A program made the translations under genes and the position numbers. The notes below the pieces were generated by a model. The model did no database searches. It saw nothing but the letters and a program-made list of their open reading frames with translations, and was not told where the DNA came from. This document shows positions 1 through 64,000 of a stretch of DNA of 64,000 nucleotides, piece after piece. Source of the DNA: an uncultured Erysipelotrichaceae bacterium (GTDB lineage: Bacteria; Bacillota_I; Bacilli_A; RF39; UBA660); NCBI GenBank assembly GCA_902791625.1, contig CADAWN010000001.1:35333-99332 (forward strand). Reading direction: 5' to 3'. The number at the start of each line of letters is the position of its first letter. Position 1 is the stretch's first letter.

Positions 1-1463
1 GATAAAGTTGTTAATACATTTTCATTATTTTCATCAATATTATCAAGAGTCTGTTTCATATGGCTCCAACCATTAGTATCAGTAATATTTGAACCATTTG
101 CCACAATATTTCTAGCAAGAGTTGGTAAAATAATTCTTGTATCTATTTTTGACAATAATCTATATTCTCCCTATGGTACATCATTATCTACTAATAAATT
201 CTAATACTCTTCTCTTGGAGTATTATAAACTTCTACAAAAATATCATCATATAAATTTAACTCTGTTCTGTTAGCAATATTAATTCTTCTTGCCTTAGTA
301 ACAGGTTTATTATCAACAGCAGTTAAAAAACCATCATAATATACTGGTTTCCAATTTATACTATTAATAGAATACTTATTTCTTCCAAATTCTTTTGTTG
401 CACCAGTATCATCTACATAGTAAACTTTTTCTTGACTTTGGTTCTACTTATCCCAACTTTCAACTGTTAAAATATAAGTATAGTTATAATTTGTTAATAC
501 ACTACTTTCATCAATAATAGCTGGTTTTTGATTATTAATATAAATAAACTATATTATATCTTTTGGATTAGTTGAGGCTGGCTATAAAGCATAATATTTT
601 AAATTATTATCATAATAAGTATTTGAACTTTGCGCCGCGGCTTCAAGATTTTCATATAAGTAGGCATTGATATATTGTAAATCTGACATAGGAACATAGA
701 TATAATCTCCAGTTATAGTAACTTCATTTGTTAATAATTTAGTACTATCATTTCCTTTTTCATTCCAAAAAATATCATTTTTGCCAGCTAAATCATCTCC
801 ATATTCTAATGGACGCTTTTCATTGGTATTAGCATTAGTAATTTTTAAATCACTTCGTGCCTGCGGCACAGCAAGTTCTAATTTATAAGCTTTTATTGAA
901 CCGCCAAAAATACTTAAAGGAATTTTATAAAAACGTTCTTCTCTATACTCTGTAAAATCTCCCCAGTTCCATTCTGGACGATATTTCCAAAAACTATCTT
1001 CTAAAATTATATCCATAAAATCGTGAACTTCATTAACACTATTGTTTAATTCTGGGTCTAATTCTATATCATAACCAGTTCTTGATAATTCATCTATAAA
1101 ACCATCTGAGCAGACAAAATCTTTCATTATGGATTTATAATTTTTATTTTCGGTAATTGTTTTAATATTAAATTCATACCACTACTCTTTAAAGAATAGC
1201 TTTATCTTTTGTTCATTAAATAAATTCTAAATTAATTCATTTTGAACATATTTCCCTTTTTCAGAATCAAAGTATTTAGTTGGCATTGAAAAAGTTACAA
1301 CATGAGTTCCATTTAATAGTTTTTTAAAATGAACTTTAGTAGCTCGACCTAGGTGCGACATATCGTGCGCACCTATAATCTGCTATTTAAAATCTTGTTC
1401 TTGTCCATTTACCAACTTTTGATTCCATATGCTCAATTCATAATTATGCTTTTGAATTGCCAT
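1..1463 (-). CDS. Tail-tip structural protein (Tal / baseplate-hub-like N-terminus). The 3' end runs off the window start. In-frame TAGs are read as sense.
   Basis: ATG at 1461-1463 lies 8 nt after GGAG. The frame matches track ORF 582..1127. Only TAG (cta on the + strand, e.g. at 582, 1182, 1227) interrupts the frame down to position 1. The gene sits directly after the Dit-like gene, the usual Dit-Tal order. Confidence 0.5.
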
Positions 1464-1477
1464 ACGTTTCACTCCTT

Positions 1478-4027
1478 TTAATAATACTAAGGTATATACT
1501 CTATTTTTGCTTTATTAAGCAAATCAACAAAACCCCAATATAATGGCGGATAGTTAATCCACATATAATTATTAGAATTCCACCACCATTCATTTATATC
1601 TACTCCTAAGAAAGAAAAATATCTATCTAACAGCTTTAAAAACTAAATTTCATATTTTTCAACTCTATATTTTTTAAAACTATAATAAATCAACTTAGTT
1701 AACTCTGTCTAATCTAATTTTTCCTCTGAATACGACTATGGAAAATCAGGTTGTTCAAAATCCCCATCCCAAAGTCTAAATTTAATAAGTTCTTCTAATT
1801 TTGATAAATCATCTGTATCAGTTTGTTTTTCTTCAACAAGTCGATTATTTATTTCTTTAAGTTTTGTTGGATTTCTATTAGGATACTAATTTTCAATAAA
1901 ATCTTTTATAGTCTTTTTATATACTTCATTATAATTAGTTCTATTATTTTCATTAGTGCTTCCCCAGAAGAAAGGTCTAGCATCTAACCATCTTTTTCCA
2001 CCCCAAACGTCTTCATCTACTATTGGACTTATATCTATTAAAGACCAACCAGGTGGTAACTAAAACCAATGTCCTTTTTCAATATTATCAGTAAAACTAA
2101 TTTTTTCTTTATTAACTTTATAGAAATTATGCTGATTTAAAGGATTAACAATATTATCTTCTTCCCATTTTAATTCTCTTTCATTATACAACATTCTACT
2201 TTCAGAGTCAAGTATTAAGGATACAGAGTCGTTTATTTGAGATTCCATATTTTTATCGCAACCACAATCTATATTTAATATTTTATCGAAATTATTATTG
2301 TTAATATCTAGATAATCAAAAGTACAATACTATGGCAAATGAGTAATGTTAAAATTAAATTCACCATAATTTAAATCATTAGTTTGTCTAATATATTCCT
2401 ATGGATTATTTAAAAAATCATAAACAAACTCTTGATACTCACTATCATTTTTAAATATCTTTTTATCAGCATCTTCAATTGTATCATTATAATCTTTATA
2501 TCTATCTAAAATAGCTTCTTTTAATGTTTTCCAATATAATTCATTTCTTTCATCATCGGTAATACACTAATCTCTAAGTTCTTCATATCTTTCAGCATAT
2601 TGCTCACCTTGTAAATGATTAAGGAAATGAGTATTATCAGACATTAGTAAGTTTGATTGTTTATAAAATAAACGAATAAAATAACCAAGTTTTTTCTATG
2701 GTACTGGCTCGGCTATATAGCAATGCCGCGGCGCAGAGTAACCTAAATCAGTATATATTGTAGAATCTTTATGGTTATCTTTAATTAAGTTTATTAAATA
2801 TTTCTAAATTTCTGGGTCACCATTAATATCCATCTTAAAATCTTGTTGTTTTAATTGCCCTAAAACTTCCTATTGTTTACTTTCATCTAAATTGTCTAAG
2901 TGCAATTTAGTAGCTAATTTATCATCAGTTAAAGACTAAAGTTGCTCTGATAAATAATTACTAATTTTAAAGTAATGGGTTCCATATTTATATTGTTCTT
3001 CATCTTCTAATCTAAAAGTACGTAGACCAATCCAATCAACAGCCTAATCAATTGTTAATCTCTAAACATTATATCTACTTATTCTAAAAGTATAATTTGT
3101 ATTACCTCTAAAAGTATTAATTAGATTACTAAGATAAAGTTTAAAATCAATTGGTATATCACCAGGATTATAAATTAAAATTCTATTACCAATAGCAAAA
3201 TTCTTTTTACTTGGGCCTATATCCATATTATAATACTAGGCTTTATTGTATTGCGGCATATAAATTAGTTCCTAATCATAATCAAGAGTTGGAGTAGTTA
3301 ATAACTTTGCCGCGGTTTGCCAACGTGGAATATTATCCCAATAATTTCTTACATCAATTATAGTTTTAGTTCCATTTGGAGTATTAAAAAATAATTCTCC
3401 ATTCTAAACCTATTCTATTGTTGGATAGCCGCCCTTCCAAGGGGTTTCCATATTGTTAATAGTATTATAATGTTCTTTAATAGTTTTATTTAGCGGCGGC
3501 ACTGGGTTATTAATAGCATATGTATCTTCACTTGGTTTAATAATTGATTCTGGCGGAGTACATTTATAATAATCTGCCGCGCGCACTATATATTTATTAA
3601 AACAAAAAGCATAAGGATGATACATAACAAAATCAAAGTCACATTCACCTTTATAAACTCTTTGATTAGTTTCTTTATTTAAAAAACACACATAGTTAAA
3701 AGCAGGGGCACGACTTAATTTTGCACGATAAACTTTATATGGTTCTTCATCAAAAACTAAATCTTTTAATTTATCAGTTGCGAATATTTGACGAATTTTT
3801 CTTATTGTATATTCATCAAGATTATCAAAGGCTGTTTTTACTGATATTGTTCTGCTATTATATGTTTGTCCAAAATAATATTTTCCATTTCCACCTGGGA
3901 CATCCACCGAGTAATCCGTAGGCTCTGGTAATAAATTTTTATTAAATCTATCGCCAGAGGAAACTACGGTAAGGTGGAGGTCCTTAATATGAATGTTACC
4001 AAAGCGAAATCCTTTAAAATCACTCAT
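1478..4027 (-). CDS. Distal tail protein (Dit-like N-terminal domain) with a long C-terminal extension, about 849 codons, many sense TAGs
   Basis: Track ORFs 3410..4027 and 2060..2248 share one frame. I translated 2249-2745 and 3236-3410 by hand and saw only TAG interruptions. The true stop is TAA at 1478-1480. The N-terminus (MSDFKGFRFGNIHIKDLHLTVV..) resembles the siphophage Dit family, and the gene follows the TMP. Confidence 0.6.
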
Positions 4028-4048
4028 ATCTAAAACCTCCTTTTTATC

Positions 4049-7000
4049 TTATCGTTTCTTTAAAATTACATTGGAGCCAGTATATTTTGCGGCTTCAACT
4101 ATACGTTGTTCTACTTTATTCATTGCTTCATCGAGATCATAATCGTTTGCTATTGAATCAACATGAACATCAATTTGAATTGTTGTATCACCTATTGTTG
4201 TCGTAGGAAGTTGTTCTTGATTAACTGGTTGTGAAAGTATTGGTAGGTCTGCAAGTATACGTGCAGCCTCACCTATGCGGCGGGTATCTTCAGCACTTAA
4301 GAACGCTTCAGGACGAGAACGAGAGCCGTCAACCCAAGCAGGACCAGTAAAGTTTACAAGACCACCTTCTGCGAAAGCTAGGTGATTTTTAAGATATTTA
4401 TTTCGATTAATTGAATCAGTTGGTGAATTTACTTTTGGGGCATTGTCATTTATATATTTTTCAGCATCTTCTGGACTTCTAGTCATTTTTTCAACTATCC
4501 ACTTATTATCTTTTAAAAGTAATACTCCATGAACCCAATTATCAGCTTTTGTTCCTTTCTATGATTCAGGAACATATAATGTGTCACTAACCTAAGTATA
4601 TGCATTACTATAATTTGAAGTATTATGTCTTCTTAATTCTTCTGCACTAGTAAAAACTTTATACTAACCATTTCTTTCTCCTACTACAATATCTGGTTTA
4701 ATTTTAACTTCTTTATTTTGAGACGCCGCTGCTGCAGCATAATTAGAATAAGTTCCACCATCGGGAGTTTTATAAGTAGGTTGGGTAGTAGTATTACTTG
4801 AAGTACTATTAAGTTTTGTATTATTCATATGTCTACTAAGTTCTTCCATAGAGGTATAGGTACTTCCATCTGGTCCCTTATAAATCTAAGTAACAGTCTG
4901 CTATGGCTTACTCAATGCTTCTTTATATTTCGCAGCAATATCATCAAATGCTTTCTTAGATTCATTAGCAGCATCAAGGGCAGCCTATAAAGCTTCTTTC
5001 TATTTAGCAACTGCATCAACAGCATCTGCTAAAGCTTCTTTTGCTTTTTTAATTGCTTCTTTATATTCATTACCTGCTTCTTCTAAAGATTTACTAGCTA
5101 ATTCAGTAATACCTTCAGAGGTTGTTCTAACTATTTCTTCAGTTTTATCTGCAACATCTTTTAAATTCTTTTCAGAATTTTGAATACTTCTTAATACTGT
5201 ATCATCAACAGAGGCAACATATTCAGTCTTCTTTTTAAATAATTCTTTCCAATCCTCTTTTTCTTTAAGAAGCTTTTCGTCGCTCATTTTCTCCATATCG
5301 GCGACATTTTCTTTCCACCAGTTAACTAATTCATCACTAGTCTAAATTTTCTAAAGAGCTTCTGTTGCTTCTTTCATCAATGCAACATCATCAATTAATG
5401 TTTCTTGATAAGTTATTTCTAATTCTCTCTATTCTTTTTGTAATTCATAGAATTCTCTTAATTTTTCAATAATATCATCAACAGCACTATCTAAAATTGA
5501 TGTTCTATCATCTTGTACTTCTTTTTCTAAAGACTTAACTTCTACTGCATTGCCACGAGACGTATCACGACGTAATAAAGCTAATTTTCTTTCTTTATTC
5601 TCTAAATCATTCCAACTTCTTTCCTAGTCTCTTAATTTTCTTTGTTTATCAATATTTTTCTATAAAGCATTTAAATACTAATCATCAGCTTCATTCATTG
5701 CTTCATATTTAGTTCTTAAATCATCAATTTGCTTTTGATATTTTTCTCTTAAAACTTCAATCATTTTATCTTGAAGTTCTACATATCCATCCAAAGCTTG
5801 TCTCTGATGCTCTATAAATTCTTCATTTAACTATTTAACTTTATCATCATTATCCCATATTTTTGTTAAATATTCATTAGCTTTTTGTCCCTAAGTTTCA
5901 ATCCATTTTTTCAATGCTTCGGGCATTTTTGCTTTTTGCAAAGCATTCATATTAATTTTAGTACCAGTTTTTTCATCAAATACTAAATAATCGGCAAGAT
6001 TAAATTTCATTTGCCCACTATCTTCAAAGCTTTTGATTAACTTAGCAACATCATTATTATAAACTCTACCAATATTGTTATATGCAGTACGATAAACCTA
6101 ATTTTGTGCTTGAAGTTGAGCTTTTTGGTCTAATAATCCTTGTCCATATACCGCAAAATTTCTCTTTGCAGCATCTATTGTACTAGCTTTTTCTAAGTCC
6201 TTTTTGGCTCTTTCAGTTTGTTTTGTTAAGAAGTCAAGTGCGGTATTATAATTATACATACCATCAAGAGAACTTTTCCAATTAGTACCTTCTATTGTTG
6301 CTTTAAGCTCTTTTTGTTTTTCAGCAACAGTTTCAATTGCTTTTGCTAGAGATTTTTGAGCATCTGCTACTGCTCTAGTTTTGTCTTGCCAGTCTTTATA
6401 AGCTTTATCTCTTTCTTTTTTAAAATCTTCAAGAGTTTTTGTATATGTTTTATAAACTTGGTCTATTTTATTTTCGGCGCCTTTAGCCATATTAGCTAAA
6501 GATTGAATATAATCTTTATTATCTAAACTTTTTTGTAATTCTGCTCGTTGAGTTTGAATTTGTTTTAATCCAGCATTTAAATCATTTAAAGTACCAGAAT
6601 TTATTAAAGCAGTACCATTATCTTTCCAATCTATATCATACTGTGCTGATATATCTTTCCAATCTGCATTATTACGTAAAGCATTCTATTTTGCATATTC
6701 TTTGGTTAACTATTTCTATATTCTATAATTTTCTTGTTCTCCTTGACACTAATTAATAATACTTCGAATTAAGGATTCTTTTTGGTTTAATTGTTCAATA
6801 CCATTTTTAATTTGAGCTTCGATTTCTTTTGTTATTTCACTTTCATTAGTGGCTTGTTTTTTTACATCTTCATTTAATGCTTCAACATTGACCTAATAAT
6901 TTCCTTTTTCATCTGTATAAATATAGTCAGCGGGGTCAAGTTTTAATTCTTTTATTGCATCTTCAATTTTATCTTTATCAAGATAGTCAATAAAACCATT

Positions 7001-10000
7001 AGTAATATTTGAATTAATCGTATCTATTGCTGTTTTATAATTAGTAATTATTTTATTATATTTTTCTTTTATTTCTCCTTCTATTTTAGTTAAGGCACTT
7101 GTACTTAATACAGAAAAATCCCCTAAATTAGAATTTTCTAATTCATTCAAATAATTATTTACAGTCTTTTTTGCTGCTTCTTCTCCAATCTTTCCATCAT
7201 CAATAGCACTCTAGAATAATTGCATTAAAGTGTCTCTAGCTTCATTTTTTGTCATACCATCAAGCTATGATGGATCAAACTATAATAATTTATTTTGTAA
7301 TTCTGGAGTTAAATTAAAACTTTTTATTGTTTTTACAAAACCTTCATATACTTTTCCTAAATCGCCACTTTCTCCAAATTTATTTATTAAATTCTAAAAA
7401 ATTTGTCCTTGTGACTCTATAACTTCAATAGGAAGATTTTTAAAGGTTTTTGAGTTTGTTAAATATAACTTATTTAATAATTCCTCATACTATTTTACTT
7501 CTTCTATTGGAAAAGTTGCATTTAAAGTAAAATCAGTTACACCTAATTTTTTTAATTCTTCAATTTTATTTTTAAAATCTTCTATGTTGTCTTTTGAATA
7601 TTTCTTCTAATAAGTTTCTAATGCTTCATTCGATTTTCTTTCTTTTTCAGTTTGTCCCTCATTAGCCAATTCTTTATAAACATTAGATTTATATAAAGCT
7701 TCAAATTTTTCATTCAAGAATTTTTCTAATCTATCATAATCATTTTCTTCTTCATATTTATCATATTCTTCTTTAGTAACTCCAGCTTCCTCTAAAATAT
7801 TTTTTGTATTAGTACTTAAATTCTTCCAACTAGTAAGCCCCCCAATAAACTGCGCCCAATCTCCTATCCAAGCCTTACTAAAAGCACCAGTTTCTCCATT
7901 ATAATACTTTTCTCCATAATCAGCATCAAAAAGAACTCTATTTAATTTGTTTTTTTCAGAAGAACCTTCATAATGCTAAGTATCTGCTTGTTGCATTATT
8001 CTTTCTGCACGTATTCTTAATTGAGTATCACTTAACTACTTATTCTTTTCTAAACTTTCATTATTTTTTCGTAATTCTGCTAATACAGTTTCATAAGTAT
8101 CTCTATCCTCATTATGAGAATTACTCATATAACTAGCTTCAAAATCTTGTAATGTTGTATGAATCTACTATAATGTTTCTTCAGAAGCTTCATTCTTTCT
8201 AGCTAAATCTTCAACAGATTTTTTAAAATCTTCAATATTAGAACTATTTACATTTGCAATATCTATACTTAAATTTTTCTAATCGCTAGAAGATAAACTT
8301 AAAGAATTTTTTAAATCTGAATAATATTTATTTTTTATATCAAGTTCAGATTTTTTATTTACTAAAGTATTATTATAGAACTACTCTTGTAATGCTGCGG
8401 CACTCTACTATTTTTCTAATTCGGTTAAAGTCTTTTTTCTCTATTCTAATAACTAATTATTTAATTTTATTTTTCCTGTCTCTTCATCGTAAGCGGCAAT
8501 TAAAGAAGGATAATTCTCCTTCAAATTGCTAACTAAATCGCTATATTTCTTCTATTCATCCTCGGTTAAAACAACTTTATTTTTTAATTCATCATACTAT
8601 TTCTTTATATTTTCTAAATCTTTTATTGTATTTTGAGTACTTCTAGCTTCACTCTATTTCTGCTCCAATTTAGAAGTAGATTCATCCAAAGCTTTTTGAG
8701 CATTTTTTACTTGCTATTCGATAGTTTTATTTAACTCTTTTGCAGCATTTGTTTTGATAAAATTAGTTATTCCAGCTATAAAAGCAGAACCAAGAGTCGC
8801 CCCAACAGCAAGTATTGCACCATGTGGGCCGCCCATCTAGATTCCTGCCATAATATTTGGAATCAAAGAGGTACCTATTGATGCAATAACAGCACCACTA
8901 GTTGTATTAGATGCTAAACCAGATGTAATTCCAGCGGCTATACTTGTAGATATTGCAGTGCCTATAGCTTGCCCTTTTAATATGCCTTTTGCTCTAGCGT
9001 CCTCGTAAGCACGATCTATATCTTCTTCAGATGCATTTTCATTATTATTTTTATATTCTGTTGCAAAATCAGTTTTACTTTTAGGTGCAAACTTAGAACT
9101 TATAAAATTAGAACCCATAGTAAGAGTTCCACTAATAGCTTTTCTACCAAGAGTCAACCATGTTGCACCAAGTGCTACTAATCCACCAGTTGACAAATCA
9201 TTTAATTTTTCTAAAAAACCTTTAAAATTATCAAGAGTATCTTTATAAAAATCACTAGTTAATAAGTTAGTCTTAAACTATTCCCAAGTATTAGAAATCT
9301 ATTTCATTCTATATTCAACAGTATCCTAATACTTAGCAAACTGTTGACTACTTCTACCTGCTGAATTCTACGCAACATCAACCAATTGCATTGTTCTCTC
9401 ATAGTTTTCCATAAGAGCGATAAATCTAGATTGTTGTCTTGAACCTGCAGCAATGGTTGCAATATATCTCTAACTATTTCTATCAAGAGTCTTCCATTTG
9501 CCAGATAATTCAAGTAATACATCATCCATATTTCTGAACTAGCCAGCGGTATCTTTTAATGAAACTCCAACACTTTTCAGTGCTTTATCAACTTTATTAT
9601 AATCTAAATCATCAAATTCACTATCAGCAGTTCCAGCAACATTATTTTTCAATTCTGTAAATCTTGCAAGAATTGTCTTCATTGCAGTACCAAGATTTTT
9701 CGGAGCTTCCTGTGTTGCTTCTACCATAGTTGCAAGCATTGCGGTAGTTTTTTCAAAACTCATACCTGCAGAGTTTGCGATTGCGGCAGTAGCACTCATA
9801 GCTTCAGAAAGACCTTGTACGTCAACAGCAGCATGTGCTGCAACTTCTGCATATACATCAGTTACGTGTGCACCTTCGCTCATATCCATATGGAAAGCAC
9901 GAAGTGCCGCGGTCATTTGGGATGTAGCGTCCTTAAAATCCAATCCTGCTAATGTAGCAAGTTTCATTGTCTCTTCAGTTAACTACATAACCTCATTAGT

Positions 10001-11467
10001 TTTTAAACCTTGTTGATAATAAAGTGCAGATGCTTCAACAACACTCTTAGTACTTTGTCCGAGTTTATTAGCCATAGCAGCATATTGGTCATATTGTGCC
10101 CACATATCTTTAACACTATAGCTTGTAACCATTGCAATAGAACCAAAGGCTTTATCTAAATCTTTAATATCATTAAAAGTAGACTTAACTACATTTCTTA
10201 ATGCTCTCCAAGAAGTAGTAACAGAAAGTACTTGTCTTGCTCCTTGACCAATCCTGTTAAATCCACTTTCTATAGATTGCTAAACGCTTACATATCTCTA
10301 GGCTTCTGCTATAATCTATTTTCTTTTATTAATTTCAGAATTACCAGCTTGTTCTGCCGCAGTTCTTTCTTTATTTATATTATCGGTTGTTGTTTTTAAC
10401 TGGTCTCCGTATTTTTTTTCAGCATCAGCTTGCTAATTAATAAGTTCTATTCTTCTCTATTCTCCACTCTAATATGCCTAAACATCTGTATCATTAACAA
10501 GACTATTACTAATATTATTAATTGCATCTCTACGTCTAGTAAAATCTCCCTTCTTATTTGGGTCTATACCACCTTTTCCACTCTTTCCACCAGGCGTATT
10601 TAAACCTGCGTTAGCAATTTTTTCCATGTCCTAAGCAAACTATTCCTAAACCTCATCTGCATTAGTAACTTCAAGTTTATACTTTCTCATTACTTCTGTA
10701 AATGCCTTTAGAGCATCTTCAGCAGAACCAGTTTTCTCCATAGTTTTCTAAAGAACTTGCTAATATTCTTTTTGTGCCGCAGTCTATGCTGCAGCAGTAT
10801 CTATTACTCCTTTTTTGGCTAAATTTTCTCTATTGGCATCTCTACCTTTTTTCGTAGCAACTCCAAACTCAAAGTTACCTGTACCAGTAGTTGCTAAAAC
10901 TTTCTATCCTGCATCAGAACCTATTGCAGCTTTACTTATATCCTACTATAATGCTTTGGCTTTTGCTACTGTAATATCATCAACTATTTTCTTATAAGCC
11001 TCGGCATTGCCAAGTGCTTTCTTTAGCTAATTAGTTTCTTCTTTATCAAGTTTTAGTTTACTAGCTTTTGCAGTAATCTAACTAGTAGCAATTTTTCTTA
11101 ATTCATCCTATTTTTTAACTAACTAATCTAACTAAGAAGCATATTTTTTTATTTCGGCATTTTGTTTAGCATAATTATTAGCATCAGCAAAACTTGTAGC
11201 TTTTACATTTAAAATGCCATAGGTCTTTTCAAGTTGATTAACTGTTCTTGTAAAATCTCTTATATCAGCAGCGTTATTTAATCCTTTACTTAACTATGCT
11301 AACATTTGAGTTGTTAATTTTTCTGCCTTTTCAAGTTCTTTGTCATAACCTAAAAGCATTTTATCTCCGATACCGCCCTTCGCAGCCTCATCACGAATTT
11401 TCTTAAATGAGGCAAGTATGCCATTGGCATCAAATTCGCCTCGTATTTTTATTGTTTTATCTGCCAA
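4049..11467 (-). CDS. Tail tape measure protein, about 2472 codons with TAG read as sense
   Basis: Seven track ORFs (4049..4486, 4664..4849, 5000..5296, 6098..6490, 6893..7150, 8837..9196, 9539..9967) share one frame. The start is TTG at 11467 after GAGGTGAG, with an in-frame TGA just upstream. There is a TP901-type TMP core (KLATLAGLDFKDATSQMTAALRAF..AMKTILARF), long coiled-coil stretches and a C-terminal GGLVNFTGPAWVDG motif. Confidence 0.85.
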
Positions 11468-11481
11468 ATTAACTCACCTCT

Positions 11482-13317
11482 TTATAATTTTTCATTTAAT
11501 AAACTTTTAAGTTTATTTAGACTTAAAGTAATACGTAATTTAAAAGACATTTTATTATACATATCATGTCCAGCAACTGCTCCATATTCAAGTAATTGTT
11601 GAGGATACCTATATTCTCCATACATATTATCATTATATTTCATTTTCTAAATAATTCTATGCTTCTAATTCTAAAATTGTATTTCATTTAAACTATTTTG
11701 AGAACTAGAAAAAATTTCATTACTAACATTTGTATATGATGGCAAACTTAATCCGCCAATACCACTATTTCGGAAATCTGCACTATTTGTCTATAATTTA
11801 TATAATAATTCATATGCACTAGCAAAATACATTGCAACAGGAATTAAAAATTTTCCCTAAAAAATATAAGCAATGTTTCCTACCTCTTGTACTTCAGCTT
11901 CATTTACTTTAGTCATATAATCAGTTCCTAAAATAAATTTATATCCTGTTTCTAGTAATAATGTAATATAATCTTTAATTTCAGGAACATCTTTTTCAGA
12001 AAGATGGTTAGGCTAGCCTTCTTTATCTAAGCCATATTTTTTTAAAAAACCAAAATTTATTAAAAGATAGCTTAAAGTATTTCTTGTATTTTCATCTTTT
12101 ATTGCATTAGGTAAAAAAGTACTAATTTTAATTTCAGGTTGTGCCCTAAAACTTAAAAATTCTTTATCTAATAAATTATTTTTTAACTATAAACGATATT
12201 CCTATTTATCATTATAAAAAACTATATCTGAAGCACTTTGAGAAGTAAAAATCTTCTTTTCTCCTTCAATTTCATTAGTAACTTTTCCATTAGACATATC
12301 TTTTTGCGTATTTTTATAAACTCTTTTTTCTAAATCCTATCCCAATATTTTAATTCCTCGCTATATCTTTTTTTTACCTAATTTATAATCTGCATAAAAA
12401 CCAAATTCTAATAAAAAACCTTTTAAATTACTTGTTGACCCATTTTTTTCAAAATCAATAGAAGTATATCCCTTTAAAGTGTCAACAAATTCTTTTATAA
12501 AAACTTCTCTTTTAATTTTTATAAAATCACTATTATCTTTAAAATAATAGAGAAATCTATCAGAGATAAAATCATAATACTTATCTCCTAAAATTTTATA
12601 ATAGTTTTTTCTAAATAACTAAGTCTTTATTGCAGACTTTAATTTTAAAACATCTTCTTTATGATTTAAATTAAGACCATATAATTTTAGTTTATTCATT
12701 AATTCATCTAAATCTTCCTATTTACTATTTTTAGTTTTATGTATTCTTATTCTACCGTTTTTTGTATCAAATAATCTATCAATAAAATTATCTACAAGAG
12801 TACCAGTAGTATTTTCTATATTCTTCATCCACTTACCTGTTATTTTTTGAAGAAGACTTAGTAAAATTTTTTCTTCATCATCTATACTGATCATATCCGC
12901 ACTGTTTATACTAAAATTTCTTTGTAAAAAATCTAAAGATTCTTGAGAATTAATAATAGTTAAAAGTTTCTATCCAAAAGATAATCGTCCTTTACTTTCT
13001 TTTCCTAAAAATTCCTTAATCAAAAATTTTCTTTTAAATTCTGATGCCCCTGCAGAGTTATATCCTCCACTTGGAGTCCAGTCATCTCGTCCTTTTATTC
13101 CTAAAAATTTATACATATCATTAACTCGAACTAAACATTCGTCAATAATTGATGATAACTCTTTCATTAAATCGTCAAAATTATCTACCTATTGCTACTA
13201 TTTAAAATTTATTAGGTTCCGAGTATTTTCTATAAAATTATCTGTGTTGGAATGTAAATAGTCATTTTGCATTAATTTATTTATAACACTTTGTTCAGCT
13301 ATTAAATTCTTACTCAT
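11482..13317 (-). CDS. Hypothetical late protein upstream of the TMP (chaperone position), about 611 codons, TAG-rich
   Basis: ATG at 13315-13317 follows GGTGAGAGGA. The frame matches track ORF 12970..13167. Manual translation is open to TAA at 11482, and I checked the TAG-only interruptions at 11647, 11665, 11671, 12337 and 12361. Confidence 0.5.
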
Positions 13318-13344
13318 TCCTCTCACCTTCTCTTTCAAAAACTA

Positions 13345-13368
13345 AAGGCGACATTAATCTGCCGCCTT
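13345..13368 (-). terminator. Intrinsic-terminator-like hairpin after the 13367..14263 gene
   Basis: On the minus strand, AAGGCG-N12-CGCCTT is followed by a T-rich run. The hairpin overlaps the TAA stop. Confidence 0.45.
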
Positions 13369-14263
13369 AAATATAATCTTCAGTTAATTCTCTATCAAGG
13401 AAGGTAATCTTAAAAGTAGTATCCTTTTTATCGTCAACTTCTGGATACCCAGTAAAATAAAAATCACTTACAGTAGAGTAATCATAACTTTTACCTAACT
13501 TCATAGCTAAGTTAGAAGATAATTTAATTTTCGGCATCTCCAATATCGCAGTGGTTACTTCTCCACTTTTATCATCCTTTACACTCATTTTCCCATCTAA
13601 CCTGAGAAAACCATTTATAAGTCTATCTCCGACTTCTATTACCTTTACTTTATCCTCATAGGTAAAAGTATAATCAACCGATACTTTCCTATAACTTTTA
13701 TTAAAAAATAATTTATTACCATATATCTAATAATCTAATATAGGTAATCCCGTTTCAATATCATATACATAAATCCAACGAATTCTTGACGGCGGCACAG
13801 GTTTAAGTGCAAGTTCCTATCGTCTACCCATTGGCATAGGTTCTAAATTAGGATTTTCCTAAGCACCATACTAAATATTTGCAGTGTTTGGACAAAACTT
13901 TAATTCAGCATAGCAAAATTGTTCATCCTCAATTGTATGAACCTCCTCCTAAAATGGAACTGATTTTCTTTCTATATTTTTTAATTTAGAATTGCTTAAA
14001 ACTGCCCAACTTTTCTAAGATAATACTCCATTAGTTATTGCAAAATTGGCACTTTTGTCAATCTACCAATCTAACTATAACTATCCATGTCTACCACCAA
14101 TAGCCTAATATTCTTTTGTTCTTTGCTAAACCTAAGCAATTTCAGCACTTTTAAAATTTAAAATACTTTCATTTATCTAATATTCTCTATCACCAATAGT
14201 AACTGGTCGATTAAGTCTTATATTAACATCATAAAGCTCCTTTATCCCGTAGAAATCTTCCAC
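13367..14263 (-). CDS. Tail structural protein (function unresolved), 298 codons, TAG-rich
   Basis: GTG start at 14261-14263 follows AGGTGGTGA. The frame matches track ORF 13367..13588. Manual translation shows about a dozen TAGs and no TAA or TGA. Hairpin terminators flank the gene. Confidence 0.45.
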
Positions 14264-14315
14264 AATAATCACCACCTATTCTCTACAATAAAGTAAATAT
14301 TACTGTTCTTATCTC

Positions 14316-14345
14316 TAAAAAAATAAGCGGTAGTAACTACCGCTT
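14316..14345 (-). terminator. Strong intrinsic terminator after paralog P4
   Basis: On the minus strand, AAGCGGTAGTTACTACCGCTT is followed by TATTTTTTT. Confidence 0.7.
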
Positions 14346-15684
14346 AATAAATCTCATTATTACTATAATCATCTTCTACTTCATTATCATTATCAACAAA
14401 AATTTTAGTTCGAGTATACTAAGTTTTCTATGGTACAACTTTTGTTCCACCATTTTTTTCATCTTCTTTAACATTGAACTATCGTAACTCGATAGGCGAT
14501 TCCTCATCTTTTACTAGAACTTCTAAATTCATTGAAAAAACTGAAGCGCCGCCGTCAGCTCTAAGTTCAATTTTCTAATCTACTGGTATCGTAGCATGAT
14601 TAATTACAAACTAATATCTCTAATCTTTTGTACTATTTCTTTCTCTTATATAGGTTTCTCCAACAACTTTATATTCTCCAGGAAAAATATTCCCATCTAA
14701 AACTAATGATTTTCCAATAAAGCTTTCATCATTTAAAACTGGCTGAATAGTTCTGCTCCATTTGTAATAAACAGTACCTTTTTTTAAATAAAATAATTTT
14801 GTACGTTTTGTTCCATCTTCATCAACATCAAAATCTTCAGTTTTATATTTAATCTAGCCCCCTTCTAAAGTCCTAAACCATTCTTTATCAAATAGCCCTA
14901 AAGGTTGCATAGTCTTTTCATCATAAAAAATAAAATAATTAGAACTTTTATCATTATTATAATATTTATACAAGTTTTTTATTTGTTGTTCTATATCAAT
15001 GAATAATCCTTCATCTTCAGTTACACAACTTTTTTCCATTATATCTATTGTCTAGATATTATAATGTTCGTTTTTAAAAGAGTAGAAATCATCAACTTCA
15101 TTAATTTTTTCAAAAATTGCTTTTATTAACTCTTCTGAAAATTTCTCTGTTCTATTATAATATTTATCTAAAATTATTTTTCGATTTTCGGCAACATAAG
15201 GCTAATTAATATTTGCTTTTTGCAATGGTAGTGATTCTTTATATTTTAAGCTCTCTTTTTCTTTTTCATAAACTATATTAAAAAGTAACTCTTGCTCTTT
15301 TTCATTTAATTTAGGTGACTAAAAAGCATATTTAGAATAGTTATTATCATAATAACTATTAACTATATTAAGTTTTTTTATGAGCGAAATATATTTGGTA
15401 ATTTTAGTTCGTGTCCAACCAAAAGACATTTCTAAAGATGCCGGACTAAATAATGCATCTTCAATTTTTACATTATATTTTTTACTATGCTCCCAATACT
15501 ATATCTACTAGTTTCCATATCCACCATTATGGCTAGTTTTATTTGCAGATTGAGTTATATCAGAAACCTTTAAAGTATCTAGAAATAAAACGGGTATATA
15601 TAGTTCTTCATCCCCTATTTTTATTATATCATAGAAAGTAACATCAGCAACTTCTTTTATTCCATATTTCTAAAATAAATTCAT
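14344..15684 (-). CDS. Major-tail-protein-like paralog P4, 446 codons, TAG-containing
   Basis: ATG at 15682-15684 overlaps the P3 stop (ATGA). The N-terminus MNLF*KYGIKEVADVTFYDI..PVLFLDTLKVS..EDALFSPAS is shared with P1-P3. The frame matches track ORF 14854..15039, and the stop is TAA at 14344. Confidence 0.6.
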
Positions 15685-17666
15685 GTTGTTACCTCCTCAT
15701 CTATATTAATAAATTCATAGTTCGCTAATTCGCTCTCATTAACGAAGCCTTTAATTATATTAGAATTATTAACTTTAGCTATAATTAAATCTTCTTTTTC
15801 TAATTTTCCAATAATTTCTTTATAATACTAGTCTACAGTTTTTCCAATATAGTCATCATTTTCTGGTGTAACAAGACGAAGATAAGACCACTGTTGCTAA
15901 TCAATTATAGGTATAGCGCAATCCAATGGTAAACAAAAGACTTGATTCGATGTGGGGTGCATAATTACTATATTATATTTATCATTAATAGGTAAATCTT
16001 CTATTCTTTCTAAATAATCCATTGGTGAATATTTATTTTGCTAATTATTTGCCAAATCTTTTTCTAAATTATCTTTATAAATAGTTAAACGTCCTATATC
16101 ACCAGTTTCACTAGTTAAAGCTTTCATCCTTATATTAACTGTTGTTGCTTCGCCAGCAGCCTATAAACTTAAATTAATATTATCTAATAAAGCACAATTA
16201 TATAATTCAATCTAATAGTGCATATCTTCACCATATCTATCTCTTATATAAGTTTCTCCTATTAGTTTAAAATTATAAGGGAAATTCTTTTTATTTATAG
16301 TTACGCTTTGTCCAATAATTGTCCCCTTATCTGCTATTTCTCTAGTCCATTTGTAATAAGGTTCTCCTTTTTCAATAACGGCATAATTACCTGTAATAAC
16401 TGTACCATCTTTTTTTGTATAACTGTATTCATTAGGTTCATATGGCTTCATTGTATTAGGATTGTAAAAAACAGTTAATTTTTTCTTATTATATTCTGGC
16501 AAAAGACTAAAATTATAATTTTTAAGATTTTTATCAACATCAATAGCAAACCTTTGCTCTGCTATTTTATCATCAAACTAATCTAGTATTTTTCTATCTT
16601 CAATTCCACTATTAATAGGATTTATAAAATTAGAAACTGTGTTTATATTATAATTAAAATCTTCTACTATATAAAAAGTGCCTAAAAGAACCTTTGCTTT
16701 TAAAGTTTTTTCTTCCTCGTGTATATCAGTTATTTTACAAGAAACAGTAGTATATAAATCTACATAGGATAGCCATTTTTCCTTCTATTCTTCTTTCTAT
16801 TCAAATAAAATTCTTTTGTTGCTATTATTATCAAGAGTATGATAACATATGGTCACATCATCATCTGCCGCGATATTATCAAAATCAGCAGACTCTGGAA
16901 TTAAAGAAACATTACAAGATAGCCATTTATATTCATGAATATTATCAATAATTATTTTTTTATTACCATTGTTATCATAACTAGCGTTAAGAAGATTGGT
17001 TTCAAAATTCTCAAAATCATTTATTTGTAATTCCGCATTAACTAAATTATTTCCTACTTTATCTAAATCACTAAAATATAATCTATCATAAATATTTATA
17101 GTCTAATCTTTTACCTTAATAGGTGAATTATTTTTAGTAACGGTTACTCCCTTAAAATGTTTAAGTTTATCACCAACAATATATTCTTCCTAATTTTCTG
17201 CTTTATATTTAAAATCTCCATTAGAAACTTTTATATAAGCATACATAACTTTTTCTTCACAAGGAACATATACCTAAACCCAATCTACTCCTTCTGGCTA
17301 TTGCTCTGTTCTTTCTATTGTGTAAATATTTTTATCTTCATATATATAAGGATTCCACTTACCTCTTATTTTAATCTTAGATAATCCATATAAACCACCC
17401 CACATTAAACTCTAACTTGCGGGAGTATATAAAGCATCTTCTAAATTAAAGGTAACTGTTTTTCCATAATTCCAAATAACCTGTTCTGCATTACCTAGAC
17501 CGCCGCGAGCAGATGTCTGCTCGCTAGTCTAGTCTAATGATGATATTTTTAATGTATCAAAATGTAATACAGGTATATATATATCATCATCATATTTATT
17601 TTTTGCTATACCGTAAAGAGTTACATTTGCAACTTCTCTAATACCATACTATTCAAAAATATTCAC
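15681..17666 (-). CDS. Major-tail-protein-like paralog P3, 661 codons, TAG-containing
   Basis: GTG start at 17664-17666 follows GGAGGCG. The N-terminus reads NIFE*YGIREVANVTLYGI. The frame matches track ORF 16212..16502, and the stop is TGA at 15681. Confidence 0.6.
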
Positions 17667-17682
17667 TCTTTACGCCTCCTTA

Positions 17683-19641
17683 TTACATTACTATTATTTC
17701 TGAACTACCATCTATTGGAGTAAAACAACCATTTTCTTCTTGAATCATTTTTTGTCTTGTCTTATAAGTATTAATTTCCATTAAAACTTTAGATTTAGGT
17801 TGTGCAACTTCCATATTTAAATTAAATACTGTAGGTTCACCATCTGTCTATAAAGTTAATGTCTGTTCTGATTTAATTTTTGCCTATGGAATTACAATCT
17901 ACATATGCTCATCTTCAGATGTATCCCTATTTCTAATATAAGTTTCTCCAACCATCATATACATACCAGGCCATACATCACTTTTAACAGTAATCTTTCT
18001 AGCATCTAACTATTGATTATCATCGACAATAGTAAGAGATTTTATATAATAAGGTTCACCGCTATGGAACCAATAATCATCTAAAAATGGCTTCATAGTT
18101 CTTGGATTTACATAAGCCCATAATTTACCATCAAAACTTCTTTCACTATTTTTATCATCATAAATATTCATTATAGTAGTATCTTCATTTACTTTAGCAG
18201 TAACTTCTGATACTGTGAAAGTAGGCTCTTCTTCTATATCAGAAATCTTCTGTTCTTGTTTATTTTTATCTTTATAAGTAATAGTATAAGTTGTTGTAAT
18301 GATAGGCTCGCCGCCTTCTTCTGGTTCCTCTTCATGAGTAATTTTTTCTATAATTGGAACAGTAATACTTTCTATTGTTTCCTCTGTACCAGCATTAACA
18401 TATTTTATAATATAAACAGGAGTAATAGGCTGTTCCATATAAGAAGTTTTAATACTAATAATATCCTATTCATACTTTGTGATTAAGAAATAAATCAATT
18501 CATTAATACCATCAAATTTAATCCACATATCAAGACCTTTAAATTGATTTACATTAACTCCTTCTTTTGGTTTATACCAAATCGCTTCTACAACTTCTTT
18601 ACCTTCTTTTGTTACTGTAGTTTGTACTCCAACAAAAGCGTGATAATTATTATTATTATCTACTACAATAGCAAGATAGTCACAATCCTTTATTGACCTT
18701 TCATCATCTTTATTTTGAGCAGGTATATTATAAGCATTTTTTTTATCTTCGCCAGTTCCTGCAACCAAAACTGTATCACCTATAGTAGGAGATACATTAG
18801 GTTCATACCGTGTTAAATAATTTTTTAAGCTATTAATTTCTTCATTCTCTTCCTATTCTTTATCAACCGTATAAGCATCAAAAATAATATACGGTTTTAA
18901 ATTATTTGGCTCTTTTGCAGGTCCAATCTTATAAATAATAGCATCTTTAAAGTTTGAGTATGCAGGTGCCTCTCCATTAAATACTGAAACTTTACTATTC
19001 CAATCTATAGGATAGCTTCTGCCCTAAATATCAAAAAATCTATCAGGAACCTAAGCAATAGAACGTACTCTAGATTCAATAATAAGTCTCCAACGGTAAC
19101 TTCTATCTAAAGTCTATCCTACACCCTAAACTCTAGTGCCGTCAACAACATCTGAATTGATTAAATAATCATTATCTTTTGTCATTATTTTATTTTTATT
19201 ACTTTGTGGTAATAACTTACAAACTAAATTATCATTAGGGTCATTACTACTTCTAGGATAGATTGCACTATACATTCTTGACATTTTTCTTACTGGATTA
19301 GAACAAGTTTTAGATTCAGAGTTTATATCTATATGTCCATTTTTCCAATCAGAACTTAATATTCCTCCCCAACATAATCCTAAAGAAGCTGGAGTGCATA
19401 AAGCATCTTGTAAATTTATATTTAAAGTTTTGTTATAGTCCCAACTTATTAATCTAGCATTACCCTGGCCACCCTATGCCCAAGTACTTTCACCAGTCTA
19501 TTCTGTTGTAGAAATCTTTAAAGTATCTAAATACAATGCTGGAACATAATAAACGTCACCACTACCATCTGTTTTTTTATGTATACTATATATGGTTACA
19601 TCAGCAACCTCTTTTATACCATATTGCTCGAATATATTCAA
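17683..19641 (-). CDS. Major-tail-protein-like paralog P2, 652 codons, TAG-containing
   Basis: TTG start at 19639-19641 follows GAGGTGAAAGGA. Track ORFs 18010..18438 and 18466..18768 are in frame. I checked every codon in 17683-18010 and 18769-19641 and found only TAG interruptions. The stop is TAA at 17683. Confidence 0.75.
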
Positions 19642-19733
19642 ATCCTTTCACCTCACAATATATCAACCTTTATTTAATAGGAAAGGCTATTGAAAATAGT
19701 CTTTCAATAGCCAATCCAATTAATACTTATATA

Positions 19734-22082
19734 TTAATATTCAGTTGCGCCGATTGCATCCTTGTCAACTACACCATCAAGTGAAGTCTTAAAGAGTTCA
19801 GCATCGTCAAGAATATCAAGATTTTCAGTATCCTTAACCATTGTAGAACCGTCATTCTGCTCTTCATTGTCAACCATATTATACTTAATAAGTCTAACCA
19901 TTACTTTATCATCTGGACGAAGAACTTTAAGTTCCATATCAAATACAGAAGGATCTCCATCTGCTTCCATTGTAATTGTTTGCTCTCCGCCAATTTTAGC
20001 TTCTGGAATATTAATCTGGAATCTCTCTTCCTCTCCAGTTGATTTAGACTTAATAAATGTATCTCCAACAACCTTATATGTTCCAGGGAACTTATCTGCA
20101 GAGATTTCAATCATATCACCAAGGCTTTCTCCATCATAAGCGACAGAACGAGTAAACTTAATGAACTCTTCACCTTCAGCGATTGGAGTACCATCTGCAT
20201 AAGGTTCCATTGTTGCTGGGTCAATAAATACAGTACAAGCAAACATATCAGCCTCAGAAGGATAACCATTAGCATTTCCACCAGGTACAATAAAGCTTCT
20301 TGCAGCAGTAAATTTCTTTGTTACATCAAGCTTCTTAACTGGCTTAGTAGCTTTAGAAAGTTCATTTCCATCGGCACCAAACATTACAGCCATAGAAGCT
20401 GGTGAGAACAGTGCATCTTGAAGTGTAAGAGTAATCTCCTTACCGAAGTCCCAACCCATCAACTGACCATTTCCATGTCCACCAGTAGCAAATACTTCTT
20501 CAGCAGTTGCATTTAATGTAGAAACTTTTAATGTATCAAGGAAAAGAACTGGTTTATATCTCTTAACTTTCTTAAGGGTTTTATGAATTTTAATTCCCTT
20601 TACAGTACAAGTTGCTTCAAAAGTTTCATTATTAACAGTAACTTCTGTTGTATGGATAAGACCACTAGCAACAAGTTGTTTTGCCTGATTATCATTTACA
20701 AAATTACCTTCTGTAATCATCCAAGCAACCTTAGTTAAATCTTTCTTACCATTTCTATTAGCAACAAAGATAAGTCCAGAAGTTCCAATAATTACAAGTG
20801 CAAGGAATTCAGTTCCAGCAAAAATCTTATCTTGGTAATAAAGTCTGTTACCTGCTTTATCTAAGAATTCAAAGATACCATCTTCATCAAGAGCAAGTTT
20901 CTTTGCGTTCTTATTCTTTAACAGATAAATATATGCACCAGCGGCAGTATCTACTGAACCGTCAACCTTAACATAAATTGCTCTATTAGATATTTCAGAA
21001 CCAGTAGTTAACTCTACATCTAAAGTCTTTCCAGTTGCACTACCTGTTGCAGCAATTTCAGCAACGGCTTCTTTTACAGCCTTTAAGTTGTACTTAGCAT
21101 GAATATCGCCAACTTGTGTTCCATCTACTGAGAATTGATAACTATTGCCGTCAACTAAATCAGTATCTCCAGGATTAGGCTTATCATCGCTAACTTTATA
21201 TCCGCCTTGAATTGCATCTATACCAGAAGCGGCATTAATCTCACCATAATCAAGTACTAATTTCTTCTGTTTTAATGCATCAATAGCATCATTAATAGAG
21301 TTATGAACACCATCGTCCCACATTACTGCATTTGCAATAGCTTTATCTAACTTATCAGCAAACATAGTAGCATAACTTTTTGCGCCAGTTGCAGTAAAGA
21401 AATCTACAGTACCTACGCCATTGTTTCTACTATACTTATAACCAAGATATTTAGGATTATAATAACCCATTTCATCTTCAACTACAAGCTCAGCATAATC
21501 ATCATATGTAATATCATATGCTTTTGCTACTTTATAAGTTTTTAATTTAATTATTTCTTCATTGATTTCCTTTAAATCATAAGTGTCTTCTGTAAATTTA
21601 TTAGCTAAACCTACAACAACAACCTTCTCTTTTGAATAAGGGTCTGCGGCAAAATTATCATTAAAAGTAAGATTACCAAATTTTGTTGCAGAATCTTCAA
21701 AAGCATATCTTACACCAGTTTTAGCAATTATATTCTGTCTTTTTGCAAATAATTGACATACTTGCTCTGGATAAGTAAATTCATGAGATACAGCAGTTTC
21801 ATCTATATCTGTTTCTGGATCATCGTCATCTTCGTGTTTATAAGTAACACCAGTAATAATATCAGCGTCAACAAAAACATAAGCTTTAAAGCCATCTTCT
21901 GTTCCAACACCATTATCATCTAAAGGATAAACATTTTTTAATTCAAGGCAGCTTCTTAAAATTGAACCATCAGTAATTTTTCTTTGAGATTCATAAGCTT
22001 CTTCTTTCTGTTCAATCTTGTAAAAAGTAACGTCACAAACGTCCTTAATACCATATTTCTCAAAAAGGTTTTGACTAGCCAT
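19734..22082 (-). CDS. Putative major tail protein P1 (782 aa), free of TAG
   Basis: This is an intact track ORF with AAGGAGG upstream. It shares N-terminal (NLFEKYGIKDVCDVTFY), central (PVLFLDTLKVS..GGHGNGQLMGWDFGKEITLTLQDALFSPAS) and C-terminal (FPGTYKVVGDTFIK..MEADGDPSVFDMELKVL) blocks with P2-P4. It lies between the connector genes and the TMP and is visibly more GC-rich than P2-P4. Confidence 0.6.
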   Translation of the reverse strand: MASQNLFEKYGIKDVCDVTFYKIEQKEEAYESQRKITDGSILRSCLELKNVYPLDDNGVGTEDGFKAYVFVDADIITGVTYKHEDDDDPETDIDETAVSHEFTYPEQVCQLFAKRQNIIAKTGVRYAFEDSATKFGNLTFNDNFAADPYSKEKVVVVGLANKFTEDTYDLKEINEEIIKLKTYKVAKAYDITYDDYAELVVEDEMGYYNPKYLGYKYSRNNGVGTVDFFTATGAKSYATMFADKLDKAIANAVMWDDGVHNSINDAIDALKQKKLVLDYGEINAASGIDAIQGGYKVSDDKPNPGDTDLVDGNSYQFSVDGTQVGDIHAKYNLKAVKEAVAEIAATGSATGKTLDVELTTGSEISNRAIYVKVDGSVDTAAGAYIYLLKNKNAKKLALDEDGIFEFLDKAGNRLYYQDKIFAGTEFLALVIIGTSGLIFVANRNGKKDLTKVAWMITEGNFVNDNQAKQLVASGLIHTTEVTVNNETFEATCTVKGIKIHKTLKKVKRYKPVLFLDTLKVSTLNATAEEVFATGGHGNGQLMGWDFGKEITLTLQDALFSPASMAVMFGADGNELSKATKPVKKLDVTKKFTAARSFIVPGGNANGYPSEADMFACTVFIDPATMEPYADGTPIAEGEEFIKFTRSVAYDGESLGDMIEISADKFPGTYKVVGDTFIKSKSTGEEERFQINIPEAKIGGEQTITMEADGDPSVFDMELKVLRPDDKVMVRLIKYNMVDNEEQNDGSTMVKDTENLDILDDAELFKTSLDGVVDKDAIGATEY

Positions 22083-22097
22083 AAATTCTTAACCTCC

Positions 22098-22847
22098 TTA
22101 CTTAGTAAGCGACGCATCGCCCCAATATTTAGTCTTTAATTTGTCTGCTTCGGCACCAGCACAAAGCATTTGAATGTCCTATTCCCACTTTTCTTTTGCC
22201 TAATATCTTGCAATTCGTTTATAAAAAGCATAAACAGTACATTTCTCTAGGTTAATTCCGAAAACTTCAGCTATTTCAAGATATACTGAAAATGGCATCC
22301 CCTCAGTGTCTTTTTCAGCTTTTTTCTTTTTTGCAGCTTCCACTTTCTCTCTTAACAAACGCATTTTTCGTTCACCAGGTGTTTCATTTTTTGGTGGTGG
22401 CGGCTTAATTGCCTAACCATTCTAAATCCTTAAAATTTCCTAGAAATCTTTAAAATTATCATTGTTAATTATACGTCTTTCTATAGGATTACCAATAACA
22501 ACTGATGATATTTCTGGAAGAATTATTGTTTTCTCCTTGATAAAAGTATTAAACATATCCTAAACCTCTAATAAAAAACTATCATTTTGTTCTGCACTTG
22601 ATAAAAGATAATCAAGAGGTTTAATTTTATCGGGAGATATATCTTCTCCAGTTTTTTCTTTTATATGCTAAGATATGGCTATTTCATCAAGCAATAAGGT
22701 AGATAAATAAGTTTTATATTTAGAATAATCCATTTCTATTATTTCTTTAATAGTTAATGGATAAACCTTACATACTTTTGATAATGAACTTCCACAACCC
22801 ACATATGCCTAAGCTTTAATATCTTCAATTTGATTAATTGAAAGCAT
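22098..22847 (-). CDS. Hypothetical head-tail joining module protein, 249 codons, TAG-containing
   Basis: I translated every codon by hand. ATG is at 22845-22847 and TAA at 22098. Seven in-frame TAGs lie at 22179, 22200, 22413, 22422, 22440, 22560 and 22668, plus one at 22809. Confidence 0.65.
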
Positions 22848-23349
22848 TAATTTCAAAATCCATTACATAAGAACCCATTTGTTTACTTAGAGAACCCAAA
22901 CTAAAACCATTATATGTAATCTCTCCTAACCCATTAATACGCTTGCCCTAAATACTTCGTCTAATTTCACTCATAATAGCAAATGGTCGTAAAGTATCTC
23001 CAGTAATTAACCACTCACTAAAAGGACAATATACGATTATCTAAAGTGTTAAATTTTCATTATCTATATTAGAATCATTCGTCTATCCTAAAGTATATAA
23101 AAGTACAATCTTAGATTTAGTATTTTGTTCTTCTGGAGTTAAGAGTGGAACTACTCTTATTAATTTATTTAATAACGATAATCCATCAATAGTATTAGGA
23201 TGTTTTTCTTTATTTAAAGGGTCTAAATCTGTGTTTTCTAACAACATTAAAAGGTTCTAATTTTTTGTTAAGGTTTTAGCAACCTTTATAAGATTTACGC
23301 CAAGCTCCTGGCCATACCGTACTTGTGATTCCATATCATCACCTACCAT
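22834..23349 (-). CDS. Hypothetical head-tail joining module protein, 171 codons
   Basis: I translated every codon by hand. ATG is at 23347-23349 and TAA at 22834. In-frame TAGs lie at 22948, 23041, 23083 and 23257. The gene overlaps its neighbours, as expected in an operon. Confidence 0.65.
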
Positions 23350-24064
23350 TTAGGAAGAAGTTTTTATCTTCTCCTACCATTATATCTTCCGAAGAGCGCG
23401 GCTCTTCTTCCTGTATTAGTTTCTCTTCTATTGAAATATAAGAAACCCCCTCTATACTCATATCGTCTATACCAGCAATTTCCCAGCCTTTATTATTATA
23501 TTCAAAATACTGTCCCTTTTGAATTAAATCATTGGTAGCGGTAATAAAACCTCTATGTGTATTTGGCTCTCTATATTGAGAACGTTTTATAAAAAATTCG
23601 TCAATAATATAAGAGGTAGAAGCATTTATTACTTTTGAAGGAGCAGTAATTATAGTATCTCCATATTCATTTGTTAAATTTATTTCAGTATCTAAACAAA
23701 TTACTACAAATAACTAATATCCTTTTGTTATATTATTTTCAACAAAAAGTACTAACCAAATTTTATCTACTTTTCTCTTATCTATTATTTGTTTTATATT
23801 AAGTATATCACCAGTATGTAGTGCGGCGGCACTAACTGGTAATAAAAGATTACTAATTAACTTACTCTCATTCCATTTATTAGGCTATAAAGAACAAGTT
23901 ATATTAGTATTCTCATTGTTTATTTTATATATATCAGCTTTATAAGCACTGTTCTCTAAAAAAAGATTATTAAACTCATTAATTTTCCTAGTATTTATCC
24001 TTTCCTATCTTGTCCTGCCGCCCAGATTCATTCTTTTTAAATATACTTCATCAAGATAACTCAT
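23339..24064 (-). CDS. Hypothetical virion or connector module protein, 241 codons
   Basis: ATG at 24062-24064 overlaps the upstream stop (ATGA). The stop is TGA at 23339. Manual translation shows only a few TAGs. Confidence 0.5.
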
Positions 24065-24333
24065 ATTACACCTATTTTGTCAAACAAATTCATACACTCG
24101 AATATTGTTTTTCGATAATATTTAAAAGATAAATAGCGGCAAGATGCAAGTTTAGAATAAAGGGTATAATATTCAATTGTTTTGCTATTGTCATTATACC
24201 CCATTAACTCAATTAAAATAGTGTCTAAATATTTTTCCCATTCTCCATCTTTTTCTCGTTCACGAAGTAGGCCAAAAAGTCTATTCTTCATTTTATCTTT
24301 GTAAGCTTCAATAATAGCGTCCTGTCGTTCCAC
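24061..24333 (-). CDS. Hypothetical small connector-module protein (90 aa)
   Basis: Track ORF with a GTG start about 10 nt after GGAGG. It contains no TAG. Confidence 0.55.
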   Translation of the reverse strand: MERQDAIIEAYKDKMKNRLFGLLREREKDGEWEKYLDTILIELMGYNDNSKTIEYYTLYSKLASCRYLSFKYYRKTIFECMNLFDKIGVI

Positions 24334-24790
24334 TATGTTTTAAACCTCCACCAGCTAATTTTCTAAAATTAAAAGGTTTTTTATTTGGAGAACGATAATA
24401 AAGTCTTTCAACTTTCTTTGCTTCTTCTAAAACCTAGTCTTTCAAAGCAATAAAACTTTTTAATAAGTTAGCCTATGAAAAATCTTTTTCATCATACTAA
24501 GTTTTTACATTTTCCCAAGAATCTATAGTTCGTTTTAACCACTCATATTTCATATAAGTGGCTAAAACTTGTATTTCTGGCTAACCCATTTTATTATCCG
24601 TAAAACACTATCTATTTTCGTCTATATAAAGACTACATCTAGGAAATTTAAAATAAGGAATTGCCGAGTTTAAGAAAGCCCGCCAGTCTTTCAAAAACAT
24701 CTCTAAATCTTCTTCAGAACAATACTAAGCCCAATCATCTTCATTAACTTTACTAAGAAAGGCATCATACACATCCATTAAATTTACCAT
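24308..24790 (-). CDS. Possible head-tail connector/adaptor (gp6/gp15-like), 160 codons
   Basis: ATG at 24788-24790 follows GGGAGG. The N-terminus MVNLMDVYDAFLSKVNEDDW resembles head-tail adaptor N-termini; this is a weak match made from memory. TAGs are in frame and the stop is TGA at 24308. Confidence 0.4.
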
Positions 24791-24814
24791 TATCTTTGCC
24801 TCCCTAAAATTATA

Positions 24815-25294
24815 TTATTCCTCTTCCATCTAATGTTTACGAGAAATTCCAATTAAAATATCTTTTCCAGTTAAATCCTTTAAAAATTTACATTTTTCAG
24901 TATTAACAATTTCTTTTTCAATTGCATATATAATCAAATTATCAACCTAAGTCCTAGGAACTGTTGTCATTATTTTTATAAACTCTTCCATTGGAGTTGT
25001 AGTTAATAATTCTGTCATTTTCTTTTCATCAAAAGCGATAATATTTTTTGCCTCTGTTGCATCTGCGTCTTCTATACCTAAATCTATTTTATCCTGTAAG
25101 TCAGGGATATATAAAATACCAGAATAAATTATATTTTTAAATCCAGTATCCCACATTAATTCTCTTACAGTATCAAAAGGAATTCCAAAAGTCTATCCTC
25201 TTGTTTTCCAAGTTCTATTAACACCATATTCTGGCTTTCTAACTGTTACTGTATTGTTTACCATACTAGTAATCTTAACCATTCTATTCTCCAT
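24815..25294 (-). CDS. Hypothetical head-module protein, 159 codons
   Basis: ATG at 25292-25294 follows AAAGGAGGAA. I hand-checked the codons on both flanks of track ORF 24947..25156 (24815-24949 and 25154-25294). TAGs lie at 24830, 24947 and 25193, and the stop is TAA at 24815. Confidence 0.65.
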
Positions 25295-25385
25295 ATTTAA
25301 TTCCTCCTTTTAACTCAAAATGGTGAGTGAGTTTAATACCCACTCACCACTTCCGATATATAAATTCTTTCTTTTGTTTTTATGA

Positions 25386-26531
25386 TTATGGATTTGGCTT
25401 ATAACCGTTTGTAGTCTTACCAGTCCAGTTTGCTACAAATTTAGTAGGATACTGTGTAGGATAAGCTTGTGTATCCTGAAGGTCTGTATTTACATATACA
25501 CCCCAATCATTATTGGTAAGAATAGCTACACCAACTTTCTTATAAGCTTCTACTTCCATTGTTCTATCTCTACCCTTGAAATCATCAACAATAGTATCGC
25601 CTTCGAAAACAATCTTAACTGGCTTACTCTTACCATTAGGGAATACATAAGCAAGAGCAGGATTTACTACAGTAGTAGTATTGTTATCGTCAGTAAATGA
25701 CTGTGGAATTTCAACAATAGGGTTGCCACGGAAAGTCTTAATTCTACCATACTGAGCAATCTCTTCAATGTTTCTAGGATTATATACAGGTGTTGCAACA
25801 CCAGTAGCACCAGAATTTCTTGCCCAAGCCATTGGCATACCAATTGCCTCAGGTCCCATAGCCTGTACGAATTCAGGAGCAGCGAAAATTGTAACTCCGC
25901 CATCACCATAAGTACCAGCAATGGTTACAAGTTGCTGCATACCATCTGGATCAAAGCCGGCACTAATAACCTTATTTCTTGCAGGACGATCATCAGCATT
26001 AACTGCGGCAATAAGAGCTTGCTGAATTAAACCATAAATTGCCTCAACCATACCCTCAAGAAGAATTTCAGCAACTTCTGCAACATCCTCTTGACCACAA
26101 ATATATCTTTCAAAGTCAATAATACCAGTACCACCAATTGCGCTAGCACTTACTTCAAAAGTATCGCTATCAAGTCTGAAAGCCTCATATACACCAGAAG
26201 GTGCAACTGCTGTTACAAACTGCTTAGCTCTACGTCTACCTCTCTTAACTACAAACTGTGCTTTTTCATTATTTGCAACCTGCTTAATTTCAGCAAACAT
26301 TGACATAAATTCTTCTACAGTCTTAGGAAGAACTTCATCAAAAGCCTCTTGCATAATTTCAAAAATATCTAATCTATTTCTACGATAAGAATTAAAATCA
26401 TAAGCAAGCTCATGTAAAGCATTAGAGGTTGCCTTCTTTATATCTTCAACTTGATATTTAGTAGGATTTGGAGTTGTTCCTCTGAATGAATGAACAATTA
26501 AATCCTTAATCATTTGCTTTTTATTCTCCAT
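25386..26531 (-). CDS. Major capsid protein (HK97-fold type), 381 aa, TAG-free
   Basis: Intact track ORF with AAAGGAGGT upstream. It follows the scaffold gene. The sequence has MCP character (..AVAPSGVYEAFRLD..GGVTIFAAPEFVQAMG..). Its GC content is elevated and its codon usage looks optimised. Confidence 0.75.
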   Translation of the reverse strand: MENKKQMIKDLIVHSFRGTTPNPTKYQVEDIKKATSNALHELAYDFNSYRRNRLDIFEIMQEAFDEVLPKTVEEFMSMFAEIKQVANNEKAQFVVKRGRRRAKQFVTAVAPSGVYEAFRLDSDTFEVSASAIGGTGIIDFERYICGQEDVAEVAEILLEGMVEAIYGLIQQALIAAVNADDRPARNKVISAGFDPDGMQQLVTIAGTYGDGGVTIFAAPEFVQAMGPEAIGMPMAWARNSGATGVATPVYNPRNIEEIAQYGRIKTFRGNPIVEIPQSFTDDNNTTTVVNPALAYVFPNGKSKPVKIVFEGDTIVDDFKGRDRTMEVEAYKKVGVAILTNNDWGVYVNTDLQDTQAYPTQYPTKFVANWTGKTTNGYKPNP

Positions 26532-26626
26532 TCTATCTCAACCTCCTTTTATTATGCTGTAGGCTTATTGATAAATTGAATCTTAAATGACAGAGTATTG
26601 TCTGCATTATAATAAGGTTCAACTAT

Positions 26627-27205
26627 CTAAGCGTATACATTACCAATTGCATCTGCAACAGGAGCACCAATTACTAATTTACCATTAGATGCATTAGTTA
26701 CATAAGCATAAACTGTAGTACCTGCTGCAATATCTTCTTGAACTTTCTTCCATAATTGTACAGAAGGAGTGTCATCTTCTTCAGCGTCTGCCTCAAAATA
26801 TGCCTCATCCCAGGCAACTGTGTTAGTACAAATTCTCATACCAGGATCCATATATCCAATTTTTGGTAAGAACTCTCCAGTAATCATAGCAAAATTTCTA
26901 CGACCAGGAGTATACTGATTATAAATCTTTTCTGTTGAATAATTAATTCCCATTGGGAAGCCCTTATCACTTAAAGCTTTTGTAGGAACTGTAGCAGTCT
27001 TATTAGCCTTATCAACCATTAAGAACGCTCCAACTTCTGCATAAATTTTGTTATCATTTGCTTCAGCGGGGGTCATAGGGAAATGAGCAGCGAACTTCTC
27101 TGGGTCAAGCTTGCACTGTGCTTCAACTTGTCCAGCACGATAAGCCCAAGACTGGCTCATTTCAAGTTGTCCAAAACCTTTGCAATCAAAAAATTGAATA
27201 GCCAT
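26627..27205 (-). CDS. Capsid-associated protein (decoration or auxiliary role), 192 aa, TAG-free
   Basis: Intact track ORF between scaffold and MCP. Its start overlaps the scaffold stop (TAATG). Confidence 0.45.
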   Translation of the reverse strand: MAIQFFDCKGFGQLEMSQSWAYRAGQVEAQCKLDPEKFAAHFPMTPAEANDNKIYAEVGAFLMVDKANKTATVPTKALSDKGFPMGINYSTEKIYNQYTPGRRNFAMITGEFLPKIGYMDPGMRICTNTVAWDEAYFEADAEEDDTPSVQLWKKVQEDIAAGTTVYAYVTNASNGKLVIGAPVADAIGNVYA

Positions 27206-28035
27206 TACTTATTACCTCCTAATGTTTTATCAATATAATCCTCCAACGCAGAGTTGCCTTTTTCAACATCATCTGCATTTCCTGTGTAAATAAGAGTCTG
27301 GCTCTGTTCTTGTTTACTAAAGATTGTTGGAGTATTTTTTACAGCAGCAACACATACTTCTTTCTCAAAATCTTCTACTGAATAATTAGCAACATCATTC
27401 TCTAAAGTAGAATATTTTTCTGAAGAAATGTATTCTGAATATTTTTCGAGAATAGATTTCTTTTGCTCTGTTTCGATATTAGCCTTAAATTGAGCAAGTT
27501 CTTCCTTCTCTTTATTTAAGTCAGAATTTAAAGTTTCAAGGCTAGCTTTTTCAGCCTTAATAGCTTCTAATTCTTTCTTAGTTTCTTCTAAACTATTATT
27601 TAATGTTTCAATTTCAGTTACTTTTTCTTCAACTGTCTTATTAGCTTCTGTTAATTGAGAATTAATTTCCTCTTTTTCTGCTGTTAAGTTCTCAATTGCT
27701 TTTACATTAGCATCATAAGTTTCTTTAACTTCGCTTAAGTTATTATTAATTGCCTTTAATGCTTCAAGTGCTAACATTTCATCTTTTGTTACATCAGTAA
27801 TTTCAACTTCCATCTTTTCACCAACAGTAACACTTTCATCAGCATTTACAGTATAATAAGCTCTAATATACTTATCTTCATCTACACTAGCGGCAACTGC
27901 ATAATCAGCATAAACATCCATTAAATAATACTCAAATTTCCATCCGCCTTCTTCATTGAAATTAGGATTAAGAGCAGAAGCAATCTTACGAGCTTTATCA
28001 TTATCAGATAATCTAAATAAGAGTTCCTTTTCCAT
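27205..28035 (-). CDS. Scaffolding protein, 276 aa, TAG-free
   Basis: Intact track ORF with a long acidic coiled-coil centre (..LTAEKEEINSQLTEANKTVEEKVTEIETLNNSLEETKKELEAIKAEK..). It lies between the portal/protease-like genes and the MCP. Confidence 0.7.
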   Translation of the reverse strand: MEKELLFRLSDNDKARKIASALNPNFNEEGGWKFEYYLMDVYADYAVAASVDEDKYIRAYYTVNADESVTVGEKMEVEITDVTKDEMLALEALKAINNNLSEVKETYDANVKAIENLTAEKEEINSQLTEANKTVEEKVTEIETLNNSLEETKKELEAIKAEKASLETLNSDLNKEKEELAQFKANIETEQKKSILEKYSEYISSEKYSTLENDVANYSVEDFEKEVCVAAVKNTPTIFSKQEQSQTLIYTGNADDVEKGNSALEDYIDKTLGGNK

Positions 28036-28098
28036 GTGCTTATCTTCCTCCTTTTTATTGTTATTTGAATCAATATTCTTTATGTAAGAAATTAACTC

Positions 28099-28830
28099 CT
28101 AAACATCCTTTGCTAGACTATAGAACGCCGCACCTTCGAAGCATGGCTCAACTGCTGTACCAAGTGCTTGAAGTCCAAATAAACTACCATCAGTAAAATG
28201 GAAATAAGGTAAACCATCAGCTTCCCATATTCTCCATTCACCTTTATATGTATAAGGATTAATTTCCATTGATTGTGAAGAACCAGGTATTAACTTTGCC
28301 TCTTGATAAAGAGAAGTATATAAAAGTACATCTGCACAAGCGTATGTTCTTATAACACCATCATTATCCATGTGGTCTTCCCAAGCAAAGTTAGGTTCTG
28401 CCATTACAATACCATAAATGCGGCCGTCAGAATTTTTCTCACCATGATCTTCGAAATCGACATCATCTTGATTAAAAATACCTTTAATTGGTGCATATGG
28501 TAAAGATGCTATTAATTTATTTGCAAAATCCTCTGATATATAAGTACGATTTCTATTTAAACCTCTATAGAAAATTCGTACTCTGCACTTGGATTTGCTA
28601 TCATCGAATTTCTCAACATTACCATATAAACTAACATCGAACTTCAGATTTACTTCCTTACCTAAAACCGCATCTTTACCGTATGTTTGAGGAATATACG
28701 CTAAGTTTGTAGTCGCGGCACCGGGTAAGGAGATGGGTAATGGAGTTCCAATGCCAGTAATTTCATATGGAGCAGTTCCAGTTCCAGTACTAGTAATCTA
28801 TAAAGAATTACTTGTTATTAACTCTCCCAT
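28099..28830 (-). CDS. Prohead-protease-like or head-maturation protein, 243 codons
   Basis: ATG at 28828-28830 follows GGAGGAGGG. The frame matches track ORF 28099..28404, with one TAG near the N-terminus. The gene lies between portal and scaffold. The family assignment rests on position plus weak resemblance. Confidence 0.4.
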
Positions 28831-30374
28831 TATTTACCCTCCTCCTTCTCTTCTTTATTTTCTGGCTCTTCTTTTTCTTTATTTTCTGCTTGCTATTCTT
28901 TTTCTTTATCTCTACCTTCTGAACTTTGCCCCTTAGTATCGCCCATTGGTTCTCCAGAAGCTTTTCCAGACTATGTATATGAGGATTGTAAAGGTTTAAG
29001 TATTTCATCAAGTTCAAGCAAATCATTTTCAAGAGCCTTAAGATTAGCTAAATTAGTCTAATCTAATCCAGTAACAGCAATAGGAGTAAGGAAGCTATAT
29101 CCAAATGATGCCTATTTTTCTGCTCTTTCGCTATATTCTTTAGCATTATATCTTGTAACTGGAAGAATAATTAATCTAAACTTAACTTTATCATTAGCAA
29201 ATTTATAATTTAATAAAGTTGTAAAGAAGTGAGCAAATCTATCTCCTAATACCATCATCATAGATAAATCGTTATTTGTTGAATATTGTAAACCAGCTTC
29301 AGTTGTAGAGAAAAAGAACTCTTTAGATAAACCAGCAGACTCATAAATTAAATTTAATACATTATTAACTTCTGTCTTTTGGTCATCTTTACTACTTAAA
29401 TCTAATAAATCAATTTTTCCATAAGTTGTAATAACATCAACATCTTCATTATTTTTAAGCATTTCACAAGTTCCCCTGTGCATTTCATATGCTTCATCTG
29501 GTTCAAAAATTAACTCTCCGTTATTATCAATAGGCATTATCTAAGCAATAATTCTTTTTAAAGCCTATTTATTTCTTTGCTTATCTAATTCCTTATAATC
29601 ATCTAAATCAACAAGTAAAGGAATTAAGTCTAAGAAAAATGGTCTTTCTTCAAAAAATGAAAAATAAATTCCCATTTCCGCAGGTAAGAAAATCCACTTA
29701 CTTTTTTTATCTTTTGTATTTTTATTATTTTTATATTTCTTATACTCCTTTTGGATGAGTTTAGGATAAGTTCTTAATATTTCTGTTCTTAGTGTATTGT
29801 CTCTAATACTATCAAAAAACTCTAAATTAAATTCAACTATATCAATATCATCCTAGTTTTTAAACCTTGTTCTACAATAATTAAAAGGCAAATCCTAAAT
29901 TACAACCTTATCTCCATTATCGTGTAATAAGCCATAATAAGCTCCCGTTACTAAAATATCTTTAGCAAAAATAGCACATTTTCTCTAAATTTGGAAAGTA
30001 GTACAAAAATCAGTAGCATCATAATAAGCTTTTTTAATAGCTTTATCCGTAATCTATACGGGTTTAGTTCGTCCAGTGTCGTGTTTAAGATAAGGAACAA
30101 CTATCCAAGCATAAGATAAAAAAGTTGCATAGTGAATAATGGCTCTTTTATAAATACCACTAATTGTAAAAAAGTATTTAGATAATTCAGCTCTTTCAGT
30201 ACTTGTTCCACCTTCAACTATTTGCATTATATCTTCTTTTTTATATTTTTTAAACTTAACTTTCTAATCTTTTTTATCGCTTTTAATATATGCACTATCA
30301 GAGGTTGCTATCATTTCACTTATAGCTTTTTTAAACTACGTTACTCTATTATCTGTCGCAGGTGTGCTATCCAT
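28830..30374 (-). CDS. Portal protein, about 514 codons, TAG-containing
   Basis: ATG is at 30372-30374, with an alternative TTG at 30383 nearer to GGAGGTGA. The frame matches track ORF 29112..29537. The stop TAA at 28830 overlaps the next ATG. Size and position directly after TerL fit a portal, as does the acidic C-terminal tail. Confidence 0.65.
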
Positions 30375-30385
30375 ACTTATCAATA

Positions 30386-32182
30386 TTACTCACCTCCACG
30401 TCTAAAGAAAACTAACTATCTTTTTAGTCCTCTATTTTTCTTCTTAGCGTTTTCTTGTCTTTCATAATCGCAAACTCTAGATACACCCATTTCAAAAGCT
30501 GAAAATTTATCTTTTGTCATACGAGTATTTATTTGTTCAACAGCAAGTTTATTACTTGTTGCAGTTTGTTTAATCCTTAAGTTAACAATTTCATTAAATA
30601 AAGAGGTTGTTAATTCGTGTGGAAGTAAACGAGCAGCACGTTCCTCAATAGACATTTTTTTACTTAATGCTTTACTTAATAGTTTTTCTCTAGCCTTCTT
30701 TTCAGAAATCAAAAAATTGATACAACCACTATTGATTTTTGAAATTAAATCTGAGTGGAAACGACTGTTATCATCTGGCGTAGCTTTAACACCATATAAA
30801 ATTTTTGCACAATTTTTAGGCTAGATAGCTTTATATTCATCTCTATTTGAAAAGCCGTAAGCAGGAAAGATTTCTCCTGTTCTTGGGTCCTATGTAGGTT
30901 TAATCATCTCGTCAGCTAAACCAACACCTAAACCATTTATATCTATTACACATTCTTTAGGATTAAAATTCTTAATTAGCCTTTTTAAATCCGCAGCCTA
31001 ATAGGTAAACTATTTTTCTGTTTCAGTTAATCCTAAAACATAAATATTTACCAAATTTATTCGATAAGGCTCTCCTGGAAATACTTTTAAAACTGTTACA
31101 ACAGTCTAACAAAGTCGTCTCGCAACATCCACTGCTAATAAGTAAAAAGCTTTAGAATCTTCTCTAATTTTTTCCTTGACTTCTGGGTTATTAAGTTTTC
31201 TATGAATTTCCAATTTACTATATTTAATCCAAGCTTCTTCTGTAGAACCTACAAATCTACTCATATACTCTTTTGCAAAGCCAGCTTCACTAAAAGTTGA
31301 AGACATTCTCATTTCATTCAAGAAGTCTTTAGAAAGTAACCCAGTCTTTACTGGAATACGATAATCAAAGCCCCAAACAAAAACGTTATGTGGCTAAAGT
31401 ATTGAAAGTTCAAATAATTCAACAGTTTTATCATAAGCAAAAGTGTTACGTTCTGCGGCAGAAGAAATCCACATTTGAACTTGTTGCGGCTCATATGGAT
31501 TTTTATCCTAGTTTGCCATTGGCCTATCAACGTTCAATAGCGGAAGAATAATCTCGGATATATCATCTGGTAAATGGTCCCTGAACTCGTCAAGGATGCC
31601 CGCAGTAGCACGATTACCACGCGTTGAGTTCAAAGGTGACATGATGTCCATTATAGAGCCATTTCTAAAGGTTAATTTAACATAATCAGGACCAAAGTTA
31701 CCATCACCAACAATCTCTTCTTTAAGCAGCGGCATTAAATCCCATAACTAGTGAATCTTTTGATTAGCAATTTTAGAACCCTATGCTTTACCAGGAGCGC
31801 ACTAGAAGACGTGACTTCCTGGTCTAAATATACAGATTAAATATAAAGCTAATATACAAATAAAAGACTTACCTGCGGCACGAGGTGCAATTGTCAATAT
31901 ACGCCCATGTCGTAAACAAACTCTTAAAAATAAAATCTAAAAAAACTTTAGTTTAAATTTAGATGTAGATGGTGTAATTTGTTTTAAATATAAATCTGGA
32001 TATGTACTCCATAACCAACAGTAATGTTTATATAAATCAAAATTCCTATCAATTCTATCTTTTGTTATAACAGCACCTTTTTCTAATTCTATACCATCTT
32101 TAACAAAAGTCTATGCTGTTCTAGCAAGAGTGTAATGAATTGTATTTAATATAGCGGAGGGCTATTCAATATTTATATCCAT
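30386..32182 (-). CDS. terL: Terminase large subunit, about 598 codons, TAG-containing
   Basis: ATG at 32180-32182 follows ACGGAGGT. Track ORFs 30416..30712, 31106..31321 and 31508..31735 share its frame. There is a Walker A-like APRAAGKS motif, a GILDEFRD (Walker B-like) motif and a nuclease-half-like C-terminus. The stop is TAA at 30386. Confidence 0.8.
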
Positions 32183-32196
32183 TTTATTTACCTCCG

Positions 32197-33126
32197 TTAA
32201 ATTTCTACTTCAAATTCATCATCAACTAATTTTTCTCCGCCTTGCTCTTTAAGATATTCTCTAAACTCTTTTTCGTTGAAGGTTTCTCCACTAAGTTTGG
32301 CACTAGTTTTTAAATTTTCAATTCTTGCTTCAATTTCTTCAGGAATATTAGTATCGCTAACATATAAATACTAATTCCACAATTTTATATCTTTTATTGA
32401 AAAATCAACTTCATCTCTTACAACATCATCATAATATTCATTAACCCAACCTTTTTTCTCTAAGTATGCGAAAATTTCACCAACAGAACTAAATTCATTA
32501 GCATCCTAAATAATTTTAGGAGTAAAATTAGCAAGTTTTGATAACTAATCATAAGATTTTAATTCTTTTGAAAAATCAGAACCTTCTCTAATTTTTTGTT
32601 CAATCAAAAGTGAAATCTTACATAGTTTTAATGCCTGGTCTTCATTTAATGCTCCAACAATATTCTAACTATCTAACATACCTTTATGAAGATTTTCAAG
32701 GTACTCTAATTCTTCATCATCGTAACTCTATCCCCATTTCATAGCTAATTTTCTTTTTTTATTCTCTCTTACACTAGGCATTGCATCAGTAACTCTTTGT
32801 TCCTCTTGAAGCTGTAAATAAACCTCATTATACATTTTCCAATCAAGAGTATCATAAGGAGCAGAACGAAAAATACTTGCATAAATACCAAAAGCATCTT
32901 TGCCCTATCCCTAATAAATTTTTTCCCATTGCTCTGGAACAAAAGGAATATCAGCCCATTGACATATTTTATCAACAGTATTCCACTTATTCTCAGATTC
33001 TTCAATCATTTTTGCTAAGCAGTCGCGGCATATTGGTAAACTTCCATTATGAATAGGAGAATTAACTGCAATATAATTGGCAGTTGTTTTTTCTTGCTAG
33101 CATTTTAGACATTTTTTTAATGCCAT
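32197..33126 (-). CDS. Putative small terminase / packaging accessory protein with an N-terminal zinc ribbon, 309 codons
   Basis: ATG at 33124-33126 follows AGAGGTGA. Manual translation gives MALKKCLKC*QEKT..LPICRDCLAKMIEESE.., open to TAA at 32197 with about 9 TAGs. The gene lies immediately upstream of terL. Confidence 0.4.
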
Positions 33127-33158
33127 TTATATCACCTCTTCGATTATTCTTATAAAAC

Positions 33159-33255
33159 ACTTTGTGCCGCGACTGCATAAAATTTTGAATATGTCTAGAC
33201 AAAAACTATGCCTATGTTAATCACTATTCAAAACTTTTTGTAGTCGCGGCACAAA
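33159..33255. repeat. Long GC-clamped inverted repeat between the 33275..33583 gene and the terS-like gene
   Basis: TTTGTGCCGCGACTGCATAAAATTTTGAATA (33161-33191) is nearly the reverse complement of TATTCAAAACTTTTTGTAGTCGCGGCACAAA (33225-33255). The loop is about 33 bp. Confidence 0.8.
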
Positions 33256-33274
33256 ATAAGTAATAATTTAATTT

Positions 33275-33583
33275 TTATTCTCCAATTTTTTCTTCTTTTG
33301 TTTTTATCTCGCTTTTTTCTCTAAACTTTTTTCTTAATTCAGTATTAAAATTCTCTCCTCTCATTGCAAACGACTAAGCAGCAGTTAAAAATTTTTTCTA
33401 TTCTCTTTTAGGAAGTTCAGTATATTTTGTAACCATATCGGTCAAATACTCTTCAAAGTCATCTTGTTCTTCTACTTTTAATAGTTTGCCAAAAGTAAGT
33501 AAATCAGTTATCTAGAAATACTATAAATAACTAATGAACTATAAAGCATCTTTAGCTACTTTATCTTTTCTTTTAAATTTCAT
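33275..33583 (-). CDS. Hypothetical small late protein, 102 codons, TAG-containing
   Basis: ATG at 33581-33583 follows GGAGGATT. Manual translation is open to TAA at 33275 with 5 TAGs. Confidence 0.45.
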
Positions 33584-33668
33584 TTTTAATCCTCCATTAA
33601 TGTAAGCTTCTTATGTAGGTGGATTTTCTAATAATTTTGTAGTCGCGGCACCGAGTCCACAATAAGCT

Positions 33669-34856
33669 TTACTTATTATTCTACCTTAGCTCTCGATCGC
33701 ATTGCTTACATCTACCTGTAAGCCCGTCTAAAGCTTTTGCCTTTCTAACAAAATTCCTAGGGTCTCTCAACAAAACCTTTCCACATCTGCTACATTTCTT
33801 CCAAGCTTTTTCATAATCTTTACTTAAAAATTCATCATAATTTAATTCAACTGCATTACTAATCAATTCTAAGCTTTTGTTCCAAATTGTACTAATATAA
33901 TTATCTTTATGGTCAATACCTAATTCTTTATTAAGTTTTTCTCTAATTTCTTTAATCTAAAGTTTCTATTTCTTTCCTTCAACAATTAATTTCTACTAAG
34001 GACTTAAATTAGCTTTTTCAATATAAAAATCAAGTGTCCAAAGTATATTGTGAATTAAACTATCTGGCTAATTTCTAACCTAATCTTCTAAATCTAAATA
34101 AAACTAAATTAAAAAATATAAATGGTCAATATTCCTAAAATCTAAATAAGGTTTTCCACTCTAAATAATTTCTTCTTCGTTTTCAACTGCTTTAGCAACC
34201 CTCTCATTATCATAATAAGGATTCTCAAATTTAAAATCATTAATAGAATTTTTTAATCCTCTTGGTAAAATAGGGAAATTAACCTATTTGTCTGTACTAT
34301 TTCCATGAAATTCTGCCTTGTTCTTTTTTGCCCTAAAGGTAGGGTAAAAAGCGTCAAGCAAATCATACTATTGCTAATACTATTCAATTAACTAGTGTCT
34401 TAAATAATAAAGCTAAGTCTAGTTTAAAGTTGGGGTATCACTTGTCTTTTCTATTTTTCCTGTATTCTCATCATAAACCCTTTTTAATCTATCAATGGTT
34501 TCCCATAGTTGCTAAAATTCTGATAAATGTTCAACTTTATCTCTATAATCCTTAATATCGGGTTTAACTTTTTTATAAATATTCTTTTCTTTTAAGAAAA
34601 TATTTTCGTCAAAAGTTGGACTTTCAAGTAAAGCTTCTAAACTAACAGTTCTATTTTTTTGGAAAGAACTAAACTTTGCTTTAATCTAAACTTCTTTTCT
34701 ATCAACTATGGAGGTGCCATCTTCGTCCTTTCCATAGAGTACATAATTGGTAACGGTTTCTAATTCGGTTTTTGTTAGTGTAGATAAATCAATTGATTTA
34801 ATTGCTTCAAGTCTATCTTTTGCTGAAACTATATTAAAGTCTAGTTTAAACTTCAA
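33669..34856 (-). CDS. Putative late transcription regulator (sigma-70 region-4-like HTH plus C-terminal CxxC..CxxC zinc ribbon), 395 codons, about 18 TAGs
   Basis: TTG start at 34854-34856 lies 5 nt after GGAGGTGAG. The frame matches track ORF 33681..33866. The segment ANLSP**KLIVEGKK*KL*IKEIREKLNKELGIDHKDNYISTIWNKSLELIS looks like an HTH, followed by CSRCGK..CKQCD. It is the first gene of the late operon. Confidence 0.4.
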
Positions 34857-34876
34857 CTTTTCTCACCTCCAATTAT

Positions 34877-34905
34877 ATTATACTCGAAAATTTTTGGAAA
34901 GTCAA
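34877..34905 (-). promoter_or_regulatory. Sigma-70/sigmaA-type promoter for the late-regulator gene
   Basis: The minus strand reads TTGACT (34905-34900), a 17-nt spacer, then TATAAT (34882-34877). The RBS and TTG start lie about 15-25 nt downstream. Confidence 0.65.
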
Positions 34906-35071
34906 GAGATTAGGTTTAGACTAAGAATTTAGATCTAAGTTGGAATTTTGGGGGGATAGATCTAAATTGAAAATTTTAAGGATATGATTTTTGTTCTAGG
35001 GGATAGGGGTTCAGAAAAAATGAACAAATTGTTAAAAATTTGTAGCCCCCGTATGAATTAGTTAAGTAAAA

Positions 35072-35108
35072 TGCTACAAAAAAAAATAGGCGGTCAAACT
35101 TGACCGCC
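35072..35108 (-). terminator. Intrinsic terminator after gene 35115..35618
   Basis: On the minus strand, GGCGGTCAAGTTTGACCGCC is followed by a T9 run. Confidence 0.75.
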
Positions 35109-35114
35109 ATATTA

Positions 35115-35618
35115 TTATGTGTGTGCTTTTTTGTTTGTCGTTCCTGCGCTTCCGTGACTGTTTGGTTTAACTATACTACATTTGACTTGATACAGTTTAT
35201 TGTTGTTTGTTCCTATTAGGTCAACGCATTTTCTGTCATATTTTGCGGAGGCTTTTTTGAAAAGTCCGGTATTTACAAGAGCTTTTTCGATAGCGTAACC
35301 TAAGTTACAATTATTTTCCGTTGCTATCTCTTGCAAATTGTCAACGGTAGTTGCAAAATCAATTAAATAATTAGAGTAAAAGCGGTTAAGGTTTATTATA
35401 CACATTTTATCCGCTTTAAAGGCGTTGTTTGTGCACTCTCTACCAAAAAGCATTGACTTTAAGTTATTATCGCTTTTAAGTGCTTTATATGGTATTGCAT
35501 AAACTACCACAAAATCACTTTTCCATGTACTATTTGTTACAACTAAAAGTGTGCTTGCAAGTCCATAGATATTAGCGTGAATACTATCGTTTGTGTAATT
35601 GTCGTTTCTGTTTGTCAT
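35115..35618 (-). CDS. Hypothetical protein (167 aa), standard code
   Basis: Track ORF, with a likely start at the internal ATG (MTNRNDN..) after GGAAGGA. A terminator lies downstream. Confidence 0.6.
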   Translation of the reverse strand: MTNRNDNYTNDSIHANIYGLASTLLVVTNSTWKSDFVVVYAIPYKALKSDNNLKSMLFGRECTNNAFKADKMCIINLNRFYSNYLIDFATTVDNLQEIATENNCNLGYAIEKALVNTGLFKKASAKYDRKCVDLIGTNNNKLYQVKCSIVKPNSHGSAGTTNKKAHT

Positions 35619-36027
35619 AAAAAACACGTCCTTCCAAAAATATAAATATTTGTTATTGTAAAGCCGTTTGCTTTACTAAATATTATTATACTCATTTTTG
35701 CGTATTTGTCAATAGAAAATGCAAAATTTTTTTATTGTAATATTGCACAAACTTTTTTATCTTTTTTTGTGCATTTTTAAACTGTCCAAAAAATCGTACA
35801 CAGTCCAAAAAATTGTACACTTTATATTTTTACAAATATATCCATTTTATACATTTACAATTATTTACAATAAACATACTAAAATAATATACTTTAAAAC
35901 TTTAAGATAATAAACATACTAAAATAGTATACTTTAATACTTTAATATACTAAAATATACTAAAATAATATATTTTAATTTGCTAAAGTGCTAAAATATT
36001 AACAAATTGTAAACTTTGCGTTAGTCC

Positions 36028-36056
36028 TTTACATTTTACCTCAAAAGTGGTATAAT
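36028..36056 (+). promoter_or_regulatory. Promoter driving an apparently non-coding ~350-nt region
   Basis: TTTACA, a 17-nt spacer, then TG-extended TATAAT (gtggTATAAT). No RBS-led ORF occurs before the terminator at 36390-36411. Confidence 0.5.
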
Positions 36057-36093
36057 AACATTGTATTAAAGAGAAATACACAAAACATTCATA

Positions 36094-36114
36094 ATTTGTG
36101 CAGTTTGCACAAAT
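36094..36114. repeat. Perfect 9-3-9 palindrome ATTTGTGCA-GTT-TGCACAAAT (operator-like)
   Basis: Read directly from the sequence. TTTGTGCA half-sites recur at about 35745, 35772, 37682, 45945 and 50085. Confidence 0.8.
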
Positions 36115-36184
36115 ATTAAGAGAAAAGAGATGAAATGTTAATGAATTGTAAAATTTTAATGAATTTGTTTAATTCAATAATCAA

Positions 36185-36261
36185 TTCACACAATATTCAC
36201 ACAAATGTAACAATTTGTTCACATTTAACTTTATTCACAGATTGTTCACATATTGTTCACA
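36185..36261 (+). repeat. Array of six (T/A)TTCACA boxes
   Basis: TTCACA starts at 36185, 36196, 36218, 36234, 36245 and 36256. The spacings are 11, 22, 16, 11 and 11 bp. Confidence 0.8.
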
Positions 36262-36318
36262 ACTCAAACACATTTCATTTATAACTATTATATACTATAT
36301 ATTATAAACTATAAGCTA

Positions 36319-36352
36319 CGAGCTAAGCGAGCTATCAAATTATGAACGAGCT
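36319..36352 (+). repeat. Three CGAGCTA repeats
   Basis: CGAGCT occurs at 36319, 36328 and 36347. The same core is repeated six times at 52277-52397. Confidence 0.75.
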
Positions 36353-36389
36353 ATTAACAGTGCGACAGAACATAGGCGGCAAAAAGAAA

Positions 36390-36411
36390 AGAGGGAATAT
36401 TCCCTCTTTTT
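36390..36411. terminator. Bidirectional hairpin terminator
   Basis: AGAGGGAATATTCCCTCT is flanked by A- and T-runs and abuts the stop of 36410..36649. Confidence 0.65.
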
Positions 36412-36649
36412 AATCTTCAAAAGGTTCTTGTTTATGGATAAAGAAATAATCTATTTTATCCCAGTCAATGTCATAACCTCTCTCATCTTTTTCAGGCTTT
36501 TCTCTGTTAAGGCGTTCTGCCTCAGCTTTTGCAATCTCGTCATCATAAGAGGCATAATAGGAGAGAAAAGTATCACAACTTGATTCATATTCTGTTCCTT
36601 TGTTGTAGTAAACAGGTTCCTTTGTTTTGTAGCACATTGCGTTAATCAT
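36410..36649 (-). CDS. Hypothetical early protein (79 aa)
   Basis: Track ORF with an RBS. Its own promoter reads TTGACAAACTTAAAAAAATATGTTATTAT on the minus strand near 36700. Confidence 0.65.
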   Translation of the reverse strand: MINAMCYKTKEPVYYNKGTEYESSCDTFLSYYASYDDEIAKAEAERLNREKPEKDERGYDIDWDKIDYFFIHKQEPFED

Positions 36650-36941
36650 AGTAACAACTCCTTTTATTTTTTTAAGGTTTTTCGTTTTCCTTGATTATAT
36701 AATAACATATTTTTTTAAGTTTGTCAAGTAGTTTTTAAAAATTTTTTTGTAAATAATTTATAAATAAGTTTTTATTTTTAACTAAATCAAAAGTAGAGTT
36801 ATTAAGAGATTATTAACATTGCGATACATTACGTTGTGCCGCACAGCATAAAAATATTGAATAGTATATTAATAATACGATAGAGTTAAATATAGATTAA
36901 TTATTAATAATGCGATAGTTAGAAAAAGAAAAAGGTTGACA

Positions 36942-37367
36942 TTAATCAACCTTTTCATTTAATTCAATAAAATCAATTATTTCATCATCTGTTATTATTT
37001 CGGTATCACGATTATCAAAAGTAAGTTGATACTTTTTACCTTTTTCGATGTTAATATTTTTCATTCTCCACATATTACCATCTTCTGTTATAAAAGTGTT
37101 TTCATTTACTGCGGTTGCGGTCATTTGATAATAAAACGTTTGTTCTGTTGAATAATCACTTGAACTTGAACTGCTTTCCTCTTTTGTTGATGATGTTATA
37201 CCATATATCATTACTATTATAACAATAATAATTCCATAGATTATATTTATTAAACAGATAATTGCCGCATAAGTTGGCATAGTTTCCTTATGAGCATTTT
37301 TAAAATAGCATAACGTATTGACAATAGTAAGAATAATGAGAATAACTAACATAATCTCGATTACCAT
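36942..37367 (-). CDS. Small membrane protein (141 aa, two N-terminal TM helices, Ser-rich linker)
   Basis: Track ORF with AAGGAG upstream. Its own promoter is near 37420, and the GGTTGAC..TCAACC terminator overlaps the stop. Confidence 0.65.
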   Translation of the reverse strand: MVIEIMLVILIILTIVNTLCYFKNAHKETMPTYAAIICLINIIYGIIIVIIVMIYGITSSTKEESSSSSSDYSTEQTFYYQMTATAVNENTFITEDGNMWRMKNINIEKGKKYQLTFDNRDTEIITDDEIIDFIELNEKVD

Positions 37368-37761
37368 AATTAAACATCTCCTTAAAGGTTTTAGGTTTGT
37401 CTTACTGTACTTATATAATACTATATTTTAGTAAATTTGTCAATGAATAATTTGTAAATACTTTATAAATATTTTATGAATAGAATATGAATATTGCGAT
37501 AGATTAAAATAAATCTAAAATATGAATAATTCGACAGTTTAAAAAAAATCTTAAAAATGGTTTTTGAATATTTTAATTCTTAAAAATATCCAACCCCTTA
37601 AAAGTTTATAACCCCTTAAAATAAATATGAATAAAGTTTGAATAATCCGACCCCTATTTTTTACCAAAAGAATAGAAATAAATTTGTGCAAATTGTTAAT
37701 TGACAGTACCCCTTTTTTATATTATAATATCAATAGAAAATAAAAAAGGAGTTGAGTAATT

Positions 37762-37932
37762 TTGAAAAAGACAAGTGTAACAGAACGCCGTTTTAAATGT
37801 CCTACTTGTAATTTTATTATGACTGCATACAAAAAATCAAGTCGCAGAACATCAAAAGGGCATTTAAAAAATATGTGGTGTCCAATTTGCAAAGAGGAAC
37901 ACAATTTTATTCAGTTGTCAAAGTATGAATAG
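37762..37932 (+). CDS. Zinc-ribbon protein (56 aa) that ends in TAG
   Basis: The promoter is TTGACA-17-TATAAT at about 37701-37730. The start is TTG after AAAGGAG. The protein reads KCPTC..CPIC. The TAG stop is followed by an AGAGGAAC..GTTCCCCTCT terminator. It is below the 60-aa threshold of the ORF track. Confidence 0.5.
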   Translation: MKKTSVTERRFKCPTCNFIMTAYKKSSRRTSKGHLKNMWCPICKEEHNFIQLSKYE

Positions 37933-38047
37933 AGAGGAACACTCGTTCCCCTCTATTTTATTAACTTAATATGAACATTGCGATAGAATTGAATATGAAT
38001 AAAATATTAACAATGCGATATATCAAAAGAAAAAGAAAAGAGAGTTT

Positions 38048-38272
38048 TTAACTCTCTTTTACAGTTACAATAAATGGAATTTTTCCATTCTCTCTCAAAA
38101 GCTTTTTTGCTCTTTTGATAACAGGATATGCGTGCTTTCCGTGAGTCTGTTCATATCTGCGTGACATATACCATTCAGCCATTTCAAAAGCGGCTTCTTT
38201 GTTGGTGTATGTTCTCTCAGCGACAACATCAGTAAAATTCTCGTACATAATAACAACATAATTCTTATTCAT
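38048..38272 (-). CDS. Hypothetical early protein (74 aa)
   Basis: Track ORF trimmed to the ATG (MNKNYVV..) after GAAAGGTAG. Confidence 0.6.
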   Translation of the reverse strand: MNKNYVVIMYENFTDVVAERTYTNKEAAFEMAEWYMSRRYEQTHGKHAYPVIKRAKKLLRENGKIPFIVTVKES

Positions 38273-38571
38273 AGTAAACACTACCTTTCTGGTTTATTGG
38301 GTTTTCCTTCCCTTATCTTGATTATAGTATAACATATCTTAATCAATTTGTCAATGAATATTTTATAAACTATTTGTGAACTTTTTATGAACAAAAGTAT
38401 GAATGATATGTGAACGTTGCGCCGCACACCAAATGTTACAAGAATATTAACATTGCGATAGTTACGATATTTCTTTTGATTAAAAGTTTTAATTTATTTA
38501 TAAAATATTTTCTTGACAAAATAGGATTTATGTGTTATACTATATATAGAATAATAAAGGAGGTTGTTATT

Positions 38572-38766
38572 ATGACTTTGAATGAAAAGGAAAATTTATT
38601 TTGGGATTGCACACATTACGGGAAAATTATTTTTGTAAATGATTATGATTTTAAAGCAGAAGGGATTTATGTTTCGACGTACTGTATCGAATACGAAGGC
38701 AAAAGACATTTTTTTATCAAAGCAAATGGCGCAGTTGTTCATTATGAAGAGGTTAAAGAGGATTAA
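38572..38766 (+). CDS. Hypothetical early protein (64 aa)
   Basis: ATG follows AAAGGAGGT. The upstream part of the track ORF covers the promoter (TTGACAAAATAGGATTTATGTGTTATACT). Confidence 0.65.
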   Translation: MTLNEKENLFWDCTHYGKIIFVNDYDFKAEGIYVSTYCIEYEGKRHFFIKANGAVVHYEEVKED

Positions 38767-38893
38767 ATCCTCTTTAATTTTTTATGAATATTGCGATAGT
38801 TTTCTACTAAAATTTGCAGTGCGGCACAAGGTAATTTATTGTAAAACTATTAACATTGCGATAGAACAAAAGCGAAAAAAATAAAGGTTGAAA

Positions 38894-39124
38894 TTAATCA
38901 ACCTTTATATTAAACTTATAAAAAGTATTTGAAATAGCGTCAATAATTCTTGCCATTTCAGACTTTGAAACTCTCTCGGAAATTTCAGTTAAACCGCCAT
39001 TCTCGTTAAAAATCTTGCAAAGTCTAACACCGCCATAAGCGTAGTTAAGTACAAACTGATTTGTGTTGAATTGTCTGTTGAGATTTTCAAGTTTCTTATC
39101 AAGTATTGTTTTTGTGATTGTCAT
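38894..39124 (-). CDS. Hypothetical early protein (76 aa)
   Basis: Track ORF with GGAGGT upstream. The hairpin terminator overlaps the stop. Confidence 0.65.
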   Translation of the reverse strand: MTITKTILDKKLENLNRQFNTNQFVLNYAYGGVRLCKIFNENGGLTEISERVSKSEMARIIDAISNTFYKFNIKVD

Positions 39125-39404
39125 AATAACGACCTCCTAAATTGTTTTATTGTTGTTCTTTACTGTACTTATAATATAACACATTTTCGCCAATTTGTCA
39201 ATGAATATTTTGTATTTATTTTGTAAATAAAATATGAATGACTATTAAAAAATTATGAACGTTGCGCCGCACAACAAATGTTACAAGATTGTTAATAATG
39301 CGATAGATATAGATGTATTCTTGTTCATAAAATATTTACAAAAAATCTATTGACAAAATACTATATATATGTTATACTGTATATAGTAAAAGGAGGTTGA
39401 TACT

Positions 39405-39590
39405 ATGACAACGAAAACACTTGCAAAAATGATAATAAATTCATTTACTGAAACAGACAAAGAAAAACTCAATCGTCAAATTAAATACCTTCAGACTTGT
39501 TATTTTCATAGCAATAACGTTAATCTTCAGGATGATATACAACAAACAATTTATTTTTTAATGGATAAAGTTGAAAAAATAAAAGGGTAG
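39405..39590 (+). CDS. Hypothetical early protein (61 aa) that ends in TAG
   Basis: Track ORF with AAAGGAGGT upstream. The TAG stop lies inside the terminator stem AAAGGGTAgaaaTACCCTTT. Confidence 0.65.
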   Translation: MTTKTLAKMIINSFTETDKEKLNRQIKYLQTCYFHSNNVNLQDDIQQTIYFLMDKVEKIKG

Positions 39591-39786
39591 AAATACCCTT
39601 TTTATTTATTAATTTTCTTTAAAAATGCGACTGCGGCAAAACGTAATTTATTACAAGAATATTAACAATGCGATAGTATAATAGTTTTCACATTTTAAAG
39701 CATTAAAACTTTTTGTAATTAAATTGTAATCTTTTGTAATCAAAATGTAATTGACTTTTACTCTATTTTATGTTATATTATATATA

Positions 39787-40051
39787 GGGATAAGGAAGGG
39801 AGAACAAATACTGGATGCACCCTTCCTGAGTAATGCCTACGAAGTTACTACTAACAAAGGCAAGGGGAAGTAGCGCAGTTACCATTTCTGCGATAGTGAA
39901 TTTGGGGCTTACAACCAACTGTAACGAAGGCGGTTATTCGGCAAGTGAGTAGTGTACATATCTCACAAACCGCAAAAGATATATACCTATCGGGTCAAGT
40001 CTATGGACTTGACAGGAACCTACCCGCAAAAACGGTAGGTATATTTCTTTT
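39787..40051 (+). ncRNA. Candidate structured ncRNA (~265 nt), class unknown
   Basis: The promoter is TTGACT (39751) -17- TATATT. No ORF or RBS follows. Several strong helices are visible (GGAAGGG/CCCTTCC, GTCAAGTC-tatg-GACTTGAC, GCGGTT../AACCGC). The unit ends in the terminator CCTACCCGcaaaaaCGGTAGGTATATTTCTTTTT. Confidence 0.55.
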
Positions 40052-40291
40052 TAAATTGATTAAAATTTTTAATTATTACTAAGTTATGAACAATGCGATA
40101 GTTACAAGTATAAATAAACTATTAACAATGCGACCGCACTATCGTATTCTTAACATAGTCTTAATAATTGCGCAATCGCAACGTTCATATTCTATTCACA
40201 AATCAATTCACAGAAATTTAATTTTTCAACTCTTGATTTTTAATATTTATTGTGGTATAATAATATTAGAAATTTAAAAGGAGGTCATAAT

Positions 40292-40600
40292 ATGACAAAA
40301 AATAACAATCTTAATTCTAAATACTGTGAGCCAATACTGCACCTTGCTAACTTGTGTTCTGCCGAGGGTATTCCTTTTGTTGTACGTCCAGCGTTTGAGG
40401 GGCTACAGCTTGTATGTCCGAGCTTAGAGAAATGGGAGTTTGATGTTATCTGCCATAGAGGTAGCTATGGACACGAGCAGGGGCTACTTGAAATTATGGG
40501 AGCTATTTGCAATGCTTGTGATGATGATGTAGAGGGCTACTTAGAAGTTGAAGAGGTTTTCGAGAGAATTAAAAAGTATTATAAAAAAAGGAGCTTATGA
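40292..40600 (+). CDS. Hypothetical early protein (102 aa), Cys/His-rich
   Basis: ATG follows AAAGGAGGT. The upstream part of the track ORF covers promoter DNA. Confidence 0.65.
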   Translation: MTKNNNLNSKYCEPILHLANLCSAEGIPFVVRPAFEGLQLVCPSLEKWEFDVICHRGSYGHEQGLLEIMGAICNACDDDVEGYLEVEEVFERIKKYYKKRSL

Positions 40601-40788
40601 TAATATAAAGGACTACTCAACTGTTGAGGAAATTTTTGAAGATATTAGAAAATGTTATAAAAAGGGAGAATAATCTCCCTTTTTCTTTTTTTAATAAAAT
40701 ATGAACAATGCGATAGACAAATTAGTTAAAATTTTTAATTAAATAAATAAAGAAAAAGGTTGATATTAATATCAACCTTTTAGTTTTC

Positions 40789-40992
40789 TTATTCTCTAAA
40801 GTCATCATAAATTTCAATTTCAATATCTGGCTTTATTCCCTCTGTGGAAGCAATTGCACCGATATAAATAACAAATTGATTCCATTCACATTCTTTTGAT
40901 AATTTTTCAAAATAAGCAAATACCTCATCAGGTACATTTACCATTTTACAAAAATCATCATCACTTGTTTTTATAAGTCTACCAATTTTCAT
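40789..40992 (-). CDS. Hypothetical early protein (67 aa)
   Basis: Track ORF with GGAGGT upstream. It has its own promoter (TTGACTTTTAGTTGGGAAAGTGTTATTAT on the minus strand). Confidence 0.65.
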   Translation of the reverse strand: MKIGRLIKTSDDDFCKMVNVPDEVFAYFEKLSKECEWNQFVIYIGAIASTEGIKPDIEIEIYDDFRE

Positions 40993-41223
40993 TTCTTTAC
41001 CTCCTAAAGTTAATCTTACTGTTGTTTTTTACTGTAACTATATAATAACACTTTCCCAACTAAAAGTCAATTACTTTTTTATTACAAAAGGTTACAATTC
41101 GGTTACAATTAAATATTAATAAATAATGTATAGTGCGGCATACTATATTATGAAAATGTAAACAGTACGATAGAGGTTTTAGTTAAAAGTTTTAATTAAT
41201 TAAATAAAAGAAAAAGGTTGACA

Positions 41224-41448
41224 TTAGTCAACCTCAATCTCGTCTATAATGAATATATCATCTAAATACTCAAAATCATTTTCAGCAAAATCATGAAATG
41301 CCTCATTTTCTCTATTGGCATCAAAGCCACAATTCTTATCAATAAAATTCCTTGCGCCAATTATTGCCTCATACATAGTATTATAAAATTTGTGTATATG
41401 AGTTCTACCGCACCAAGAACCTTCAATAATAAGAGCATATTTTTTCAT
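41224..41448 (-). CDS. Hypothetical early protein (74 aa)
   Basis: Track ORF with an RBS. The GGTTGACATTAGTCAACC terminator overlaps the stop. Confidence 0.65.
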   Translation of the reverse strand: MKKYALIIEGSWCGRTHIHKFYNTMYEAIIGARNFIDKNCGFDANRENEAFHDFAENDFEYLDDIFIIDEIEVD

Positions 41449-41613
41449 AGTATCAAATCCTTCCTCGTTTTAAAGAGTTTCGTTCTCTTATCTTGATTAT
41501 ATTATACTATATCCCAATTAAAAAATCAATAGACAAAATACACAAAGTTTCTACTTAAAAATTAGTAAAAATTTATCTTGACAAATTGAGATAAATATGT
41601 TATATTATATATA

Positions 41614-41707
41614 AAGAAAGGCAAATACAAAGTCGACCGAGGGTGCAATAGTGCCATAGGTCAAAATCTAAAACCTTAAAAAGGCGGTTTTCTATAACCG
41701 CCTTTTA
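41614..41707 (+). ncRNA. Candidate small RNA (~95 nt)
   Basis: The promoter is TTGACA (41578) -17- TATATT. No ORF follows. The body contains GACC..GGTC helices and ends in AAAAGGCGGTTttctatAACCGCCTTTT. Confidence 0.5.
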
Positions 41708-41951
41708 ACTTTTTATGAATATTCCGACCCCTTTTAAAAATTAAATTTATGTTAAATATCCGACTGACTATCGTACTGTTCATAAAATATTCAACCCCTT
41801 TTACAGTCGCCTTGTTCATAATTCCGTAATAGTTAAAAATTTTAATTAAAATGAAAATTAAAAGAGGTGCAGACGCATCCACACCCCTTAAGCATAGTCC
41901 GCAGACGTTTGCCGTTTTATTCTGTATCTGTTACCTCACAAAGTTTAACCT

Positions 41952-42131
41952 TTATCTCATAATCAGATAAATAACTCCTATTGCAATAAGACCAATAATA
42001 AAAGTTATCCATATTGGTGAAAGTACCCATACCCACGACCATTTAATTACTCCGCAAAGTTTAAGTACAATAAAAACCAATGCCAATACACTTGGAAAAC
42101 TCATTCCACCACTTACATTCTTCTTTTCCAT
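41952..42131 (-). CDS. Small membrane protein (59 aa)
   Basis: ATG at 42129-42131 follows GAGAAAGG. The protein MEKKNVSGGMSFPSVLALVFIVLKLCGVIKWSWVWVLSPIWITFIIGLIAIGVIYLIMR has two TM helices. It is below the ORF-track threshold. Confidence 0.5.
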   Translation of the reverse strand: MEKKNVSGGMSFPSVLALVFIVLKLCGVIKWSWVWVLSPIWITFIIGLIAIGVIYLIMR

Positions 42132-42232
42132 AATATCAAAACCTTTCTCGTTTTAAAGAGTTTCCGTTCTCTTATCTTGATTATATTATATCATATAATC
42201 TTGTTTTTGTCAATCGTCAAATTATACAAATC

Positions 42233-42469
42233 TTATGCTTCTATTTCATGCCTTTCTGTCCATATTACCCCTTCAATTCCAAAACTTATACGACTATCAG
42301 AGTATGAATGTGCTAATTTTGCAAAATAATCACTGTAAAAACTTTCCTTTTCATATTGTTTCAAAAACTGTCTACAATAATTATATGCACAAAGTGGATG
42401 TGAAAAAATATGAATCTTAATCTTAGAAGTTGACAAATCAAAATAATGAACCAACCAAACAAATCTCAT
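42233..42469 (-). CDS. Hypothetical early protein (78 aa)
   Basis: Track ORF with AAAGGAGGT upstream. Confidence 0.65.
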   Translation of the reverse strand: MRFVWLVHYFDLSTSKIKIHIFSHPLCAYNYCRQFLKQYEKESFYSDYFAKLAHSYSDSRISFGIEGVIWTERHEIEA

Positions 42470-42644
42470 AATAATACCTCCTTTTCTTTTCTATAATTAT
42501 TATACCATAAAATTTTTTAAAAATCAATAGATAAAATGTTAAATGTTTGTGAATTTTGCGCCGCCCTTGTTAAGAAAATATAAACGTTACGATAGGTGAT
42601 TTGATTAAAAATTTTAATTAAATAGAAAAAGAAAAAGGTTGATT

Positions 42645-43016
42645 TTACTCAACCTTTAACATAGTCATACCCATATCAAGCATTTGCTGTACAGTAAGAT
42701 TTTCAATACACCATTTTACAGACTTTTCGCTTGCTTTATCTGTATCAACAGAAAAGTTTAAAGTTCTCTCTTTAATCGTGTATTTATTTTCGTATTGTGA
42801 TAAGTATTCGTCAAAACTATTATAATAGTCTTGTTTATATTGTTCAATTGTTTTGTCTACCATATCAGGTGTGACTACTTTTTCATAATATCCGTGTAAA
42901 TTAAGCGGTCTACCAAAATAATCGAAACTTTCATATTTTTCTTTACCGTTTTTCTTTTTAATTAGAGTAAAATCTCCTGACGAAACACATACTTCAACTC
43001 TTACATAATCTTTCAT
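42645..43016 (-). CDS. Hypothetical early protein (123 aa)
   Basis: Track ORF with GGAGGT upstream. The hairpin terminator overlaps the stop. Confidence 0.65.
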   Translation of the reverse strand: MKDYVRVEVCVSSGDFTLIKKKNGKEKYESFDYFGRPLNLHGYYEKVVTPDMVDKTIEQYKQDYYNSFDEYLSQYENKYTIKERTLNFSVDTDKASEKSVKWCIENLTVQQMLDMGMTMLKVE

Positions 43017-43348
43017 TTAGATTACCTCCTAAATTATTTTCTATATATAATATAACATATATTAAAGCAAAAGTCAATTACAGAGTGATTACAAATAGTT
43101 ACAAAGTGGTTACAGGTTATGTCCAAACTATGAACGTAGCGGCGGCACAAAATGTTTCTTAAATGTAAACGATACGATAGTCAATCGCAATGTTAATATT
43201 ATCTTAACAACTTAACTGCCGCCGTATTAACATAATCTTAATAATTAAAAAATAAAACAAATTCATAAAAACTTTAAAAAATAACTATTGACTTTTAATA
43301 AAATTTATGGTATACTAATTATAGAAAAGAATAAAGGAGGTCAAAATA

Positions 43349-43450
43349 ATGTTTGACAAAATAATGACAAAAATTGGTGGAATATTTGCAGGTCTTTTGG
43401 TAACAATAGGTTTGTATGCAGTTTGCGTACTCTTTGCACTAATGTTTTAA
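43349..43450 (+). CDS. Membrane micropeptide (33 aa), first gene of a 3-gene operon
   Basis: AAAGGAGGT lies 8 nt upstream of the ATG. The peptide is MFDKIMTKIGGIFAGLLVTIGLYAVCVLFALMF. The next gene's RBS follows immediately. Confidence 0.45.
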   Translation: MFDKIMTKIGGIFAGLLVTIGLYAVCVLFALMF

Positions 43451-43463
43451 AGGAGGTTTAAAA

Positions 43464-43670
43464 ATGAGTGAAATTTACGCAAAAACGGTTTATGTCGTAG
43501 TGCAGGATGAAAGAGCTATTCATGTTTTTTATGATTATGAAAAAGCAATAGATTACATTTTTATGATTTGTATGACCAATAAAGAAGAAATTTCAAGAAA
43601 TATTCGTGATTATAATCAACATAATTCAGATTATGGAATTTTTAAAGTTGAAAGAGCTTTTATAGATTAA
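43464..43670 (+). CDS. Hypothetical early protein (68 aa)
   Basis: Track ORF with AAGGAGGT upstream. Confidence 0.65.
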   Translation: MSEIYAKTVYVVVQDERAIHVFYDYEKAIDYIFMICMTNKEEISRNIRDYNQHNSDYGIFKVERAFID

Positions 43671-43682
43671 GGAGGTTTAAAA

Positions 43683-43898
43683 ATGATGTATACAACGGAA
43701 GAAGGAAAAAGATTTCAAGCGTATGACCTTTATGATTTTCATGAGTTGCTTTGTGAAAGCGATAATCTTACAGATTGTTACAATGCTGTTTTGCAGAGAT
43801 TTGAGGATACAGACGGCGAATGTGCTTGTGAAATAAGAGATATGGAAACTATTGGTAGTTTTTCTGTTACTATTGATGGTTGGAGTGATGAAGAGTAA
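43683..43898 (+). CDS. Hypothetical acidic early protein (71 aa)
   Basis: Track ORF with AAGGAGGT upstream. The terminator GAGTTGACaaaaGTCAACTC follows. Confidence 0.65.
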   Translation: MMYTTEEGKRFQAYDLYDFHELLCESDNLTDCYNAVLQRFEDTDGECACEIRDMETIGSFSVTIDGWSDEE

Positions 43899-44129
43899 GA
43901 GTTGACAAAAGTCAACTCTTTTCTTTTGTTTGTTTAATTAATTTTTTTAACTATTACGAAATTATGAATACCACGACACTATATAATATTAAGGAATTAT
44001 GTATCTTAATTAAAAATCAATATACAAAATAACCAAAAATCTACCTTAAAATTTGTCTAAAAATCTACTTGACAATTCCCCTTTTCTATGCTATACTATA
44101 TACAAGATAAGATTTAGGAGGTAGATTAA

Positions 44130-44360
44130 ATGAAATCTGATAAATTTTTTGAAAATCTTAATTATGTTGTGCTTATGGGTTTAATAATCGCACAATGTAT
44201 AATTGGTAAATGGTATTTAATAGGTCAAGGAATTTACTTGATTTGCAATACAATTTCAGTTACAAGAGATTTTGTACTGAAAAGACCAAAAGCAGATAAA
44301 ATAAAAGATTTGTCTTGTACTGCAATAACAATAGGTTTGATATTGTTAGCAATAAGGTAG
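44130..44360 (+). CDS. Small membrane protein (76 aa) that ends in TAG
   Basis: Track ORF with TAGGAGGT upstream. The TAG stop lies inside the terminator stem AATAAGGTAgaaatTACCTTATT. Confidence 0.65.
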   Translation: MKSDKFFENLNYVVLMGLIIAQCIIGKWYLIGQGIYLICNTISVTRDFVLKRPKADKIKDLSCTAITIGLILLAIR

Positions 44361-44504
44361 AAATTACCTTATTGCTTTTTTGTTAATAATGCGATAGAAT
44401 GCCCGCTAAAATATTACAAAACTATGAATAATGCGATAGAGATTTAGTTAAAATTTTTAATTAAATAGAAAAAAGAAAAGGTTGACATTAGTCAACCATT
44501 TTCC

Positions 44505-44858
44505 TTATACCATAGTTAAATCAAAAGTCAACTGATTATCAGTTTCATATTTAACCTCAAATTCCGTAAAATGTCCGTCAGCATAAACAATTCTACTTGT
44601 ATATTCAAGAGGAAAAGTCAAACGCTTATCTATATAATCAATAAAATTGCTCATAACTTTTCTTTTAGCTTCCAAATACTCAGGTTCAATAAACTGGTCA
44701 AGTATTGATTTACCCCTGACGTATTTATCTTTCATATCCCAGAAAAAATACCTCCAACTATTAGAATCTGCAAAACCTCTTAATTCACCCCATTGTCTGT
44801 CATCATTACATTCTTCAACAAAATAATAGGCTAATTCATAACTGTTATTAAATCTCAT
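44505..44858 (-). CDS. Hypothetical early protein (117 aa)
   Basis: Track ORF trimmed to the ATG (MRFNNSYEL..) after AAAGGTGG. Confidence 0.6.
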   Translation of the reverse strand: MRFNNSYELAYYFVEECNDDRQWGELRGFADSNSWRYFFWDMKDKYVRGKSILDQFIEPEYLEAKRKVMSNFIDYIDKRLTFPLEYTSRIVYADGHFTEFEVKYETDNQLTFDLTMV

Positions 44859-45052
44859 AAATAATACCACCTTTTAAAGTTTCGTTGTTGTTCTTTACTA
44901 TATATAATATAACATATTTCAAGCAGTTTGTCAATGAATATTTTGTAAACAATAGGTAAACAATTTATTAACGTTGCGCCGCCCTTCATTATGAACAGAT
45001 TATGAACATCACGACGGAGCGCGGCACAGAAAAAGAGGAACAAATGTTCCTC

Positions 45053-45340
45053 TTAATCTTCCTCTTCAACTATTTCGTTAATCTGCAAAATATCTCCCCA
45101 CTCGTCATTTACTTTGCACTTACAATAAAGTATAGCACAAAACTGCCAAAAATCCAATTCGCAAGAGTTTTCGTTAATTTCAATAAATTTACCATTAACC
45201 TCTGCCGTTATTTCTTCTCCTTCAAAACAACCAATACAAAAATCAAAAACTGCCTGACGTGCAAATTTTTCAAACTCTATTGTTTTGGTATCTTCAAAGA
45301 ATTTAATTTCATTTGTTGTCATATTAGTTGCAAATAACAT
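45053..45340 (-). CDS. Hypothetical acidic early protein (95 aa)
   Basis: Track ORF with AAAGGAGGT upstream. It is the second gene of a 2-gene operon. Confidence 0.65.
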   Translation of the reverse strand: MLFATNMTTNEIKFFEDTKTIEFEKFARQAVFDFCIGCFEGEEITAEVNGKFIEINENSCELDFWQFCAILYCKCKVNDEWGDILQINEIVEEED

Positions 45341-45354
45341 TTATAAAACCTCCT

Positions 45355-45537
45355 TTATTCAAAAACATCAATTTCTCTTATTGCATAAAAATCATCAACA
45401 GCACCATAATCTTCTATTTGCTTTTCAACAGAATCTTTGTCATATTCTGTCATTGATGCAATATCTTCTATCGCCCTTGATTTTTTAAGATAAGCATAAT
45501 CTATAATGCCGTTTATTTCTACTGCATATACTGTCAT
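45355..45537 (-). CDS. Hypothetical early protein (60 aa)
   Basis: Track ORF. The promoter TTGACATTTAATAATTTTTATGGTATAAT lies on the minus strand near 45560-45600. Confidence 0.6.
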   Translation of the reverse strand: MTVYAVEINGIIDYAYLKKSRAIEDIASMTEYDKDSVEKQIEDYGAVDDFYAIREIDVFE

Positions 45538-46098
45538 TTTAAATTCAACTCCTTTTCTTTTACTATAATCATTATACCATAAAAATTATTAAATGTCAAT
45601 AGAAATAAAATTAAACTTTTATTAATTAGTTAAAAGATTTAATTATTACAGAATTATGAACACTGCGATAGTACTACATTATGAACATACTATAAATATT
45701 ACGACCGCACTGCCGCACTGTTAATATCTTCTTAACAAACTCAACTGCCGCACCGTTCACAATTTCGCAATAATTAAAAATTCTAACCAATTAACAAAAA
45801 CTTAATAAAAAAAATTTTCAAAACCTATTGACAAACAACTTGAAATATGCTATACTATATATAGTGAAAGAGAGAAAAACAAAAAACTCTCAAAAGTAAC
45901 TTGACTTTCCCCAATAGTCAAAACGCACAAAAGTAAACAATAAAGTTTGTGCAAAATGCCAGTTGACTTTCCTTGAAAAGTATGCTATAATGTATACAGA
46001 ACAAAGGAAAGAGAGGCAAAGAAAATCCCAAAATCATACGTCCCCAATAACAAATCAATGTCAGCCGATAGACGTTAAAACGGAGAAAGAGGTAAATT

Positions 46099-46449
46099 AT
46101 GACACAGAGAGATTTTTACAACGCAATCGCTAACAACACAGAGCTTGCACCTGAGCTTACAGATTTTGCAAAGGAAGCTATCAAGGCACTCAACAAGAAG
46201 AATGAGGCACGCAATAGCAAGGCAAACGCAAAGAAGGCAGAGGTCAATGCACCTATTATTGCCGCTATCCGTGAGGTACTTGCAGACGGCAAGCCGCATT
46301 TTGCAGGTGATGTTGCCACAGCAGTAGAGCAGTCACTCCCAAAGGTTGCCGCACTTGTTAAGACTATGGCAGATGTAGCCGTATCAAAGGCAAAGCCGGA
46401 GGGCGCAAAGGCAAAGAAAACTGTTTACACTCTTGTTGTTGAGCAGTAG
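46099..46449 (+). CDS. Small Lys/Ala-rich protein with a winged-helix-like C-terminus, paralog 1 of 4; ends in TAG
   Basis: Track ORF MTQRDFYNAIANN... The leader contains GGAGAAAGAGG. Tandem promoters lie at about 45826 and 45962. GC content is higher and the codons look optimised (AAG/GCA-rich). Confidence 0.7.
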   Translation: MTQRDFYNAIANNTELAPELTDFAKEAIKALNKKNEARNSKANAKKAEVNAPIIAAIREVLADGKPHFAGDVATAVEQSLPKVAALVKTMADVAVSKAKPEGAKAKKTVYTLVVEQ

Positions 46450-46777
46450 TCAATAAATGGAAACGGTGAACAAAAGTTCGCCGTTTCTTTTTTTCTAATT
46501 AGTTAAAAATTTTAACTATTACGAAATTATGAACATTGCGATAGTTCTATTTATAACAAAAGTATGAACAATACGATAGGTTAATGTCGTATTATTAACA
46601 TAATCTTAACATTTTGTACTGCCGCACTGTTCATATTTTCGCAACATTTTAGCACTTTAAACTACTAAAGTGTTCGTAACCACTTTGTAACCTTTTGTAA
46701 TAATTCTGTAATTGACTTTTATAGTTATATGTTGTATAATACGTATAGAAACTTAAAGAAAGACAGGTGTTCAAAAA

Positions 46778-47440
46778 TTGAATAAGCGTTTGTATATTGT
46801 ACTTGACACGGAAACTACAAACAACATGGATTTTCCTTTTGTTTATGATTTAGGTTTTTCCGTTGTTGACAAAACAGGCAAGGTATATTACAAAAGGTCA
46901 TTTGTAATTTATGATATTTATGTGCTTTGCAAAGACTTAATGAGAACAGCGTACTATGCAAATAAACTCCCACAATATGAAATTGACTTGAAATCTAAAA
47001 AGCGTGAACTTGTTAGATTTTCCACGGCAAGAAAAATTATACTCCAAACAATGAAAAAGTATAATATATATGCAATTATGGCACACAATATGCGTTTTGA
47101 CCTTAATGCACTTAATACCACTTTAAGATATATAACAACATCACAACAGAGGTATTTTTTCCCACAAGGCACAAGACTTTGGTGCACTTTGGCAATGTCA
47201 AGGTCAATTTTCAAAAACAAACCTACATACAAGAGGTATTGTGAAGAAAACGGATACTTGACAAGAAACAAGCAAATAAAACTCACAGCGGAAATTATTT
47301 ACAGGTTTATTACTGGAAATAATGACTTTGTTGAAAATCACACGGGACTTGAAGATGTAATGATAGAAAAGGAAATTTTTTCCTACTTGAAAAGACAGCA
47401 TAAAAAAATGCAGTTGACTTACTGGAAAGAAACGGCATAA
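46778..47440 (+). CDS. DEDDh (DnaQ-like) 3'-5' exonuclease, copy 1
   Basis: The track ORF contains the motifs VLDTETTN, AHNMRFDLNALN and HTGLEDVMIEKEIF (H-x4-D). Confidence 0.75.
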   Translation: MNKRLYIVLDTETTNNMDFPFVYDLGFSVVDKTGKVYYKRSFVIYDIYVLCKDLMRTAYYANKLPQYEIDLKSKKRELVRFSTARKIILQTMKKYNIYAIMAHNMRFDLNALNTTLRYITTSQQRYFFPQGTRLWCTLAMSRSIFKNKPTYKRYCEENGYLTRNKQIKLTAEIIYRFITGNNDFVENHTGLEDVMIEKEIFSYLKRQHKKMQLTYWKETA

Positions 47441-47599
47441 GCCGTTTTTTTCTACCCCTATTTAGTTAAAAGATTTAACCTTTGCCGCAAGTCGCAACGT
47501 TCACAATTTATTCACACTATCGCATTATACATACCCCGTTAATAATTAAAAAATAAAACTAATTCACAAAAACTTAATAAAAAAATTTTCAAAAACCTA

Positions 47600-47628
47600 T
47601 TGACAAATAAATATATATGTACTATAAT
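47600..47628 (+). promoter_or_regulatory. Consensus early promoter, given as an example of the family
   Basis: TTGACA, a 17-nt spacer, TATAAT, then TATATACAGAAAAG. The same layout sits in front of nearly every gene between 36 and 61 kb. Confidence 0.7.
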
Positions 47629-47660
47629 ATATACAGAAAAGAAAAAAGGAGGTTGTCAAT

Positions 47661-48113
47661 ATGGCAATAGAAAAAACAATTAACTTTGATTTAGATGGGA
47701 CTTTAGCAGACCTTTACGGCGTGGAAAATTGGCTTGCATATTTGCAGGCAGGTGATAGTACACCTTATGAAACAGCAAAGCCCCTTGTAAAGATGCAGGT
47801 GCTTGCAAGAATGTTGAATAACAAAAAAAGACAGGGTTTTACAATAAATGTTATATCATGGCTTGCTAAAAATTCAAACCCTGAATATGATGAAAAGGTA
47901 AAAAATGCTAAATTAAATTGGCTGAAAAAACATCTCAAAAGCGTTGAATTTGATAATATATTTATTGTAGAATATGGTACTCCCAAGCAAAATTTGGCAA
48001 AAGGTTTTTTATTCGATGACGAGGTAAATAATAGAATAAACTGGAAGGGTATTGCTTTTGATGTGAATAATATAATAAATGATTTAAAGACATTAACTAA
48101 TTACACCTCCTAA
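47661..48113 (+). CDS. HAD-superfamily phosphatase (5'-nucleotidase-like)
   Basis: The track ORF has N-terminal FDLDGTLAD (the DxDxT motif I) and a late FDDE. Confidence 0.65.
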   Translation: MAIEKTINFDLDGTLADLYGVENWLAYLQAGDSTPYETAKPLVKMQVLARMLNNKKRQGFTINVISWLAKNSNPEYDEKVKNAKLNWLKKHLKSVEFDNIFIVEYGTPKQNLAKGFLFDDEVNNRINWKGIAFDVNNIINDLKTLTNYTS

Positions 48114-48343
48114 ATTATGGAAATGGCGAACAAGTGTTCGTCATTTCTATTTTGTTATTTAGTTAAAAATTTTAACTGCGGCACAGGGTATCGCAATGTT
48201 CACATTTCCGTAACATTTTAACGCTTTAAAGTATTAAAGTAAAACTGTAACTACTTTGTAACTATTCGTAACTAAATTGTAATTGACAAATCAAAAGATA
48301 TATGCTATAATGTATACAGAAAAGAAAAAAGGAGGTTGCTAAT

Positions 48344-48715
48344 ATGGCAAAGTCAGTAAAAACAATGAAAACTGAAAAGAAAAATGAGTACATTGAAAAA
48401 ATTACCAAATTCCTTCTTGAAAATGAGGAGGACGTGGTAAGAACTGGAAGCGGTGAACTTGCTTTTCCTATTGTCCTTGAAAATGGAGATGAATGCTTTA
48501 TTACTCTCAAAGTATCAATACCCACAGGGACAAGAGATGGTGAAGATTATAACGGTTATGCAGTAGCAAACAGTTATAAAATTGACTGCGAAAAATCCGC
48601 AGTAAAAGCGGAAAATGCAAGGAAAGCAAAAGAAAAGAAAATTGCCGCAGACAAAAAACGCCGTGAAAACTCCGCAAAAATTAAAGCGGAGAGAGAAAAG
48701 AGAAAAGAGGGATAA
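48344..48715 (+). CDS. Hypothetical protein with a basic KKIAADKKRRE tail (paralogous to 59353..59772)
   Basis: Track ORF with AAAGGAGGT upstream. It shares its C-terminal motif and overall layout with the minus-strand genes at 59.0-59.8 kb. Confidence 0.65.
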   Translation: MAKSVKTMKTEKKNEYIEKITKFLLENEEDVVRTGSGELAFPIVLENGDECFITLKVSIPTGTRDGEDYNGYAVANSYKIDCEKSAVKAENARKAKEKKIAADKKRRENSAKIKAEREKRKEG

Positions 48716-48880
48716 CCTCTTTTCTTTTTATTTAATTAGTTAAAAATTTTAACTATTGCCGCAAGTCGTATTGTTAATAGTTTCTTAACATTTTTGTACT
48801 GCCGCACTGTTCATACTTTGGTAATAATTAAATCTTTTAATCAATTCACAAAAAGTTAATAAAAAAATTTTCAAAACCTA

Positions 48881-48909
48881 TTGACAAATCGGAAAATCTA
48901 TGTTATACT
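48881..48909 (+). promoter_or_regulatory. Consensus early promoter for paralog 2
   Basis: TTGACA, a 17-nt spacer, then TATACT with a TG extension. Confidence 0.65.
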
Positions 48910-48990
48910 ATATACAGAGTTAAGGGAAAAGCCCTTAAACAATAAAGTAAAGAGAGCCGAACTCAATAAAACGGAGAAAGTAGGTAAATT

Positions 48991-49332
48991 ATGACACAGA
49001 GAGATTTTTACAATGCAATCGTTAAGGCAGATGTAGCACAGGAGTTGAAGGACTATGCAAGCGCACAGGTTCAGGCACTTAACAACAAGAACTCCGCAAG
49101 AAATGTCAAGGCAAGGGCAAAAAAGGCAGATGAAAACAAACCCCTTGTAGCACAGATTAAGACAATCCTTGCAGACGGTCAGGCACATACTTGCTCTGAA
49201 ATTTCCGCAAGCACTGGCGCAAATATTCCTAAGGTATCCTCCCTTATAACCACATATTTCAAGGATACTGTTATAAGAGAAACTGTTAAGGTAGACAAGA
49301 AGAGGGCAGTTGCATATCGCCTTGCACAGTAG
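48991..49332 (+). CDS. Small winged-helix-like protein, paralog 2 of 4; ends in TAG-TAA
   Basis: Track ORF MTQRDFYNAIVKAD... Its leader AGAGAGCCGAACTCAATAAAACGGAGAAAG is conserved. Confidence 0.7.
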   Translation: MTQRDFYNAIVKADVAQELKDYASAQVQALNNKNSARNVKARAKKADENKPLVAQIKTILADGQAHTCSEISASTGANIPKVSSLITTYFKDTVIRETVKVDKKRAVAYRLAQ

Positions 49333-49540
49333 TAAAAATTGGAAAACGGCAGAAATGCCGTTTTTCTTTTCACTTAATTAGTTAAAAATTTTAACTATTG
49401 CCGCGGGTCGTAATGTTCATAATTCCATAATATTTAAAATAAATAACAAATTCACAAAACTTTAATAAAATAACTATTGACTTTTAATATTTTTTATGTT
49501 ATACTGTATATAGAAAATAAAAAGAAAGGTGGTTGCTAAT

Positions 49541-49972
49541 ATGGCAAATATGTATTTTAATGATGATTTTGAGGTATGTTCAATAAGTAAAGACCCTGCG
49601 TATCTTTACATTGATGACGTAGACAAGTTCCTTTATGATTGCGGTGATGGTTACGTTTCTGATGGTGTAGATAAGTCAGGCGTTTATCTATGGAATAACT
49701 ACTATTGTGTATGGGATTTAGCCGACCCTGAAATTGATAAGAAAATTAGAGCATTAGTTGAGGAGATTAACACTCTCCGTCAAGAAAAATCACACCAGGA
49801 TAATAATAAAGTTACTGGGTGGAATATTTCAGTTACTCTTGACTCAGGTTTGTGTGTTAAAATCAATAATGAACCTATTTCAATGGATAAAGTCCCTGAG
49901 ATAATAAATACTCTTCTTAAACCATACTTTTTCGGTAAGAGAATTATAGAATTTGAGATAGTTGCGGAGTAA
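49541..49972 (+). CDS. Hypothetical early protein (143 aa)
   Basis: Track ORF trimmed to the ATG after AAAGGTGGT. Confidence 0.65.
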   Translation: MANMYFNDDFEVCSISKDPAYLYIDDVDKFLYDCGDGYVSDGVDKSGVYLWNNYYCVWDLADPEIDKKIRALVEEINTLRQEKSHQDNNKVTGWNISVTLDSGLCVKINNEPISMDKVPEIINTLLKPYFFGKRIIEFEIVAE

Positions 49973-50158
49973 TCCGCAACTTTTTTATTTTAGAGTTAGT
50001 CATTCCTAACCGACCGTCGCATCATTCACACTTTCGTAACATTTTATAGCGGCGGCACAAAATAACCAAAAATTACTCCTAAACTTTGTGCATTTTGCCA
50101 ATAGACAACCTCTTTAATCTATGCTATAATAAAAATAGAAATTAAGGAGGTTGAACCA

Positions 50159-50790
50159 ATGGCAAAAAAGAAATTCTATATGGTACTTGATACCGAAACG
50201 GCAAACGGACTTGATGACCCTCTTGTTTATGATATAGGTTTTGCAATCATAGACAAAAAAGGTCAAGTCTATCTTGAAAAATCCTTTGTTATTTACGATA
50301 CTTTTGTTTTGATGAAGGACTTAATGCAGACGGCATATTATTCCGAAAAAATCCCACAGTATGAGGATGACTTAAAAAACGGTAAAAGAAAACTTGTTAC
50401 CCTTGCAACCGCACAATCAATAATTGCATATAACCTTAAAAAGTTTAATGTTAGTGCGGTAATTGCCCACAATATGAGATTTGACTATAACGCCCTTAAT
50501 ACAACCCTCCGTTATTTAACTAAATCTCAAAAGCGTTATTTTCTCCCCTATAATACTACAATTTGGTGCAGTCTTGCGATGGCACGAACAACAATAGGCA
50601 AACAAAAAACGTATCAACTTTGGTGTAAAGACTTACTGCCGAAATTCTCTACCGATATATAACAGATAATAACGATTTTATCGAAAGCCATACAGGACTG
50701 GAGGACGTTCTTATCGAAAAGGAAATTTTTGCACATTGTATTCGTCAACACAAGAAAATGCAACGCACATACTGGAAGGAAACGGCATAA
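50159..50790 (+). pseudogene. DEDDh exonuclease copy 2, disrupted by a frame-shifting internal deletion
   Basis: Residues 1-160 align with copy 1. After LWCK the frame breaks (stop at 50660-50662). The rest (RLTAEILYRYITDNNDFIESHTGLEDVLIEKEIF..WKETA) continues in another frame to TAA at 50788-50790. About 34 nt are missing relative to copy 1. Confidence 0.6.
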
Positions 50791-50975
50791 GCCGTTTTCT
50801 TTTTTATTTAATTAGTTAAATTTTTTAACTGCGGCACAAGGTGTCGCATTGTTCACAGTTCAGTAATAATTAAATCTTTTTACTAATTAACAAAAACTTT
50901 AAAAAATAACTGTTGACATTTAATAAAATCTATGCTATACTGTATATAGAAAATAAAAAGAAAGAAGGTTTTAAA

Positions 50976-51167
50976 ATGGCAACTTTTACAGTACGTTTTA
51001 TCCAGGAGTATACCTACGAGGTGGAGGCAAATGATGTTGATGAGGCAATAGATAACGCCGAGGAAGAGTTTAGTTTTGATATGTGTTCACCAATAGCCAA
51101 TACTACATGGGACGAAATGATAGTAGAAGATGAAGATGGAGAAGAAGTCGCACATGGATATATGTAA
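50976..51167 (+). CDS. Hypothetical acidic protein (63 aa)
   Basis: ATG follows AAGAAGGT. The upstream part of the track ORF is promoter DNA. Confidence 0.6.
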   Translation: MATFTVRFIQEYTYEVEANDVDEAIDNAEEEFSFDMCSPIANTTWDEMIVEDEDGEEVAHGYM

Positions 51168-51182
51168 AGGAGGTTAAAAATA

Positions 51183-51416
51183 ATGAATATTATTACTGCA
51201 CCAAGATACCAAGATTTTAGCGGACATATCCATAAAACAAAAGAGGATTGTGTAAATGCAGAAAAGAATTTTAAAGAAAATATTATTCAGACATTTAAAG
51301 AATTGGCAAAAGGTTGTAGAAATCAAAAAAATTGTAAAGATTGTCCTTTTCAACATGAAATTAAATGTTTTTTTGGTGAAACAACAGGTGAACTTCCAAT
51401 ACACTGGGATATTTAA
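51183..51416 (+). CDS. Cys-rich small protein (77 aa), paralog of 51810..52064
   Basis: Track ORF with AAAGGAGGT upstream. It shares the blocks PRYxDFxGxIxxTxxxCxNAExNF..FxELAKGC. Confidence 0.65.
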   Translation: MNIITAPRYQDFSGHIHKTKEDCVNAEKNFKENIIQTFKELAKGCRNQKNCKDCPFQHEIKCFFGETTGELPIHWDI

Positions 51417-51609
51417 GAAGGGGATACCCCTTCTTTTTTTTATTTTAATTAGTTAAAAAATTTAACTGCGGCGCAAGGTGTCGCGGCATTCATATTCTCT
51501 TAATAATTAAAACAACTAACTAATTAATAAAAATTTAATTTTATTTCTATTGACTTTTAATAAAAACTATGTTATAATAAATATAGAAAATAAAGAGGAG
51601 GTAGTCCAA

Positions 51610-51804
51610 ATGCTAACTATTAGAGATTTAATCTGTCAAGGTGCCGACCTTGATATGCCAATCTGTGTATTGGCACGAACTCATGATGAAAAAGGTAACT
51701 GCACAGGCGTATACTATTCTTATGCTGAAATACCATCGGACAATTTCACAATTGTAGATGGTATACTCACTATAATGACAGATGTTAATGATGTAGGAGG
51801 TTAA
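51610..51804 (+). CDS. Hypothetical protein (64 aa)
   Basis: ATG follows GAGGAGGT. The upstream part of the track ORF is promoter DNA. Confidence 0.6.
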   Translation: MLTIRDLICQGADLDMPICVLARTHDEKGNCTGVYYSYAEIPSDNFTIVDGILTIMTDVNDVGG

Positions 51805-51809
51805 AAACA

Positions 51810-52064
51810 ATGAGAGTAATCAATGAACCAAGATACGAAGATTTTAAAGGAAAAATCTACAGGACACAAAAAGAGTGTATAAACGCAGAAAACAACTTTG
51901 TAGAAGATGTTTTCCAGTTGTTTGAAGAATTGGCAAAAGGTTGCGGAAAATATGGAGCCGAGTGCAATGGTTGTCCCTTTTATGATAATAACTTAGATTA
52001 TTGTTCTATTCAAGCAACAACAGGCGATGCACCAGCAAATTGGATATTTAAAGAAGGGGAATAA
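51810..52064 (+). CDS. Cys-rich small protein (84 aa), paralog of 51183..51416
   Basis: Track ORF with GGAGGT upstream. Confidence 0.65.
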   Translation: MRVINEPRYEDFKGKIYRTQKECINAENNFVEDVFQLFEELAKGCGKYGAECNGCPFYDNNLDYCSIQATTGDAPANWIFKEGE

Positions 52065-52276
52065 TCCCCTTTTTTATTTATTTAATTAGTTAAAAATTTT
52101 AACTTTCTTGCTCTGTCGCAACGTTCACAAATCCTTAACATATTACAAAACTATGAACATAGCGTCCGTCCATTTGGTTAAAACATTTAACTAATTAACA
52201 AATCCTTAACATCTCCCATGATCGAACATACGTTCGCCTCCACCATTGCATAATCTATCTATCCCCCTTCCATAAT

Positions 52277-52397
52277 CGAGCTGCAGCTGTCGAGCTACAA
52301 TCGAGCTACAGTTCCATGCGAGCTGCAAGCTGCGGCAATCAACGAGCTGGGGCGGCACTTTAGTTAAAATTTTTAACTAATTCTCCAGAATCGAGCT
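52277..52397 (+). repeat. Six CGAGCT(R)CA repeats where the two transcription blocks converge
   Basis: CGAGCT occurs at 52277, 52291, 52302, 52319, 52343 and 52392. Confidence 0.8.
52360..52380. repeat. Perfect copy of the 21-bp palindrome TTAGTTAAAATTTTTAACTAA
   Basis: Read directly from the sequence. At least 17 further near-copies lie between 40.7 and 54.5 kb and are listed in the findings. Confidence 0.85.
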
Positions 52398-52408
52398 GCA
52401 ATAAAAAA

Positions 52409-52435
52409 GATTGACTTTATAAAATAAAGCCAATC
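52409..52435. terminator. Bidirectional hairpin terminator between the convergent blocks
   Basis: GATTGaCTTTAT-aaa-ATAAAGcCAATC, flanked by A/T runs. Confidence 0.55.
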
Positions 52436-52465
52436 ATTAATATTTTACTCAAAAAATTCTACTAT

Positions 52466-53224
52466 CTAATTATTTAACAAATCATTCTTTAAGTCCTCAG
52501 AAATCTTTTGTCCCTCTGTATTCAAATACTTAACCGCTTCTCCGCCATTGGTATAATAATTAACTGACTTTAATTCAAATACACTTACTTTTGTACCCAA
52601 ATTAGTCGTTTCAATTGTAATTGTATAGTCTATTAAATCAAGTTTTTTAAGCCATATTAGCCCATTAATAATAGCTCTATTATTATCTCTATCTTTACTA
52701 AGTTTTAAAAGACCCCTTAAGTCTGCAATTGTAAATACCCTATCACAAGAACTCATATAACAAAAACGTTCTTGCATTTCTGCTAATAATAAATATAGTT
52801 TCAATTCCTACTCAGAAACGGCATAGTCATACTAAATTCTATTTAGTGTTTCTCGCGGCATAATACGATAAGGAGTTGCCTTTGGAATACTGTAGTAAGT
52901 CGCACCATCTTTCTTACGTAACATAAATTCTTTATCCCAAGTTAGGTCTAAGTGCCGCGGCCCTTCGTATTTTATTAAACCATGTTGTTCCAATAGATTC
53001 CAGTACTTTTTAATAGTATTTGGATGCATATGTAATATTTCTTTTATTTTATTAACAGTAAAGTCTTTATGTGAGAATACTCTAGGTTTATTCTTTCCAT
53101 TAAAAGTTGAAATTGAAACCAAGTATACATATAATCGCATTGAATTCCTTTGTACTTCAACTTCATCTGAAACAATCGGTAAGTTTTCTCCTGTGGCTTT
53201 TAACTGTTTTTCATTATTACGCAT
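52466..53224 (-). CDS. Replication-initiator-like protein (two winged-helix-like halves) joined across two in-frame TAGs
   Basis: Track ORFs 52832..53233 and 52466..52804 are in the same frame. They are separated only by TAG-YDYAVSE-TAG (TAGs at 52832-52834 and 52808-52810). The second half has no usable RBS. ATG at 53224 follows AGGAGGTGA, and iterons lie immediately upstream. Confidence 0.5.
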
Positions 53225-53323
53225 AAATATCACCTCCTATTATATAAGTAGGATTGAAAGACTTTTTCTCTAAAAAAATCTACACCGATTAAGATTTTAC
53301 TATAATGTTTTATTCATCTTCAT

Positions 53324-53421
53324 TTTTCCTTACTGAATCTTCACTTTTCCTTACTAATTTATCAGTTTTCCTTACTGAGTTTATCAATTTTCCTTACTGA
53401 ATCTTCACTTTTCCTTACTGA
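53324..53421. repeat. Five iterons TTTTCCTTACTGA at 21-22 bp spacing
   Basis: Copies start at 53324, 53345, 53366, 53388 and 53409. Confidence 0.85.
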
Positions 53422-53589
53422 AATCGGCTTACATATAATAGATTACTCTTTTACGAAAGAGTAAGCAGAAAAGTTGTCCTTTGTCGGCCTAAAGGACCAA
53501 AGGCCGCTCGCCACTTCGTGGCTCACTTCAAATCAAAAGATAGAATAACTAGGATTAAGGATAGGGGTATTTATTTTATTTAAAAAGTT

Positions 53590-53697
53590 AGAACCCCTAT
53601 TTATTATACCCCGTTTTATTATAACCCCTATTTATTAGAACCCCTATTTACTTTGAGGTAACTAAAATTTACTATGGGTAACTAAAATTTACTATGG
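53590..53697. repeat. Additional origin-region repeats: (A/G)ACCCCTATTTA x3-4 and GGTAACTAAAATTTACTATGG x2
   Basis: Read directly from the sequence. The tandem 21-mers are at 53657-53677 and 53677-53697. Confidence 0.8.
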
Positions 53698-53903
53698 ACT
53701 TAACTAATTTTTACTTTGTGCCGCCCTCCATAAGTCAAAACCAAGCGACCCCTTATTCCTAACAACCCCTATGTTTTGTCTGGGATAATGGGCCGCGGCG
53801 CAGCGTAATTCCAAAGCGGGGCGGCAAATTAGTTAAAATTTTTAACAAAATACCCTCCCCTATTACAAAACCTCTTTAGTTAAAAATTTTAACAAATTCA
53901 GTA

Positions 53904-53933
53904 ATAAAAAAAAGAGATACCTTTCGGTATCCC
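53904..53933 (-). terminator. Intrinsic terminator after paralog 3
   Basis: On the minus strand, GGGATACCGAAAGGTATC is followed by TCTTTTTTTT. Confidence 0.7.
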
Positions 53934-53966
53934 TTTCTTCGTTACTCTTAGTCATTATCCTTTGCC

Positions 53967-54230
53967 TTATAGAGCAATAACTGCTACCTTAGCAATCTTA
54001 ACACCAAGAGCCTCAGCAAGCTCAGCAGTACCATGAACCTTGCCGTCTCCAAGAATAGTATTGAACTGCTCAACAAGAGGTCCGTTAATCTCTGCTTTCT
54101 TCTCTGCTGCCTTAGCTGCTCTCTTGCTATTTACCTTATCAAGATTAGCAAGTCCAGCCTTAGCAAACTCCTTAACCTCAGCCTCAACGTTAGCATTAAC
54201 AATAGCCTCAAAAAACTCTCTCTTAGTCAT
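53967..54230 (-). CDS. Small winged-helix-like protein, paralog 3 of 4 (87 aa, shorter)
   Basis: Track ORF trimmed to the ATG (MTKREFFEAIVNAN..) after GAGAAAGAGGT. Confidence 0.65.
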   Translation of the reverse strand: MTKREFFEAIVNANVEAEVKEFAKAGLANLDKVNSKRAAKAAEKKAEINGPLVEQFNTILGDGKVHGTAELAEALGVKIAKVAVIAL

Positions 54231-54839
54231 AATGTACCTCTTTCTCCTAGTCATTACTAGGTAATTAAAATGTTGATATAACTTATTAGACTTTCAATCG
54301 AAAGGAAGTAAAGAGAAGAAACGAACCCATTTTGCGCAATATTTATGCGTTTTTATTACTTTTTAGTGGCTTTTTTCTCTTTTTTCTTCCTTTCTCTCTC
54401 TTTTCTATATATATTATAGCAAAAATTTTAGAAAAAATCAACCATTTAACTTTAAAAATTATTTAAAATTAAAGTTAATTAGTTAAAAATTTTAATTAAT
54501 TCGTTTTTTAGACGAGAAAAGTTTATTTTATAGGAAAATTTAACGCCTTACGGCTATTGATTACACTTATATGCCGCGGACAGGTATTGGATGGGATTAG
54601 GGAAAGATTAGGATTGGAAGAGAAATACTCCTTTATTAATATATTAATATATTATATTAAAATATTGACTTTTAGTGTTTGTTTGCGCACACACAAAATT
54701 ATAGTATTGTACACTATTCTATACTATTGTTAACTATCCCTATTTTTGACACTATGGAGAGCTCCTCCAGGGGATAGGCATTAGTCTTACTTAGTAGTAT
54801 AGATGCCCTCTTAGATTATTGTTTACACTTTTTATTTAC

Positions 54840-55030
54840 GTTTTCCTTTTACTACTTTCCTTTTCTTTTCTTTTTTTTCTTCTTCCTTCCCCTTCCTTTC
54901 TTTTCTTTCTTCTTTTATTATTATATTATTATTATATTATTATATTATTATTATATTATTATATTTATATATTATATTATATTATCTTCCTTTCCTTCTT
55001 CCCTTTCTTCTTCCCTTCCCTTTCTATAAT
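54840..55030. repeat. Homopyrimidine (CT-rich) tract, then (TTA/TAT)n, then a second CT-rich tract
   Basis: Read directly from the sequence. The track ORF 54819..55136 over it is a low-complexity artefact. Confidence 0.8.
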
Positions 55031-55074
55031 AATAAAAGAGTTTAGATTAAATCTAAACTCCTTATTAATTAATA

Positions 55075-55854
55075 TTAATTATTTAAATACTCTTGATATA
55101 ATTCTTCCAATAACTCTTTATATAATATTGAATTAATAGAGATAGAAATAGAATTTAATTTTAAAATTGAATTAGTTTTAGTAGTACCTTTTATTTCTTT
55201 AGTATCTATAATTCCTTCTTTATTTATTTTATATCTATATATCTTCTTTAAACTAGGATAATAAGAATTTAATACTGATATAAAAGTAGAGTAGTTAATT
55301 AAATTATTCTTAATATAGTAATAATAAATATTTAAACAATAATATCTTAAACAAATATTATATATATATCGTTTAGTTTTTTCTTCTTCTTTCTCTACTT
55401 TATTCTTAAAATCCTTAGAAATAACTAAATTCCTTATTAAAGTCTTTTTATAATCTTCTTTTTCTTTTTCTTCTTCCTTAATTAAATTAGGACGTTTTTT
55501 ATTTATATTAGTTAAAGGACGATAAGAATTAACTCTATTAGAATTTATATCTATATTATGGGAACTTAATTCTAATCCTCTTTTACTCTCTGGTTCTTTA
55601 GGGAAGAGTTCTTTTCCTTTATAAAGAAGTTTTGTTTTAAGAACTTTATCTACATAAAGTTTTAATTCAGCATTAGTAGAAAAATCTACTACTCCTACAA
55701 ATTCAGTATAAAGAGTATCTTTATTTGGGTAACGCTTAAAACTAGAAAACTCTTTTAAATTTTCTTTTGGATTAAAGTCTTCTATTTCATAAGTAGTAGT
55801 TTTTTGTTTTGTCGTAAAAGACCAATAATCTTTACGATAGAGATTATATTTCAT
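55075..55854 (-). CDS. Hypothetical protein (259 aa), extremely AT-rich and Lys/Asn/Tyr-rich
   Basis: Track ORF with AAAGGAGGT upstream. Its composition differs clearly from its neighbours. The hairpin AAAGAGTTTAGATTAAATCTAAACTC lies downstream. Confidence 0.55.
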   Translation of the reverse strand: MKYNLYRKDYWSFTTKQKTTTYEIEDFNPKENLKEFSSFKRYPNKDTLYTEFVGVVDFSTNAELKLYVDKVLKTKLLYKGKELFPKEPESKRGLELSSHNIDINSNRVNSYRPLTNINKKRPNLIKEEEKEKEDYKKTLIRNLVISKDFKNKVEKEEEKTKRYIYNICLRYYCLNIYYYYIKNNLINYSTFISVLNSYYPSLKKIYRYKINKEGIIDTKEIKGTTKTNSILKLNSISISINSILYKELLEELYQEYLNN

Positions 55855-56006
55855 TTTAATTTTACCTCCTTTTAGAGAGCCTATTTAATCCCTAAGTTAA
55901 CCTTTCGGATTTTACCTGCTCTCTTTAACTTTCATATATTAAGTATCTTCTATCCCAACTTTTTCTAAAATTTTCATAACTTTTAATAAAACCTGAAACT
56001 TTAGGT

Positions 56007-56414
56007 CTACTTTTTTATATCGTGATTATAGTATTCTGTAAAAACATTCTGTGCCGCGAGTTGTAAATAATTTGCATATGCCTCTTCATAAACATCAGGT
56101 TCGGTATAGACAATTTTTATTGATAAATCCCTAAAATCTTTCATAAGACCTTTATTCTCTTCTTTTGCTTTCTCAATCCACTTCTGCCGCGGCTTATTAT
56201 TCCAAAAGAGTTGAGCAAAGATTTCTTTTAATCTATACCCCATACATTTTGAACGACCTATAAAGACTTTAGCATTAGGAAAGGTTATAATAAAAACTCC
56301 TTGTCTTTTATATCCTACCTTTATAAATAGATATTCATGCTGTAAATCTCTAACATATTGTTCTAACTTCTTTTGTTCCTCAACAGTTAATTTTATTTCT
56401 TTAAAATTATCCAT
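56007..56414 (-). CDS. GIY-YIG-like nuclease-domain protein (135 aa)
   Basis: GVFIITFPNAKVFIGRSKCMGYRLKEIF matches the GIY-(x9)-YIG-x8-R spacing of GIY-YIG nucleases, with GVF and FIG as the variant forms. Confidence 0.45.
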   Translation of the reverse strand: MDNFKEIKLTVEEQKKLEQYVRDLQHEYLFIKVGYKRQGVFIITFPNAKVFIGRSKCMGYRLKEIFAQLFWNNKPRQKWIEKAKEENKGLMKDFRDLSIKIVYTEPDVYEEAYANYLQLAAQNVFTEYYNHDIKK

Positions 56415-56664
56415 TATATAAATCTCCTAATTCCTCATCTCTTGGTAGTATTGACCAAGTTACTCTATCATAGATATACTCTACCATTTCATCATAATTC
56501 AATATAGATTGAGTAGCTAGAACTTTAATTAGTAAATCAACAGCGTCAGAATTTGGATAGTCATTTATATCACTATATTTATATAATATCTTTAAAACTT
56601 CACAATTACGCTTAACGATATGGATTGTTTGGCGCAGATAAATTATAAATTCTTCTTTTGTCAT
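56407..56664 (-). CDS. Hypothetical protein (85 aa)
   Basis: Track ORF with AAGGAGGT upstream. It overlaps the next gene by 8 nt. Confidence 0.6.
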   Translation of the reverse strand: MTKEEFIIYLRQTIHIVKRNCEVLKILYKYSDINDYPNSDAVDLLIKVLATQSILNYDEMVEYIYDRVTWSILPRDEELGDLYNG

Positions 56665-56738
56665 TATATTACCTCCTTATATTACTCGGTGCCGCGCTCC
56701 AATATTTAAAGCAAAACTTGAAGGGCGGCACATTGTTA

Positions 56739-57221
56739 TTATTCATCATCATAGTGAGTATTTTTCTTAATACCTTTTGGAGTTACTAAGTCAATTTTAG
56801 CCAAATCTTCAGTAATTCTTTTATACTCCTTATCAATTAAATACTTATCAAACCCTCTAACGAGTTTTTCCACTGGTATGCCATGATAAGTTAAAACATA
56901 ATCTTTCTCATTCTCTAATACTGTAATAGGAATAGTATTAATTGTTTCAAGAGCTTTAAGAACTTCCTTTTTTCTAATAAAGATTGACCTCCAATTGCGA
57001 TATTCCTTGGATGGTATTTCACATATATACTCCTTTTGTTTTAAACAGTAGGCAATATAATCTAATATATCCTGAACATCAGCTATATCTTTTGTTGGTA
57101 CAACGTGACGATAATTTCCGTGTTCGAAGCCGAGTTCTCCATTTACATTCTGAAAACACGCACATACATCAGTATTAATCATTTTAAATAGTTCATTATC
57201 TTTCTTAAGTATTATCCACAT
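56739..57221 (-). CDS. Hypothetical protein (160 aa), paralog of 57285..57683
   Basis: Track ORF. The shared blocks are LDYIxxC..C, LTYxGxPVExL and LxDK. Confidence 0.6.
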   Translation of the reverse strand: MWIILKKDNELFKMINTDVCACFQNVNGELGFEHGNYRHVVPTKDIADVQDILDYIAYCLKQKEYICEIPSKEYRNWRSIFIRKKEVLKALETINTIPITVLENEKDYVLTYHGIPVEKLVRGFDKYLIDKEYKRITEDLAKIDLVTPKGIKKNTHYDDE

Positions 57222-57284
57222 ATTTTATTCCTCCTTATTCAGTGCCGCGACTACAAAATTTACTGCAAATTACTAAGCGCGGCA

Positions 57285-57683
57285 TTACGTATCTTTAAAA
57301 ATTTCTTTTTTAAAATTATTTAAAGCTTCTTCATCTATATCATCAAAAGTATCAAGACCTTTAATATATTCTTGACAAATCTTATCTAAAAGTTGTTTAT
57401 TACATTCCTTATAGAGTTCTTCTACTGGTACTCCCCTATAAGTTAAAATATCATTGTGGTATCTAGTATATCGTTTATTATCAAAATCACAAACTTTATA
57501 ATCATTCTCCATACAAAAATCAATATAATCTAAAAAATCTTTATAATCTGAGCCTTTTAAGTCTACTTCAACAGAATGTCCTGAAGTAAAAATAATTTCA
57601 AGAATATTATAATCACTATCTTTTTGTTTTATAAAATCAACATTATCCATATTTATTATACCTTTTAAATTTCTAATTATCAT
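57285..57683 (-). CDS. Hypothetical protein (132 aa), paralog of 56739..57221
   Basis: Track ORF trimmed to the ATG (MIIRNLKG..) after AAGGGGGAAG. Confidence 0.6.
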   Translation of the reverse strand: MIIRNLKGIINMDNVDFIKQKDSDYNILEIIFTSGHSVEVDLKGSDYKDFLDYIDFCMENDYKVCDFDNKRYTRYHNDILTYRGVPVEELYKECNKQLLDKICQEYIKGLDTFDDIDEEALNNFKKEIFKDT

Positions 57684-57700
57684 TATTCTTCCCCCTTTTA

Positions 57701-58420
57701 TTAACCTTTCCAATAACAATATAAACAACCAGAAGGGCATCTCTTTTTATTATTCAGTAACTCAGTTTTTCCTGCACAGCAAGCACAAGACTTTCTTTGG
57801 AAACCACCTTTTTGAATAGTAGAAGTATCAAGACCAAGAATTTTATAATCCTTTTCACTAATACAACCAACTTTATCTGGCAAATCTTCCGCACAGGCTT
57901 CAAAAGTATAATACTTTCGATAAGGTTCTATTGCTTCTAAAACATCATCTATCATGTATTGTGGAGCTTTAAAGGTTTCAAAAGGAACTCTTTTATAAAC
58001 TTTATAAATGCGTTCTTTAACATAACTATACATATCTATAATAGAATATCGACATCTATTAATTCCTAAATCTTCAAAAAGTGTCCAGGGTGCTATAACG
58101 TGTTCAATTCCTATTCTTGTTGGAATAATAGGATCGGTTCTAAGGACTATATGATCTACTGGAAAACCTGCATCTATAAGTTCTCTTGCTCCTTGATATA
58201 CATCATATGTTTTAGGAACATTAGGTTCCATCTCTGTATGACCATAACCAGTACAAGTAACATGAAGTATAATTTTATCTTTATTTTCTATTAAAGCTTG
58301 AATAAGCTTAGAATTTGAACAAGTAAGTTGTTTAGTAATAATAATATTACCTTTTAATAATTTATCTTTCCAAGATAAATCCAAGCCAGCATCTCCAGCC
58401 TCAGTTATTCCAAAATTCAT
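57701..58420 (-). CDS. DUF1848-like protein with a Cys-rich C-terminus (possibly Fe-S)
   Basis: The C-terminal ..QRKSCACCAGKTELLNNKKRCPSGCLYCYW matches my recollection of the DUF1848 (PF08902) Cys motif. The gene appears translationally coupled to the upstream gene (TAATG). Confidence 0.5.
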   Translation of the reverse strand: MNFGITEAGDAGLDLSWKDKLLKGNIIITKQLTCSNSKLIQALIENKDKIILHVTCTGYGHTEMEPNVPKTYDVYQGARELIDAGFPVDHIVLRTDPIIPTRIGIEHVIAPWTLFEDLGINRCRYSIIDMYSYVKERIYKVYKRVPFETFKAPQYMIDDVLEAIEPYRKYYTFEACAEDLPDKVGCISEKDYKILGLDTSTIQKGGFQRKSCACCAGKTELLNNKKRCPSGCLYCYWKG

Positions 58421-58734
58421 TATTCTTCCTCCTTAGATAATTTATTCCAATACCTATCAATAATAGCCTGCATATTTTCACGTCCAACCACATTTTGAGT
58501 ATGGAGTCTAATAGGATAATGTCTTTCAGTTTCTGCAAGCCAAAGAACTAATTTTATTCCGTCTCCACCATCATAAGCATAGTCGCCAAGGTCGTGATCA
58601 AGGTCAAGAACTTCAATCTCTATCCCACGTTCTTCACACTCTTGAATGTAGTATTTTGCATCATTTACAGACGTACACCAATAGTATCCATCAGGTGCTA
58701 CTCTTATATCATCAAGCCATATTTTAGCAAGCAT
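58420..58734 (-). CDS. Cyclic-phosphate-processing receiver-like (cREC) domain protein
   Basis: IWLDDIRVAP..VLDLDHDLG..IRLHTQNVVGRENM matches the cREC/REC-like pattern (WLDD.R.P...LDHDLG...H..NP.G) as I recall it. Its own promoter TTGACTTTTTAAACTTTTTATGATATAAT lies near 58770-58800. Confidence 0.5.
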   Translation of the reverse strand: MLAKIWLDDIRVAPDGYYWCTSVNDAKYYIQECEERGIEIEVLDLDHDLGDYAYDGGDGIKLVLWLAETERHYPIRLHTQNVVGRENMQAIIDRYWNKLSKEEE

Positions 58735-58976
58735 ACTATTTTCCTCCTTTTTTATCTTTCTATAATAATTATATCATAAAAAGTTTAAAAAGTCAAATTA
58801 TTTTATCAAAAGTAAGTACAATAGATAATCTGGTATTGTGAACAGTGCCGCAAAGTTAAGAATTTGTTTACAATTTTCTGCCGCCGGCAGCAGGTAGTGT
58901 CAGGGAGATACCTGTAGTCGCGGCAAAGCATAAAAAAATAGCCACCCTTTTGAGTGGCTATCTTACTTCTTATTTT

Positions 58977-59330
58977 TTACTTCTTTGGTGCGTCCTTAGC
59001 TTTATTATCCAAATTATACCTTTCGACTTCTTCATCAAAGATATAACGAGAAACTGGTCTTTCCAACTTAACTCCCTTAGAGTTAATCTCTCTGTCATAC
59101 CAGGGTTTAGTAGTTGCATTAAGGACAACAACTACATCCTGACTATAACCATCATCATCGCAGGCTACTCCAACAACAAGAGCTACTTGATTAGACTCAA
59201 CTTTACCAACTCTTTCATATCTCTCTTTCAAAAAATCATAGAGGTCATTAAGTACAGCCTGCCTTGCCTGATTTTTTATAACAGAAACCTTTTTCTCATT
59301 AGTAAAATCTATTACATTTCTTTCAGCCAT
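58977..59330 (-). CDS. Hypothetical protein (117 aa), distant paralog of 59353..59772
   Basis: Track ORF with GGAGGT upstream. Confidence 0.6.
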   Translation of the reverse strand: MAERNVIDFTNEKKVSVIKNQARQAVLNDLYDFLKERYERVGKVESNQVALVVGVACDDDGYSQDVVVVLNATTKPWYDREINSKGVKLERPVSRYIFDEEVERYNLDNKAKDAPKK

Positions 59331-59352
59331 TGTTTACCTCCAAAATCAAAAC

Positions 59353-59772
59353 TTAATCTTCTGACTTCTCTCTCCGAGCCTTATCTGCCGCAATCTTCTT
59401 ATCTTTAAGTTCCTTTTTTACAGCATCCTTTTCAGCTTTTTCATTAAGATAATCAATGTATCTCTGTGTATCTTCGGCAATATCATAAGCCTTAAAGACC
59501 TTCTTTACTGTACGTCTATCAACGGGATCCTTCACTGAAATAGAAACCGTTGCACAAAGCGGAACAACTGTTCCATCTTTAAGTTCAATATCACCAAGAT
59601 ATATTCCTATATCATTACTTGGATGTTCACCGCCAGACCTTACCATTCTCGCATCAAACTCAGAGAGCAACTCAATTACTCTTTGATTGACATCAACTCT
59701 TGCTTGTGCCTTTATTTTATTAACTGTCATATCCTGTGTTTCTGTATAATTCATATTATTTTTTCCTTTCAT
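59353..59772 (-). CDS. Hypothetical protein with a KKIAADKARRE tail (paralog of 48344..48715)
   Basis: Track ORF. The true start may be the internal ATG at 59754. Confidence 0.6.
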   Translation of the reverse strand: MKGKNNMNYTETQDMTVNKIKAQARVDVNQRVIELLSEFDARMVRSGGEHPSNDIGIYLGDIELKDGTVVPLCATVSISVKDPVDRRTVKKVFKAYDIAEDTQRYIDYLNEKAEKDAVKKELKDKKIAADKARREKSED

Positions 59773-59841
59773 ATAAATGGGGTTGCGGGACGGTACTAAG
59801 ACCGCCCCTTTATAAATAGTTTTAGAAAACTAATTATCTAA

Positions 59842-60201
59842 TTACTGCTTAGTGTAGCAGTTTACCTTGCCCTTGCCCTTAATCTTGGTTTCACCCTTTA
59901 CAAAAGTACCATTCTCAACAAGTGCCTTCATAACAGTTGCAACCTTCTGGAAGTTAGTACCATCTGCAAGAACCTCAGCGATTGCCTTTGCAGTATAGTT
60001 AACTCCTACCTCAGTTACCTCGATAATTCTCTGGCGAAGAGCCTCATCAGCCTCAGCCTTTGCCTTAGCAGCAGGTGTCTCCTTGTTCTTTCTTGCTTCA
60101 TTTCTTGCATTGAGCTTCTCAACCTGTACCTTAGCAAACTCCTTAACCTCGTCTGTTACATTTCCCTCTGTTACTGCGTTAAAAAATTCTCTCTGTGTCA
60201 T
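59842..60201 (-). CDS. Small winged-helix-like protein, paralog 4 of 4
   Basis: Track ORF MTQREFFNAVTEGN... Its leader AGAGAGCCGAACTCGTAAAAACGGAGAAAG is conserved. Confidence 0.7.
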   Translation of the reverse strand: MTQREFFNAVTEGNVTDEVKEFAKVQVEKLNARNEARKNKETPAAKAKAEADEALRQRIIEVTEVGVNYTAKAIAEVLADGTNFQKVATVMKALVENGTFVKGETKIKGKGKVNCYTKQ

Positions 60202-60356
60202 AATAAATTCTCTCTTTCTCCGTTTTTACGAGTTCGGCTCTCTTATTAAAAGTTTATTTATTTTAAGAGAGTTTCTTCTTTTCTCTCTCTTTTCTATATA
60301 TATTATATCAAAAATTTTTTAAAAAGTCAATTATTTTACTGACTTTGTTATTTATT

Positions 60357-60809
60357 TTAAATTTCTATATCCTTAACAGTAGGATTATCTCCTGTTTCTA
60401 AACCAACATAATAAGATATTTTCTTATTACAATATTTTCCATTGTTAATCATATCACAAAGGACTTCATAAAATTTTCTTGCCGCTTTTAATTCTTTTAA
60501 TTCTTTCTTAAAATCGCTTAATTGACCTAAAGCATCAGAGTAAGTAGCGGAAATATCATCATTATCATAAGGATTAAAAGAAATCTTCTTTACAAACTTT
60601 TTACCATCTTTAATAGCTTTTTTTACAGTTGCTATCTCTGTATTTATATTAGTTATTACATTATCAATTTCTCCTTCAGAAAGGATTTTGATATTTCCAT
60701 ATTGAGGTTTATTCAAAAAGAGTTGAAAGTGTTTAGAATTCCTACTAAAACAATCAAGTTCTATAAAAGTATTATCTTTTCTCGCATAAAATTCCAAATA
60801 CTCACTCAT
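60357..60809 (-). CDS. Hypothetical protein (150 aa)
   Basis: Track ORF with GGAGGATT upstream. Confidence 0.6.
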   Translation of the reverse strand: MSEYLEFYARKDNTFIELDCFSRNSKHFQLFLNKPQYGNIKILSEGEIDNVITNINTEIATVKKAIKDGKKFVKKISFNPYDNDDISATYSDALGQLSDFKKELKELKAARKFYEVLCDMINNGKYCNKKISYYVGLETGDNPTVKDIEI

Positions 60810-60820
60810 AGTAATCCTCC

Positions 60821-61099
60821 TTACTTATCTTTAAAATCAACTTCATCAACGAAAACTTCTTCTTTATCTTTACCTACTTGATACCACACATTATCATCAC
60901 CGCTATCGTCATGAATAACAATAGTTTCAAGAAACTCTTTTGCTGCCTCGATACCATCATCCTCAAAAATATCGAAGATATATCCTCCAATCCAATCATG
61001 GATTTCTCTTTCTGCATCTTCTTTGTTAGCAAAACCTTTACGTTCATCGCCATATTCAGATGTCCAAGTTGCAAGATAAATTTTATTAATATTTTCCAT
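60821..61099 (-). CDS. Hypothetical acidic protein (92 aa)
   Basis: Track ORF with AAAGGAG upstream. Confidence 0.6.
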   Translation of the reverse strand: MENINKIYLATWTSEYGDERKGFANKEDAEREIHDWIGGYIFDIFEDDGIEAAKEFLETIVIHDDSGDDNVWYQVGKDKEEVFVDEVDFKDK

Positions 61100-61175
61100 T
61101 CTTATATCTCCTTTTTATTTTCTATAAATATTATAGCAATTTTTTTTTAAAAAGTCAAGAATTTTAAATTAAAAT

Positions 61176-62051
61176 TTATTTTAATATTAGCTATTTTAAA
61201 TAATCTTCATTTATTTTATTAAAATCCCAATAAGGAATTTCAATTAACTTAATATTGTTTTCTTTACACCACTATCTTTTTATATTATCCCTATTCTTTT
61301 GTTCTTCAAACTATTTTTCTCCACCAAAATACTATATTGCTTTATAATGCTATTCACCCTGATACTCTATGCAACAATTATAATTTGGTAAAAAGAAATC
61401 AAATCTTAAATTAGATTTATATTTTAAATCTCTAAAAGTCTTTTGCTGAACAAAACTAATTTTCAAAGAAGATAAAATACTATTTATTTTATCTTCTCCC
61501 TTAGAAGCTTTATAACAACCACAAGAAATAGTTGCCCCTGTTTTAAGATGATTTCCTCTAACAGAGACAATATTTCCGCAATCACATTGACATATCCAGT
61601 AAATTTCTCTATTTATTTTTGAATTATCTCTTTTTAAAACTGTTAAATAGCCAAATTTTTGTCCCGTTAAATCTATAAGTGTTTGTTTTGAAACTATTTC
61701 TTTTTGTAAGCAACCACAACTTTTAGTGTTATGACTTTTAAGACTACTACCTTTAACAGAAATAATATTTCCACAATCACATTGACATATCCAATATATT
61801 GTTCTATTTTTCTTTGAAAAATCTTGTCTTAAAACCATTAAGCGATCAAATTTCTAACCTGTCAAATCATTTATTTTTGAACAACCGCAAGTTTTTGTAT
61901 ATCCTTTTTTAAGACTATCTCCTCTAACAGAAATTGTGTTTCCACAATCACACTAACATAACCAATAAACCTTACCTTTTTTTGAAAAATCTCTTTCTAA
62001 AACAGTTAAATGACCAAATTTCTAACCTGTTAAATCAATAAATTTTCCCAT
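61176..62051 (-). CDS. Homing-endonuclease-like protein: three zinc-ribbon repeats plus a PD-(D/E)XK-like C-terminus, 291 codons, at least 8 sense TAGs
   Basis: ATG at 62049-62051 follows AAGGAGGAA. I hand-checked the codons for 61938-62051. The frame matches track ORF 61350..61838. The C-terminus [19 protein letters not shown].. resembles the endonuclease fold. The stop is TAA at 61176. Confidence 0.6.
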
Positions 62052-62073
62052 ATTTAATTCCTCCTTAAAATTT

Positions 62074-62283
62074 TTAACCCAAAACATTTTTGCAGATAGG
62101 GCAGATAGGATAGCCTACCCTATTGCTTTTAAAATATGGGAATTCATCTTTGTAAAGCGGCTCTTCACATTCTGGACAATAGAAGCAAGGAAAGTCATTA
62201 AAGTCTCCATCCAGATGATTACCAAACTTATTTAAAATAAACTGTCTTACTTCACTCCATTTATACTCAAAGCCTGCTTTCAT
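62074..62283 (-). CDS. Zinc-ribbon protein (69 aa)
   Basis: The track ORF contains CPEC..CPIC. Confidence 0.6.
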   Translation of the reverse strand: MKAGFEYKWSEVRQFILNKFGNHLDGDFNDFPCFYCPECEEPLYKDEFPYFKSNRVGYPICPICKNVLG

Positions 62284-62531
62284 TAATATTCTCCTTTCTT
62301 AAAAAACGAAATATCTCTAACATAGAAGACATCTTCTACGCAAAAATCTGCATTATCAGAATAGTTATAAGACTCTTCAAGTTCATTAAGACACTCCTGC
62401 ATTTCATCAGAAGTTGAGTCTTTATATTCAGTTAGGATATAATTCTTACAAAATTTATAAGCATCTTCTCTTGACTCAAAAGCCCACTGCTCAAATTCAT
62501 TTACTATACTAACCATCCATATTGAACTCAT
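62283..62531 (-). CDS. Hypothetical acidic protein (82 aa)
   Basis: Track ORF whose stop overlaps the next start. Confidence 0.6.
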   Translation of the reverse strand: MSSIWMVSIVNEFEQWAFESREDAYKFCKNYILTEYKDSTSDEMQECLNELEESYNYSDNADFCVEDVFYVRDISFFKKGEY

Positions 62532-62587
62532 TTTTTAACCTCTCTTTCATTTTTCTATAATTATTATAACAAAAATTTTAAGAAAAG

Positions 62588-62905
62588 TCAATTATTTTTT
62601 TTGGTAATAAAATCATAAAGGTCGCCAAAATCCTTAACATTAGGATGTTCGTCTCCTACTGTAATATTATCACTAAATTTATCAAAGTCACACTCGCACT
62701 CCCATACAAAATAGCCAAGCCAATCGCTTTTATCATCAATAGCTTCACTTACAGTACGAATAAAAAGAACTTCATAAGAAACTTCATCAAACAATTCATA
62801 AACTCCAAAACCAAAAAGGTCATAAAGTTTACTCATTGTTTCGTTAGCCTTTTCTCTATTATGCATAAACTCTTGCATAGCATTTTTAAATATATATTTA
62901 TCCAT
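62588..62905 (-). CDS. Hypothetical acidic protein (105 aa)
   Basis: Track ORF. Confidence 0.6.
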   Translation of the reverse strand: MDKYIFKNAMQEFMHNREKANETMSKLYDLFGFGVYELFDEVSYEVLFIRTVSEAIDDKSDWLGYFVWECECDFDKFSDNITVGDEHPNVKDFGDLYDFITKKNN

Positions 62906-62927
62906 TTTACTATCTTCTTATCTTGTT

Positions 62928-63173
62928 TTAATATTCAACATAATTAGTTTCTCTCATAAATTCGTCAAACGTCATACTATATGATTTAAGAAATGTAGGT
63001 TCTGAATATTCTATCATAAATTTTGCAACTACTTGATCTTGTTCATCTAAGACAATATCAAAGCTGTAAAGTACAAGATCGTCATTTTCAAAATCATATT
63101 TCTTTTTGATATACTTCTTCATATCATTCTTAAGATTATTATAGTTTTTAACTACTTCGTAAATATTCATCAT
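62928..63173 (-). CDS. Hypothetical protein (81 aa)
   Basis: Track ORF 62928..63365 trimmed to ATGATG (MMNIYEVV..) after AAAGGAAGT. The upstream part is the tRNA gene. Confidence 0.55.
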   Translation of the reverse strand: MMNIYEVVKNYNNLKNDMKKYIKKKYDFENDDLVLYSFDIVLDEQDQVVAKFMIEYSEPTFLKSYSMTFDEFMRETNYVEY

Positions 63174-63200
63174 TCTATTACTTCCTTTACTTTTATTCAA

Positions 63201-63274
63201 CACCCTTAGAAGGACTCGAACCTTCACTCTTGACATTCGTAGTGTCCTGACTTCTCCAGTTAGTCGATAAGGGT
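63201..63274 (-). tRNA. tRNA-Arg (anticodon ACG)
   Basis: The minus strand reads ACCCTTA-TC-GACT-AACTGGAGA-AGTC-A-GGACA-CTACGAA-TGTCA-AGAGT-GAAGG-TTCGAGT-CCTTC-TAAGGGT-G. It has a perfect 7-bp acceptor stem, a 4-bp D stem, a 5-bp T stem with a TTCGAGT loop and a 7-nt anticodon loop whose centre is ACG. There is one G-A mismatch at the top of the anticodon stem, and no CCA is encoded. Confidence 0.75.
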
Positions 63275-63342
63275 ATATTTGCTCGTCTTTCCGAGCCGTC
63301 AACAGTTTTACAAGACTGAAACTACTGTCGCAGTCAATGCTG

Positions 63343-63612
63343 TCACTTGATGTCGATATAATCAATGTACCATTCTACATCGTTGTCATAACAAATTGGA
63401 AGTAAGTTTCCAAATTCATTTTTATCTTTAAGATAATCAAAAGTAAGATTTCTCACACTCTCTTCTGGCTTAAGACCTTCATCTTCAATATCAGCAGTAA
63501 TATATTCTCCAAGATACTCATTGAACTTACCAAGAGCATCAAGATACTTTTCATATAGAAGAATATCAGGCGCACTTTCTTTGAAAGTTCTTACCACAAC
63601 ATAAACTTTCAC
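63343..63612 (-). CDS. Hypothetical acidic protein (89 aa)
   Basis: Track ORF. Confidence 0.6.
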   Translation of the reverse strand: MKVYVVVRTFKESAPDILLYEKYLDALGKFNEYLGEYITADIEDEGLKPEESVRNLTFDYLKDKNEFGNLLPICYDNDVEWYIDYIDIK

Positions 63613-63753
63613 AGCAATTCTCCTTTCAATAGAAATATTTTTTTTTCTTTTCTATATATATTATAACAAAATTTTATGAAGATTTCAATAATTTTATTTA
63701 AAAAATTTTTTAATAGAATGTAAACTTTATGTTAATTTGTTATAAATTTTAAT

Positions 63754-63912
63754 TTATTCCCAATAATCATCATAATCTTTTTTGTGTTTATAACGTTTCT
63801 TATTTTCTCGTCTTTTCTTTCTTTTGTTTCCTTCCTTTTGTTCAACCTCAAGATTTTGTAGAAATTGCTCTACTGGGTCTATGTTTCTTTTCTTTTGCTT
63901 ATAATTACCCAT
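63754..63912 (-). CDS. Highly basic small protein (52 aa)
   Basis: ATG at 63910-63912 follows AAGGAGGAG. The protein is MGNYKQKKRNIDPVEQFLQNLEVEQKEGNKRKKRRENKKRYKHKKDYDDYWE. It is below the ORF-track threshold. Confidence 0.45.
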   Translation of the reverse strand: MGNYKQKKRNIDPVEQFLQNLEVEQKEGNKRKKRRENKKRYKHKKDYDDYWE

Positions 63913-64000
63913 TAGAATTTTAACTCCTCCTTAACGAAATATTGTTTCTGCTTCTATATAATTATAACTATCAAAGATAGTATTGATTGTTGGGAACATT

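Follow-up and report, generated by a model that had tools for sequence, protein, structure and literature searches.

Gene content of the late block

The window, as we call the whole 64-kb stretch of DNA analyzed here, is filled up to position 34856 by a run of minus-strand genes whose families and order point to the SPbeta-type (Yon/Yom) virion module of a large siphovirus, found in gut and rumen assemblies on contigs of up to about 163 kb. Read with TAG as a sense codon, the block resolves into the following genes.

1..1463, minus strand: tail protein (Tal/fibre position), N-terminal 487 codons; the ORF leaves the window, with 8 TAG inside it
1478..4027, minus strand: distal tail protein (Dit), 849 aa, 19 TAG, TAA stop; Pfam PF05709 Sipho_tail, 1.6e-13
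4049..11467, minus strand: tape measure protein, 2,472 codons, 71 TAG; phrog_4211, 1.4e-47, the best of the PHROG tape-measure families; precomputed PF10145 PhageMin_Tail
11482..13317, minus strand: 611-aa protein without Pfam or PHROG match, 16 TAG
13367..14299, minus strand: fifth, short paralog of the YomU-tube family, about 310 codons, 14 TAG in the ORF, start codon provisional; phrog_2729, 3.3e-10, residues 17-298
14344..15684, minus strand: YomU-tube paralog, 446 aa, 14 TAG; phrog_2729, 1.8e-22; precomputed PF27173 YomU_Tube
15681..17666, minus strand: YomU-tube paralog, about 661 aa, GTG start, 15 TAG, TGA stop
17683..19641, minus strand: YomU-tube paralog, about 652 aa, TTG start, 12 TAG
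19734..22082, minus strand: major tail tube protein (YomU_Tube), 782 aa, 0 TAG
22098..22847, minus strand: YomV-like virion protein, 249 aa, 8 TAG; phrog_4051, PF27211 faint
22834..23349, minus strand: YomW-like virion protein, 171 aa, 4 TAG; phrog_6123, PF27256 YomW
23339..25294, minus strand: four small genes in head-tail connector position, 241 aa (3 TAG), 90 aa (0), 160 aa (6) and 159 aa (3)
25386..26531, minus strand: major capsid protein (YonB family), 381 aa, 0 TAG; PF27364 YonB, tblastn matches to phAss-1, EF1 and SPbeta-like phages
26552..27205, minus strand: head protein (YonC position), 217 aa, 1 TAG
27205..28830, minus strand: YonD-like head protein, 541 aa, 2 TAG; PF27290 YonD_N, phrog_3313
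28830..30374, minus strand: portal protein, 514 aa, 12 TAG; phrog_2739 portal, 1.3e-63, and alignment to homologs
30386..32182, minus strand: large terminase (YonF-like), 598 aa, 14 TAG; full-length alignment to annotated terminases
32197..33126, minus strand: YonG-like protein, 309 aa, 8 TAG; PF27269 YonG_N, phrog_3314
33275..33583, minus strand: small 102-aa gene, 5 TAG
33669..34856, minus strand: first gene of the block, 395 aa, TTG start, 18 TAG; phrog_5767, 7e-18, PHROG label "sigma factor"

An earlier reading made without database searches (here, the sequence-only reading) had bounded this block at positions 1 and 34856 and had taken 33126-33669 as a gap. The right end stands, at a TTG start preceded by a GGAGGTGA ribosome-binding site, but the left end does not, as the gene run passes the window edge; the supposed gap contains the 102-aa gene. 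The same genome is present in Logan contig L030 (100% identical over window positions 1-14027), where at least 8.5 kb more of TAG-bearing genes follow, giving a TAG-bearing virion-gene block of more than 43 kb in total, and where the leftmost tail gene is full length at 1,813 aa with 36 TAG.

All of the SPbeta-type module families YonG, YonD, YonB (capsid), YomW, YomV and YomU (tube) were found, as called from precomputed Pfam matches on identical genes of L002 and from capsid tblastn to Spbetavirus records. The same Yon/Yom families occur in SPbeta-type phages (Staphylococcus SPbeta-like 2, Brevibacillus Sundance, Bacillus BcoS-136 and Clostridioides LIBA2945) and in Enterococcus EF1, whose annotated records match the gene order and gene sizes seen here from YonG to Dit (YonG, terminase, portal, YonD, capsid, YomW, YomV, tube, tape measure, Dit). 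The four connector-position genes follow the order and sizes of their counterparts in SPbeta-like 2, BcoS-136 and Sundance, and the large terminase aligns over its full length with the SPbeta-like 2, LIBA2945, BcoS-136 and Sundance terminases at 23-29% identity. Protein identity to these phages and EF1 ranges from 15 to 32%, and they use the standard code and have one tube gene, whereas here TAG is recoded and there are five tandem tube paralogs. Homologs of Dit fall into 292 database clusters, many on contigs of 140-185 kb.

TAG is the only stop triplet inside the late genes

Across positions 1-34862 of the minus strand, start-to-stop ORFs of at least 100 aa cover 26.3% of the DNA under table 11 and 97.4% when TAG is read as sense, while sense readings of TGA or TAA reach 27.2% and 28.8%. 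Median ORF length rises from 144 aa to 396 aa with TAG as sense. Over the minus strand of the entire window, ORFs of at least 100 aa sum to 8,030 aa in the standard code, 9,289 aa with TGA as sense and 16,076 aa with TAG as sense, the longest then being 2,474 aa. Annotation under table 11 would lose three quarters of the virion-gene block and shred the terminase, portal, tape measure and tail proteins, as the sequence-only reading had anticipated for any standard-code gene caller; under table 15 the same DNA becomes a normal, densely packed SPbeta-type late operon. It is mainly for correct annotation that the recoding matters here.

This shredded look under table 11, and nothing more, would favor a decaying, non-functional prophage remnant or an assembly or sequencing artefact whose TAGs are true nonsense mutations. 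The 21 large TAA/TGA-bounded ORFs of the late block, 11,293 codons in all, contain TAG in frame 249 times but neither TAA nor TGA internally, an asymmetry between stop types that already refutes decay. The remaining two frames of the same DNA hold 580 and 1,579 TAA+TGA triplets, so frames this long and free of both, running to 2,472 codons, cannot be chance. Independent assemblies from ENA and Logan contain the DNA at 100% identity, so sequencing error is ruled out, and the same TAG pattern recurs in relatives with 61% and 36% capsid identity. The probability of decay or artefact is negligible.

Amber reassignment across the late block, the central proposal of the sequence-only reading, is confirmed by these figures, as are its placing of the tape measure in one frame and its gene ends at TGA (15681, 23339 and 24308) and TAA (1478, 11482 and 17683). 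The three results it had named as grounds for refutation were all checked, and each spoke for reassignment. Profile matches cross TAG sites in the portal, tape measure, tube, Dit (Pfam Sipho_tail) and capsid-module proteins. None of the homolog or profile alignments halts at TAG, and phrog_2739 aligns to residues 34-497 of the 514 in the read-through portal. Essential, conserved genes are broken by in-frame TAG alone and are full length once it is read through, as in code 15.

TAG-aligned columns are enriched for glutamine

We next considered the residue that TAG specifies. Five alignments to isolates that use the standard code (SPbeta-like phages, Enterococcus EF1 and others) supplied 45 TAG columns. 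Glutamine accounts for 15.8% of the residues aligned at these columns compared with 3.5% in the background (4.55-fold, p=5e-12), and it is the best BLOSUM62 candidate with a score of 18.2. The next-best candidates are Lys (5.5) and Glu (4.2), and Lys is the second commonest residue (25/190), which could be taken to favor a sense codon for another residue (Lys, Glu, Tyr, Trp or pyrrolysine), as could the Pyl label that ARAGORN gives to the CUA tRNA described below. Enrichment, however, is strong for Gln only, with Lys at 1.45-fold, Glu at 1.03-fold and no non-Gln residue above about 1.5-fold. In TerL, three TAG columns hold Gln in every standard-code homolog or lack it in just one, and at columns 82 and 395 it is present in all four of the SPbeta-like 2, LIBA2945, BcoS-136 and Sundance terminases.

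The ARAGORN label "tRNA-Pyl" is printed for any CUA anticodon. In the sister genome, the tRNA(CUA) lacks the compact build of tRNA-Pyl; its cloverleaf is ordinary, with U1-A72, G73 and a D arm of the Gln type. We rejected a tRNA-Pyl identity because the tRNA(CUA) of sister genome L009 matches the general tRNA model along its whole length and has regular D, anticodon and T arms, because the gene lists covered contain no pyl genes, and because the TAG columns indicate Gln. A residue other than glutamine is very unlikely. On the evidence of these alignments TAG is a glutamine codon in the late block, which is legible only with TAG so translated.

TAG use is graded from gene to gene

Late genes carry 2.17 TAG per 100 codons versus 0.51 in early genes, most of which have none. 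TAG makes up 2.6% of codons in the TAG-rich late genes, where CAA and CAG together make up 2.2%, and in most late genes more than one Gln codon in two is TAG; the block's first gene is among the densest at 4.6 per 100 codons. Across the capsid, the tube and two further head genes the figure is 0.16%. The sequence-only reading had described the late operon as readable only with TAG as sense, but TAG is absent from the major capsid, major tube and 90-aa genes. The phage thus offers a clean case of recoding graded gene by gene, from a TAG-free capsid and main tube to a TAG-dense putative late regulator behind a host-type promoter. Genes with TAG outside the late block include the following two.

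61176..62210, minus strand: HNH-type homing endonuclease, 344 aa, 9 TAG, amid TAG-free early genes; phrog_374, 1.3e-62
52445..53224, minus strand: DnaD-like protein, 259 aa, 3 TAG; phrog_186, 1.8e-6

This distribution bears on whether the host itself decodes TAG as an amino acid, in which case no phage-driven code switch would be necessary. Nearly all genes of the window stop at TAA or TGA, as such a host would allow. Against this, the early genes nearly avoid TAG (0.5 versus 2.6 per 100 codons), two of them terminate in TAG with TAA immediately after, and the phage lineage has CUA tRNA genes of its own; no bacterium is known to use TAG for Gln. We consider host recoding highly improbable. Recoding is instead concentrated in the late genes, as in code-15 phages, and the early genes, being almost TAG-free, are host-code compatible and readable by an unmodified host.

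Relationship to known recoded phages

The sequence-only reading was right that stop-codon recoding is a known phenomenon in gut phages, having been published for phAss-1 and crAss-like phages. phAss-1 (GenBank OQ749652, "Caudoviricetes code 15 clade", proposed Phassvirus) and its group are gut siphoviruses of about 135 kb in which TAG is reassigned to Gln, aligns with Gln and interrupts the TerL, portal, tape measure and tail genes; they have many tRNAs, including tRNA-Sup-CTA, and a capsid gene intact under the standard code, and two recoded relatives are without a detectable suppressor tRNA (Babkin et al. 2023, PMC10607447). The phage described here is likewise a large gut siphovirus with TAG in those same genes and, as in phAss-1, a TAG-free capsid gene, and phAss-1 is its best complete-genome capsid match in the phage collection (36% identity). 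Membership in Phassvirus was rejected given that level of capsid identity, the lack of any nucleotide match in the phage collection (megablast, 8.2 kb) and a different gene order around the capsid. By sequence comparison, the phage belongs to the code-15 phages in the wider phAss-1/EF1/SPbeta-like group, adding one further Firmicutes-type lineage.

Mass spectrometry has proven the reassignment of TAG to Gln in code-15 crAss-like phages (Peters et al. 2022, PMC9523058), and alternatively coded phage clades have been described with a late-gene timer model (Borges et al., bioRxiv 10.1101/2021.08.26.457843). These systems have in common with ours the TAG-to-Gln reassignment, late structural bias, early genes that keep the standard code, a homing endonuclease that is recoded and lies among early genes, and the proposed timer logic; their suppressor tRNA has a candidate counterpart here. 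They have Bacteroidetes hosts, whereas this phage has an unrelated SPbeta-type virion module and a probable Clostridia host; unlike in those systems, no RF2 gene was seen in the genome parts examined here, and the recoding is called from sequence.

A variable tRNA(CUA) locus

63200..63275, minus strand: tRNA-Arg(ACG), the single tRNA of the window

This tRNA opens a tRNA-rich region that extends past the right end of the window. Following up the proposed search for a CUA tRNA and release factors, we found no CUA-anticodon tRNA within the 64-kb window, and the Pfam lists for the genome parts examined include neither a release factor nor an aminoacyl-tRNA synthetase. A CUA cloverleaf does lie elsewhere on the window's own contig, and canonical CUA tRNAs are present in sister genomes (L009:525-596 and L023:4835-4911). 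A close sister genome encodes a canonical, Gln-like tRNA(CUA), about 33 kb past the window's right end, that scores 63.4 bits to the Rfam tRNA model. Its counterpart at the syntenic site of the window's own contig forms a perfect 7/4/5/5 cloverleaf in which U1-A72, G73 and a CUCUAAC anticodon loop are present, yet its T loop (GGCAGCA, no T-psi-C loop) is aberrant, as is its D loop, from which GG is missing. Even with thresholds of 70%, ARAGORN does not accept it, and the Rfam tRNA model does not match it at E<=10. A plain hairpin follows it.

Three alternatives to this element occupy the locus in close relatives. One is a canonical Gln-like tRNA, another a second variant, and the third a canonical body whose anticodon is interrupted by a structured insert of 57 nt. 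The locus is hypervariable and partly non-canonical among relatives, and in the window's own genome it differs from the tRNA-Sup-CTA of the phAss-1 group. Theta (HDV-like) ribozymes adjoin phage suppressor tRNAs (Kienbeck et al. 2024, PMC10879173) in the same context of gut-phage tRNA-Sup(CUA) genes driving recoding, whereas no ribozyme family scored beside the CUA tRNA loci examined here.

Being atypical, the own-genome element may be inactive, which would fit inefficient TAG read-through by host near-cognate tRNAs, with no dedicated suppressor and a purely throttling effect on expression. At 10% read-through per site, however, the 71 TAG of the tape measure or the 36 of the tail protein would leave no full-length product, and intact CUA tRNAs are kept at this locus in sister genomes; we find such leakiness barely credible. 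Tentatively, the cloverleaf raises the possibility that the amber suppressor of this lineage is a structurally aberrant tRNA invisible to standard tRNA finders. If this form works, it would be a concrete case of the "missing" suppressor tRNAs of recoded phages and would suggest rapid suppressor turnover, possibly under host anticodon nuclease pressure. With recoding itself already documented, this variable locus outside the window is the only potentially new element and the one point of possible specialist interest.

Promoters and a possible translational timer

34877..34905, minus strand: consensus sigma-70-type promoter TTGACT-N17-TATAAT at the head of the late block

Sixteen sigma-70-type promoters were found (0.56 expected). 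The early region has 14 of them, and the late block has the one at its head plus a single further match, which is intragenic (2183-2211). Taken together, the gene, codon and tRNA evidence makes it very probable that the late block reads TAG as Gln (code 15) and ends its genes only at TAA/TGA; a phage tRNA(CUA) may drive a late-gene timer. In this mechanism, the suppressor would be a phage-encoded tRNA that has a CUA anticodon and resembles tRNA-Gln (U1-A72, G73 and the C32/A37/C38 loop context). Located about 33 kb right of the window, it would be expressed from its own host-type promoter, probably charged via the host Gln pathway, and would outcompete release factor 1. The block's single host-type promoter precedes the putative late regulator, followed by the terminase, portal, head, tube, tape measure, Dit and tail proteins. 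Because that regulator has 18 TAG, late proteins could not be completed before the suppressor builds up, and this requirement would act as a translational timer for the late genes. The absence of TAG from the capsid and main tube, which would be the most abundant virion proteins, presumably reflects a lower efficiency of suppression relative to ordinary decoding.

Reading TAG as sense restores the late genes

The window has a low GC content (29.9%), and strand bias across its first 35 kb indicates genes on the minus strand. The sequence-only reading held that the virion genes of this late block (window 1-34862, minus strand) are readable only if TAG is a sense codon. Comparing ORFs under the standard code (table 11) with those called with TAG as sense, as in table 15 (TAG to Gln), bears this out: coverage of the block by start-to-stop ORFs of 100 aa or more rises from 26% under table 11 to 97% when TAG is sense. 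Reassignment of TGA or TAA instead can be ruled out, since coverage then shows no gain (27% and 29%, respectively). Over the whole window, the minus-strand ORFs that reach 100 aa or more total 8,030 aa under the standard code, 16,076 aa with TAG as sense, and 9,289 aa when TGA is sense instead; reading through TAG extends the longest ORF from 784 to 2,474 aa. Frames bounded by TAA or TGA tile the late block throughout (11,293 codons, 249 in-frame TAG), and the other two frames of this DNA contain 580 and 1,579 TAA and TGA triplets. The TAG-interrupted frames are thus confirmed and cannot be due to chance. Every stop position and the tape measure frame called at first reading were correct, and TAA and TGA do still terminate genes, as had been proposed: late genes end in TAA (n = 18) or TGA (n = 4) and in nothing else.

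The late block runs past position 1 of the window, as seen on a Logan contig that was reached through members of the cluster of the distal tail protein (Dit) and is 100% identical over window 1-14027. There, the leftmost gene of the window is complete and encodes a tail protein of 1,813 aa with 36 TAG; beyond it lie six further plus-strand genes, five of which contain TAG. No relative of the 1,813-aa protein was found in IMG/VR, and its relatives in the protein database are only 58% identical.

The late block is a siphovirus late operon of SPbeta type

With TAG as sense, the late block is a complete siphovirus late operon. HMM searches with the read-through proteins matched the portal (phrog_2739, 1.3e-63, residues 34-497 of 514, a match that spans eleven TAG sites), the tape measure protein (the 2,472-codon ORF; phrog_4211, 1.4e-47), and Dit (849 aa; Pfam Sipho_tail). 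On a public contig of identical sequence, the genes are assigned to the Pfam families YonG_N, YonD_N, YonB, YomW, YomV, and YomU_Tube, all virion proteins of Bacillus phage SPbeta. Pfam gave no match for the large terminase (TerL), the portal, or a sigma-like protein; these were identified by PHROGs and by alignment to annotated homologs, with TerL aligning over its full length to annotated terminases of SPbeta-like phages. Gene order and sizes match those of SPbeta-like 2, Sundance, BcoS-136, LIBA2945, and EF1. These standard-code relatives have one YomU tube gene, whereas five are present here:

13367-22082, minus strand: five tandem YomU tube family paralogs of 782, ~652, ~661, 446, and ~310 aa; only the first is TAG-free, and the other four carry 12 to 15 TAG each

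Among complete phage genomes, the capsid protein matches phAss-1 best (36% identity) and Enterococcus EF1-type phages next (32%); no phage record matched at the nucleotide level. The Dit family comprises 292 clusters, many on contigs of 140 to 185 kb, including assemblies from cattle and other guts. A relative with 61% capsid identity, on a 167-kb contig of a Clostridia-labelled MAG, shows the same shredded-ORF pattern.

TAG encodes glutamine

We aligned five TAG-bearing proteins (portal, TerL, YonG, YomV, and YomW) with homologs from standard-code isolates only, since metagenome proteins that had been translated with table 15 would have made the comparison circular. At the 45 TAG columns, 15.8% of aligned residues are Gln versus a background of 3.5% (4.55-fold, binomial p = 5e-12), and no other residue exceeds its background by more than 1.6-fold. 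Gln is also the top candidate by BLOSUM62, scoring 18.2 versus 5.5 for Lys and 4.2 for Glu. Of the TerL TAG columns, two have Gln in 4/4 homologs and a third in 3/4. Because Gln alone is strongly enriched and scores best at these columns, the alignments identify TAG as glutamine, as in genetic code 15.

That stop-codon recoding in gut phages had already been published, as the sequence-only reading stated, is correct. TAG-to-Gln recoding of late genes was established bioinformatically and by mass spectrometry (PMC9523058) and has been described in a group distantly related to this phage (PMC10607447). The window is therefore a further case of a known type, to which its phage adds a member. By the criteria for the genus Phassvirus this phage falls outside that genus; it carries an SPbeta-type virion module and uses code 15. 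For the suppressor tRNA expected of a code-15 phage, the genome carrying the window has an aberrant CUA element as a candidate.

TAG is concentrated in late genes and absent from the capsid and main tube genes

TAG density is 2.17 per 100 codons in late genes versus a mean of 0.5 in genes of at least 80 aa in the early region to their right, the majority of which have none. In most late genes, TAG (2.6%) is more frequent than CAA and CAG together (2.2%). TAG is missing from these late genes:

25386-26531, minus strand: major capsid gene
19734-22082, minus strand: 782-aa main tube gene

Both have slightly higher GC than neighboring genes, and the two head genes next to the capsid gene contain one and two TAG. 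In the 61% capsid relative, the capsid and main tube ORFs are likewise intact among fragmented neighbors (contig L024:9971-11149 and 14479-17163), and the standard code also gives an intact capsid gene in phAss-1. This pattern suggests that codons depending on suppression are selected against in the genes of the most abundant virion proteins.

Two early-region genes are exceptions to the low TAG density:

61176-62210, minus strand: HNH-type homing endonuclease with 9 TAG and three internal repeats, among TAG-free early genes
early region: DnaD-like gene with 3 TAG

Borges et al. (bioRxiv 10.1101/2021.08.26.457843) reported a similar case, an early gene with a recoded intron endonuclease. In two other early genes the first stop is TAG, with an in-frame TAA 0 to 1 codons later, so that the protein is nearly the same with or without TAG suppression:

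48991-49335, plus strand: early gene with TAG followed by TAA
56001-56438, minus strand: early gene with TAG followed by TAA

A hypervariable tRNA(CUA) locus lies beyond the window

The sequence-only reading had pointed to the rest of the genome for a tRNA with a CUA anticodon. The window itself has none: its single tRNA is Arg(ACG), and no credible CUA tRNA was found in it by ARAGORN (default and intron modes), Rfam at the gathering threshold, or a custom CUA-loop cloverleaf scan. Lowering the ARAGORN thresholds to 85% added six calls, one of them a 94-nt "cta" at 23202-23295; every one lies within coding DNA, and they were judged noise. The extra 8.5 kb to the left of the window likewise contains no tRNA. 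To the right, an ENA contig 100% identical at the window's end extends into a tRNA-rich region.

A sister genome in IMG/VR (~97% identical) carries a canonical CUA tRNA ~33 kb past the window (L009:525-596; ARAGORN; Rfam tRNA, 63.4 bits). It has U1-A72, G73, a Gln-type D arm, and its own promoter (TTGACT-N18-TATAAT), and it shares the loop context C32-U33...A37-C38 with the phage's own tRNA-Gln(UUG). It resembles bacterial tRNA-Gln.

At the syntenic site of the genome carrying the window, no tRNA was found by ARAGORN (down to 70% thresholds) or the Rfam tRNA model (E<=10, 111 nt). The minimum-energy fold of this site (L017:1399-1472, ~32.8 kb past the window's right end) is nevertheless a perfect cloverleaf: its anticodon loop is CUCUAAC, it has U1-A72 and G73, and its D (ACGAUAGCUA) and T (GGCAGCA) loops are non-canonical. 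The element is identical in six assemblies; no further copies occur in IMG/VR, and five JGI matches to a degenerate pattern were one unrelated GC-rich sequence. Relatives have a third body that ARAGORN detects (L023:4835-4911) and a fourth with canonical loops and a 57-nt structured insert within the anticodon, called by ARAGORN in intron mode only (L018:9619-9748). The anticodon and T stems differ among all four bodies, each fully paired, and U1-A72, G73, and loop CUCUAAC are common to all at this one syntenic, hypervariable locus. Rfam found no ribozyme or group I intron beside or inside the variants, and Pfam lists for the roughly 115 kb examined contain no release-factor or tRNA-synthetase gene. 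Borges et al. (bioRxiv 10.1101/2021.08.26.457843) predicted that searches miss some suppressor tRNAs on account of their non-canonical form; the aberrant element may be a suppressor of this kind.

Several assemblies end at or close to the CUA locus. A Macro-domain gene directly adjoins it in genomes with the aberrant tRNA (L016/L017/L019-L022), and past the right end of the window there is a gene for a polynucleotide-kinase-like protein (AAA_33/KTI12 plus HD; L004:1-79); both may be linked to RNA repair. The genome's own extension holds 9 tRNAs (L004:1987-5569), and the sister genome at least 30, including Ile(UAU), two Gln, two Glu, and three Arg. Phage tRNAs (L004, L006, L007, and L009) form clusters across ~35 kb, with small genes interspersed.

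Promoters, early modules, and selfish elements

Consensus sigma-70-type promoters number 16 versus 0.56 expected, 14 of them in the early region. The sole promoter at the head of the late block is followed after 20 nt by the TTG start codon of a gene whose 395-aa product belongs to a PHROG family labelled "sigma factor"; the gene's 18 TAG (4.6 per 100 codons) place it among the block's most TAG-dense genes. It has been proposed that late and lytic functions are held back by recoding as long as no suppressor is available (bioRxiv 10.1101/2021.08.26.457843). The layout fits this idea: with a TAG-dense putative regulator behind the block's promoter, late functions would be delayed until the suppressor is present.

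Upstream of this promoter and in the early region, we observed the following:

34925-35107, minus strand: palindrome TAGATCTA twice, ~29 nt apart, and still further upstream an intrinsic terminator GGCGGTCAAGTTTGACCGCC then a T run, closing the preceding gene
36700-49000, both strands: repeated modules, each with a TTGACA-N17-TATACT/TATAAT promoter (at least 11 copies), a tiny ORF, and a hairpin then TTAGTTAAAAATTTTAACT
46826-47440 and 50159-50662, plus strand: two exonuclease-like paralogs (phrog_20187) separated by 3.3 kb and sharing a 202-nt direct repeat (repeat family D19) at their 3' ends

A motif of ~17 nt in the early modules, TATGAACAATGCGATAG, occurs in both orientations, often paired ~35 nt apart. 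By their sequence, the modules look like operator-controlled early transcription units.

Selfish elements are numerous in this phage lineage: close relatives have a LAGLIDADG domain, probably an intein, within the gene for a UvrD-type helicase (L031/L032:6709-8868), and several GIY-YIG endonuclease genes lie near that gene.

Follow-up and report, generated by a model that had tools for sequence, protein, structure and literature searches.

The hexamer GCGGCA is strongly and genuinely over-represented in the window, i.e., the whole 64-kb stretch of DNA analysed here, which belongs to an SPbeta-like gut phage of ~170 kb in which TAG is read as Gln. Counted on both strands, 72 copies were observed relative to 4.15 expected (~17-fold, P = 9e-62). 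The original prediction concerned the heptamer CGCGGCA, for which it listed 22 copies and expected fewer than one on both strands. All 22 exact copies were confirmed, cf. 0.34 expected from dinucleotide shuffles (0 of 100 reached 22) and 0.42–0.9 under Markov models of orders 0–2, and the enrichment also survived shuffling of synonymous codons. Coordinates were right for 20 of these copies, while those placed at 56195 and 58921 start at 56185 and 58919. Markov models of orders 4–5 already predicted 12–21 copies of CGCGGCA because the excess resides in the sub-word GCGGCA. The true unit is thus this hexamer and not the heptamer, which makes up a subset of about one third of copies (base immediately 5' of GCGGCA: T 28, C 22, G 14, A 8).

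The word was sharply defined. One-base variants of GCGGCA occurred near background, at 0.4–2.5 times expectation, and GCGGC was an outlier among pentamers made of G and C only (8.7-fold), the next few (4–5-fold) being words that overlap it. It was also asymmetric, with a 3' A in 68% of copies and a 5' T in only 36%. The extended form (T)GTAGTCGCGGCA was present at 28709, 33240, 33639, 57243 (−) and 58914, and with one mismatch at 33165 (−) and 33024; the extended copies predicted earlier (five, plus the mismatched one at 33165) were therefore present, with some starts 1–2 nt off. A longer core, GTGCCGCG, was common to five copies, AGTCGCGG occurred seven times and the palindromic form GCCGCGGC only five times. 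The proposed orientation bias was not borne out for either the heptamer (9+/13−, p = 0.52) or the hexamer (38+/34−, p = 0.72); the agreement of five of five heptamers in 1–17 kb had a post-hoc p of 0.06, and hexamers in 1–20 kb were split 7+/9−.

Both parts of the window were enriched. The late/structural module (1–34860), with genes on the − strand and readable only with TAG as sense, held 31 copies of GCGGCA (21+/10−; 0.89 per kb; 1.97 expected in total), and the early region, composed of numerous small transcription units (34861–60500), held 41 (17+/24−; 2.1 expected in total), so that density peaked in the early multi-promoter region (1.6 cf. 0.9 per kb). Most early-region copies occupied spacers that separate a terminator from the sigma-70-type promoter following it, 50–150 nt upstream of the latter, although at variable distances and with orientations that flipped among otherwise homologous spacer modules. 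Adjoining features included the palindrome AGTTAAAAWTTTTAACT and units of the repeat TKAAC-N3-RCG (n = 42), in ~15 of which GCGGCA was found 0–12 nt from the GCG. Many early-region copies may be paralogous, having arisen by duplication of spacer modules.

Enrichment acts at the level of DNA, not protein. Coding sequence contained 41 copies of GCGGCA, in both orientations, relative to 7.6 after synonymous-codon shuffling (maximum 14), and five of the six frame/orientation classes were enriched 4–11-fold. T preceded GCC-GCN in 17 of 20 cases, and the codon following GCG was GCA 11 times and GCT 0 times. In non-coding DNA, defined as the ~20% of the window outside the ORF set used, 30 of the 72 copies were found cf. 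0.9 expected (~30-fold). As predicted, ORFs contained roughly half of the heptamers (12 of 22), which were read there as Ala-Ala, Pro-Arg or Cys-Arg codons; these ORFs emerge only when TAG is read as sense.

In the late module, − strand heptamers were sense in the Dit-like ORF 1478–4027 at 2724–2730 (CCG CGG CAT, within palindrome GCCGCGGC), 3308–3314 (GCG GCA, Ala-Ala) and 3575–3581 (Ala-Ala), in a 2472-aa ORF (4049–11467) at 9905–9911 (Ala-Ala), and in the tail-tube paralog 15681–17666 at 16866–16872 (Ala-Ala), the last being absent from an 80%-identical relative, L126. ORF 4049–11467 may encode a tape-measure protein, judging from its size and its location immediately upstream of the Dit-like gene. 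Antisense copies on the + strand were located at 28714–28720, in the 5' part of a YonD-like ORF (GGT GCC GCG; extended as TTTGTAGT..C), and at 33024–33030, in the 5' part of a YonG-like ORF (TGC CGC GAC; context AGTCGCGGCA). Both were kept in L126, and in more distant relatives TGCCGCGGCA was found ~8 codons away in the YonG-like gene. A long hairpin (33155–33262, −; −45.6 kcal/mol, z = −9.1) lay between the YonG-like gene and ORF 33275–33583, which occupies the position of yonH in the SPbeta gene order; its base, GTGCCGCGACT / AGTCGCGGCAC, carries the heptamers 33165 (−) and 33245 (+), a pair also kept in L126. The solitary extended copy TTTTGTAGTCGCGGCAC (33644–33650, +), between ORF 33669–34856 (the position of yonJ) and the next gene, showed no fold (z = +0.2); its core was conserved in L126 but its flanks were not.

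The early region contained a weak hairpin GCCGC...CGCGGCA in an intergenic spacer (44978–45027, +; heptamer 45020; z = −2.3), a − strand heptamer at 49399–49405 within the repeated spacer module TGAACATTACGACC-CGCGGCA-AT-AGTTAAAATTTTTAACT, and a + strand copy at 51482–51488 in a spacer module with GCGGCG 15 nt before it and the palindrome AGTTAAAAAATTTAACT adjoining. ORF 52445–53224 carried an antisense copy (52854–52860, +; ATG CCG CGA) and a sense copy (52953–52959, −; CCG CGG CAC, within GCCGCGGC), and ORF 56001–56414 carried two in the sense direction (56052–56058, −, Ala-Ala; 56185–56191, −, CCG CGG CAG, within GCCGCGGC), with an intergenic copy between these ORFs at 54572–54578 (−). Gene 56407–56664 had, directly upstream of its ribosome-binding site and start codon, the intergenic hairpin GUGCCGC...GCGGCAC (56680–56742, −; −21.5 kcal/mol, z = −4.0), formed by the heptamer at 56690 (−) and a partner GCGGCA at 56725 (+). 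The intergenic inverted pair TGCCGCG-N28-CGCGGCA (57232–57296, −; heptamers 57243 − and 57278 +) occupied the same position relative to gene 56739–57221, with a weak fold (z = −1.0). Another intergenic hairpin, TGCCGCC...GTAGTCGCGGCA (58868–58935, +; 58879 − / 58919 +), had z = −3.3 on the + strand and −2.7 on the − strand, and adjoins a bidirectional terminator.

Close relatives also showed enrichment of GCGGC(A), while more distant members of the same phage family each had a GC-rich pentamer of their own (TGCGG, CGCGG, GCGCG or GGCGC). Relative to L126, 10 of 17 sites were retained and 6 sites were new in L126, with coding-sequence sites exchanged between GCWGC and GCSGC; thus, copy number is maintained rather than site position. 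The positions of the five extended copies (28.7 kb and 33.0–33.65 kb) were nonetheless conserved in L126, and the palindromic doublet TGCCGCGGCA was found again in relatives. Syntenic loci of relatives disagreed in orientation (e.g., 3+/13− in L003 cf. 16+/8− in L132). A lineage-specific word in each relative is the behaviour expected of host-specific signals, and the relatives' words resemble known Firmicute Chi sequences. As the original prediction would require, the motif was not equally common elsewhere: GCGGC occurred 0 times in 50 kb of the unrelated AT-rich Staphylococcus phage K and 4 times, cf. 3.3 expected, in an 11-kb stretch of SPbeta.

We tentatively favour a Chi-like role for GCGGCA in an uncultured host, the role that, by analogy, gained the most support among those originally suggested; a terminase site failed, being incompatible with 72 dispersed copies, and GCGGCA may instead be a regulator site or modification target. 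From this analogy we infer that the word is read by an AddAB/RexAB-type helicase-nuclease of the host, which at GCGGCA would switch from degrading linear DNA to a recombination mode. The phage would have accumulated the word on both strands wherever coding allows, mostly as Ala-Ala codon pairs, and especially in early-region non-coding spacers and hairpin stems. Whichever DNA end the enzyme entered from, it would therefore soon meet a correctly oriented copy, and injected and replicating linear DNA would be spared and directed into recombination or concatemer formation.

In favour of a Chi-like word, GCGGCA is short, asymmetric and GC-rich within an AT-rich genome, and contains GCGG, as do the Chi sequences of B. 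subtilis (AGCGG) and S. aureus (GAAGCGG). In phage K, the host Chi GAAGCGG was the top over-represented word (20 cf. 0.48 expected; 13+/7−): the terminal early region (8.5 kb) had all 20 copies, some as inverted hairpin pairs or in promoter spacers, and the 83 kb outside had 0. AGCGG ranked first among pentamers in the terminal redundancy of Bacillus phage SPO1 (46 cf. 9.4 expected; 29+/17−). GCGGCA resembles both in being a top oligomer placed on both strands of an early multi-promoter region, and resembles phage K Chi in its use of spacers and inverted pairs of hairpin stems; however, late genes here were also enriched ~5-fold, whereas phage K Chi was absent outside the repeats. E. coli Chi occurs 50 times in phage P1, with copies on each strand (bioRxiv 10.1101/2021.07.08.451572). 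Lactococcus phage 949, which belongs broadly to the same terminase lineage, had no host Chi in 100 kb, and Chi loading is therefore not general. Chi is defined by its recognition by AddAB/RecBCD, its over-representation in the host and its skew with replication. Evidence against a Chi-like word included the lack of orientation polarity within the window, the disagreement in orientation among syntenic loci of relatives, the possible paralogy of many early-region copies, and the GTGCCGCG core, whose position is conserved in a relative and which Chi function does not require.

Alternatively, a DNA-binding protein encoded by the phage could recognise GCGGCA, as its full target word or as half of the site. 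This protein could regulate the early-to-late switch or organise the genome, and its sites would be concentrated in the early spacers and where the packaging/structural operon begins. We consider this unlikely. The non-coding excess, the early copies upstream of promoters, the proximity to TKAAC-N3-RCG units and to AGTTAAAAWTTTTAACT, and the conserved positions of the extended copies and the doublet all agree with such a protein, but 6 bp is insufficient for a specific regulator, promoter spacing is not fixed, orientation flips in homologous modules, and enrichment in all frames with fast turnover in coding sequence is unlike operators. Scans of 37 window proteins against Pfam and 8 against PHROGs yielded no DNA-binding candidate.

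Molecular drive without function, in which a cytosine methyltransferase and Vsr-type T:G repair keep or create GCSGC-type sites against AT-ward mutation, appears improbable. Such drive would fit the sharp specificity, equal strands and turnover at a steady count, and the relatives' words are halves of the C5-methylase palindromes GCGCGC, GGCGCC, CCGCGG and GCCGGC. SPbeta-group phages encode multispecific C5-methylases whose targets include GCNGC. Of the two deamination neighbours, GTGGCA was mildly depleted (4 cf. 9.1 expected), but GCGAC was high rather than low; GCWGC was not enriched, the word is asymmetric, and a methylated C usually leads to site loss, not gain. Neither a DNA methylase nor Vsr was found in the window, and a generic class-I methyltransferase is encoded just outside it. 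The suggested parallel is with the highly iterated palindromes of cyanobacteria. HIP1 (GCGATCGC) resembles GCGGCA as a short, lineage-specific, GC-rich word that recurs about once per kb in every reading frame, within coding and non-coding sequence alike. Unlike HIP1, GCGGCA is not a palindrome, its palindromic form is rare, and the phage window offered no methylase for the comparison. Restriction/methylation sites of the GCNGC/GCSGC type (Fnu4HI, TauI) match the core GCSGC, yet restriction targets are depleted in phages, as are GATC, AGCT, GGCC and CCGG here and GCGGC in phage K, which is opposite to the enrichment of GCGGCA. The uptake signals of Neisseria (DUS) and Haemophilus (USS) also occur about once per kb in both orientations, are tolerated in coding frames and often form intergenic hairpins as inverted pairs; unlike GCGGCA, they are 9–12-nt bacterial signals driven by uptake bias, and we know of no uptake-type drive for phages.

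It is very doubtful that GCGGCA is simply the preferred GC clamp of intergenic RNA/DNA hairpins (processing sites, attenuators or terminators), with an excess that mirrors the number of stems. Five TGCCGC...GCGGCA pairs had members <100 nt apart, three hairpins clearly exceeded shuffles (z = −2.7 to −9.1) with a fourth marginal (z = −1.0), and two lay directly upstream of a ribosome-binding site, but the five pairs account for only 9 of 72 copies, the 33644 copy is unfolded, coding copies occur in both orientations, the hairpins had no Rfam match, and most terminators of the region are built on other stems. The excess could also be a by-product of codon-pair effects combined with the avoidance of restriction sites, whereby avoidance of AGCT removes GCA-GCT and pushes Ala-Ala pairs to GCS-GCN. 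This reading agrees with the strong avoidance of GATC, AGCT, CATG, GATATC, CAGCTG, GGCC and CCGG and with the scarcity of GCA-GCT (1 cf. 12 expected) and GCA-GCN (11 cf. 30), but is scarcely credible and largely refuted by the enrichment of non-Ala-Ala frames (~10-fold) and non-coding DNA. The permitted and common GCT-GCT, GCA-GCA and GCT-GCA were not raised, and bases beside the codon pair track the hexamer, not codons.

If GCGGCA is indeed a Chi-like word, phage sequence would provide a route to reading the Chi word of a host that has not been cultured.

The heptamer CGCGGCA was over-represented in the window, as the original prediction had it, with 22 exact copies on both strands compared to a mean of 0.34 in dinucleotide-preserving shuffles, and Markov models of orders 0–2 (0.4–0.9 copies) agreed with the estimate that fewer than one would occur by chance. 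Twenty of the 22 reported positions were exact, while 56195 and 58921 should read 56185 and 58919, and about half of the copies lay inside ORFs, as had been described. The extended form (T)GTAGTCGCGGCA, for which six sites had been claimed, was exact at five, with two further sites carrying one mismatch. Under Markov models of orders 4–5, 12–21 copies of CGCGGCA were already predicted, which places the signal in a shorter word. The hexamer GCGGCA was the top hexamer of the window (72 copies compared to 4.15 expected, 17-fold, P = 9e-62), and GCSGC occurred 106 times (12.2 expected). The base 5' of GCGGCA was T in 28 copies, C in 22, G in 14 and A in 8, so that CGCGGCA represents only about one third of the family.

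The word was sharply bounded. Single-base variants of GCGGC(A) each occurred at 0.4–2.5 times expectation, with the exception of the overlapping GCGGCG and GCCGCA. GCGGC led the all-G/C pentamers (8.7 times expectation), followed at 4–5 times by a few that overlap it, and the remainder reached at most ~1.8 times expectation. A general clustering of GC-rich words was ruled out because the other all-GC pentamers were not raised, being at or below expectation. GCGGCA was asymmetric, with a 3' A in 68% of copies and a 5' T in just 36%, and is in this respect a short (5–8 nt) asymmetric word of the type expected of Chi. It was not palindromic, unlike a methylase-linked highly iterated palindrome (HIP-like), as its flanks were asymmetric and the palindrome GCCGCGGC accounted for just 5 of the 106 GCSGC sites. 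Nor was it an avoided restriction target, since it was enriched 17-fold whereas GATC, AGCT, GGCC and CCGG were depleted 3–20 fold.

Enrichment acted at the level of DNA. The ~13 kb outside the ORF set held 30 of the 72 GCGGCA copies (0.9 expected there), and coding sequence held 41. When synonymous codons were shuffled within genes such that protein sequence and codon usage were preserved, coding copies averaged 7.6 and never exceeded 14. Ala-Ala accounted for 28 of the coding copies, as GCG GCA or T GCC GCN, and the bases flanking the codon pair tracked the hexamer: 17 of the 20 GCC-GCN pairs had a T before them, and the codon after GCG was GCA 11 times but never GCT. Five of the six frame and orientation classes were enriched, 4–11 fold each. 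A codon-pair or protein effect was excluded by this breadth across frames together with the tracking of the hexamer by outside bases.

The same shuffle revealed strong avoidance of GATC, AGCT, CATG, GATATC and CAGCTG. In coding sequence, GATCT was found twice compared to 41 expected, and AGATCT (17 expected), CAGCTG (10), GATATC (11) and ACATGT (8) were absent; AGCT-containing words were low, and GGCC and CCGG were depleted five-fold (0.2 of expectation). GATC avoidance was common to relatives. This depletion of palindromes is a signature of restriction avoidance.

The orientation bias originally predicted did not hold. CGCGGCA was found nine times on the plus and 13 times on the minus strand (p = 0.52), GCGGCA 38 and 34 times in the window, and the shared orientation of all five heptamers in 1–17 kb gave p = 0.06 when assessed post hoc. 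GCGGCA occurred 21 times on the plus and 10 times on the minus strand in the late module (1–34860; 0.89/kb) and 17 and 24 times in the early region (34861–60500; 1.6/kb), and its density dropped to about 0.4–0.5/kb past the right end of the window. Chi is orientation-dependent, and a phage carrying it would be expected to show strand polarity toward its DNA ends. Orientation was inconsistent among syntenic relatives; phage-borne Chi also lies on both strands in phages K, SPO1 and P1. Early-region copies lay 50–150 nt upstream of promoters.

The early region itself (35–60 kb) carried ~25 near-consensus sigma-70 promoters, a similar number of terminators, and spacers built of repeated modules. 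The spacer repeat unit (36000–52200) reads approximately 'RTTAcnnaanTA-TKAAC-ANT-GCG-ATAG', and its core pattern was present in 42 copies, often in tandem at 35–36 nt. The operator consensus sequences of LexA, CcpA and CodY gave partial or half-site matches only and were rejected as its identity. Early spacers also contained TGCGATAG 16 times (0.7 expected; 15 on the plus strand) and, directly after terminators, the 17-bp palindrome AGTTAAAAWTTTTAACT. A dense array of short repeats at 35700–36400, beside the late-operon start, combined tandem 'TATTTTAGTAT/TAAAGTAT' units with at least six words resembling TGTGAACAAT. The array might serve as an origin or a regulatory hub; several relatives' contigs end about 1–4 kb from the equivalent place. 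At 34860–34990, the first gene of the TAG-rich late set (33669–34856) had a consensus sigma-70-type promoter (TTGACT-17-TATAAT) immediately upstream, and this promoter was preceded by repeats of TTAGATCTA containing AGATCT, which is absent from all coding sequence. Clusters of CGAGCT(A/G)CA at 52280–52450 and 36300–36360, containing the otherwise avoided AGCT and intermixed with GCGGCA, flank ORF 52445–53224, which had no Pfam match and in which visual inspection suggests a possible helix-turn-helix.

We considered, and dropped, a late promoter read by a YonO-type RNA polymerase; published work leaves the YonO promoter undefined (PMC5467207). SPbeta (NC_001884) has a gene-free stretch of 1.7 kb between yonN and yonK (59153–60833) with no counterpart in the window, this non-coding leader bore no resemblance, and the late operon here bears a consensus sigma-70 promoter. 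A two-part motif, TGCCGCGACTACAAA-N18-ACATAAG, with its second box at +18, was rejected as it was not kept in L126, the relative with 80% nucleotide identity.

In this phage TAG has been reassigned from stop to sense. Long ORFs were almost missing from the left 35 kb under the standard code, whereas reading TAG as sense opened minus-strand ORFs of 2472, 849, 661, 652 and more residues. Late-gene ORFs in 1–34860 required this reading (ORF 4049–11467 holds 71 in-frame TAGs), as did scattered ORFs in the rest of the window, and TAG codons aligned mainly with Gln of standard-code relatives. The major capsid gene (25386–26531), the tube gene (19734–22082) and most early genes were free of TAG. The sole tRNA gene of the window is a tRNA-Arg (anticodon ACG; 63200–63275, minus strand), and no suppressor tRNA was found within the 64 kb; a tRNA-like mini-helix reading of ...CGCGGCACCG was discarded because T-arm pairing was missing. 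The proteins were of SPbeta type: Pfam YonB (major capsid), YonD, YonG, YomU and YomW matched syntenic genes in a close relative, and late proteins of the window fell into the PHROG families of the portal, the large terminase and the distal tail protein. Four consecutive paralogous genes (14344–22082) shared a conserved N-terminus, MNIFEQYGIKEVADVT...; Pfam YomU_Tube matched their syntenic counterparts in the close relative, and two of the four matched one PHROG structural-protein family. Of these paralogues, only the last (19734–22082) lacks TAG. Adjacent genes at 57701–58734 carry DUF1848 and cyclic-phosphate-processing receiver (cREC_REC) domains, and 47661–48113 encodes a 5'-nucleotidase/PNKP-phosphatase-like protein; these may have RNA-repair or nucleotide-metabolism functions.

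The major capsid protein had more than 1,700 metagenome relatives, many on 150–180-kb contigs from animal guts. Megablast of 15 kb of sequence against isolated phages gave no match. All close relatives (55–93% capsid identity) were enriched in GCGGC (5–8 times expectation) and GCGGCA (5–13 times). GCGGC was absent from 50 kb of Staphylococcus phage K and unremarkable in an 11-kb stretch of SPbeta (4 copies compared to 3.3 expected). A link to TAG recoding was ruled out, as standard-code and TGA-recoded relatives (four loci) were equally enriched. Relative to L126, 10 of 17 sites were kept, including all five extended copies (core GTGCCGCG); coding copies interchanged GCWGC and GCSGC, and six sites were private to L126. 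It is the copy number that is maintained, not the positions. Nine distant family members, found via the capsid protein, had other top GC-rich pentamers, again on both strands, such as TGCGG (for example, 40 compared to 6.2 expected in L176), CGCGG (31 compared to 2.5 in L177), (G)CGCGC (40 compared to 5.2 in L144 and 75 compared to 14.8 in L171), GGCGC (L139) and CGGCG plus CCGGC (L003). The over-representation is real and lineage-specific; the orientation bias is not supported. A search of a viral collection with TGTAGTCGCGGCAC gave 120 chance matches, mostly to unrelated, GC-richer phages and none to a close relative. Genome contigs provided no host: they yielded only phage contigs mis-binned in diverse MAGs (Melainabacteria, Clostridia, Bacilli and others), and this binning is unreliable.

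Among Firmicutes, the known Chi word is AGCGG in B. subtilis, GAAGCGG in S. aureus and GCGCGTG in L. lactis. The genome of phage P1 has 50 copies of E. coli Chi, which occupy both strands (31/19) and are denser near its ends (bioRxiv 10.1101/2021.07.08.451572). As controls, we counted host Chi words in phages of known host (K, SPO1 and 949). In phage K (KF766114), GAAGCGG was the top heptamer (20 compared to 0.48 expected, 13 plus and 7 minus), and all 20 copies fell in the long terminal repeat, an 8.5-kb block of small early genes, with 20 per repeat (1–8486 and 139832–148317); the 83 kb examined beyond the repeats had none. Some copies were placed between promoter -35 and -10 elements and some in inverted pairs, e.g. 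GAAGCGGtcaaCCGCTTC. In the 13-kb terminal redundancy of SPO1 (FJ230960; 1–13185), a host-takeover region, AGCGG was the top pentamer (46 compared to 9.4 expected, 29 plus and 17 minus) at 3.5/kb, compared to 1.1/kb in the next 37 kb. Loading with host Chi is common but not universal, since GCGCGTG was absent from 100 kb of Lactococcus phage 949. We found no description of Chi words topping the terminal early regions of K and SPO1 in the searchable literature, nor anything relevant there on GCGGCA as a phage motif or on GAAGCGG in terminal repeats.

Because its features match those of known phage-borne Chi, we tentatively favour reading GCGGCA as a Chi-like word of whichever bacterium serves as host, where a nuclease of RecBCD/AddAB type would recognise it and change its activity. 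As in K and SPO1, it is the top GC-rich word and is densest in an early region with multiple promoters; it is also short, asymmetric, found on both strands, and placed in hairpin stems as well as spacers. Individual copies turn over at a kept total, and other GCGG- or GCGC-type words take its place in other lineages. Pairing inverted copies in hairpin stems would let AT-rich spacers carry both orientations at little cost. The Chi-rich early regions of K and SPO1 are terminal, and the likeness here is to their early, multi-promoter character. Three features find no explanation in the Chi reading: the word shows no polarity in the window, it is also enriched in late genes, and five of its copies share a longer conserved core.

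GCGGCA might instead be the site of a phage-encoded DNA-binding protein. Early copies often had a 'TKAAC-N3-RCG' repeat unit within 0–12 nt or lay beside the palindrome AGTTAAAAWTTTTAACT, and their orientation varied within otherwise homologous spacer modules. Distances to predicted -35 elements ranged from 50 to 147 nt in both orientations, which does not fit a promoter element of fixed spacing, whether sigma-70 or YonO-type. We consider a site for a phage-encoded DNA-binding protein unlikely. It is more doubtful still that GCGGCA is no host signal and belongs to a phage-encoded genome-identity system spanning this very large gut-phage family. Lineages would each mark their DNA with a GC-rich 5–6-mer of their own (GCGGCA, TGCGG, CGCGG, GCGCG or GGCGC), to be read by a matched phage protein, perhaps a nuclease sparing marked DNA or a methylase-and-repair drive. 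Maintenance of GCGGCA by methylase-linked repair drive, taken by itself, appears improbable. The proteins scanned, all from the 64-kb window, included no DNA methyltransferase; a generic class-I methyltransferase sits past the window, and the genome has ~100 kb more.

Five TGCCGC...GCGGCA pairs less than 100 nt apart formed four hairpins, at 33155–33262 (-45.6 kcal/mol, z = -9.1), 56680–56742 (z = -4.0), 58868–58935 (z about -3) and, weakly, 57232–57296 (z = -1.0). Of the Rfam covariance models only a tRNA passed the gathering score, the hairpins giving sub-threshold, generic miRNA-like matches. That the word serves as a GC clamp for such hairpins is very improbable. Avoidance of GCWGC-type restriction sites was ruled out because GCTGC was not depleted and the GCAGC deficit was mostly AGCT-containing GCAGCT. 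AGCT avoidance accounts for the loss of GCA-GCT but not for the rise of the rare GCC and GCG codons, and the frame-class and non-coding enrichment largely refutes the scarcely credible proposal that the GCGGCA excess is a by-product of site avoidance.

GCGGCA and its family-wide variants are apparently undescribed in the searchable literature. A genome-identity system, if true, would be a new kind of viral self-marking signal, and a word read by a phage protein would mean that a very abundant group of phages carries a signal, spread over the whole genome, that has so far gone unrecognised. If GCGGCA is Chi-like, phage genomes could reveal the recombination-hotspot or nuclease-control words of uncultured gut bacteria, which at present are found only by experiment. 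Lineage-specific pentamers would in that case provide a map of host nuclease specificities for the more than 1,700 capsid relatives and could aid host prediction, and large TAG-reassigning phages would use mimicry of host signals in addition to avoidance of restriction sites.

Follow-up and report, generated by a model that had tools for sequence, protein, structure and literature searches.

The first gene of an amber-recoded phage late operon stands behind a host-type promoter and shares its recoding with the genes downstream

In a stretch of DNA of 64,000 nucleotides (hereafter the window), we found a late operon of about 33 kb that reads TAG as glutamine and is headed by a 395-codon gene with 18 in-frame TAGs behind a near-consensus promoter of the sigma-A/sigma-70 type. 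The account that we hold, on balance, to be the likelier one joins this host-type promoter to a co-transcribed late operon, an operon-wide TAG-to-Gln lock and a first product that may be a DNA-binding late factor. To judge from its sequence and conservation, TTGACT-17-TATAAT would most likely be where the host RNA polymerase with its primary sigma factor starts the operon. With neither a terminator nor a strong internal promoter after the first gene, this gene and the packaging and structural genes would share one transcript. TAG-to-Gln suppression would be needed by every cistron except those of the most abundant virion proteins, so that the full-length first-gene product, the terminase, the portal and the tail proteins would all await an active suppressor tRNA. 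Recoding would then act as a translational lock on the whole operon, as in the published model, and not as a device of the first gene. The product itself would be a factor for late-gene expression, placed where SPbeta and Enterocloster phages carry YonO.

All genes of the operon lie on the minus strand. The first cistron (34856..33669) is followed by the rest of the operon (33583..1), whose distal tail genes continue past the left end of the window. A small protein of 102 aa (33275-33583) comes next, then a YonG-like protein (32197-33126), the terminase large subunit (TerL, 30386-32182), the portal (28830-30383), a YonD-like protein (27205-28830), the YonB-like major capsid protein, whose gene is free of TAG (25386-26531), a set of tail-protein paralogues that includes a TAG-free ORF of 782 aa, and a tape measure protein of 2472 aa (4049-11467). 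The order first gene, 102-aa ORF, YonG-like gene and TerL places the first gene next to the packaging genes, and the order first gene, (PhoH), YonG-like gene and TerL recurs in the Enterococcus phage VRE9_2 and in Geobacillus E3. As the Pfam families YonG_N, YonD_N and YonB match the neighbours of the homologues in two related loci (L001 and L004), the module is of the SPbeta type. The first gene is real and heads the late operon, as a reading of the window from its sequence alone (the sequence-only reading) had proposed. The remainder of the window, from 35 to 64 kb, is a mosaic of small genes. The GC content of the window is 30%, and a scan of 26-46 kb returned 30 terminators where 5.3 were expected. 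A blastn search with the 30-37 kb segment against GenBank phages gave no match. The source is probably a large gut siphovirus of 30% GC and more than 100 kb, and its host is probably one of the Clostridia/Bacillota of the gut. The phage falls into a group with Enterococcus phage EF1, which carries a homologue of the first gene, and the amber-recoded 'Phassvirus' phages; EF1 has been placed among the Phassvirus relatives before (Babkin et al., PMC10607447).

The promoter (34905..34877, minus strand) is composed of the -35 element TTGACT (34905..34900) and the -10 element TATAAT (34882..34877) at a spacing of 17 nt. It scores 11 of 12 without a TG extension and ends 20 nt ahead of the TTG start codon, and a ribosome-binding site, GGAGGTGA (34870..34863, minus strand), lies 6 nt ahead of the start. 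The near-perfect promoter of the kind that serves the early genes and the strong ribosome-binding site described in the sequence-only reading were thus both recovered. Promoter matches of at least 11 of 12 are unevenly distributed, with 29 in the early region (34.9-64 kb) versus 3 in the 34.8 kb late region, and this split, together with conservation in relatives, argues against a chance match. Among the 73 related loci whose upstream sequence reaches 330 nt or more, 58 displayed TTGAC(T/A)-17-TAT(A/C)(A/C)T, recoded and standard-code loci alike, mostly about 50-100 nt from the start codon; the usual form in relatives is TTGACTTT, often with a TG-extended -10. Most of the 38 standard-code relatives carry both the gene and the same promoter, and one of them (L015) is 81% identical in this protein to two recoded loci (L017 and L019) and has a promoter identical in kind. 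Because TAG-free standard-code relatives keep it, the promoter is older than the recoding. Its near-consensus sequence gives no sequence-level ground for late timing.

On the upstream side, an intrinsic terminator formed by GGCGGTCAAGTTTGACCGCC and a following T-run (35108..35089, minus strand; 8-bp stem with 6 GC pairs) closes a TAG-free early gene (35115-35618), from which it also insulates the late promoter. On the downstream side, a spacer of 85 nt (33668..33584, minus strand) separates the first gene from the next cistron. RNA folding revealed no stable hairpin in this spacer (z=-0.5), and therefore no terminator follows the first gene. In many relatives, the next cistron begins at or over the stop codon of the first gene. 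From the missing gap in these relatives and the unfolded spacer, we infer that the first gene would be co-transcribed with the packaging and structural genes. The spacer also holds GGTGCCGCGACTACAAA (33652..33636, minus strand), an instance of a (G)TGCCGC motif that is over-represented genome-wide (GCCGC, 106 versus 12 expected). Its genome-wide abundance and the unfolded spacer RNA led us to reject this GC-rich motif after the stop codon as a specific late promoter or terminator.

The ORF of the first gene (34856..33669, minus strand) starts with TTG at 34856, stops with TAA at 33671-33669 and has 395 sense codons, among them 18 TAGs and neither TGA nor an internal TAA. The earlier count of 395 codons and about 18 TAGs was therefore exact. 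Glutamine is encoded by 18 TAG, 4 CAA and no CAG codons, which corresponds to a TAG share of 82%. Eighteen TAGs block a standard-code product, and the gene needs amber reading for its full length, as had been claimed. Since the first TAG is codon 57 (34688..34686, minus strand), standard decoding would yield the 56-residue N-terminal product that the same reading had described. Among 30 recoded sequences, however, the first TAG lies at alignment column 57 in only 7; an eighth has a TAG at this column that is preceded by another one, and in the others the first TAG is found from column 12 to column 138. A conserved 'stub' was therefore rejected, as no particular truncated product is conserved.

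Several lines of evidence identify TAG as a glutamine codon in this operon. Its conserved genes are broken only by TAG, and their frames are restored when TAG is read as sense; for ORFs of at least 100 aa, coverage of the window is 0.45 with code 11 versus 0.80 with code 15. In a comparison of 30 TAG-recoded and 38 standard-code homologues of the first gene from IMG/VR loci, glutamine was the most enriched residue of the standard-code homologues at TAG columns (4.2-fold), and codon 163 of the window gene, a TAG, aligns with glutamine in all 38. The reading of TAG as sense is thereby borne out, with glutamine as the amino acid. The late genes stop at TAA or TGA and never at TAG. In the early part (34.9-64 kb), 45 of 58 crude gene calls contain no TAG, and several others end at a true TAG stop. 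One such stop, at 39588-39590, sits inside an intrinsic terminator (39581-39602), and two paralogues (46099-46506 and 48991-49335) end at the same aligned TAG, which in the second is part of a tandem TAG-TAA. As TAG is a real stop in early genes of the same window, the phage runs two codes: the small early genes (35-64 kb) are TAG-free or TAG-stopped, and the late operon of about 33 kb reads TAG as glutamine.

Next to this dual code, we looked for the decoding agent. ARAGORN and Rfam detected no suppressor tRNA (CUA) in the 64 kb window and none in 60 related loci. Likewise, none was found in about 9.6 kb of a near-identical contig (L093) past the right end of the window, or in two relatives (L097 and L098) that extend the coverage to about 16 kb past this end. 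Besides tRNA arrays for Ile, Met, Cys, Trp, Thr, Ala and Arg, these flanking 16 kb encode an RNA ligase together with a kinase. The tRNA-Arg of the window found no exact match in IMG/VR. As window and flank yielded no suppressor tRNA, the decoding agent is assumed from related phages, and Phassvirus genomes carry three suppressor tRNA genes (PMC10607447).

The TAG load is not specific to the first gene but operon-wide. In most late genes, TAG accounts for 38-87% of the glutamine codons; the 82% of the first gene is among the highest values of the operon, close to the 83-87% of four smaller genes. Low shares were found in a 217-aa gene (0.10) and in the YonD-like gene (0.15), and only three genes lack TAG altogether: that of the major capsid protein, that of the 782-aa tail protein and one of 90 aa. 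The same coupling is seen across relatives. Every locus with code-15 downstream genes has 2-23 TAGs in its first gene (19 lineages, defined at 90% identity or less), every relative with standard-code downstream genes has none (n=38), and in three distant relatives the gene is interrupted by TGA and not by TAG. The gene is one more case of the published pattern of recoded late genes. Since nearly all downstream late cistrons are TAG-laden, the TAGs of the putative regulator are not needed to explain gating. The comparative set as a whole amounts to a natural experiment on phage recoding, in which 19 recoded lineages, 38 standard-code and 3 TGA-recoded relatives share the gene and most of them also the promoter, and it informs how and why phages recode.

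What the product does is less clear than how it is encoded. The protein matches phrog_5767 (E=7.6e-20; residues 13-388 against profile positions 60-391 of 393), a family labelled 'sigma factor' in PHROG that is also matched by 95 of 104 relatives. Homologues are numerous, with 336 full-length sequences in one search and 930 representatives at E <=0.001 in a representative search; those of Enterococcus are 23% identical over 97% of the query. The C-terminal zinc ribbon of the sequence-only reading stands. It is of the C4 type (C355, C358, C383 and C386; 33800..33693, minus strand), it is supported by PHROG zinc-ribbon matches, and its CxxC...CxxC cysteines are the only four invariant columns among 104 family representatives.

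The sigma-70 region-4-like helix-turn-helix (HTH) of that reading fared less well. A candidate LuxR/sigma-region-4-like HTH spans residues 284-330 (LSPQQKLIVEGKK...NYISTIWNK; 34007..33867, minus strand), and its NYISTIW helix is nearly invariant across the family. The best PDB profile match is the LuxR-type HTH of DesR, a weak one at E=0.027. By hhalign, B. subtilis GerE aligned in the same register at a non-significant E=0.021, and E. coli RpoE aligned over 27 columns of region 4 only, with a probability of 0.2%. The matches to sigma models themselves were weak, with Sigma70_r4_2 (Pfam) hitting 2 of 104 members (best E=0.0026) and TIGR02937, the sole NCBIfam sigma match, hitting 1 of 104 relatives (E=0.004). 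These matches fall on the same segment as those to DesR and GerE, and three weak independent comparisons (DesR, GerE and Sigma70_r4_2) place it in register with LuxR/sigma-4 HTHs.

Searches with the entire protein gave no regulator either. Pfam held no significant match for the window protein, and Sigma70_r2 was matched neither by it nor by any of the 104 representatives. In sequence searches of the PDB, neither the protein by itself nor profiles built from 24 and 104 sequences gave a significant match. A helical fold is seen in AlphaFold models, one of a homologue with 68% identity (pLDDT 80) and one of the C-terminal domain of this homologue (pLDDT 87). Foldseek against the PDB returned nothing significant for them (lowest E 0.2 with the full-length model, 0.69 with the C-terminal domain), SigB appeared at rank 31 with a probability of 0.03, and against BFVD only uncharacterised gut-phage homologues were found. 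Geobacillus virus E3 GP4, deposited under the name 'sigma factor', resembles the window protein in the C-terminal 156 residues only (hhalign probability 97%), and no sigma domains were found in it; this deposited name may be the source of the phrog_5767 label. The 'sigma factor' name of the family is not backed by evidence, and the proposal of a sigma-like late regulator is not supported, as region 2 was found in none of 104 relatives and neither the PDB nor Foldseek gave a significant match; what these comparisons leave is the weak HTH signal and the four invariant cysteines. Across Pfam, NCBIfam, PDB and Foldseek, there was no solid similarity to any characterised transcription factor. The product is a conserved, helical protein with a probable LuxR/sigma-4-like HTH and a C4 zinc ribbon. 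That it serves as a DNA-binding factor for late-gene expression is a tentative assignment to which we give slightly less than even chances; a first gene that activated its own operon would make for circular logic unless it acts elsewhere.

Tandem direct repeats abut the -35 element (34976..34916, minus strand). Two 20-nt copies of TAGATCTAA..TTTT (34930-34976, spacing 27) are accompanied by a degenerate third, TTAGTCTAA. In all eight loci examined, 2-5 tandem repeats with a period of 17-39 nt directly precede the -35, and each repeat consists of a phage-specific word and an A/T tract. Further upstream lies a GC-rich element followed by CTACAAATTT (35050..35036, minus strand), and some relatives have related GC-rich 'GCAACAAAT' blocks at a distance of 40-125 nt ahead of the -35; the element at 35036..35050 could be part of a pac site or of a genome terminus. 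This layout suggests that the repeats may be binding sites of a fast-evolving phage factor in transcriptional control, or else a packaging site of the pac type. They probably either add a DNA-level control of the promoter or mark the start of packaging.

If they mark the start of packaging, the protein could be a DNA binder for packaging initiation that recognises a pac site in the manner of a small terminase, and the repeats would be this site and not a transcriptional element. The gene does head the terminase/portal module, and pac and cosB repeat arrays exist in SPP1 and lambda, which the A/T-tract tandem repeats resemble. In addition, about 25 of 80 IMG/VR contigs terminate inside the gene or no more than 3.5 kb upstream of it, the zinc ribbon of the protein resembles the N-terminal ribbon of the YonG-like protein beside TerL, and the genome opening point of SPbeta, between yonR and yonP, sits at the head of the equivalent region (bioRxiv 10.1101/2021.11.22.469490). 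However, the putative recognition helix NYISTIW is nearly invariant, whereas the repeat words differ in every phage. A protein of 395 aa with a C-terminal HTH is also unlike known small terminases, and the small-terminase matches in Foldseek were insignificant (E above 2). The gene and TerL are kept apart in Enterococcus and Geobacillus phages by genes for PhoH, a polymerase and an endonuclease, and the YonG-like protein, so annotated in phage PJN02, is the better small-terminase candidate. We therefore regard a packaging role as unlikely, with perhaps one chance in several.

The sequence-only reading had gone further and made the code switch the master timer of the late phase, in that an early mRNA gives only the 56-residue stub until a suppressor tRNA allows the activator to be made, which then turns on late transcription. 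This would agree with a promoter of the same host type as 29 early ones, with TAG being a stop in early genes, with a gene that is among the most recoded and is so in 19 of 19 recoded lineages, and with its place in the position of a late-transcription determinant. Against it, the gene would be co-transcribed with its would-be targets, and each of the downstream cistrons needs suppression anyway. The standard-code relatives have the same promoter and gene, and their timing must therefore be set in another way. Moreover, the regulator function of the product is only putative, the scatter of the first TAG over columns 12-138 shows no selection for a conserved stub, and the conserved repeat array at the -35 hints at control at the DNA level. 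With a putative regulator, a recoding that is not specific to it and a promoter shared by standard-code relatives, the claim that suppression rather than transcription is the switch exceeds the evidence, and we consider this model improbable. That recoding regulates lytic genes had, as the same reading acknowledged, already been proposed.

A related version, a translation-gated feed-forward timer, appears to us more doubtful still. Here, host polymerase would transcribe the gene from early infection on and translation would stall at the TAG of codon 57, until a suppressor tRNA permits synthesis of an HTH/zinc-ribbon factor that boosts or licenses late transcription. Such a factor could act at the conserved TTGACTTT promoter or prevent premature termination of the 33 kb transcript. 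If true, the genetic-code switch would stand upstream of the transcriptional programme, and phrog_5767 would stand in for YonO in this group of phages as a late-transcription factor of a new class. A product that controls late transcription would offer a testable case of a code change gating a transcriptional cascade and not just single late proteins; the chance of a real code-gated transcriptional timer is modest. Finally, a decayed pseudogene or chance frame with TAGs as true stops, which the 18 breaks under table 11 might evoke, is practically ruled out by hundreds of full-length homologues (52-68% identity) that span the TAG positions, by a frame without TGA or TAA interruption, by the glutamines aligned at TAG columns and by the same TAG pattern throughout the operon.

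Returning to the operon-wide lock with a candidate DNA-binding late factor as its first product, we compared its parts to known systems. The segment 284-330 shares with LuxR/GerE proteins and sigma-70 region 4 the pattern L-S-x-x-Q-x-x-I ... eI ... NYIS, in one register with DesR, GerE and RpoE region 4. It differs from them in that E-values reach only 0.003-0.3, region 2 is absent and Foldseek gives no significant match.

RinA-type proteins are only about 140 aa long, and the promoter on which they act follows their own gene. The window protein, in contrast, has 395 aa and a zinc ribbon, and its gene lies inside the operon behind the promoter. The Pfam and NCBIfam libraries hold RinA/ArpU models, and the RinA, ArpU and LtrC families were absent from the Pfam/NCBIfam matches of the protein and its 104 relatives. 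Both kinds of gene have in common that they are phage genes directly upstream of the packaging genes, for which we propose a functional analogy: RinA, LtrC and ArpU are required for the late operon of morphogenesis and lysis in Gram-positive siphoviruses (PMC3152322, PMC3753634).

With the other phrog_5767 proteins, namely E3 GP4 and those of EF1 and VRE9, the window gene shares the synteny upstream of the YonG-like gene and TerL. None of them has a Pfam sigma domain, and 'sigma factor' is a name only.

The likeness to SPbeta lies in the order YonG-like, TerL, portal, YonD-like, ..., YonB-like, in the Pfam families found in relatives, and in a long one-strand late operon that starts near the probable genome opening point. 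Transcription of the SPbeta late operon is initiated upstream of yonK by YonO, a polymerase that the phage itself encodes (Forrest et al. 2017, PMC5467207), whereas the operon of the window is headed by a host-type -35/-10 promoter and a phrog_5767 protein. A family-profile hmmsearch found no homologue of the first gene in SPbeta (1-70 kb), phage FADO or Enterocloster phage CB473P1. Conversely, the window contains no YonO-like ORF, and its early part has no large TAG-free ORF of that kind; the TAG-free 782-aa ORF is a tail paralogue. YonO heads the same module in SPbeta and Enterocloster CB473P1, and the EF1-type Enterococcus phages and Geobacillus E3 carry phrog_5767 there and are absent from the tblastn matches to YonO. 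This possible complementarity lends circumstantial support to a role in late transcription; it draws on few cultured phages and depends on the sensitivity of tblastn.

The closest parallels are the phages of genetic code 15 with recoded late genes (Peters et al. 2022, PMC9523058), whose dual-code layout has been described for recoded phages (Borges et al., bioRxiv 10.1101/2021.08.26.457843) and for the related gut phage group 'Phassvirus' (Babkin et al. 2023, PMC10607447). The phage studied here differs from them in that neither the window nor about 16 kb past its right end yielded a suppressor tRNA. A recoded putative transcription factor that heads a late operon is not a topic of the published work on code 15, nor is a sigma-A-type promoter that drives such a gene. 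The systems have in common early genes compatible with the standard code, packaging and structural genes rich in TAGs that align with glutamine, a low GC content, a kinship with EF1 as reported for Phassvirus, and a change of code over a short distance, as between L015 and L017 at 81% identity. At present, the operon thus adds a well-documented example to the published model, and it shows the label of phrog_5767 to be unsupported.

The use of TAG varies strongly from gene to gene within the late operon. The major capsid gene (25386-26531) and the gene for a 782-aa tail protein (19734-22082) contain no TAG at all, and very few are found in the two genes directly upstream of the capsid gene (26552-28830); in the genes surrounding the capsid and 782-aa tail genes, TAG accounts for about half or more of the Gln codons. 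The recoded codon is therefore avoided in the virion proteins made in the greatest amounts, a pattern that suggests inefficient suppression. The 782-aa protein belongs to a paralogous family of tail proteins encoded by four consecutive late genes (14344-22082; 446, 661, 652 and 782 aa), all of which share a conserved N-terminus, MN(I/L)FE(Q/K)YGIKEVADVT..., as well as C-terminal blocks. It is the only TAG-free member of this family.

In the early region, TAG serves as a genuine stop codon, with examples in genes at 37762-37974, 46099-46506, 48991-49335 and 56001-56414. A further such stop lies within the hairpin of an intrinsic terminator (39581-39602), and in a pair of early paralogues an identical, aligned TAG terminates both reading frames, in one of them as a tandem TAG-TAA. 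Once suppression sets in, early proteins stopping at TAG would acquire short C-terminal extensions. Two genes form TAG-bearing exceptions within the otherwise TAG-free early region. One of them (61176-62198) has nine TAGs and encodes a 340-aa protein that may be a homing-type nuclease: it carries three zinc-ribbon-like CxC/CGC repeats, and its C-terminus shows weak similarity to the nuclease-like DUF2726. The second gene (52445-53224) has three TAGs and encodes a 259-aa protein.

Recoding in the family of the first late-operon protein is not restricted to TAG. Distant homologues at three loci of relatives (L080, L082 and L083; about 26% identity) are interrupted by three to five in-frame TGA codons instead of TAG, and the genes downstream of them are likewise best read with TGA as a sense codon. 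The protein family thus spans three genetic codes. The zinc ribbon at the C-terminus of this family (33693-33800) also has a weak counterpart in the YonG-like protein adjoining the terminase (32197-33126), which bears an N-terminal CxxC...CxxC ribbon; the two match weakly (domain E=3e-4, hmmsearch, phage FADO; L089, 5935-6936).

Just beyond the 64-kb end, the near-identical contig L093 (1-10000) carries tRNA arrays comprising Ile-GAT, Ile-TAT, Met, Cys, Trp, Thr, Ala and Arg-TCT, in addition to the Arg-ACG tRNA located within the window (63200-63275). Two further relatives, L097 and L098, encode a T4 Rnl1-like RNA ligase and a kinase/HD-phosphatase; in combination, these resemble a pair of tRNA-repair enzymes. 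Neither L093 1-10000 nor L097 and L098 showed a CUA suppressor tRNA.

Consensus promoters are unusually dense in the early region (34900-64000), with 29 matches of at least 11/12, most of them with a TG-extended -10 element. A scan of 26-46 kb returned 30 terminator-like hairpins compared to 5.3 expected, nearly all in its early part. As early-region promoters and terminators occur on both strands, almost every small early gene resembles a transcription unit of its own.

Tandem direct repeats (34916-34976) abut the -35 element of the late promoter and have counterparts in relatives L004, L014, L016, L025, L039, L058 and L067. In all relatives examined, two to five copies occur with a period of 17-39 nt, each unit consisting of a phage-specific word and an A/T tract. 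About 25 of 80 IMG/VR contigs end inside the first late gene or at most 3.5 kb upstream of it. The repeats may form an array bound by a regulator, or they may mark a pac site or genome terminus. Some relatives (L001, L004, L015, L020-L024, L027, L030-L032, L044, L045 and L058) also retain, 40-125 nt upstream of the -35, a GC-rich block followed by (T/C)(A/G)GCAACAAAT, which in the window (35036-35050) reads GGGGGCTACAAATTT.

The motif GCCGC, with the longer form (G)TGCCGC, occurs 106 times in the whole window compared to 12 ± 3 expected from dinucleotide shuffles. Moreover, the 17-mer GGTGCCGCGACTACAAA is present in two copies, one in the spacer 3' of the first late gene (33636-33652) and one within the YonD-like gene (28706-28722). 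GCCGC enrichment, 5-15 fold, is common to close and mid-distance relatives of both codes and is absent in distant relatives and in the phages SPbeta, E3 and FADO. The motif may be a DNA signal, either Chi-like or otherwise related to the host.

What the first reader, a model, noticed from the sequence alone, without database searches (positions are those of the whole stretch)
36340..52160. A second intergenic motif family: TGAAC(A/G)(A/T)TGCGA(T/C)AG boxes paired with GCGGCAC boxes
Nearly every intergenic region between 36 and 52 kb carries one to three copies, in either orientation, of a box such as TATGAACATTGCGATAG, ATTAACAATGCGATAG, GTGAACGTTGCGCCGCAC or (reversed) GGTGTCGCATTGTTCACAG. I noted examples near 36345, 36820, 36905, 37493, 37975, 38015, 38412, 38450, 38780, 38850, 39255, 39300, 39665, 40085, 40125, 40692, 44385, 44430, 45655, 46530, 46570, 47495, 48190, 48765, 49405, 50015, 50840, 51478 and 52112. 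In 47.4-51.5 kb the order is fixed: 21-bp palindrome, then GC(C/G)GCA(C), then GT(C/G)GCAnTGTTCAC, then TAATAATTAAA, then the promoter. This composite module is much more conserved than the genes it separates.
Basis: seen in the sequence. Interest (0 to 1): 0.6.

Follow-up and report, generated by a model that had tools for sequence, protein, structure and literature searches.

The report
Phased regulatory boxes between phage cassettes
A 17-bp DNA box sits between almost every small early gene of a gut phage that reads TAG as glutamine; it is the outer end of 11-bp-phased repeat arrays that run up to the promoters, so it is most likely a protein docking site that controls the early genes together, and the repeated spacers also let gene cassettes be swapped.

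Summary
The box T[A/G]T[G/T]AA[C/T]-R-N-T-[G/a]-C-G-[A/g]-[T/C]-A-[G/c] scores at least 17 bits 48 times in the 16-kb early region. It does so once in the other 147 kb of the phage contig, once in 1.37 Mb of the co-binned genome, and 0.03 times in shuffles. All 29 listed sites are confirmed, and about 25 more exist. 27 of 29 gaps between transcription units carry a box.

New anatomy: the two box halves lie 11 nt apart. Boxes pair at 35 bp and form dyad quartets. The nearest box upstream of a promoter never points towards it. Box-to-(-35) gaps form an 11-bp ladder, filled by co-oriented TTNAYA hexamers.

Four related phage contigs keep the family. The T.T.AA.....CGA skeleton is 95% identical between relatives; flanks are 66%. 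More distant relatives keep the TRTGAAC arrays with another partner element.

"GCGGCAC boxes" are mixed: box variants, inverted partners, and a separate contig-wide motif.

Best reading (about 0.5): cooperative binding sites for a fast-evolving, probably phage-encoded protein (candidate: winged-helix paralogs) that switches sigma-A-type early promoters. They sit inside PeSL-like cassettes that also drive cassette shuffling. Nothing here shows binding or function.

The parts
36008..52168 (.). Box-bearing early region: about 30 single-gene or small transcription units read in the standard code. Each has a sigma-A-type promoter and an intrinsic terminator. The units are separated by paralogous spacer modules.
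36352..36368 (+). box TATTAACAGTGCGACAG, pointing into the terminator of the - gene 36410-36649
36811..36918 (+). three boxes (36811-36827, 36867-36883, 36902-36918); the last two are 35 bp apart
37486..37537 (+). box pair 37486-37502 and 37521-37537, 35 bp apart, upstream of the - promoter 37415-37443
37444..37485 (-). example of a phased hexamer array on the - strand: TTCATA, TTCATA, TTTATA, TTTACA, then TTCA|TTGACA. The period is 11 bp and the array links box 37486 to the -35 hexamer.
37970..38021 (+). box pair in a convergent terminator gap (37970-37986, 38005-38021)
38409..38461 (+). box pair between divergent promoters (38409-38425, the GCGCCGC variant; 38445-38461)
38783..38864 (+). two boxes (38783-38799, 38848-38864) flanking a contig-wide-type element, TTTGCAGTGCGGCACAAGGTA, at 38821
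39254..39306 (+). box pair (39254-39270, the GCGCCGC variant; 39290-39306)
39660..39676 (+). single box, preceded by GCGGCAAAACGTA at 39633
40085..40189 (.). quartet A> B> <B' <A' (40085-40101+, 40120-40136+, 40139-40155-, 40173-40189-) upstream of the + promoter 40233
40700..40716 (+). single box next to the palindrome and terminator of the - gene 40789-40992
41157..41173 (+). box, TGTAAAC variant
41714..41820 (.). boxes 41714-41730+, 41768-41784-, 41804-41820-
42548..42595 (+). box pair 42548-42564 and 42579-42595
43129..43232 (.). quartet between the divergent promoters 43049-43077(-) and 43288(+)
43963..43979 (+). weak box TATGAATACCACGACAC
44381..44439 (+). box pair in a convergent gap, 42 bp apart
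44966..45017 (+). box pair upstream of the - promoter 44906-44934, followed by GCGGCAC at 45021
45655..45761 (.). quartet between the divergent promoters 45571-45599(-) and 45828(+)
46528..46635 (.). quartet (46528+, 46563+, a weak one at 46584-, 46619-) after palindrome 46500-46520 and before promoter 46712
47489..47533 (-). two reversed boxes after palindrome 47463-47483
48188..48204 (-). reversed box; with GCGGCAC at 48178 it forms the 7-3-7 inverted repeat GCGGCAC-AGG-GTATCGC
48763..48815 (-). two reversed boxes 36 bp apart
49405..49421 (-). reversed box
50014..50030 (-). reversed box
50841..50857 (-). reversed box with an inverted GCGGCAC partner at 50831
51478..51494 (-). reversed box with an inverted GCGGCGC partner
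52113..52168 (.). boxes 52113-52129- and 52152-52168+ at the right border of the early region
46500..46520 (.). 21-bp palindrome TAGTTAAAAATTTTAACTA, the first element of the spacer module. Other copies lie at 47463, 48160, 48737, 49379, 50813, 51450, 52087 and 52361, with looser copies at 40058, 40722, 41181, 41833, 42604, 44447 and 45627.
46099..46449 (+). candidate box-binding protein: 116 aa, a long helix followed by a winged helix-turn-helix. Paralogs lie at 48991-49332(+), 53967-54254(-) and 59842-60201(-).
58837..58861 (.). outlying box-like pair (TGTGAACAGTGCCGCAA + and TCTTAACTTTGCGGCAC -) upstream of a - promoter outside the early region

Best explanation
The boxes are DNA-level cis-elements. 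Each is a bipartite 17-bp site whose halves, TRTKAA and CGAYAG, lie one helical turn (11 nt) apart. The box forms the distal, high-information end of arrays of co-oriented TTNAYA hexamers. These arrays are phased at 11 bp and run on one face of the helix down to the -35 hexamer of the near-consensus sigma-A-type early promoters.

I infer that a sequence-specific DNA-binding protein docks on the boxes. It is probably phage-encoded and fast-evolving. The best candidate is the family of winged-helix paralogs with a long dimerising helix. Docking would be cooperative, across 35-bp pairs and dyad quartets, and would extend along the phased hexamers to the promoter. That would regulate about 30 independent early transcription units as one block. 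Because the promoters are already consensus, the likeliest effect is shut-off or insulation at the early-to-late switch.

The boxes are one component of a 150-260-bp spacer module that has been copied between cassettes: terminator, 21-bp palindrome, boxes, AT-rich phased region, promoter. Because this module is repeated, it also supplies short homologies at which cassettes are gained, lost and replaced between related phages, as PeSLs do in T4-type phages.

Shown here: the motif, its restriction to the early region, its polarity, spacing and phasing, purifying selection on a skeleton of positions, conservation in relatives, and cassette indels at repeated motifs. Inferred: protein binding, the identity of the binder, and the direction of regulation.
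For: Restriction to the early region and enrichment.

All boxes lie in stretches expected to be untranscribed or barely transcribed: between a terminator and the next promoter, or between divergent promoters.

Position-specific purifying selection between relatives: the skeleton T.T.AA.....CGA is identical in 266 of 279 comparisons, flanks in 279 of 422, and variable in-box positions in 182 of 274 (Fisher p = 1e-22 and 3e-19).

The pair spacing of 35 +/- 1 bp is kept although the spacer sequence is not, both here and in G001.

The nearest upstream box points away from the promoter at 20 of 28 promoters and never towards it. The gaps are 20, 31, 42/43, 51-55, 65/66, 76-78 and 83-86 nt. Rayleigh R is 0.62-0.83 at a period of 11-11.5 bp in three genomes.

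Same-strand TTNAYA hexamers lie exactly 11 bp apart 39 times, against 1.4 expected. They start 15, 26, 37, 49, 61, 72, 83 and 95 nt before the -35 hexamer in the window, G001 and L035.

The same family occurs in four related contigs, with a concerted T-to-C shift at box position 15: 27:21 here, 12:47 and 8:27 in relatives.

The TRTGAAC arrays persist in relatives whose flanking sigma-like protein (window 33669-34856) is 60% and 49% identical to the window's, but next to different partner elements.

The other contigs of the assembly have no boxes and no 11-bp signal.

The winged-helix paralogs fold with pLDDT 86 and resemble ArsR/SmtB/MarR proteins. Every relative has 1-4 strongly diverged copies.

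Cassette indels between 95%-identical relatives are flanked by direct copies of the reversed box, or of the RBS complement.
Against: Boxes also lie in convergent terminator-terminator gaps where there is no promoter to regulate.

Overall box identity between orthologous regions (80%) is no higher than that of neighbouring intergenic DNA.

The winged-helix family also occurs in relatives that lack the arrays (G004, G006), so co-occurrence does not single it out. Its Foldseek E-values are only about 0.02.

A phylogenetic-profile screen for proteins present only in array-bearing phages returned GIY-YIG and PD-(D/E)XK endonucleases, and no obvious regulator.

The phased AT-rich arrays could instead be intrinsically curved UP-type DNA that needs no dedicated protein.
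Confidence: 0.5

Rival explanations
1. Host-factor sites. The arrays would be bound by a host regulator that recognises tandem hexamers at an 11-bp period. An OmpR/PhoB-family response regulator such as WalR or PhoP is one possibility. This would tie early phage transcription to the host's physiological state, as Spo0A boxes do in phi29.
For: The hexamers are direct repeats at exactly 11 bp. The WalR consensus TGTWAH-N5-TGTWAH (PMC6624279) occurs 12 times against 1.2 expected, and 11 of those lie in the early region, mostly just upstream of one class of promoters. The TRTGAAC half is conserved across phages whose partner element differs, as expected if the binder is conserved. The box of the relatives whose flanking sigma-like protein is 60% identical, TGTAATCGTTTACA, fits the Firmicute cre/LacI-type palindrome TGWAANCGNTNWCA (own knowledge).
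Against: Most box hexamers (TATGAA, TGTGAA) do not fit the consensus TGTWAH. The full box occurs once in 1.37 Mb of the co-binned genome, and that genome shows no 11-bp hexamer signal. It is unproven, however, that this genome is the host.
Confidence: 0.15
2. No dedicated function. The boxes would be conserved patches of a spacer module that spreads by duplication and recombination (PeSL-like homology patches or curved UP DNA), kept similar by gene conversion rather than by a binding protein.
For: Whole spacers, not only the boxes, are paralogous (alignment A1). Cassette indels between close relatives end in repeated motifs, including a non-box one, the RBS complement AACTCCTTT. Overall box identity equals that of neighbouring intergenic DNA.
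Against: Gene conversion homogenises tracts, not alternating positions. Here the skeleton positions are 95% identical, while interleaved positions and the 18-nt spacers are 50-70% identical or unalignable. Spacing and 11-bp phase are kept across three genomes.
Confidence: 0.15
3. DNA-topology, replication or segregation sites. Candidates include binding sites for the phage's own type II topoisomerase, origin iterons for the DnaD-like protein at 52445-53233, or polar fork or roadblock sites. Any of these could explain the regional strand polarity that flips near 47 kb.
For: Polarity is regional: + up to 46.6 kb and - from 47.5 kb. The phage encodes GyrB/GyrA-like proteins (read by eye) and a DnaD-like protein beside the region. 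The densely packed, strongly transcribed cassettes in both orientations would generate supercoiling.
Against: The polarity follows the local promoter and terminator orientation just as well. Iterons normally cluster within a few hundred bp and are not spread over 16 kb. No skew switch independent of gene orientation is seen. The register with the -35 hexamers points to transcription.
Confidence: 0.08
4. Promoters for a phage-directed transcription mode (middle or antisense), related to the contig-wide motif TTTGTAGTC-GCGGCAC.
For: Both motifs share the architecture T(A/T)TG(A/T)A(C/G)-N2-3-GCG(G/A)(C/T)A(C/G), and hybrid forms exist, such as TATGAACAGTGCGGCAG. A sigma-like protein (phrog_5767) lies next to the region.
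Against: The contig has no T7-like RNA polymerase and no Sigma70_r2 domain, although for PF00940 none of the control genomes matched either, so that absence is weak. The sigma-like protein has no Pfam hit. The boxes of a quartet face each other 1-4 nt apart. Forward boxes fire straight into bidirectional terminators 8-38 nt away. The motif is too compact for a -35/-10 promoter.
Confidence: 0.05
5. Site-specific recombination sites or a mobile element (attC-like, or a MITE/REP-like element).
For: The quartets are imperfect inverted repeats of about 110 bp built from four boxes, reminiscent of R''-L''-L'-R'. One cassette indel is flanked by direct box copies.
Against: The contig has no tyrosine or serine recombinase. 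The cassettes carry their own promoters and terminators and lie in both orientations. The spacers inside the arms are not complementary, and the quartets fold only weakly as single strands (z from -0.65 to -4.0). Another indel uses the RBS instead. The boxes are confined to one 16-kb region and never occur as insertions elsewhere.
Confidence: 0.05

Closest known systems
PeSLs (promoter-early stem-loop cassettes) of T4-type phages (Arbiol et al. 2010, PMC2839356; Comeau et al. 2014, PMC4122927)
   Same: Both are repeated composite modules made of a stem-loop terminator, an AT-rich upstream region and a strong sigma-70-type early promoter. Both flank small orphan genes in a plastic early region. 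Between close relatives, genes are gained, lost or replaced, with junctions inside the repeated motifs.
   Different: There is no sequence homology. This is a siphovirus-like, TAG-recoded phage of an AT-rich Firmicute-type host. The module carries extra elements that are not part of PeSLs: a 21-bp palindrome, bipartite 17-bp boxes in 35-bp pairs and quartets, and 11-bp phased hexamer arrays in register with the -35 hexamer. Mini-circles were not tested.
Multi-site nucleoprotein switches at phage early promoters, such as phi29 p4/p6 complexes and host Spo0A boxes at phi29 early promoters (own knowledge)
   Same: Several phased sites upstream of or overlapping strong host-RNAP early promoters could be used to shut early transcription off cooperatively.
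   Different: The sequences and proteins are different. Here the sites are repeated at about 30 separate promoters over 16 kb, and binding has not been shown.
OmpR/PhoB-family response-regulator sites, such as WalR TGTWAH-N5-TGTWAH (PMC6624279)
   Same: Direct hexamer repeats with an 11-bp period abut the -35 hexamer. One class of promoters carries perfect TGTAAC/TGTAAT-N5 arrays.
   Different: Most box hexamers are TATGAA or TGTGAA, and the second half, CGAYAG, is unrelated. The co-binned genome shows no matching arrays. The candidate phage protein resembles ArsR/MarR proteins, not OmpR.
T4 MotA boxes at middle promoters (own knowledge)
   Same: A short phage-specific box is added to promoters of the early region and read by a phage-encoded winged-helix-type activator to retime transcription.
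   Different: MotA boxes replace the -35 hexamer at a fixed position (-30). Here the -35 hexamers are consensus, and the boxes lie 20-86 nt upstream on an 11-bp ladder.

Membership tests
PeSL-type regulatory cassettes | Composite of a strong sigma-70-type early promoter, an AT-rich upstream region and an adjacent stem-loop terminator | tested here: met
   28 near-consensus promoters were found. 40 terminator-like sites were found against 6.4 expected. Module alignment A1 shows the composite.
PeSL-type regulatory cassettes | Repeated between small orphan genes of a hyperplastic region | tested here: met
   27 of 29 gaps carry the module. Most early proteins have no family hit.
PeSL-type regulatory cassettes | Indels or replacements between close relatives, with junctions in the repeated motif | tested here: met
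   In L035 versus L036 (95% identical), one indel is flanked by direct ..TGTTCATACTTT box copies and another by AACTCCTTT. The window versus G001 is a mosaic.
PeSL-type regulatory cassettes | Formation of cassette mini-circles; homology to the T4-type elements | not testable with these tools
   Inverse PCR on phage DNA is needed. No sequence similarity is expected, because the phage and host are different.
Transcription-factor operator/enhancer array | Sequence-specific motif under position-specific selection | tested here: met
   Skeleton positions are 95% identical, flanks 66%.
Transcription-factor operator/enhancer array | Constrained position and orientation relative to promoters | tested here: met
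   The nearest upstream box never points towards the promoter. The gaps form an 11-bp ladder, and the hexamers are in register with the -35 hexamer. About 9 boxes lie in promoter-less convergent gaps.
Transcription-factor operator/enhancer array | A cognate DNA-binding protein that binds the site | not testable with these tools
   Only a candidate exists, the winged-helix paralogs. The profile screen gave no specific regulator.
WalR/PhoP-type response-regulator sites | Direct hexamer repeats with an 11-bp period | tested here: met
   39 pairs at exactly 11 bp, against 1.4 expected.
WalR/PhoP-type response-regulator sites | Hexamers fit TGTWAH, and the host genome carries the same regulon motif | tested here: not met
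   Only the class II arrays and the TGTTAA-type boxes fit. The majority are TATGAA or TGTGAA. The other contigs of the assembly show no 11-bp peak.
Integron attC / site-specific recombination sites | Recombinase encoded nearby; promoter-less co-oriented cassettes; a folding imperfect palindrome | tested here: not met
   No PF00589 or PF00239 hit on the contig. The cassettes have their own promoters and lie in both orientations. Folding is weak.
MITE/REP-like mobile repeats | Dispersed copies with terminal inverted repeats that are inserted or absent as whole units | tested here: not met
   Copies are confined to 16 kb. Single boxes, pairs and quartets grade into each other. No whole-unit polymorphism was seen.
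Phage-specific promoters (T7-like RNAP or phage sigma) | A cognate polymerase or sigma is present, and the motif is oriented towards genes | tested here: not met
   No PF00940 or PF04542 hit on the contig, though the PF00940 control matched in no genome. The boxes point into terminators or at each other.

The most novel reading that the evidence does not exclude
The boxes and the phased hexamer arrays could be the DNA half of a phage-encoded 'early-region chromatin'. In this reading, a family of rapidly diversifying winged-helix paralogs nucleates at the bipartite boxes and polymerises along one face of the DNA over every spacer of a 16-kb block. That would silence or insulate about 30 host-RNAP early cassettes at once when the phage switches to its TAG-recoded late programme. 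Protein and box would co-evolve between lineages: GCGATAG here, GCGACAG in close relatives, and palindromic partner elements in more distant ones. This would be a new type of block-wise temporal switch, which also defines the units of cassette exchange.
Probability: 0.2. Interest if true: 0.7.

Novelty: new variant of a known kind. Interest (0 to 1): 0.5.

Why it matters
Large gut phages that recode TAG are known mainly from metagenomes, and how they time their early genes (standard code) against their late genes (recoded) is an open question. This early region offers an unusually regular and testable cis-regulatory grammar. It has one bipartite box per cassette, strict 11-bp phasing to consensus promoters, and lineage-specific variants. 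If a phage protein reads it, that protein is a handle on the early-to-late switch of this clade. The same repeated spacers also explain how the early accessory genes, which are likely host-takeover and anti-defence genes, are shuffled between relatives. That would extend the PeSL principle from T4-type coliphages to an unrelated phage group of AT-rich Firmicute-type hosts.

Tried and rejected
1. Near-identical phage records: megablast against INPHARED phages found nothing.

2. An exact-pattern scan of IMG/VR gave 21 loci, of which only one (L003) was a true relative; the rest were single chance hits.

Rfam found no family in 35-53.5 kb.

4. The hairpin or cruciform reading of the quartets: single-strand folds are weak and inconsistent (z -0.65, -0.93, -2.4, -2.8, -3.0, -4.0), and the spacers are not complementary.

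5. The promoter reading: no T7-like RNAP or Sigma70_r2 on the contig, and the orientation is wrong.

6. The site-specific recombination reading: no integrase or resolvase on the contig.

7. The contig-wide motif TTGTAGTCGCGGCAC is not conserved in more distant relatives, so it could not be used as an anchor.

8. A phylogenetic profile looked for proteins present in the array-bearing genomes G002 and G003 and absent from the array-less G004 and G006. It gave six ORFs, mainly two GIY-YIG+HTH homing endonucleases and a PD-(D/E)XK nuclease, which are probably mobile genes unrelated to the boxes.

9. Autoregulation of the winged-helix genes: no boxes lie upstream of paralogs 3 and 4.

10. Resemblances to the DnaA box, LexA (Cheo) box, Rex, Spo0A, sigma-54 and ECF promoters were considered by eye and dropped, because the conserved skeleton or the spacing does not fit (own knowledge).

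11. ARAGORN did not recognise a tRNA-like ...CCACCA element in relative L036.

Full report
CONTEXT. The window is C1:35333-99332 of a 1.53-Mb assembly with about 25% G+C. Contig C1 is 163 kb with 29.6% G+C. It is a phage-like contig whose late genes are open only if TAG is read as an amino acid. ORF coverage of the first 70 kb rises from 0.25-0.9 to 0.93-0.99 with TAG=Q, and the longest ORF becomes 2,472 aa. It encodes a tape-measure protein, Dit, portal, large terminase and a sigma-like protein. By eye, it also encodes GyrB/GyrA-like, DnaB-like and Pol III alpha-like proteins. The stretch at 36-52 kb of the window is different. It holds about 30 short genes read in the standard code. Nearly every gene has its own near-consensus TTGACA-17-TATAAT promoter and an intrinsic, often bidirectional, terminator. 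The scan found 40 terminator-like sites against 6.4 expected.

OBSERVATION CHECK. The pattern WAAYRWTGCGAYAG with one mismatch occurs 23 times, against 0.61 expected. A position-weight matrix built by iteration gives 54 sites at 15.5 bits or more between 36.0 and 52.2 kb. At 17 bits or more there are 48 sites in this 16.2-kb stretch. There is 1 in the other 147 kb of C1, 1 in the remaining 1.37 Mb of the assembly, and 0.03 on average in 100 dinucleotide shuffles. 27 of 29 gaps between transcription units carry at least one box. No gap inside an operon does, and no box lies in a gene. The consensus is (A)AA(T)-T-[A/G]-T-[G/T]-A-A-[C/T]-[A/g]-N-T-[G/a]-C-G-[A/g]-[T/C]-A-[G/c].

ANATOMY. Six points emerge.
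- The halves TRTKAA and CGAYAG start 11 nt apart, which is one helical turn.
- Boxes on the same strand pair at 35 +/- 1 bp in 16 of 20 close pairs. The 18-nt spacer between them is not conserved.
- Four gaps carry a dyad quartet A> B> <B' <A' with 35/18/35 spacing, at 40085-40189, 43129-43232, 45655-45761 and 46528-46635. The inner boxes meet head-to-head 1-4 nt apart.
- Polarity is strong. Boxes are on the + strand up to 46.6 kb, except the right halves of quartets, and on the - strand from 47.5 to 52.1 kb. This follows the neighbouring genes. The nearest box upstream of a promoter points away from it at 20 of 28 promoters and never towards it. Every - gene, and every + gene of the right part, has a box pointing into its terminator at 8-38 nt.
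- The gap from the TAT end of that box to the -35 hexamer is 20, 31, 42/43, 51-55, 65/66, 76-78 or 83-86 nt, which is an 11-bp ladder. Rayleigh R is 0.62 here, 0.64 in relative G001 and 0.77-0.83 in L035, at a period of 11-11.5 bp.
- The ladder is filled. The hexamer TT[CAT]A[CT]A is the reverse of the box's 5' half. It occurs on the same strand exactly 11 bp apart 39 times, against 1.4 expected, with further peaks at 22/24, 33/35 and 46. Co-oriented copies start 15, 26, 37, 49, 61, 72, 83 and 95 nt before the -35 hexamer in three genomes. An example on the - strand at 37443-37502 reads box, TTCATA, TTCATA, TTTATA, TTTACA, TTCA|TTGACA.

The box is therefore the distal, GC-containing cap of a phased array that reaches the promoter. 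Alignment of 12 spacers (A1) shows that whole spacers are paralogous. Their order is T-tract, 21-bp palindrome, boxes, TAATAATTAAA, AATTCACAAAAACTT, promoter. This confirms the fixed order described for 47.4-51.5 kb. There the module has lost boxes A, B and sometimes B'.

GCGGCAC. The 'GCGGCAC boxes' are not one thing. In about 10 boxes, GCSGCA(C/G) replaces GCGATAG, as in TATGAACAGTGCGGCAG. In 10 of 54 boxes, an inverted copy of the 3' half lies within 8 nt (background 2.3%). This gives, for example, GCGGCAC-AAG-GTGTCGC. Others carry the context of a contig-wide motif, TTTGTAGTC-GCGGCAC-AAGGTA, including those at 36836-, 38821+, 43142+ and 50052+. GCGGCAC occurs 73 times on C1, at 0.45 per kb, against 0.006 per kb elsewhere in the assembly. 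It often lies just before ribosome-binding sites, and sometimes before a -35 hexamer. The two motifs share an architecture, but the contig-wide form is not conserved in more distant relatives. I did not resolve what it is.

RELATIVES. Contig IMGVR_UViG_3300028887_000117 (G001) is 75-83% identical in DNA and syntenic. It has 53 boxes against 1 for the control pattern, with the same polarity. Three ENA contigs (L035-L037) carry the family too. In aligned orthologous regions, whole boxes are 80% identical. Other intergenic DNA is 80%, genes are 78%, and promoter hexamers are 96%. Within the box, however, the skeleton T.T.AA.....CGA is identical in 266 of 279 comparisons. Flanks are identical in 279 of 422 and the interleaved positions in 182 of 274 (p = 1e-22 and 3e-19). 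Position 15 has shifted in concert: T:C is 27:21 here, 12:47 in G001 and 8:27 in L035.

More distant relatives were ranked by the identity of their sigma-like protein to the window's (33669-34856). They lack the full box but keep the 11-bp TRTGAAC/TTCAYA arrays in their early regions. G002 (60% identical) has them at 0-15 kb and G003 (49%) at 90-110 kb. There they are combined with other elements. One is TATGAAC-N3-CGGCGGCAC next to the palindrome TGTAATCGTTTACA, which fits the cre/LacI-type consensus (own knowledge). The other is CCGTTATAACGG flanked by <GTTCATA ... TATGAAC>. Two equally distant genomes, G004 and G006, have no arrays.

CASSETTE SHUFFLING. The window and G001 are mosaics of shared and unshared cassettes. 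Between the 95%-identical L035 and L036, one 980-bp cassette is flanked by direct copies of the reversed box end..TGTTCATACTTT. Another indel is flanked by the RBS complement AACTCCTTT. Exchange therefore uses any short conserved regulatory motif, as proposed for PeSLs (PMC2839356). The boxes are not privileged crossover sites. C1 has no tyrosine or serine recombinase.

WHAT IT IS NOT.
- It is not a known RNA. There is no Rfam hit, and the boxes lie between terminators and promoters.
- It is not a promoter. No T7-like RNAP or Sigma70_r2 hit lies on C1, although the PF00940 control matched in no genome. The boxes of a quartet face each other, and forward boxes point into terminators.
- It is not attC-like or MITE-like.
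- It is not a motif of the co-binned genome.

CANDIDATE READER. The paralogs 46099-46449, 48991-49332, 53967-54254(-) and 59842-60201(-) fold with pLDDT 86. The fold is a short helix, a 44-residue helix and a winged helix-turn-helix. The best Foldseek matches are SmtB/ArsR and MarR repressors, with E about 0.02 and probability 0.98-1.0. Five of the six relatives searched have 1-4 copies. These are only 27-34% identical in the more distant relatives, whose sigma-like protein is still 47-60% identical to the window's. That is the pattern expected of a protein that co-evolves with its sites. The family also occurs in the array-less genomes, however. A profile screen for array-specific proteins found only homing-type nucleases.

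MECHANISM. The best-supported reading (about 0.5) is as follows. A sequence-specific protein docks on the bipartite box, which offers two grooves one turn apart. It binds cooperatively across 35-bp pairs and quartets. It acts through the phased hexamers that abut the -35 hexamer. Because the promoters are already consensus (11-12 of 12 positions, with TG), repression or insulation at the early-to-late switch is more likely than activation. The repeated module also mediates cassette exchange. The rivals are a host regulator that reads tandem hexamers (0.15), no dedicated function (0.15), topology or replication sites (0.08), phage-specific promoters (0.05), and recombination sites or mobile elements (0.05). 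The host-regulator rival rests partly on the WalR-type pattern TGTWAH-N5-TGTWAH, which occurs 12 times against 1.2 expected.

COMPARISON AND NOVELTY. In function, the module behaves like a PeSL with three additions: a palindrome, bipartite boxes and phased arrays. It is not homologous to PeSLs. I found no description of this box family. I rate it a new variant of a known kind, namely repeated early regulatory cassettes with operator-like arrays.

LIMITS. There are no transcript or binding data. The host is not established. The spacers are paralogous, so the ladder and phase statistics are not independent samples, although they recur in three genomes.

Noticed in passing
whole contig C1; e.g. 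window 28715, 33164-, 33246, 33645, 57242-; C1 1598, 107327-, 116204-, 129437-, 153244-, 157679: Contig-wide motif (A/T)TTTGTAGTC-GCGGCAC-(A/C)A(G/A)GTA. GCGGCAC occurs 73 times on the phage contig (0.45 per kb) against 0.006 per kb in the rest of the assembly. It often lies 8-40 nt before a start codon, sometimes in divergent pairs, and sometimes about 18 nt before a TTGACT -35 hexamer. It may be a middle or late regulatory element. It is not conserved in more distant relatives.
   Followed up: partly
window 39714-39751, 41091-41107(-), 43077-43114(-), 46696-46712, 48246-48262: One class of early promoters has 2-4 tandem TGTAAC/TGTAAT hexamers at an 11-bp period that end on the -35 hexamer. 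They fit the WalR consensus TGTWAH-N5-TGTWAH exactly. There are 12 matches in the window against 1.2 expected, and 11 lie in the early region.
   Followed up: partly
window 36180-36260: The non-coding hub left of the early region carries six (G)TTCACA hexamers about 11 bp apart. This is the same half-box family as the reversed 5' half of the boxes.
   Followed up: partly
window 36319-36352 and 52277-52397: CGAGCT(R) repeats occur only at the two borders of the box-bearing region, interleaved with TATGAAC half-boxes. They are conserved at the left border of relative G001.
   Followed up: no
window 50159-50790: This is a second copy of the DEDD-type exonuclease-like gene 46778-47440 (phrog_20187). 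Its reading frame stops at 50662, although similarity to the paralog continues to about 50790, so it is probably a frameshifted or decaying duplicate. Other paralog pairs are 51183-51416 with 51810-52064, and 46099-46449 with 48991-49332.
   Followed up: no
window 39751-40051, 41578-41706, 45856-46098: These are promoter-to-terminator units, or long leaders, without an ORF. No Rfam family matches.
   Followed up: no
L036 4520-4640 (relative): After an early promoter lies a GC-rich, structured stretch of about 120 nt that ends ...GGTGCGACTCCCATCTTCTCCACCA. It looks like a tRNA 3' end but is not called by ARAGORN.
   Followed up: partly
C1 14098-14952 and 21770-22642 (outside the window): Two free-standing GIY-YIG homing endonucleases with C-terminal HTH domains lie in the replication module. 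One sits between the two Pol III alpha-like ORFs. A PD-(D/E)XK nuclease lies at C1 124726-125160. All three are shared with G002 and G003 but not with G004 and G006.
   Followed up: partly
window 37762-37932: A 56-aa zinc-ribbon protein (CxxC...CxxC) is the most conserved early-region protein. It is 50-66% identical in all four more distant relatives.
   Followed up: no
G006 (IMGVR_UViG_3300021400_000027), contig ends: In this relative, which has direct terminal repeats, the sigma-like gene lies 3.4 kb from one end and the winged-helix genes lie near the other end. The physical termini therefore seem to fall inside or next to the early region.
   Followed up: no
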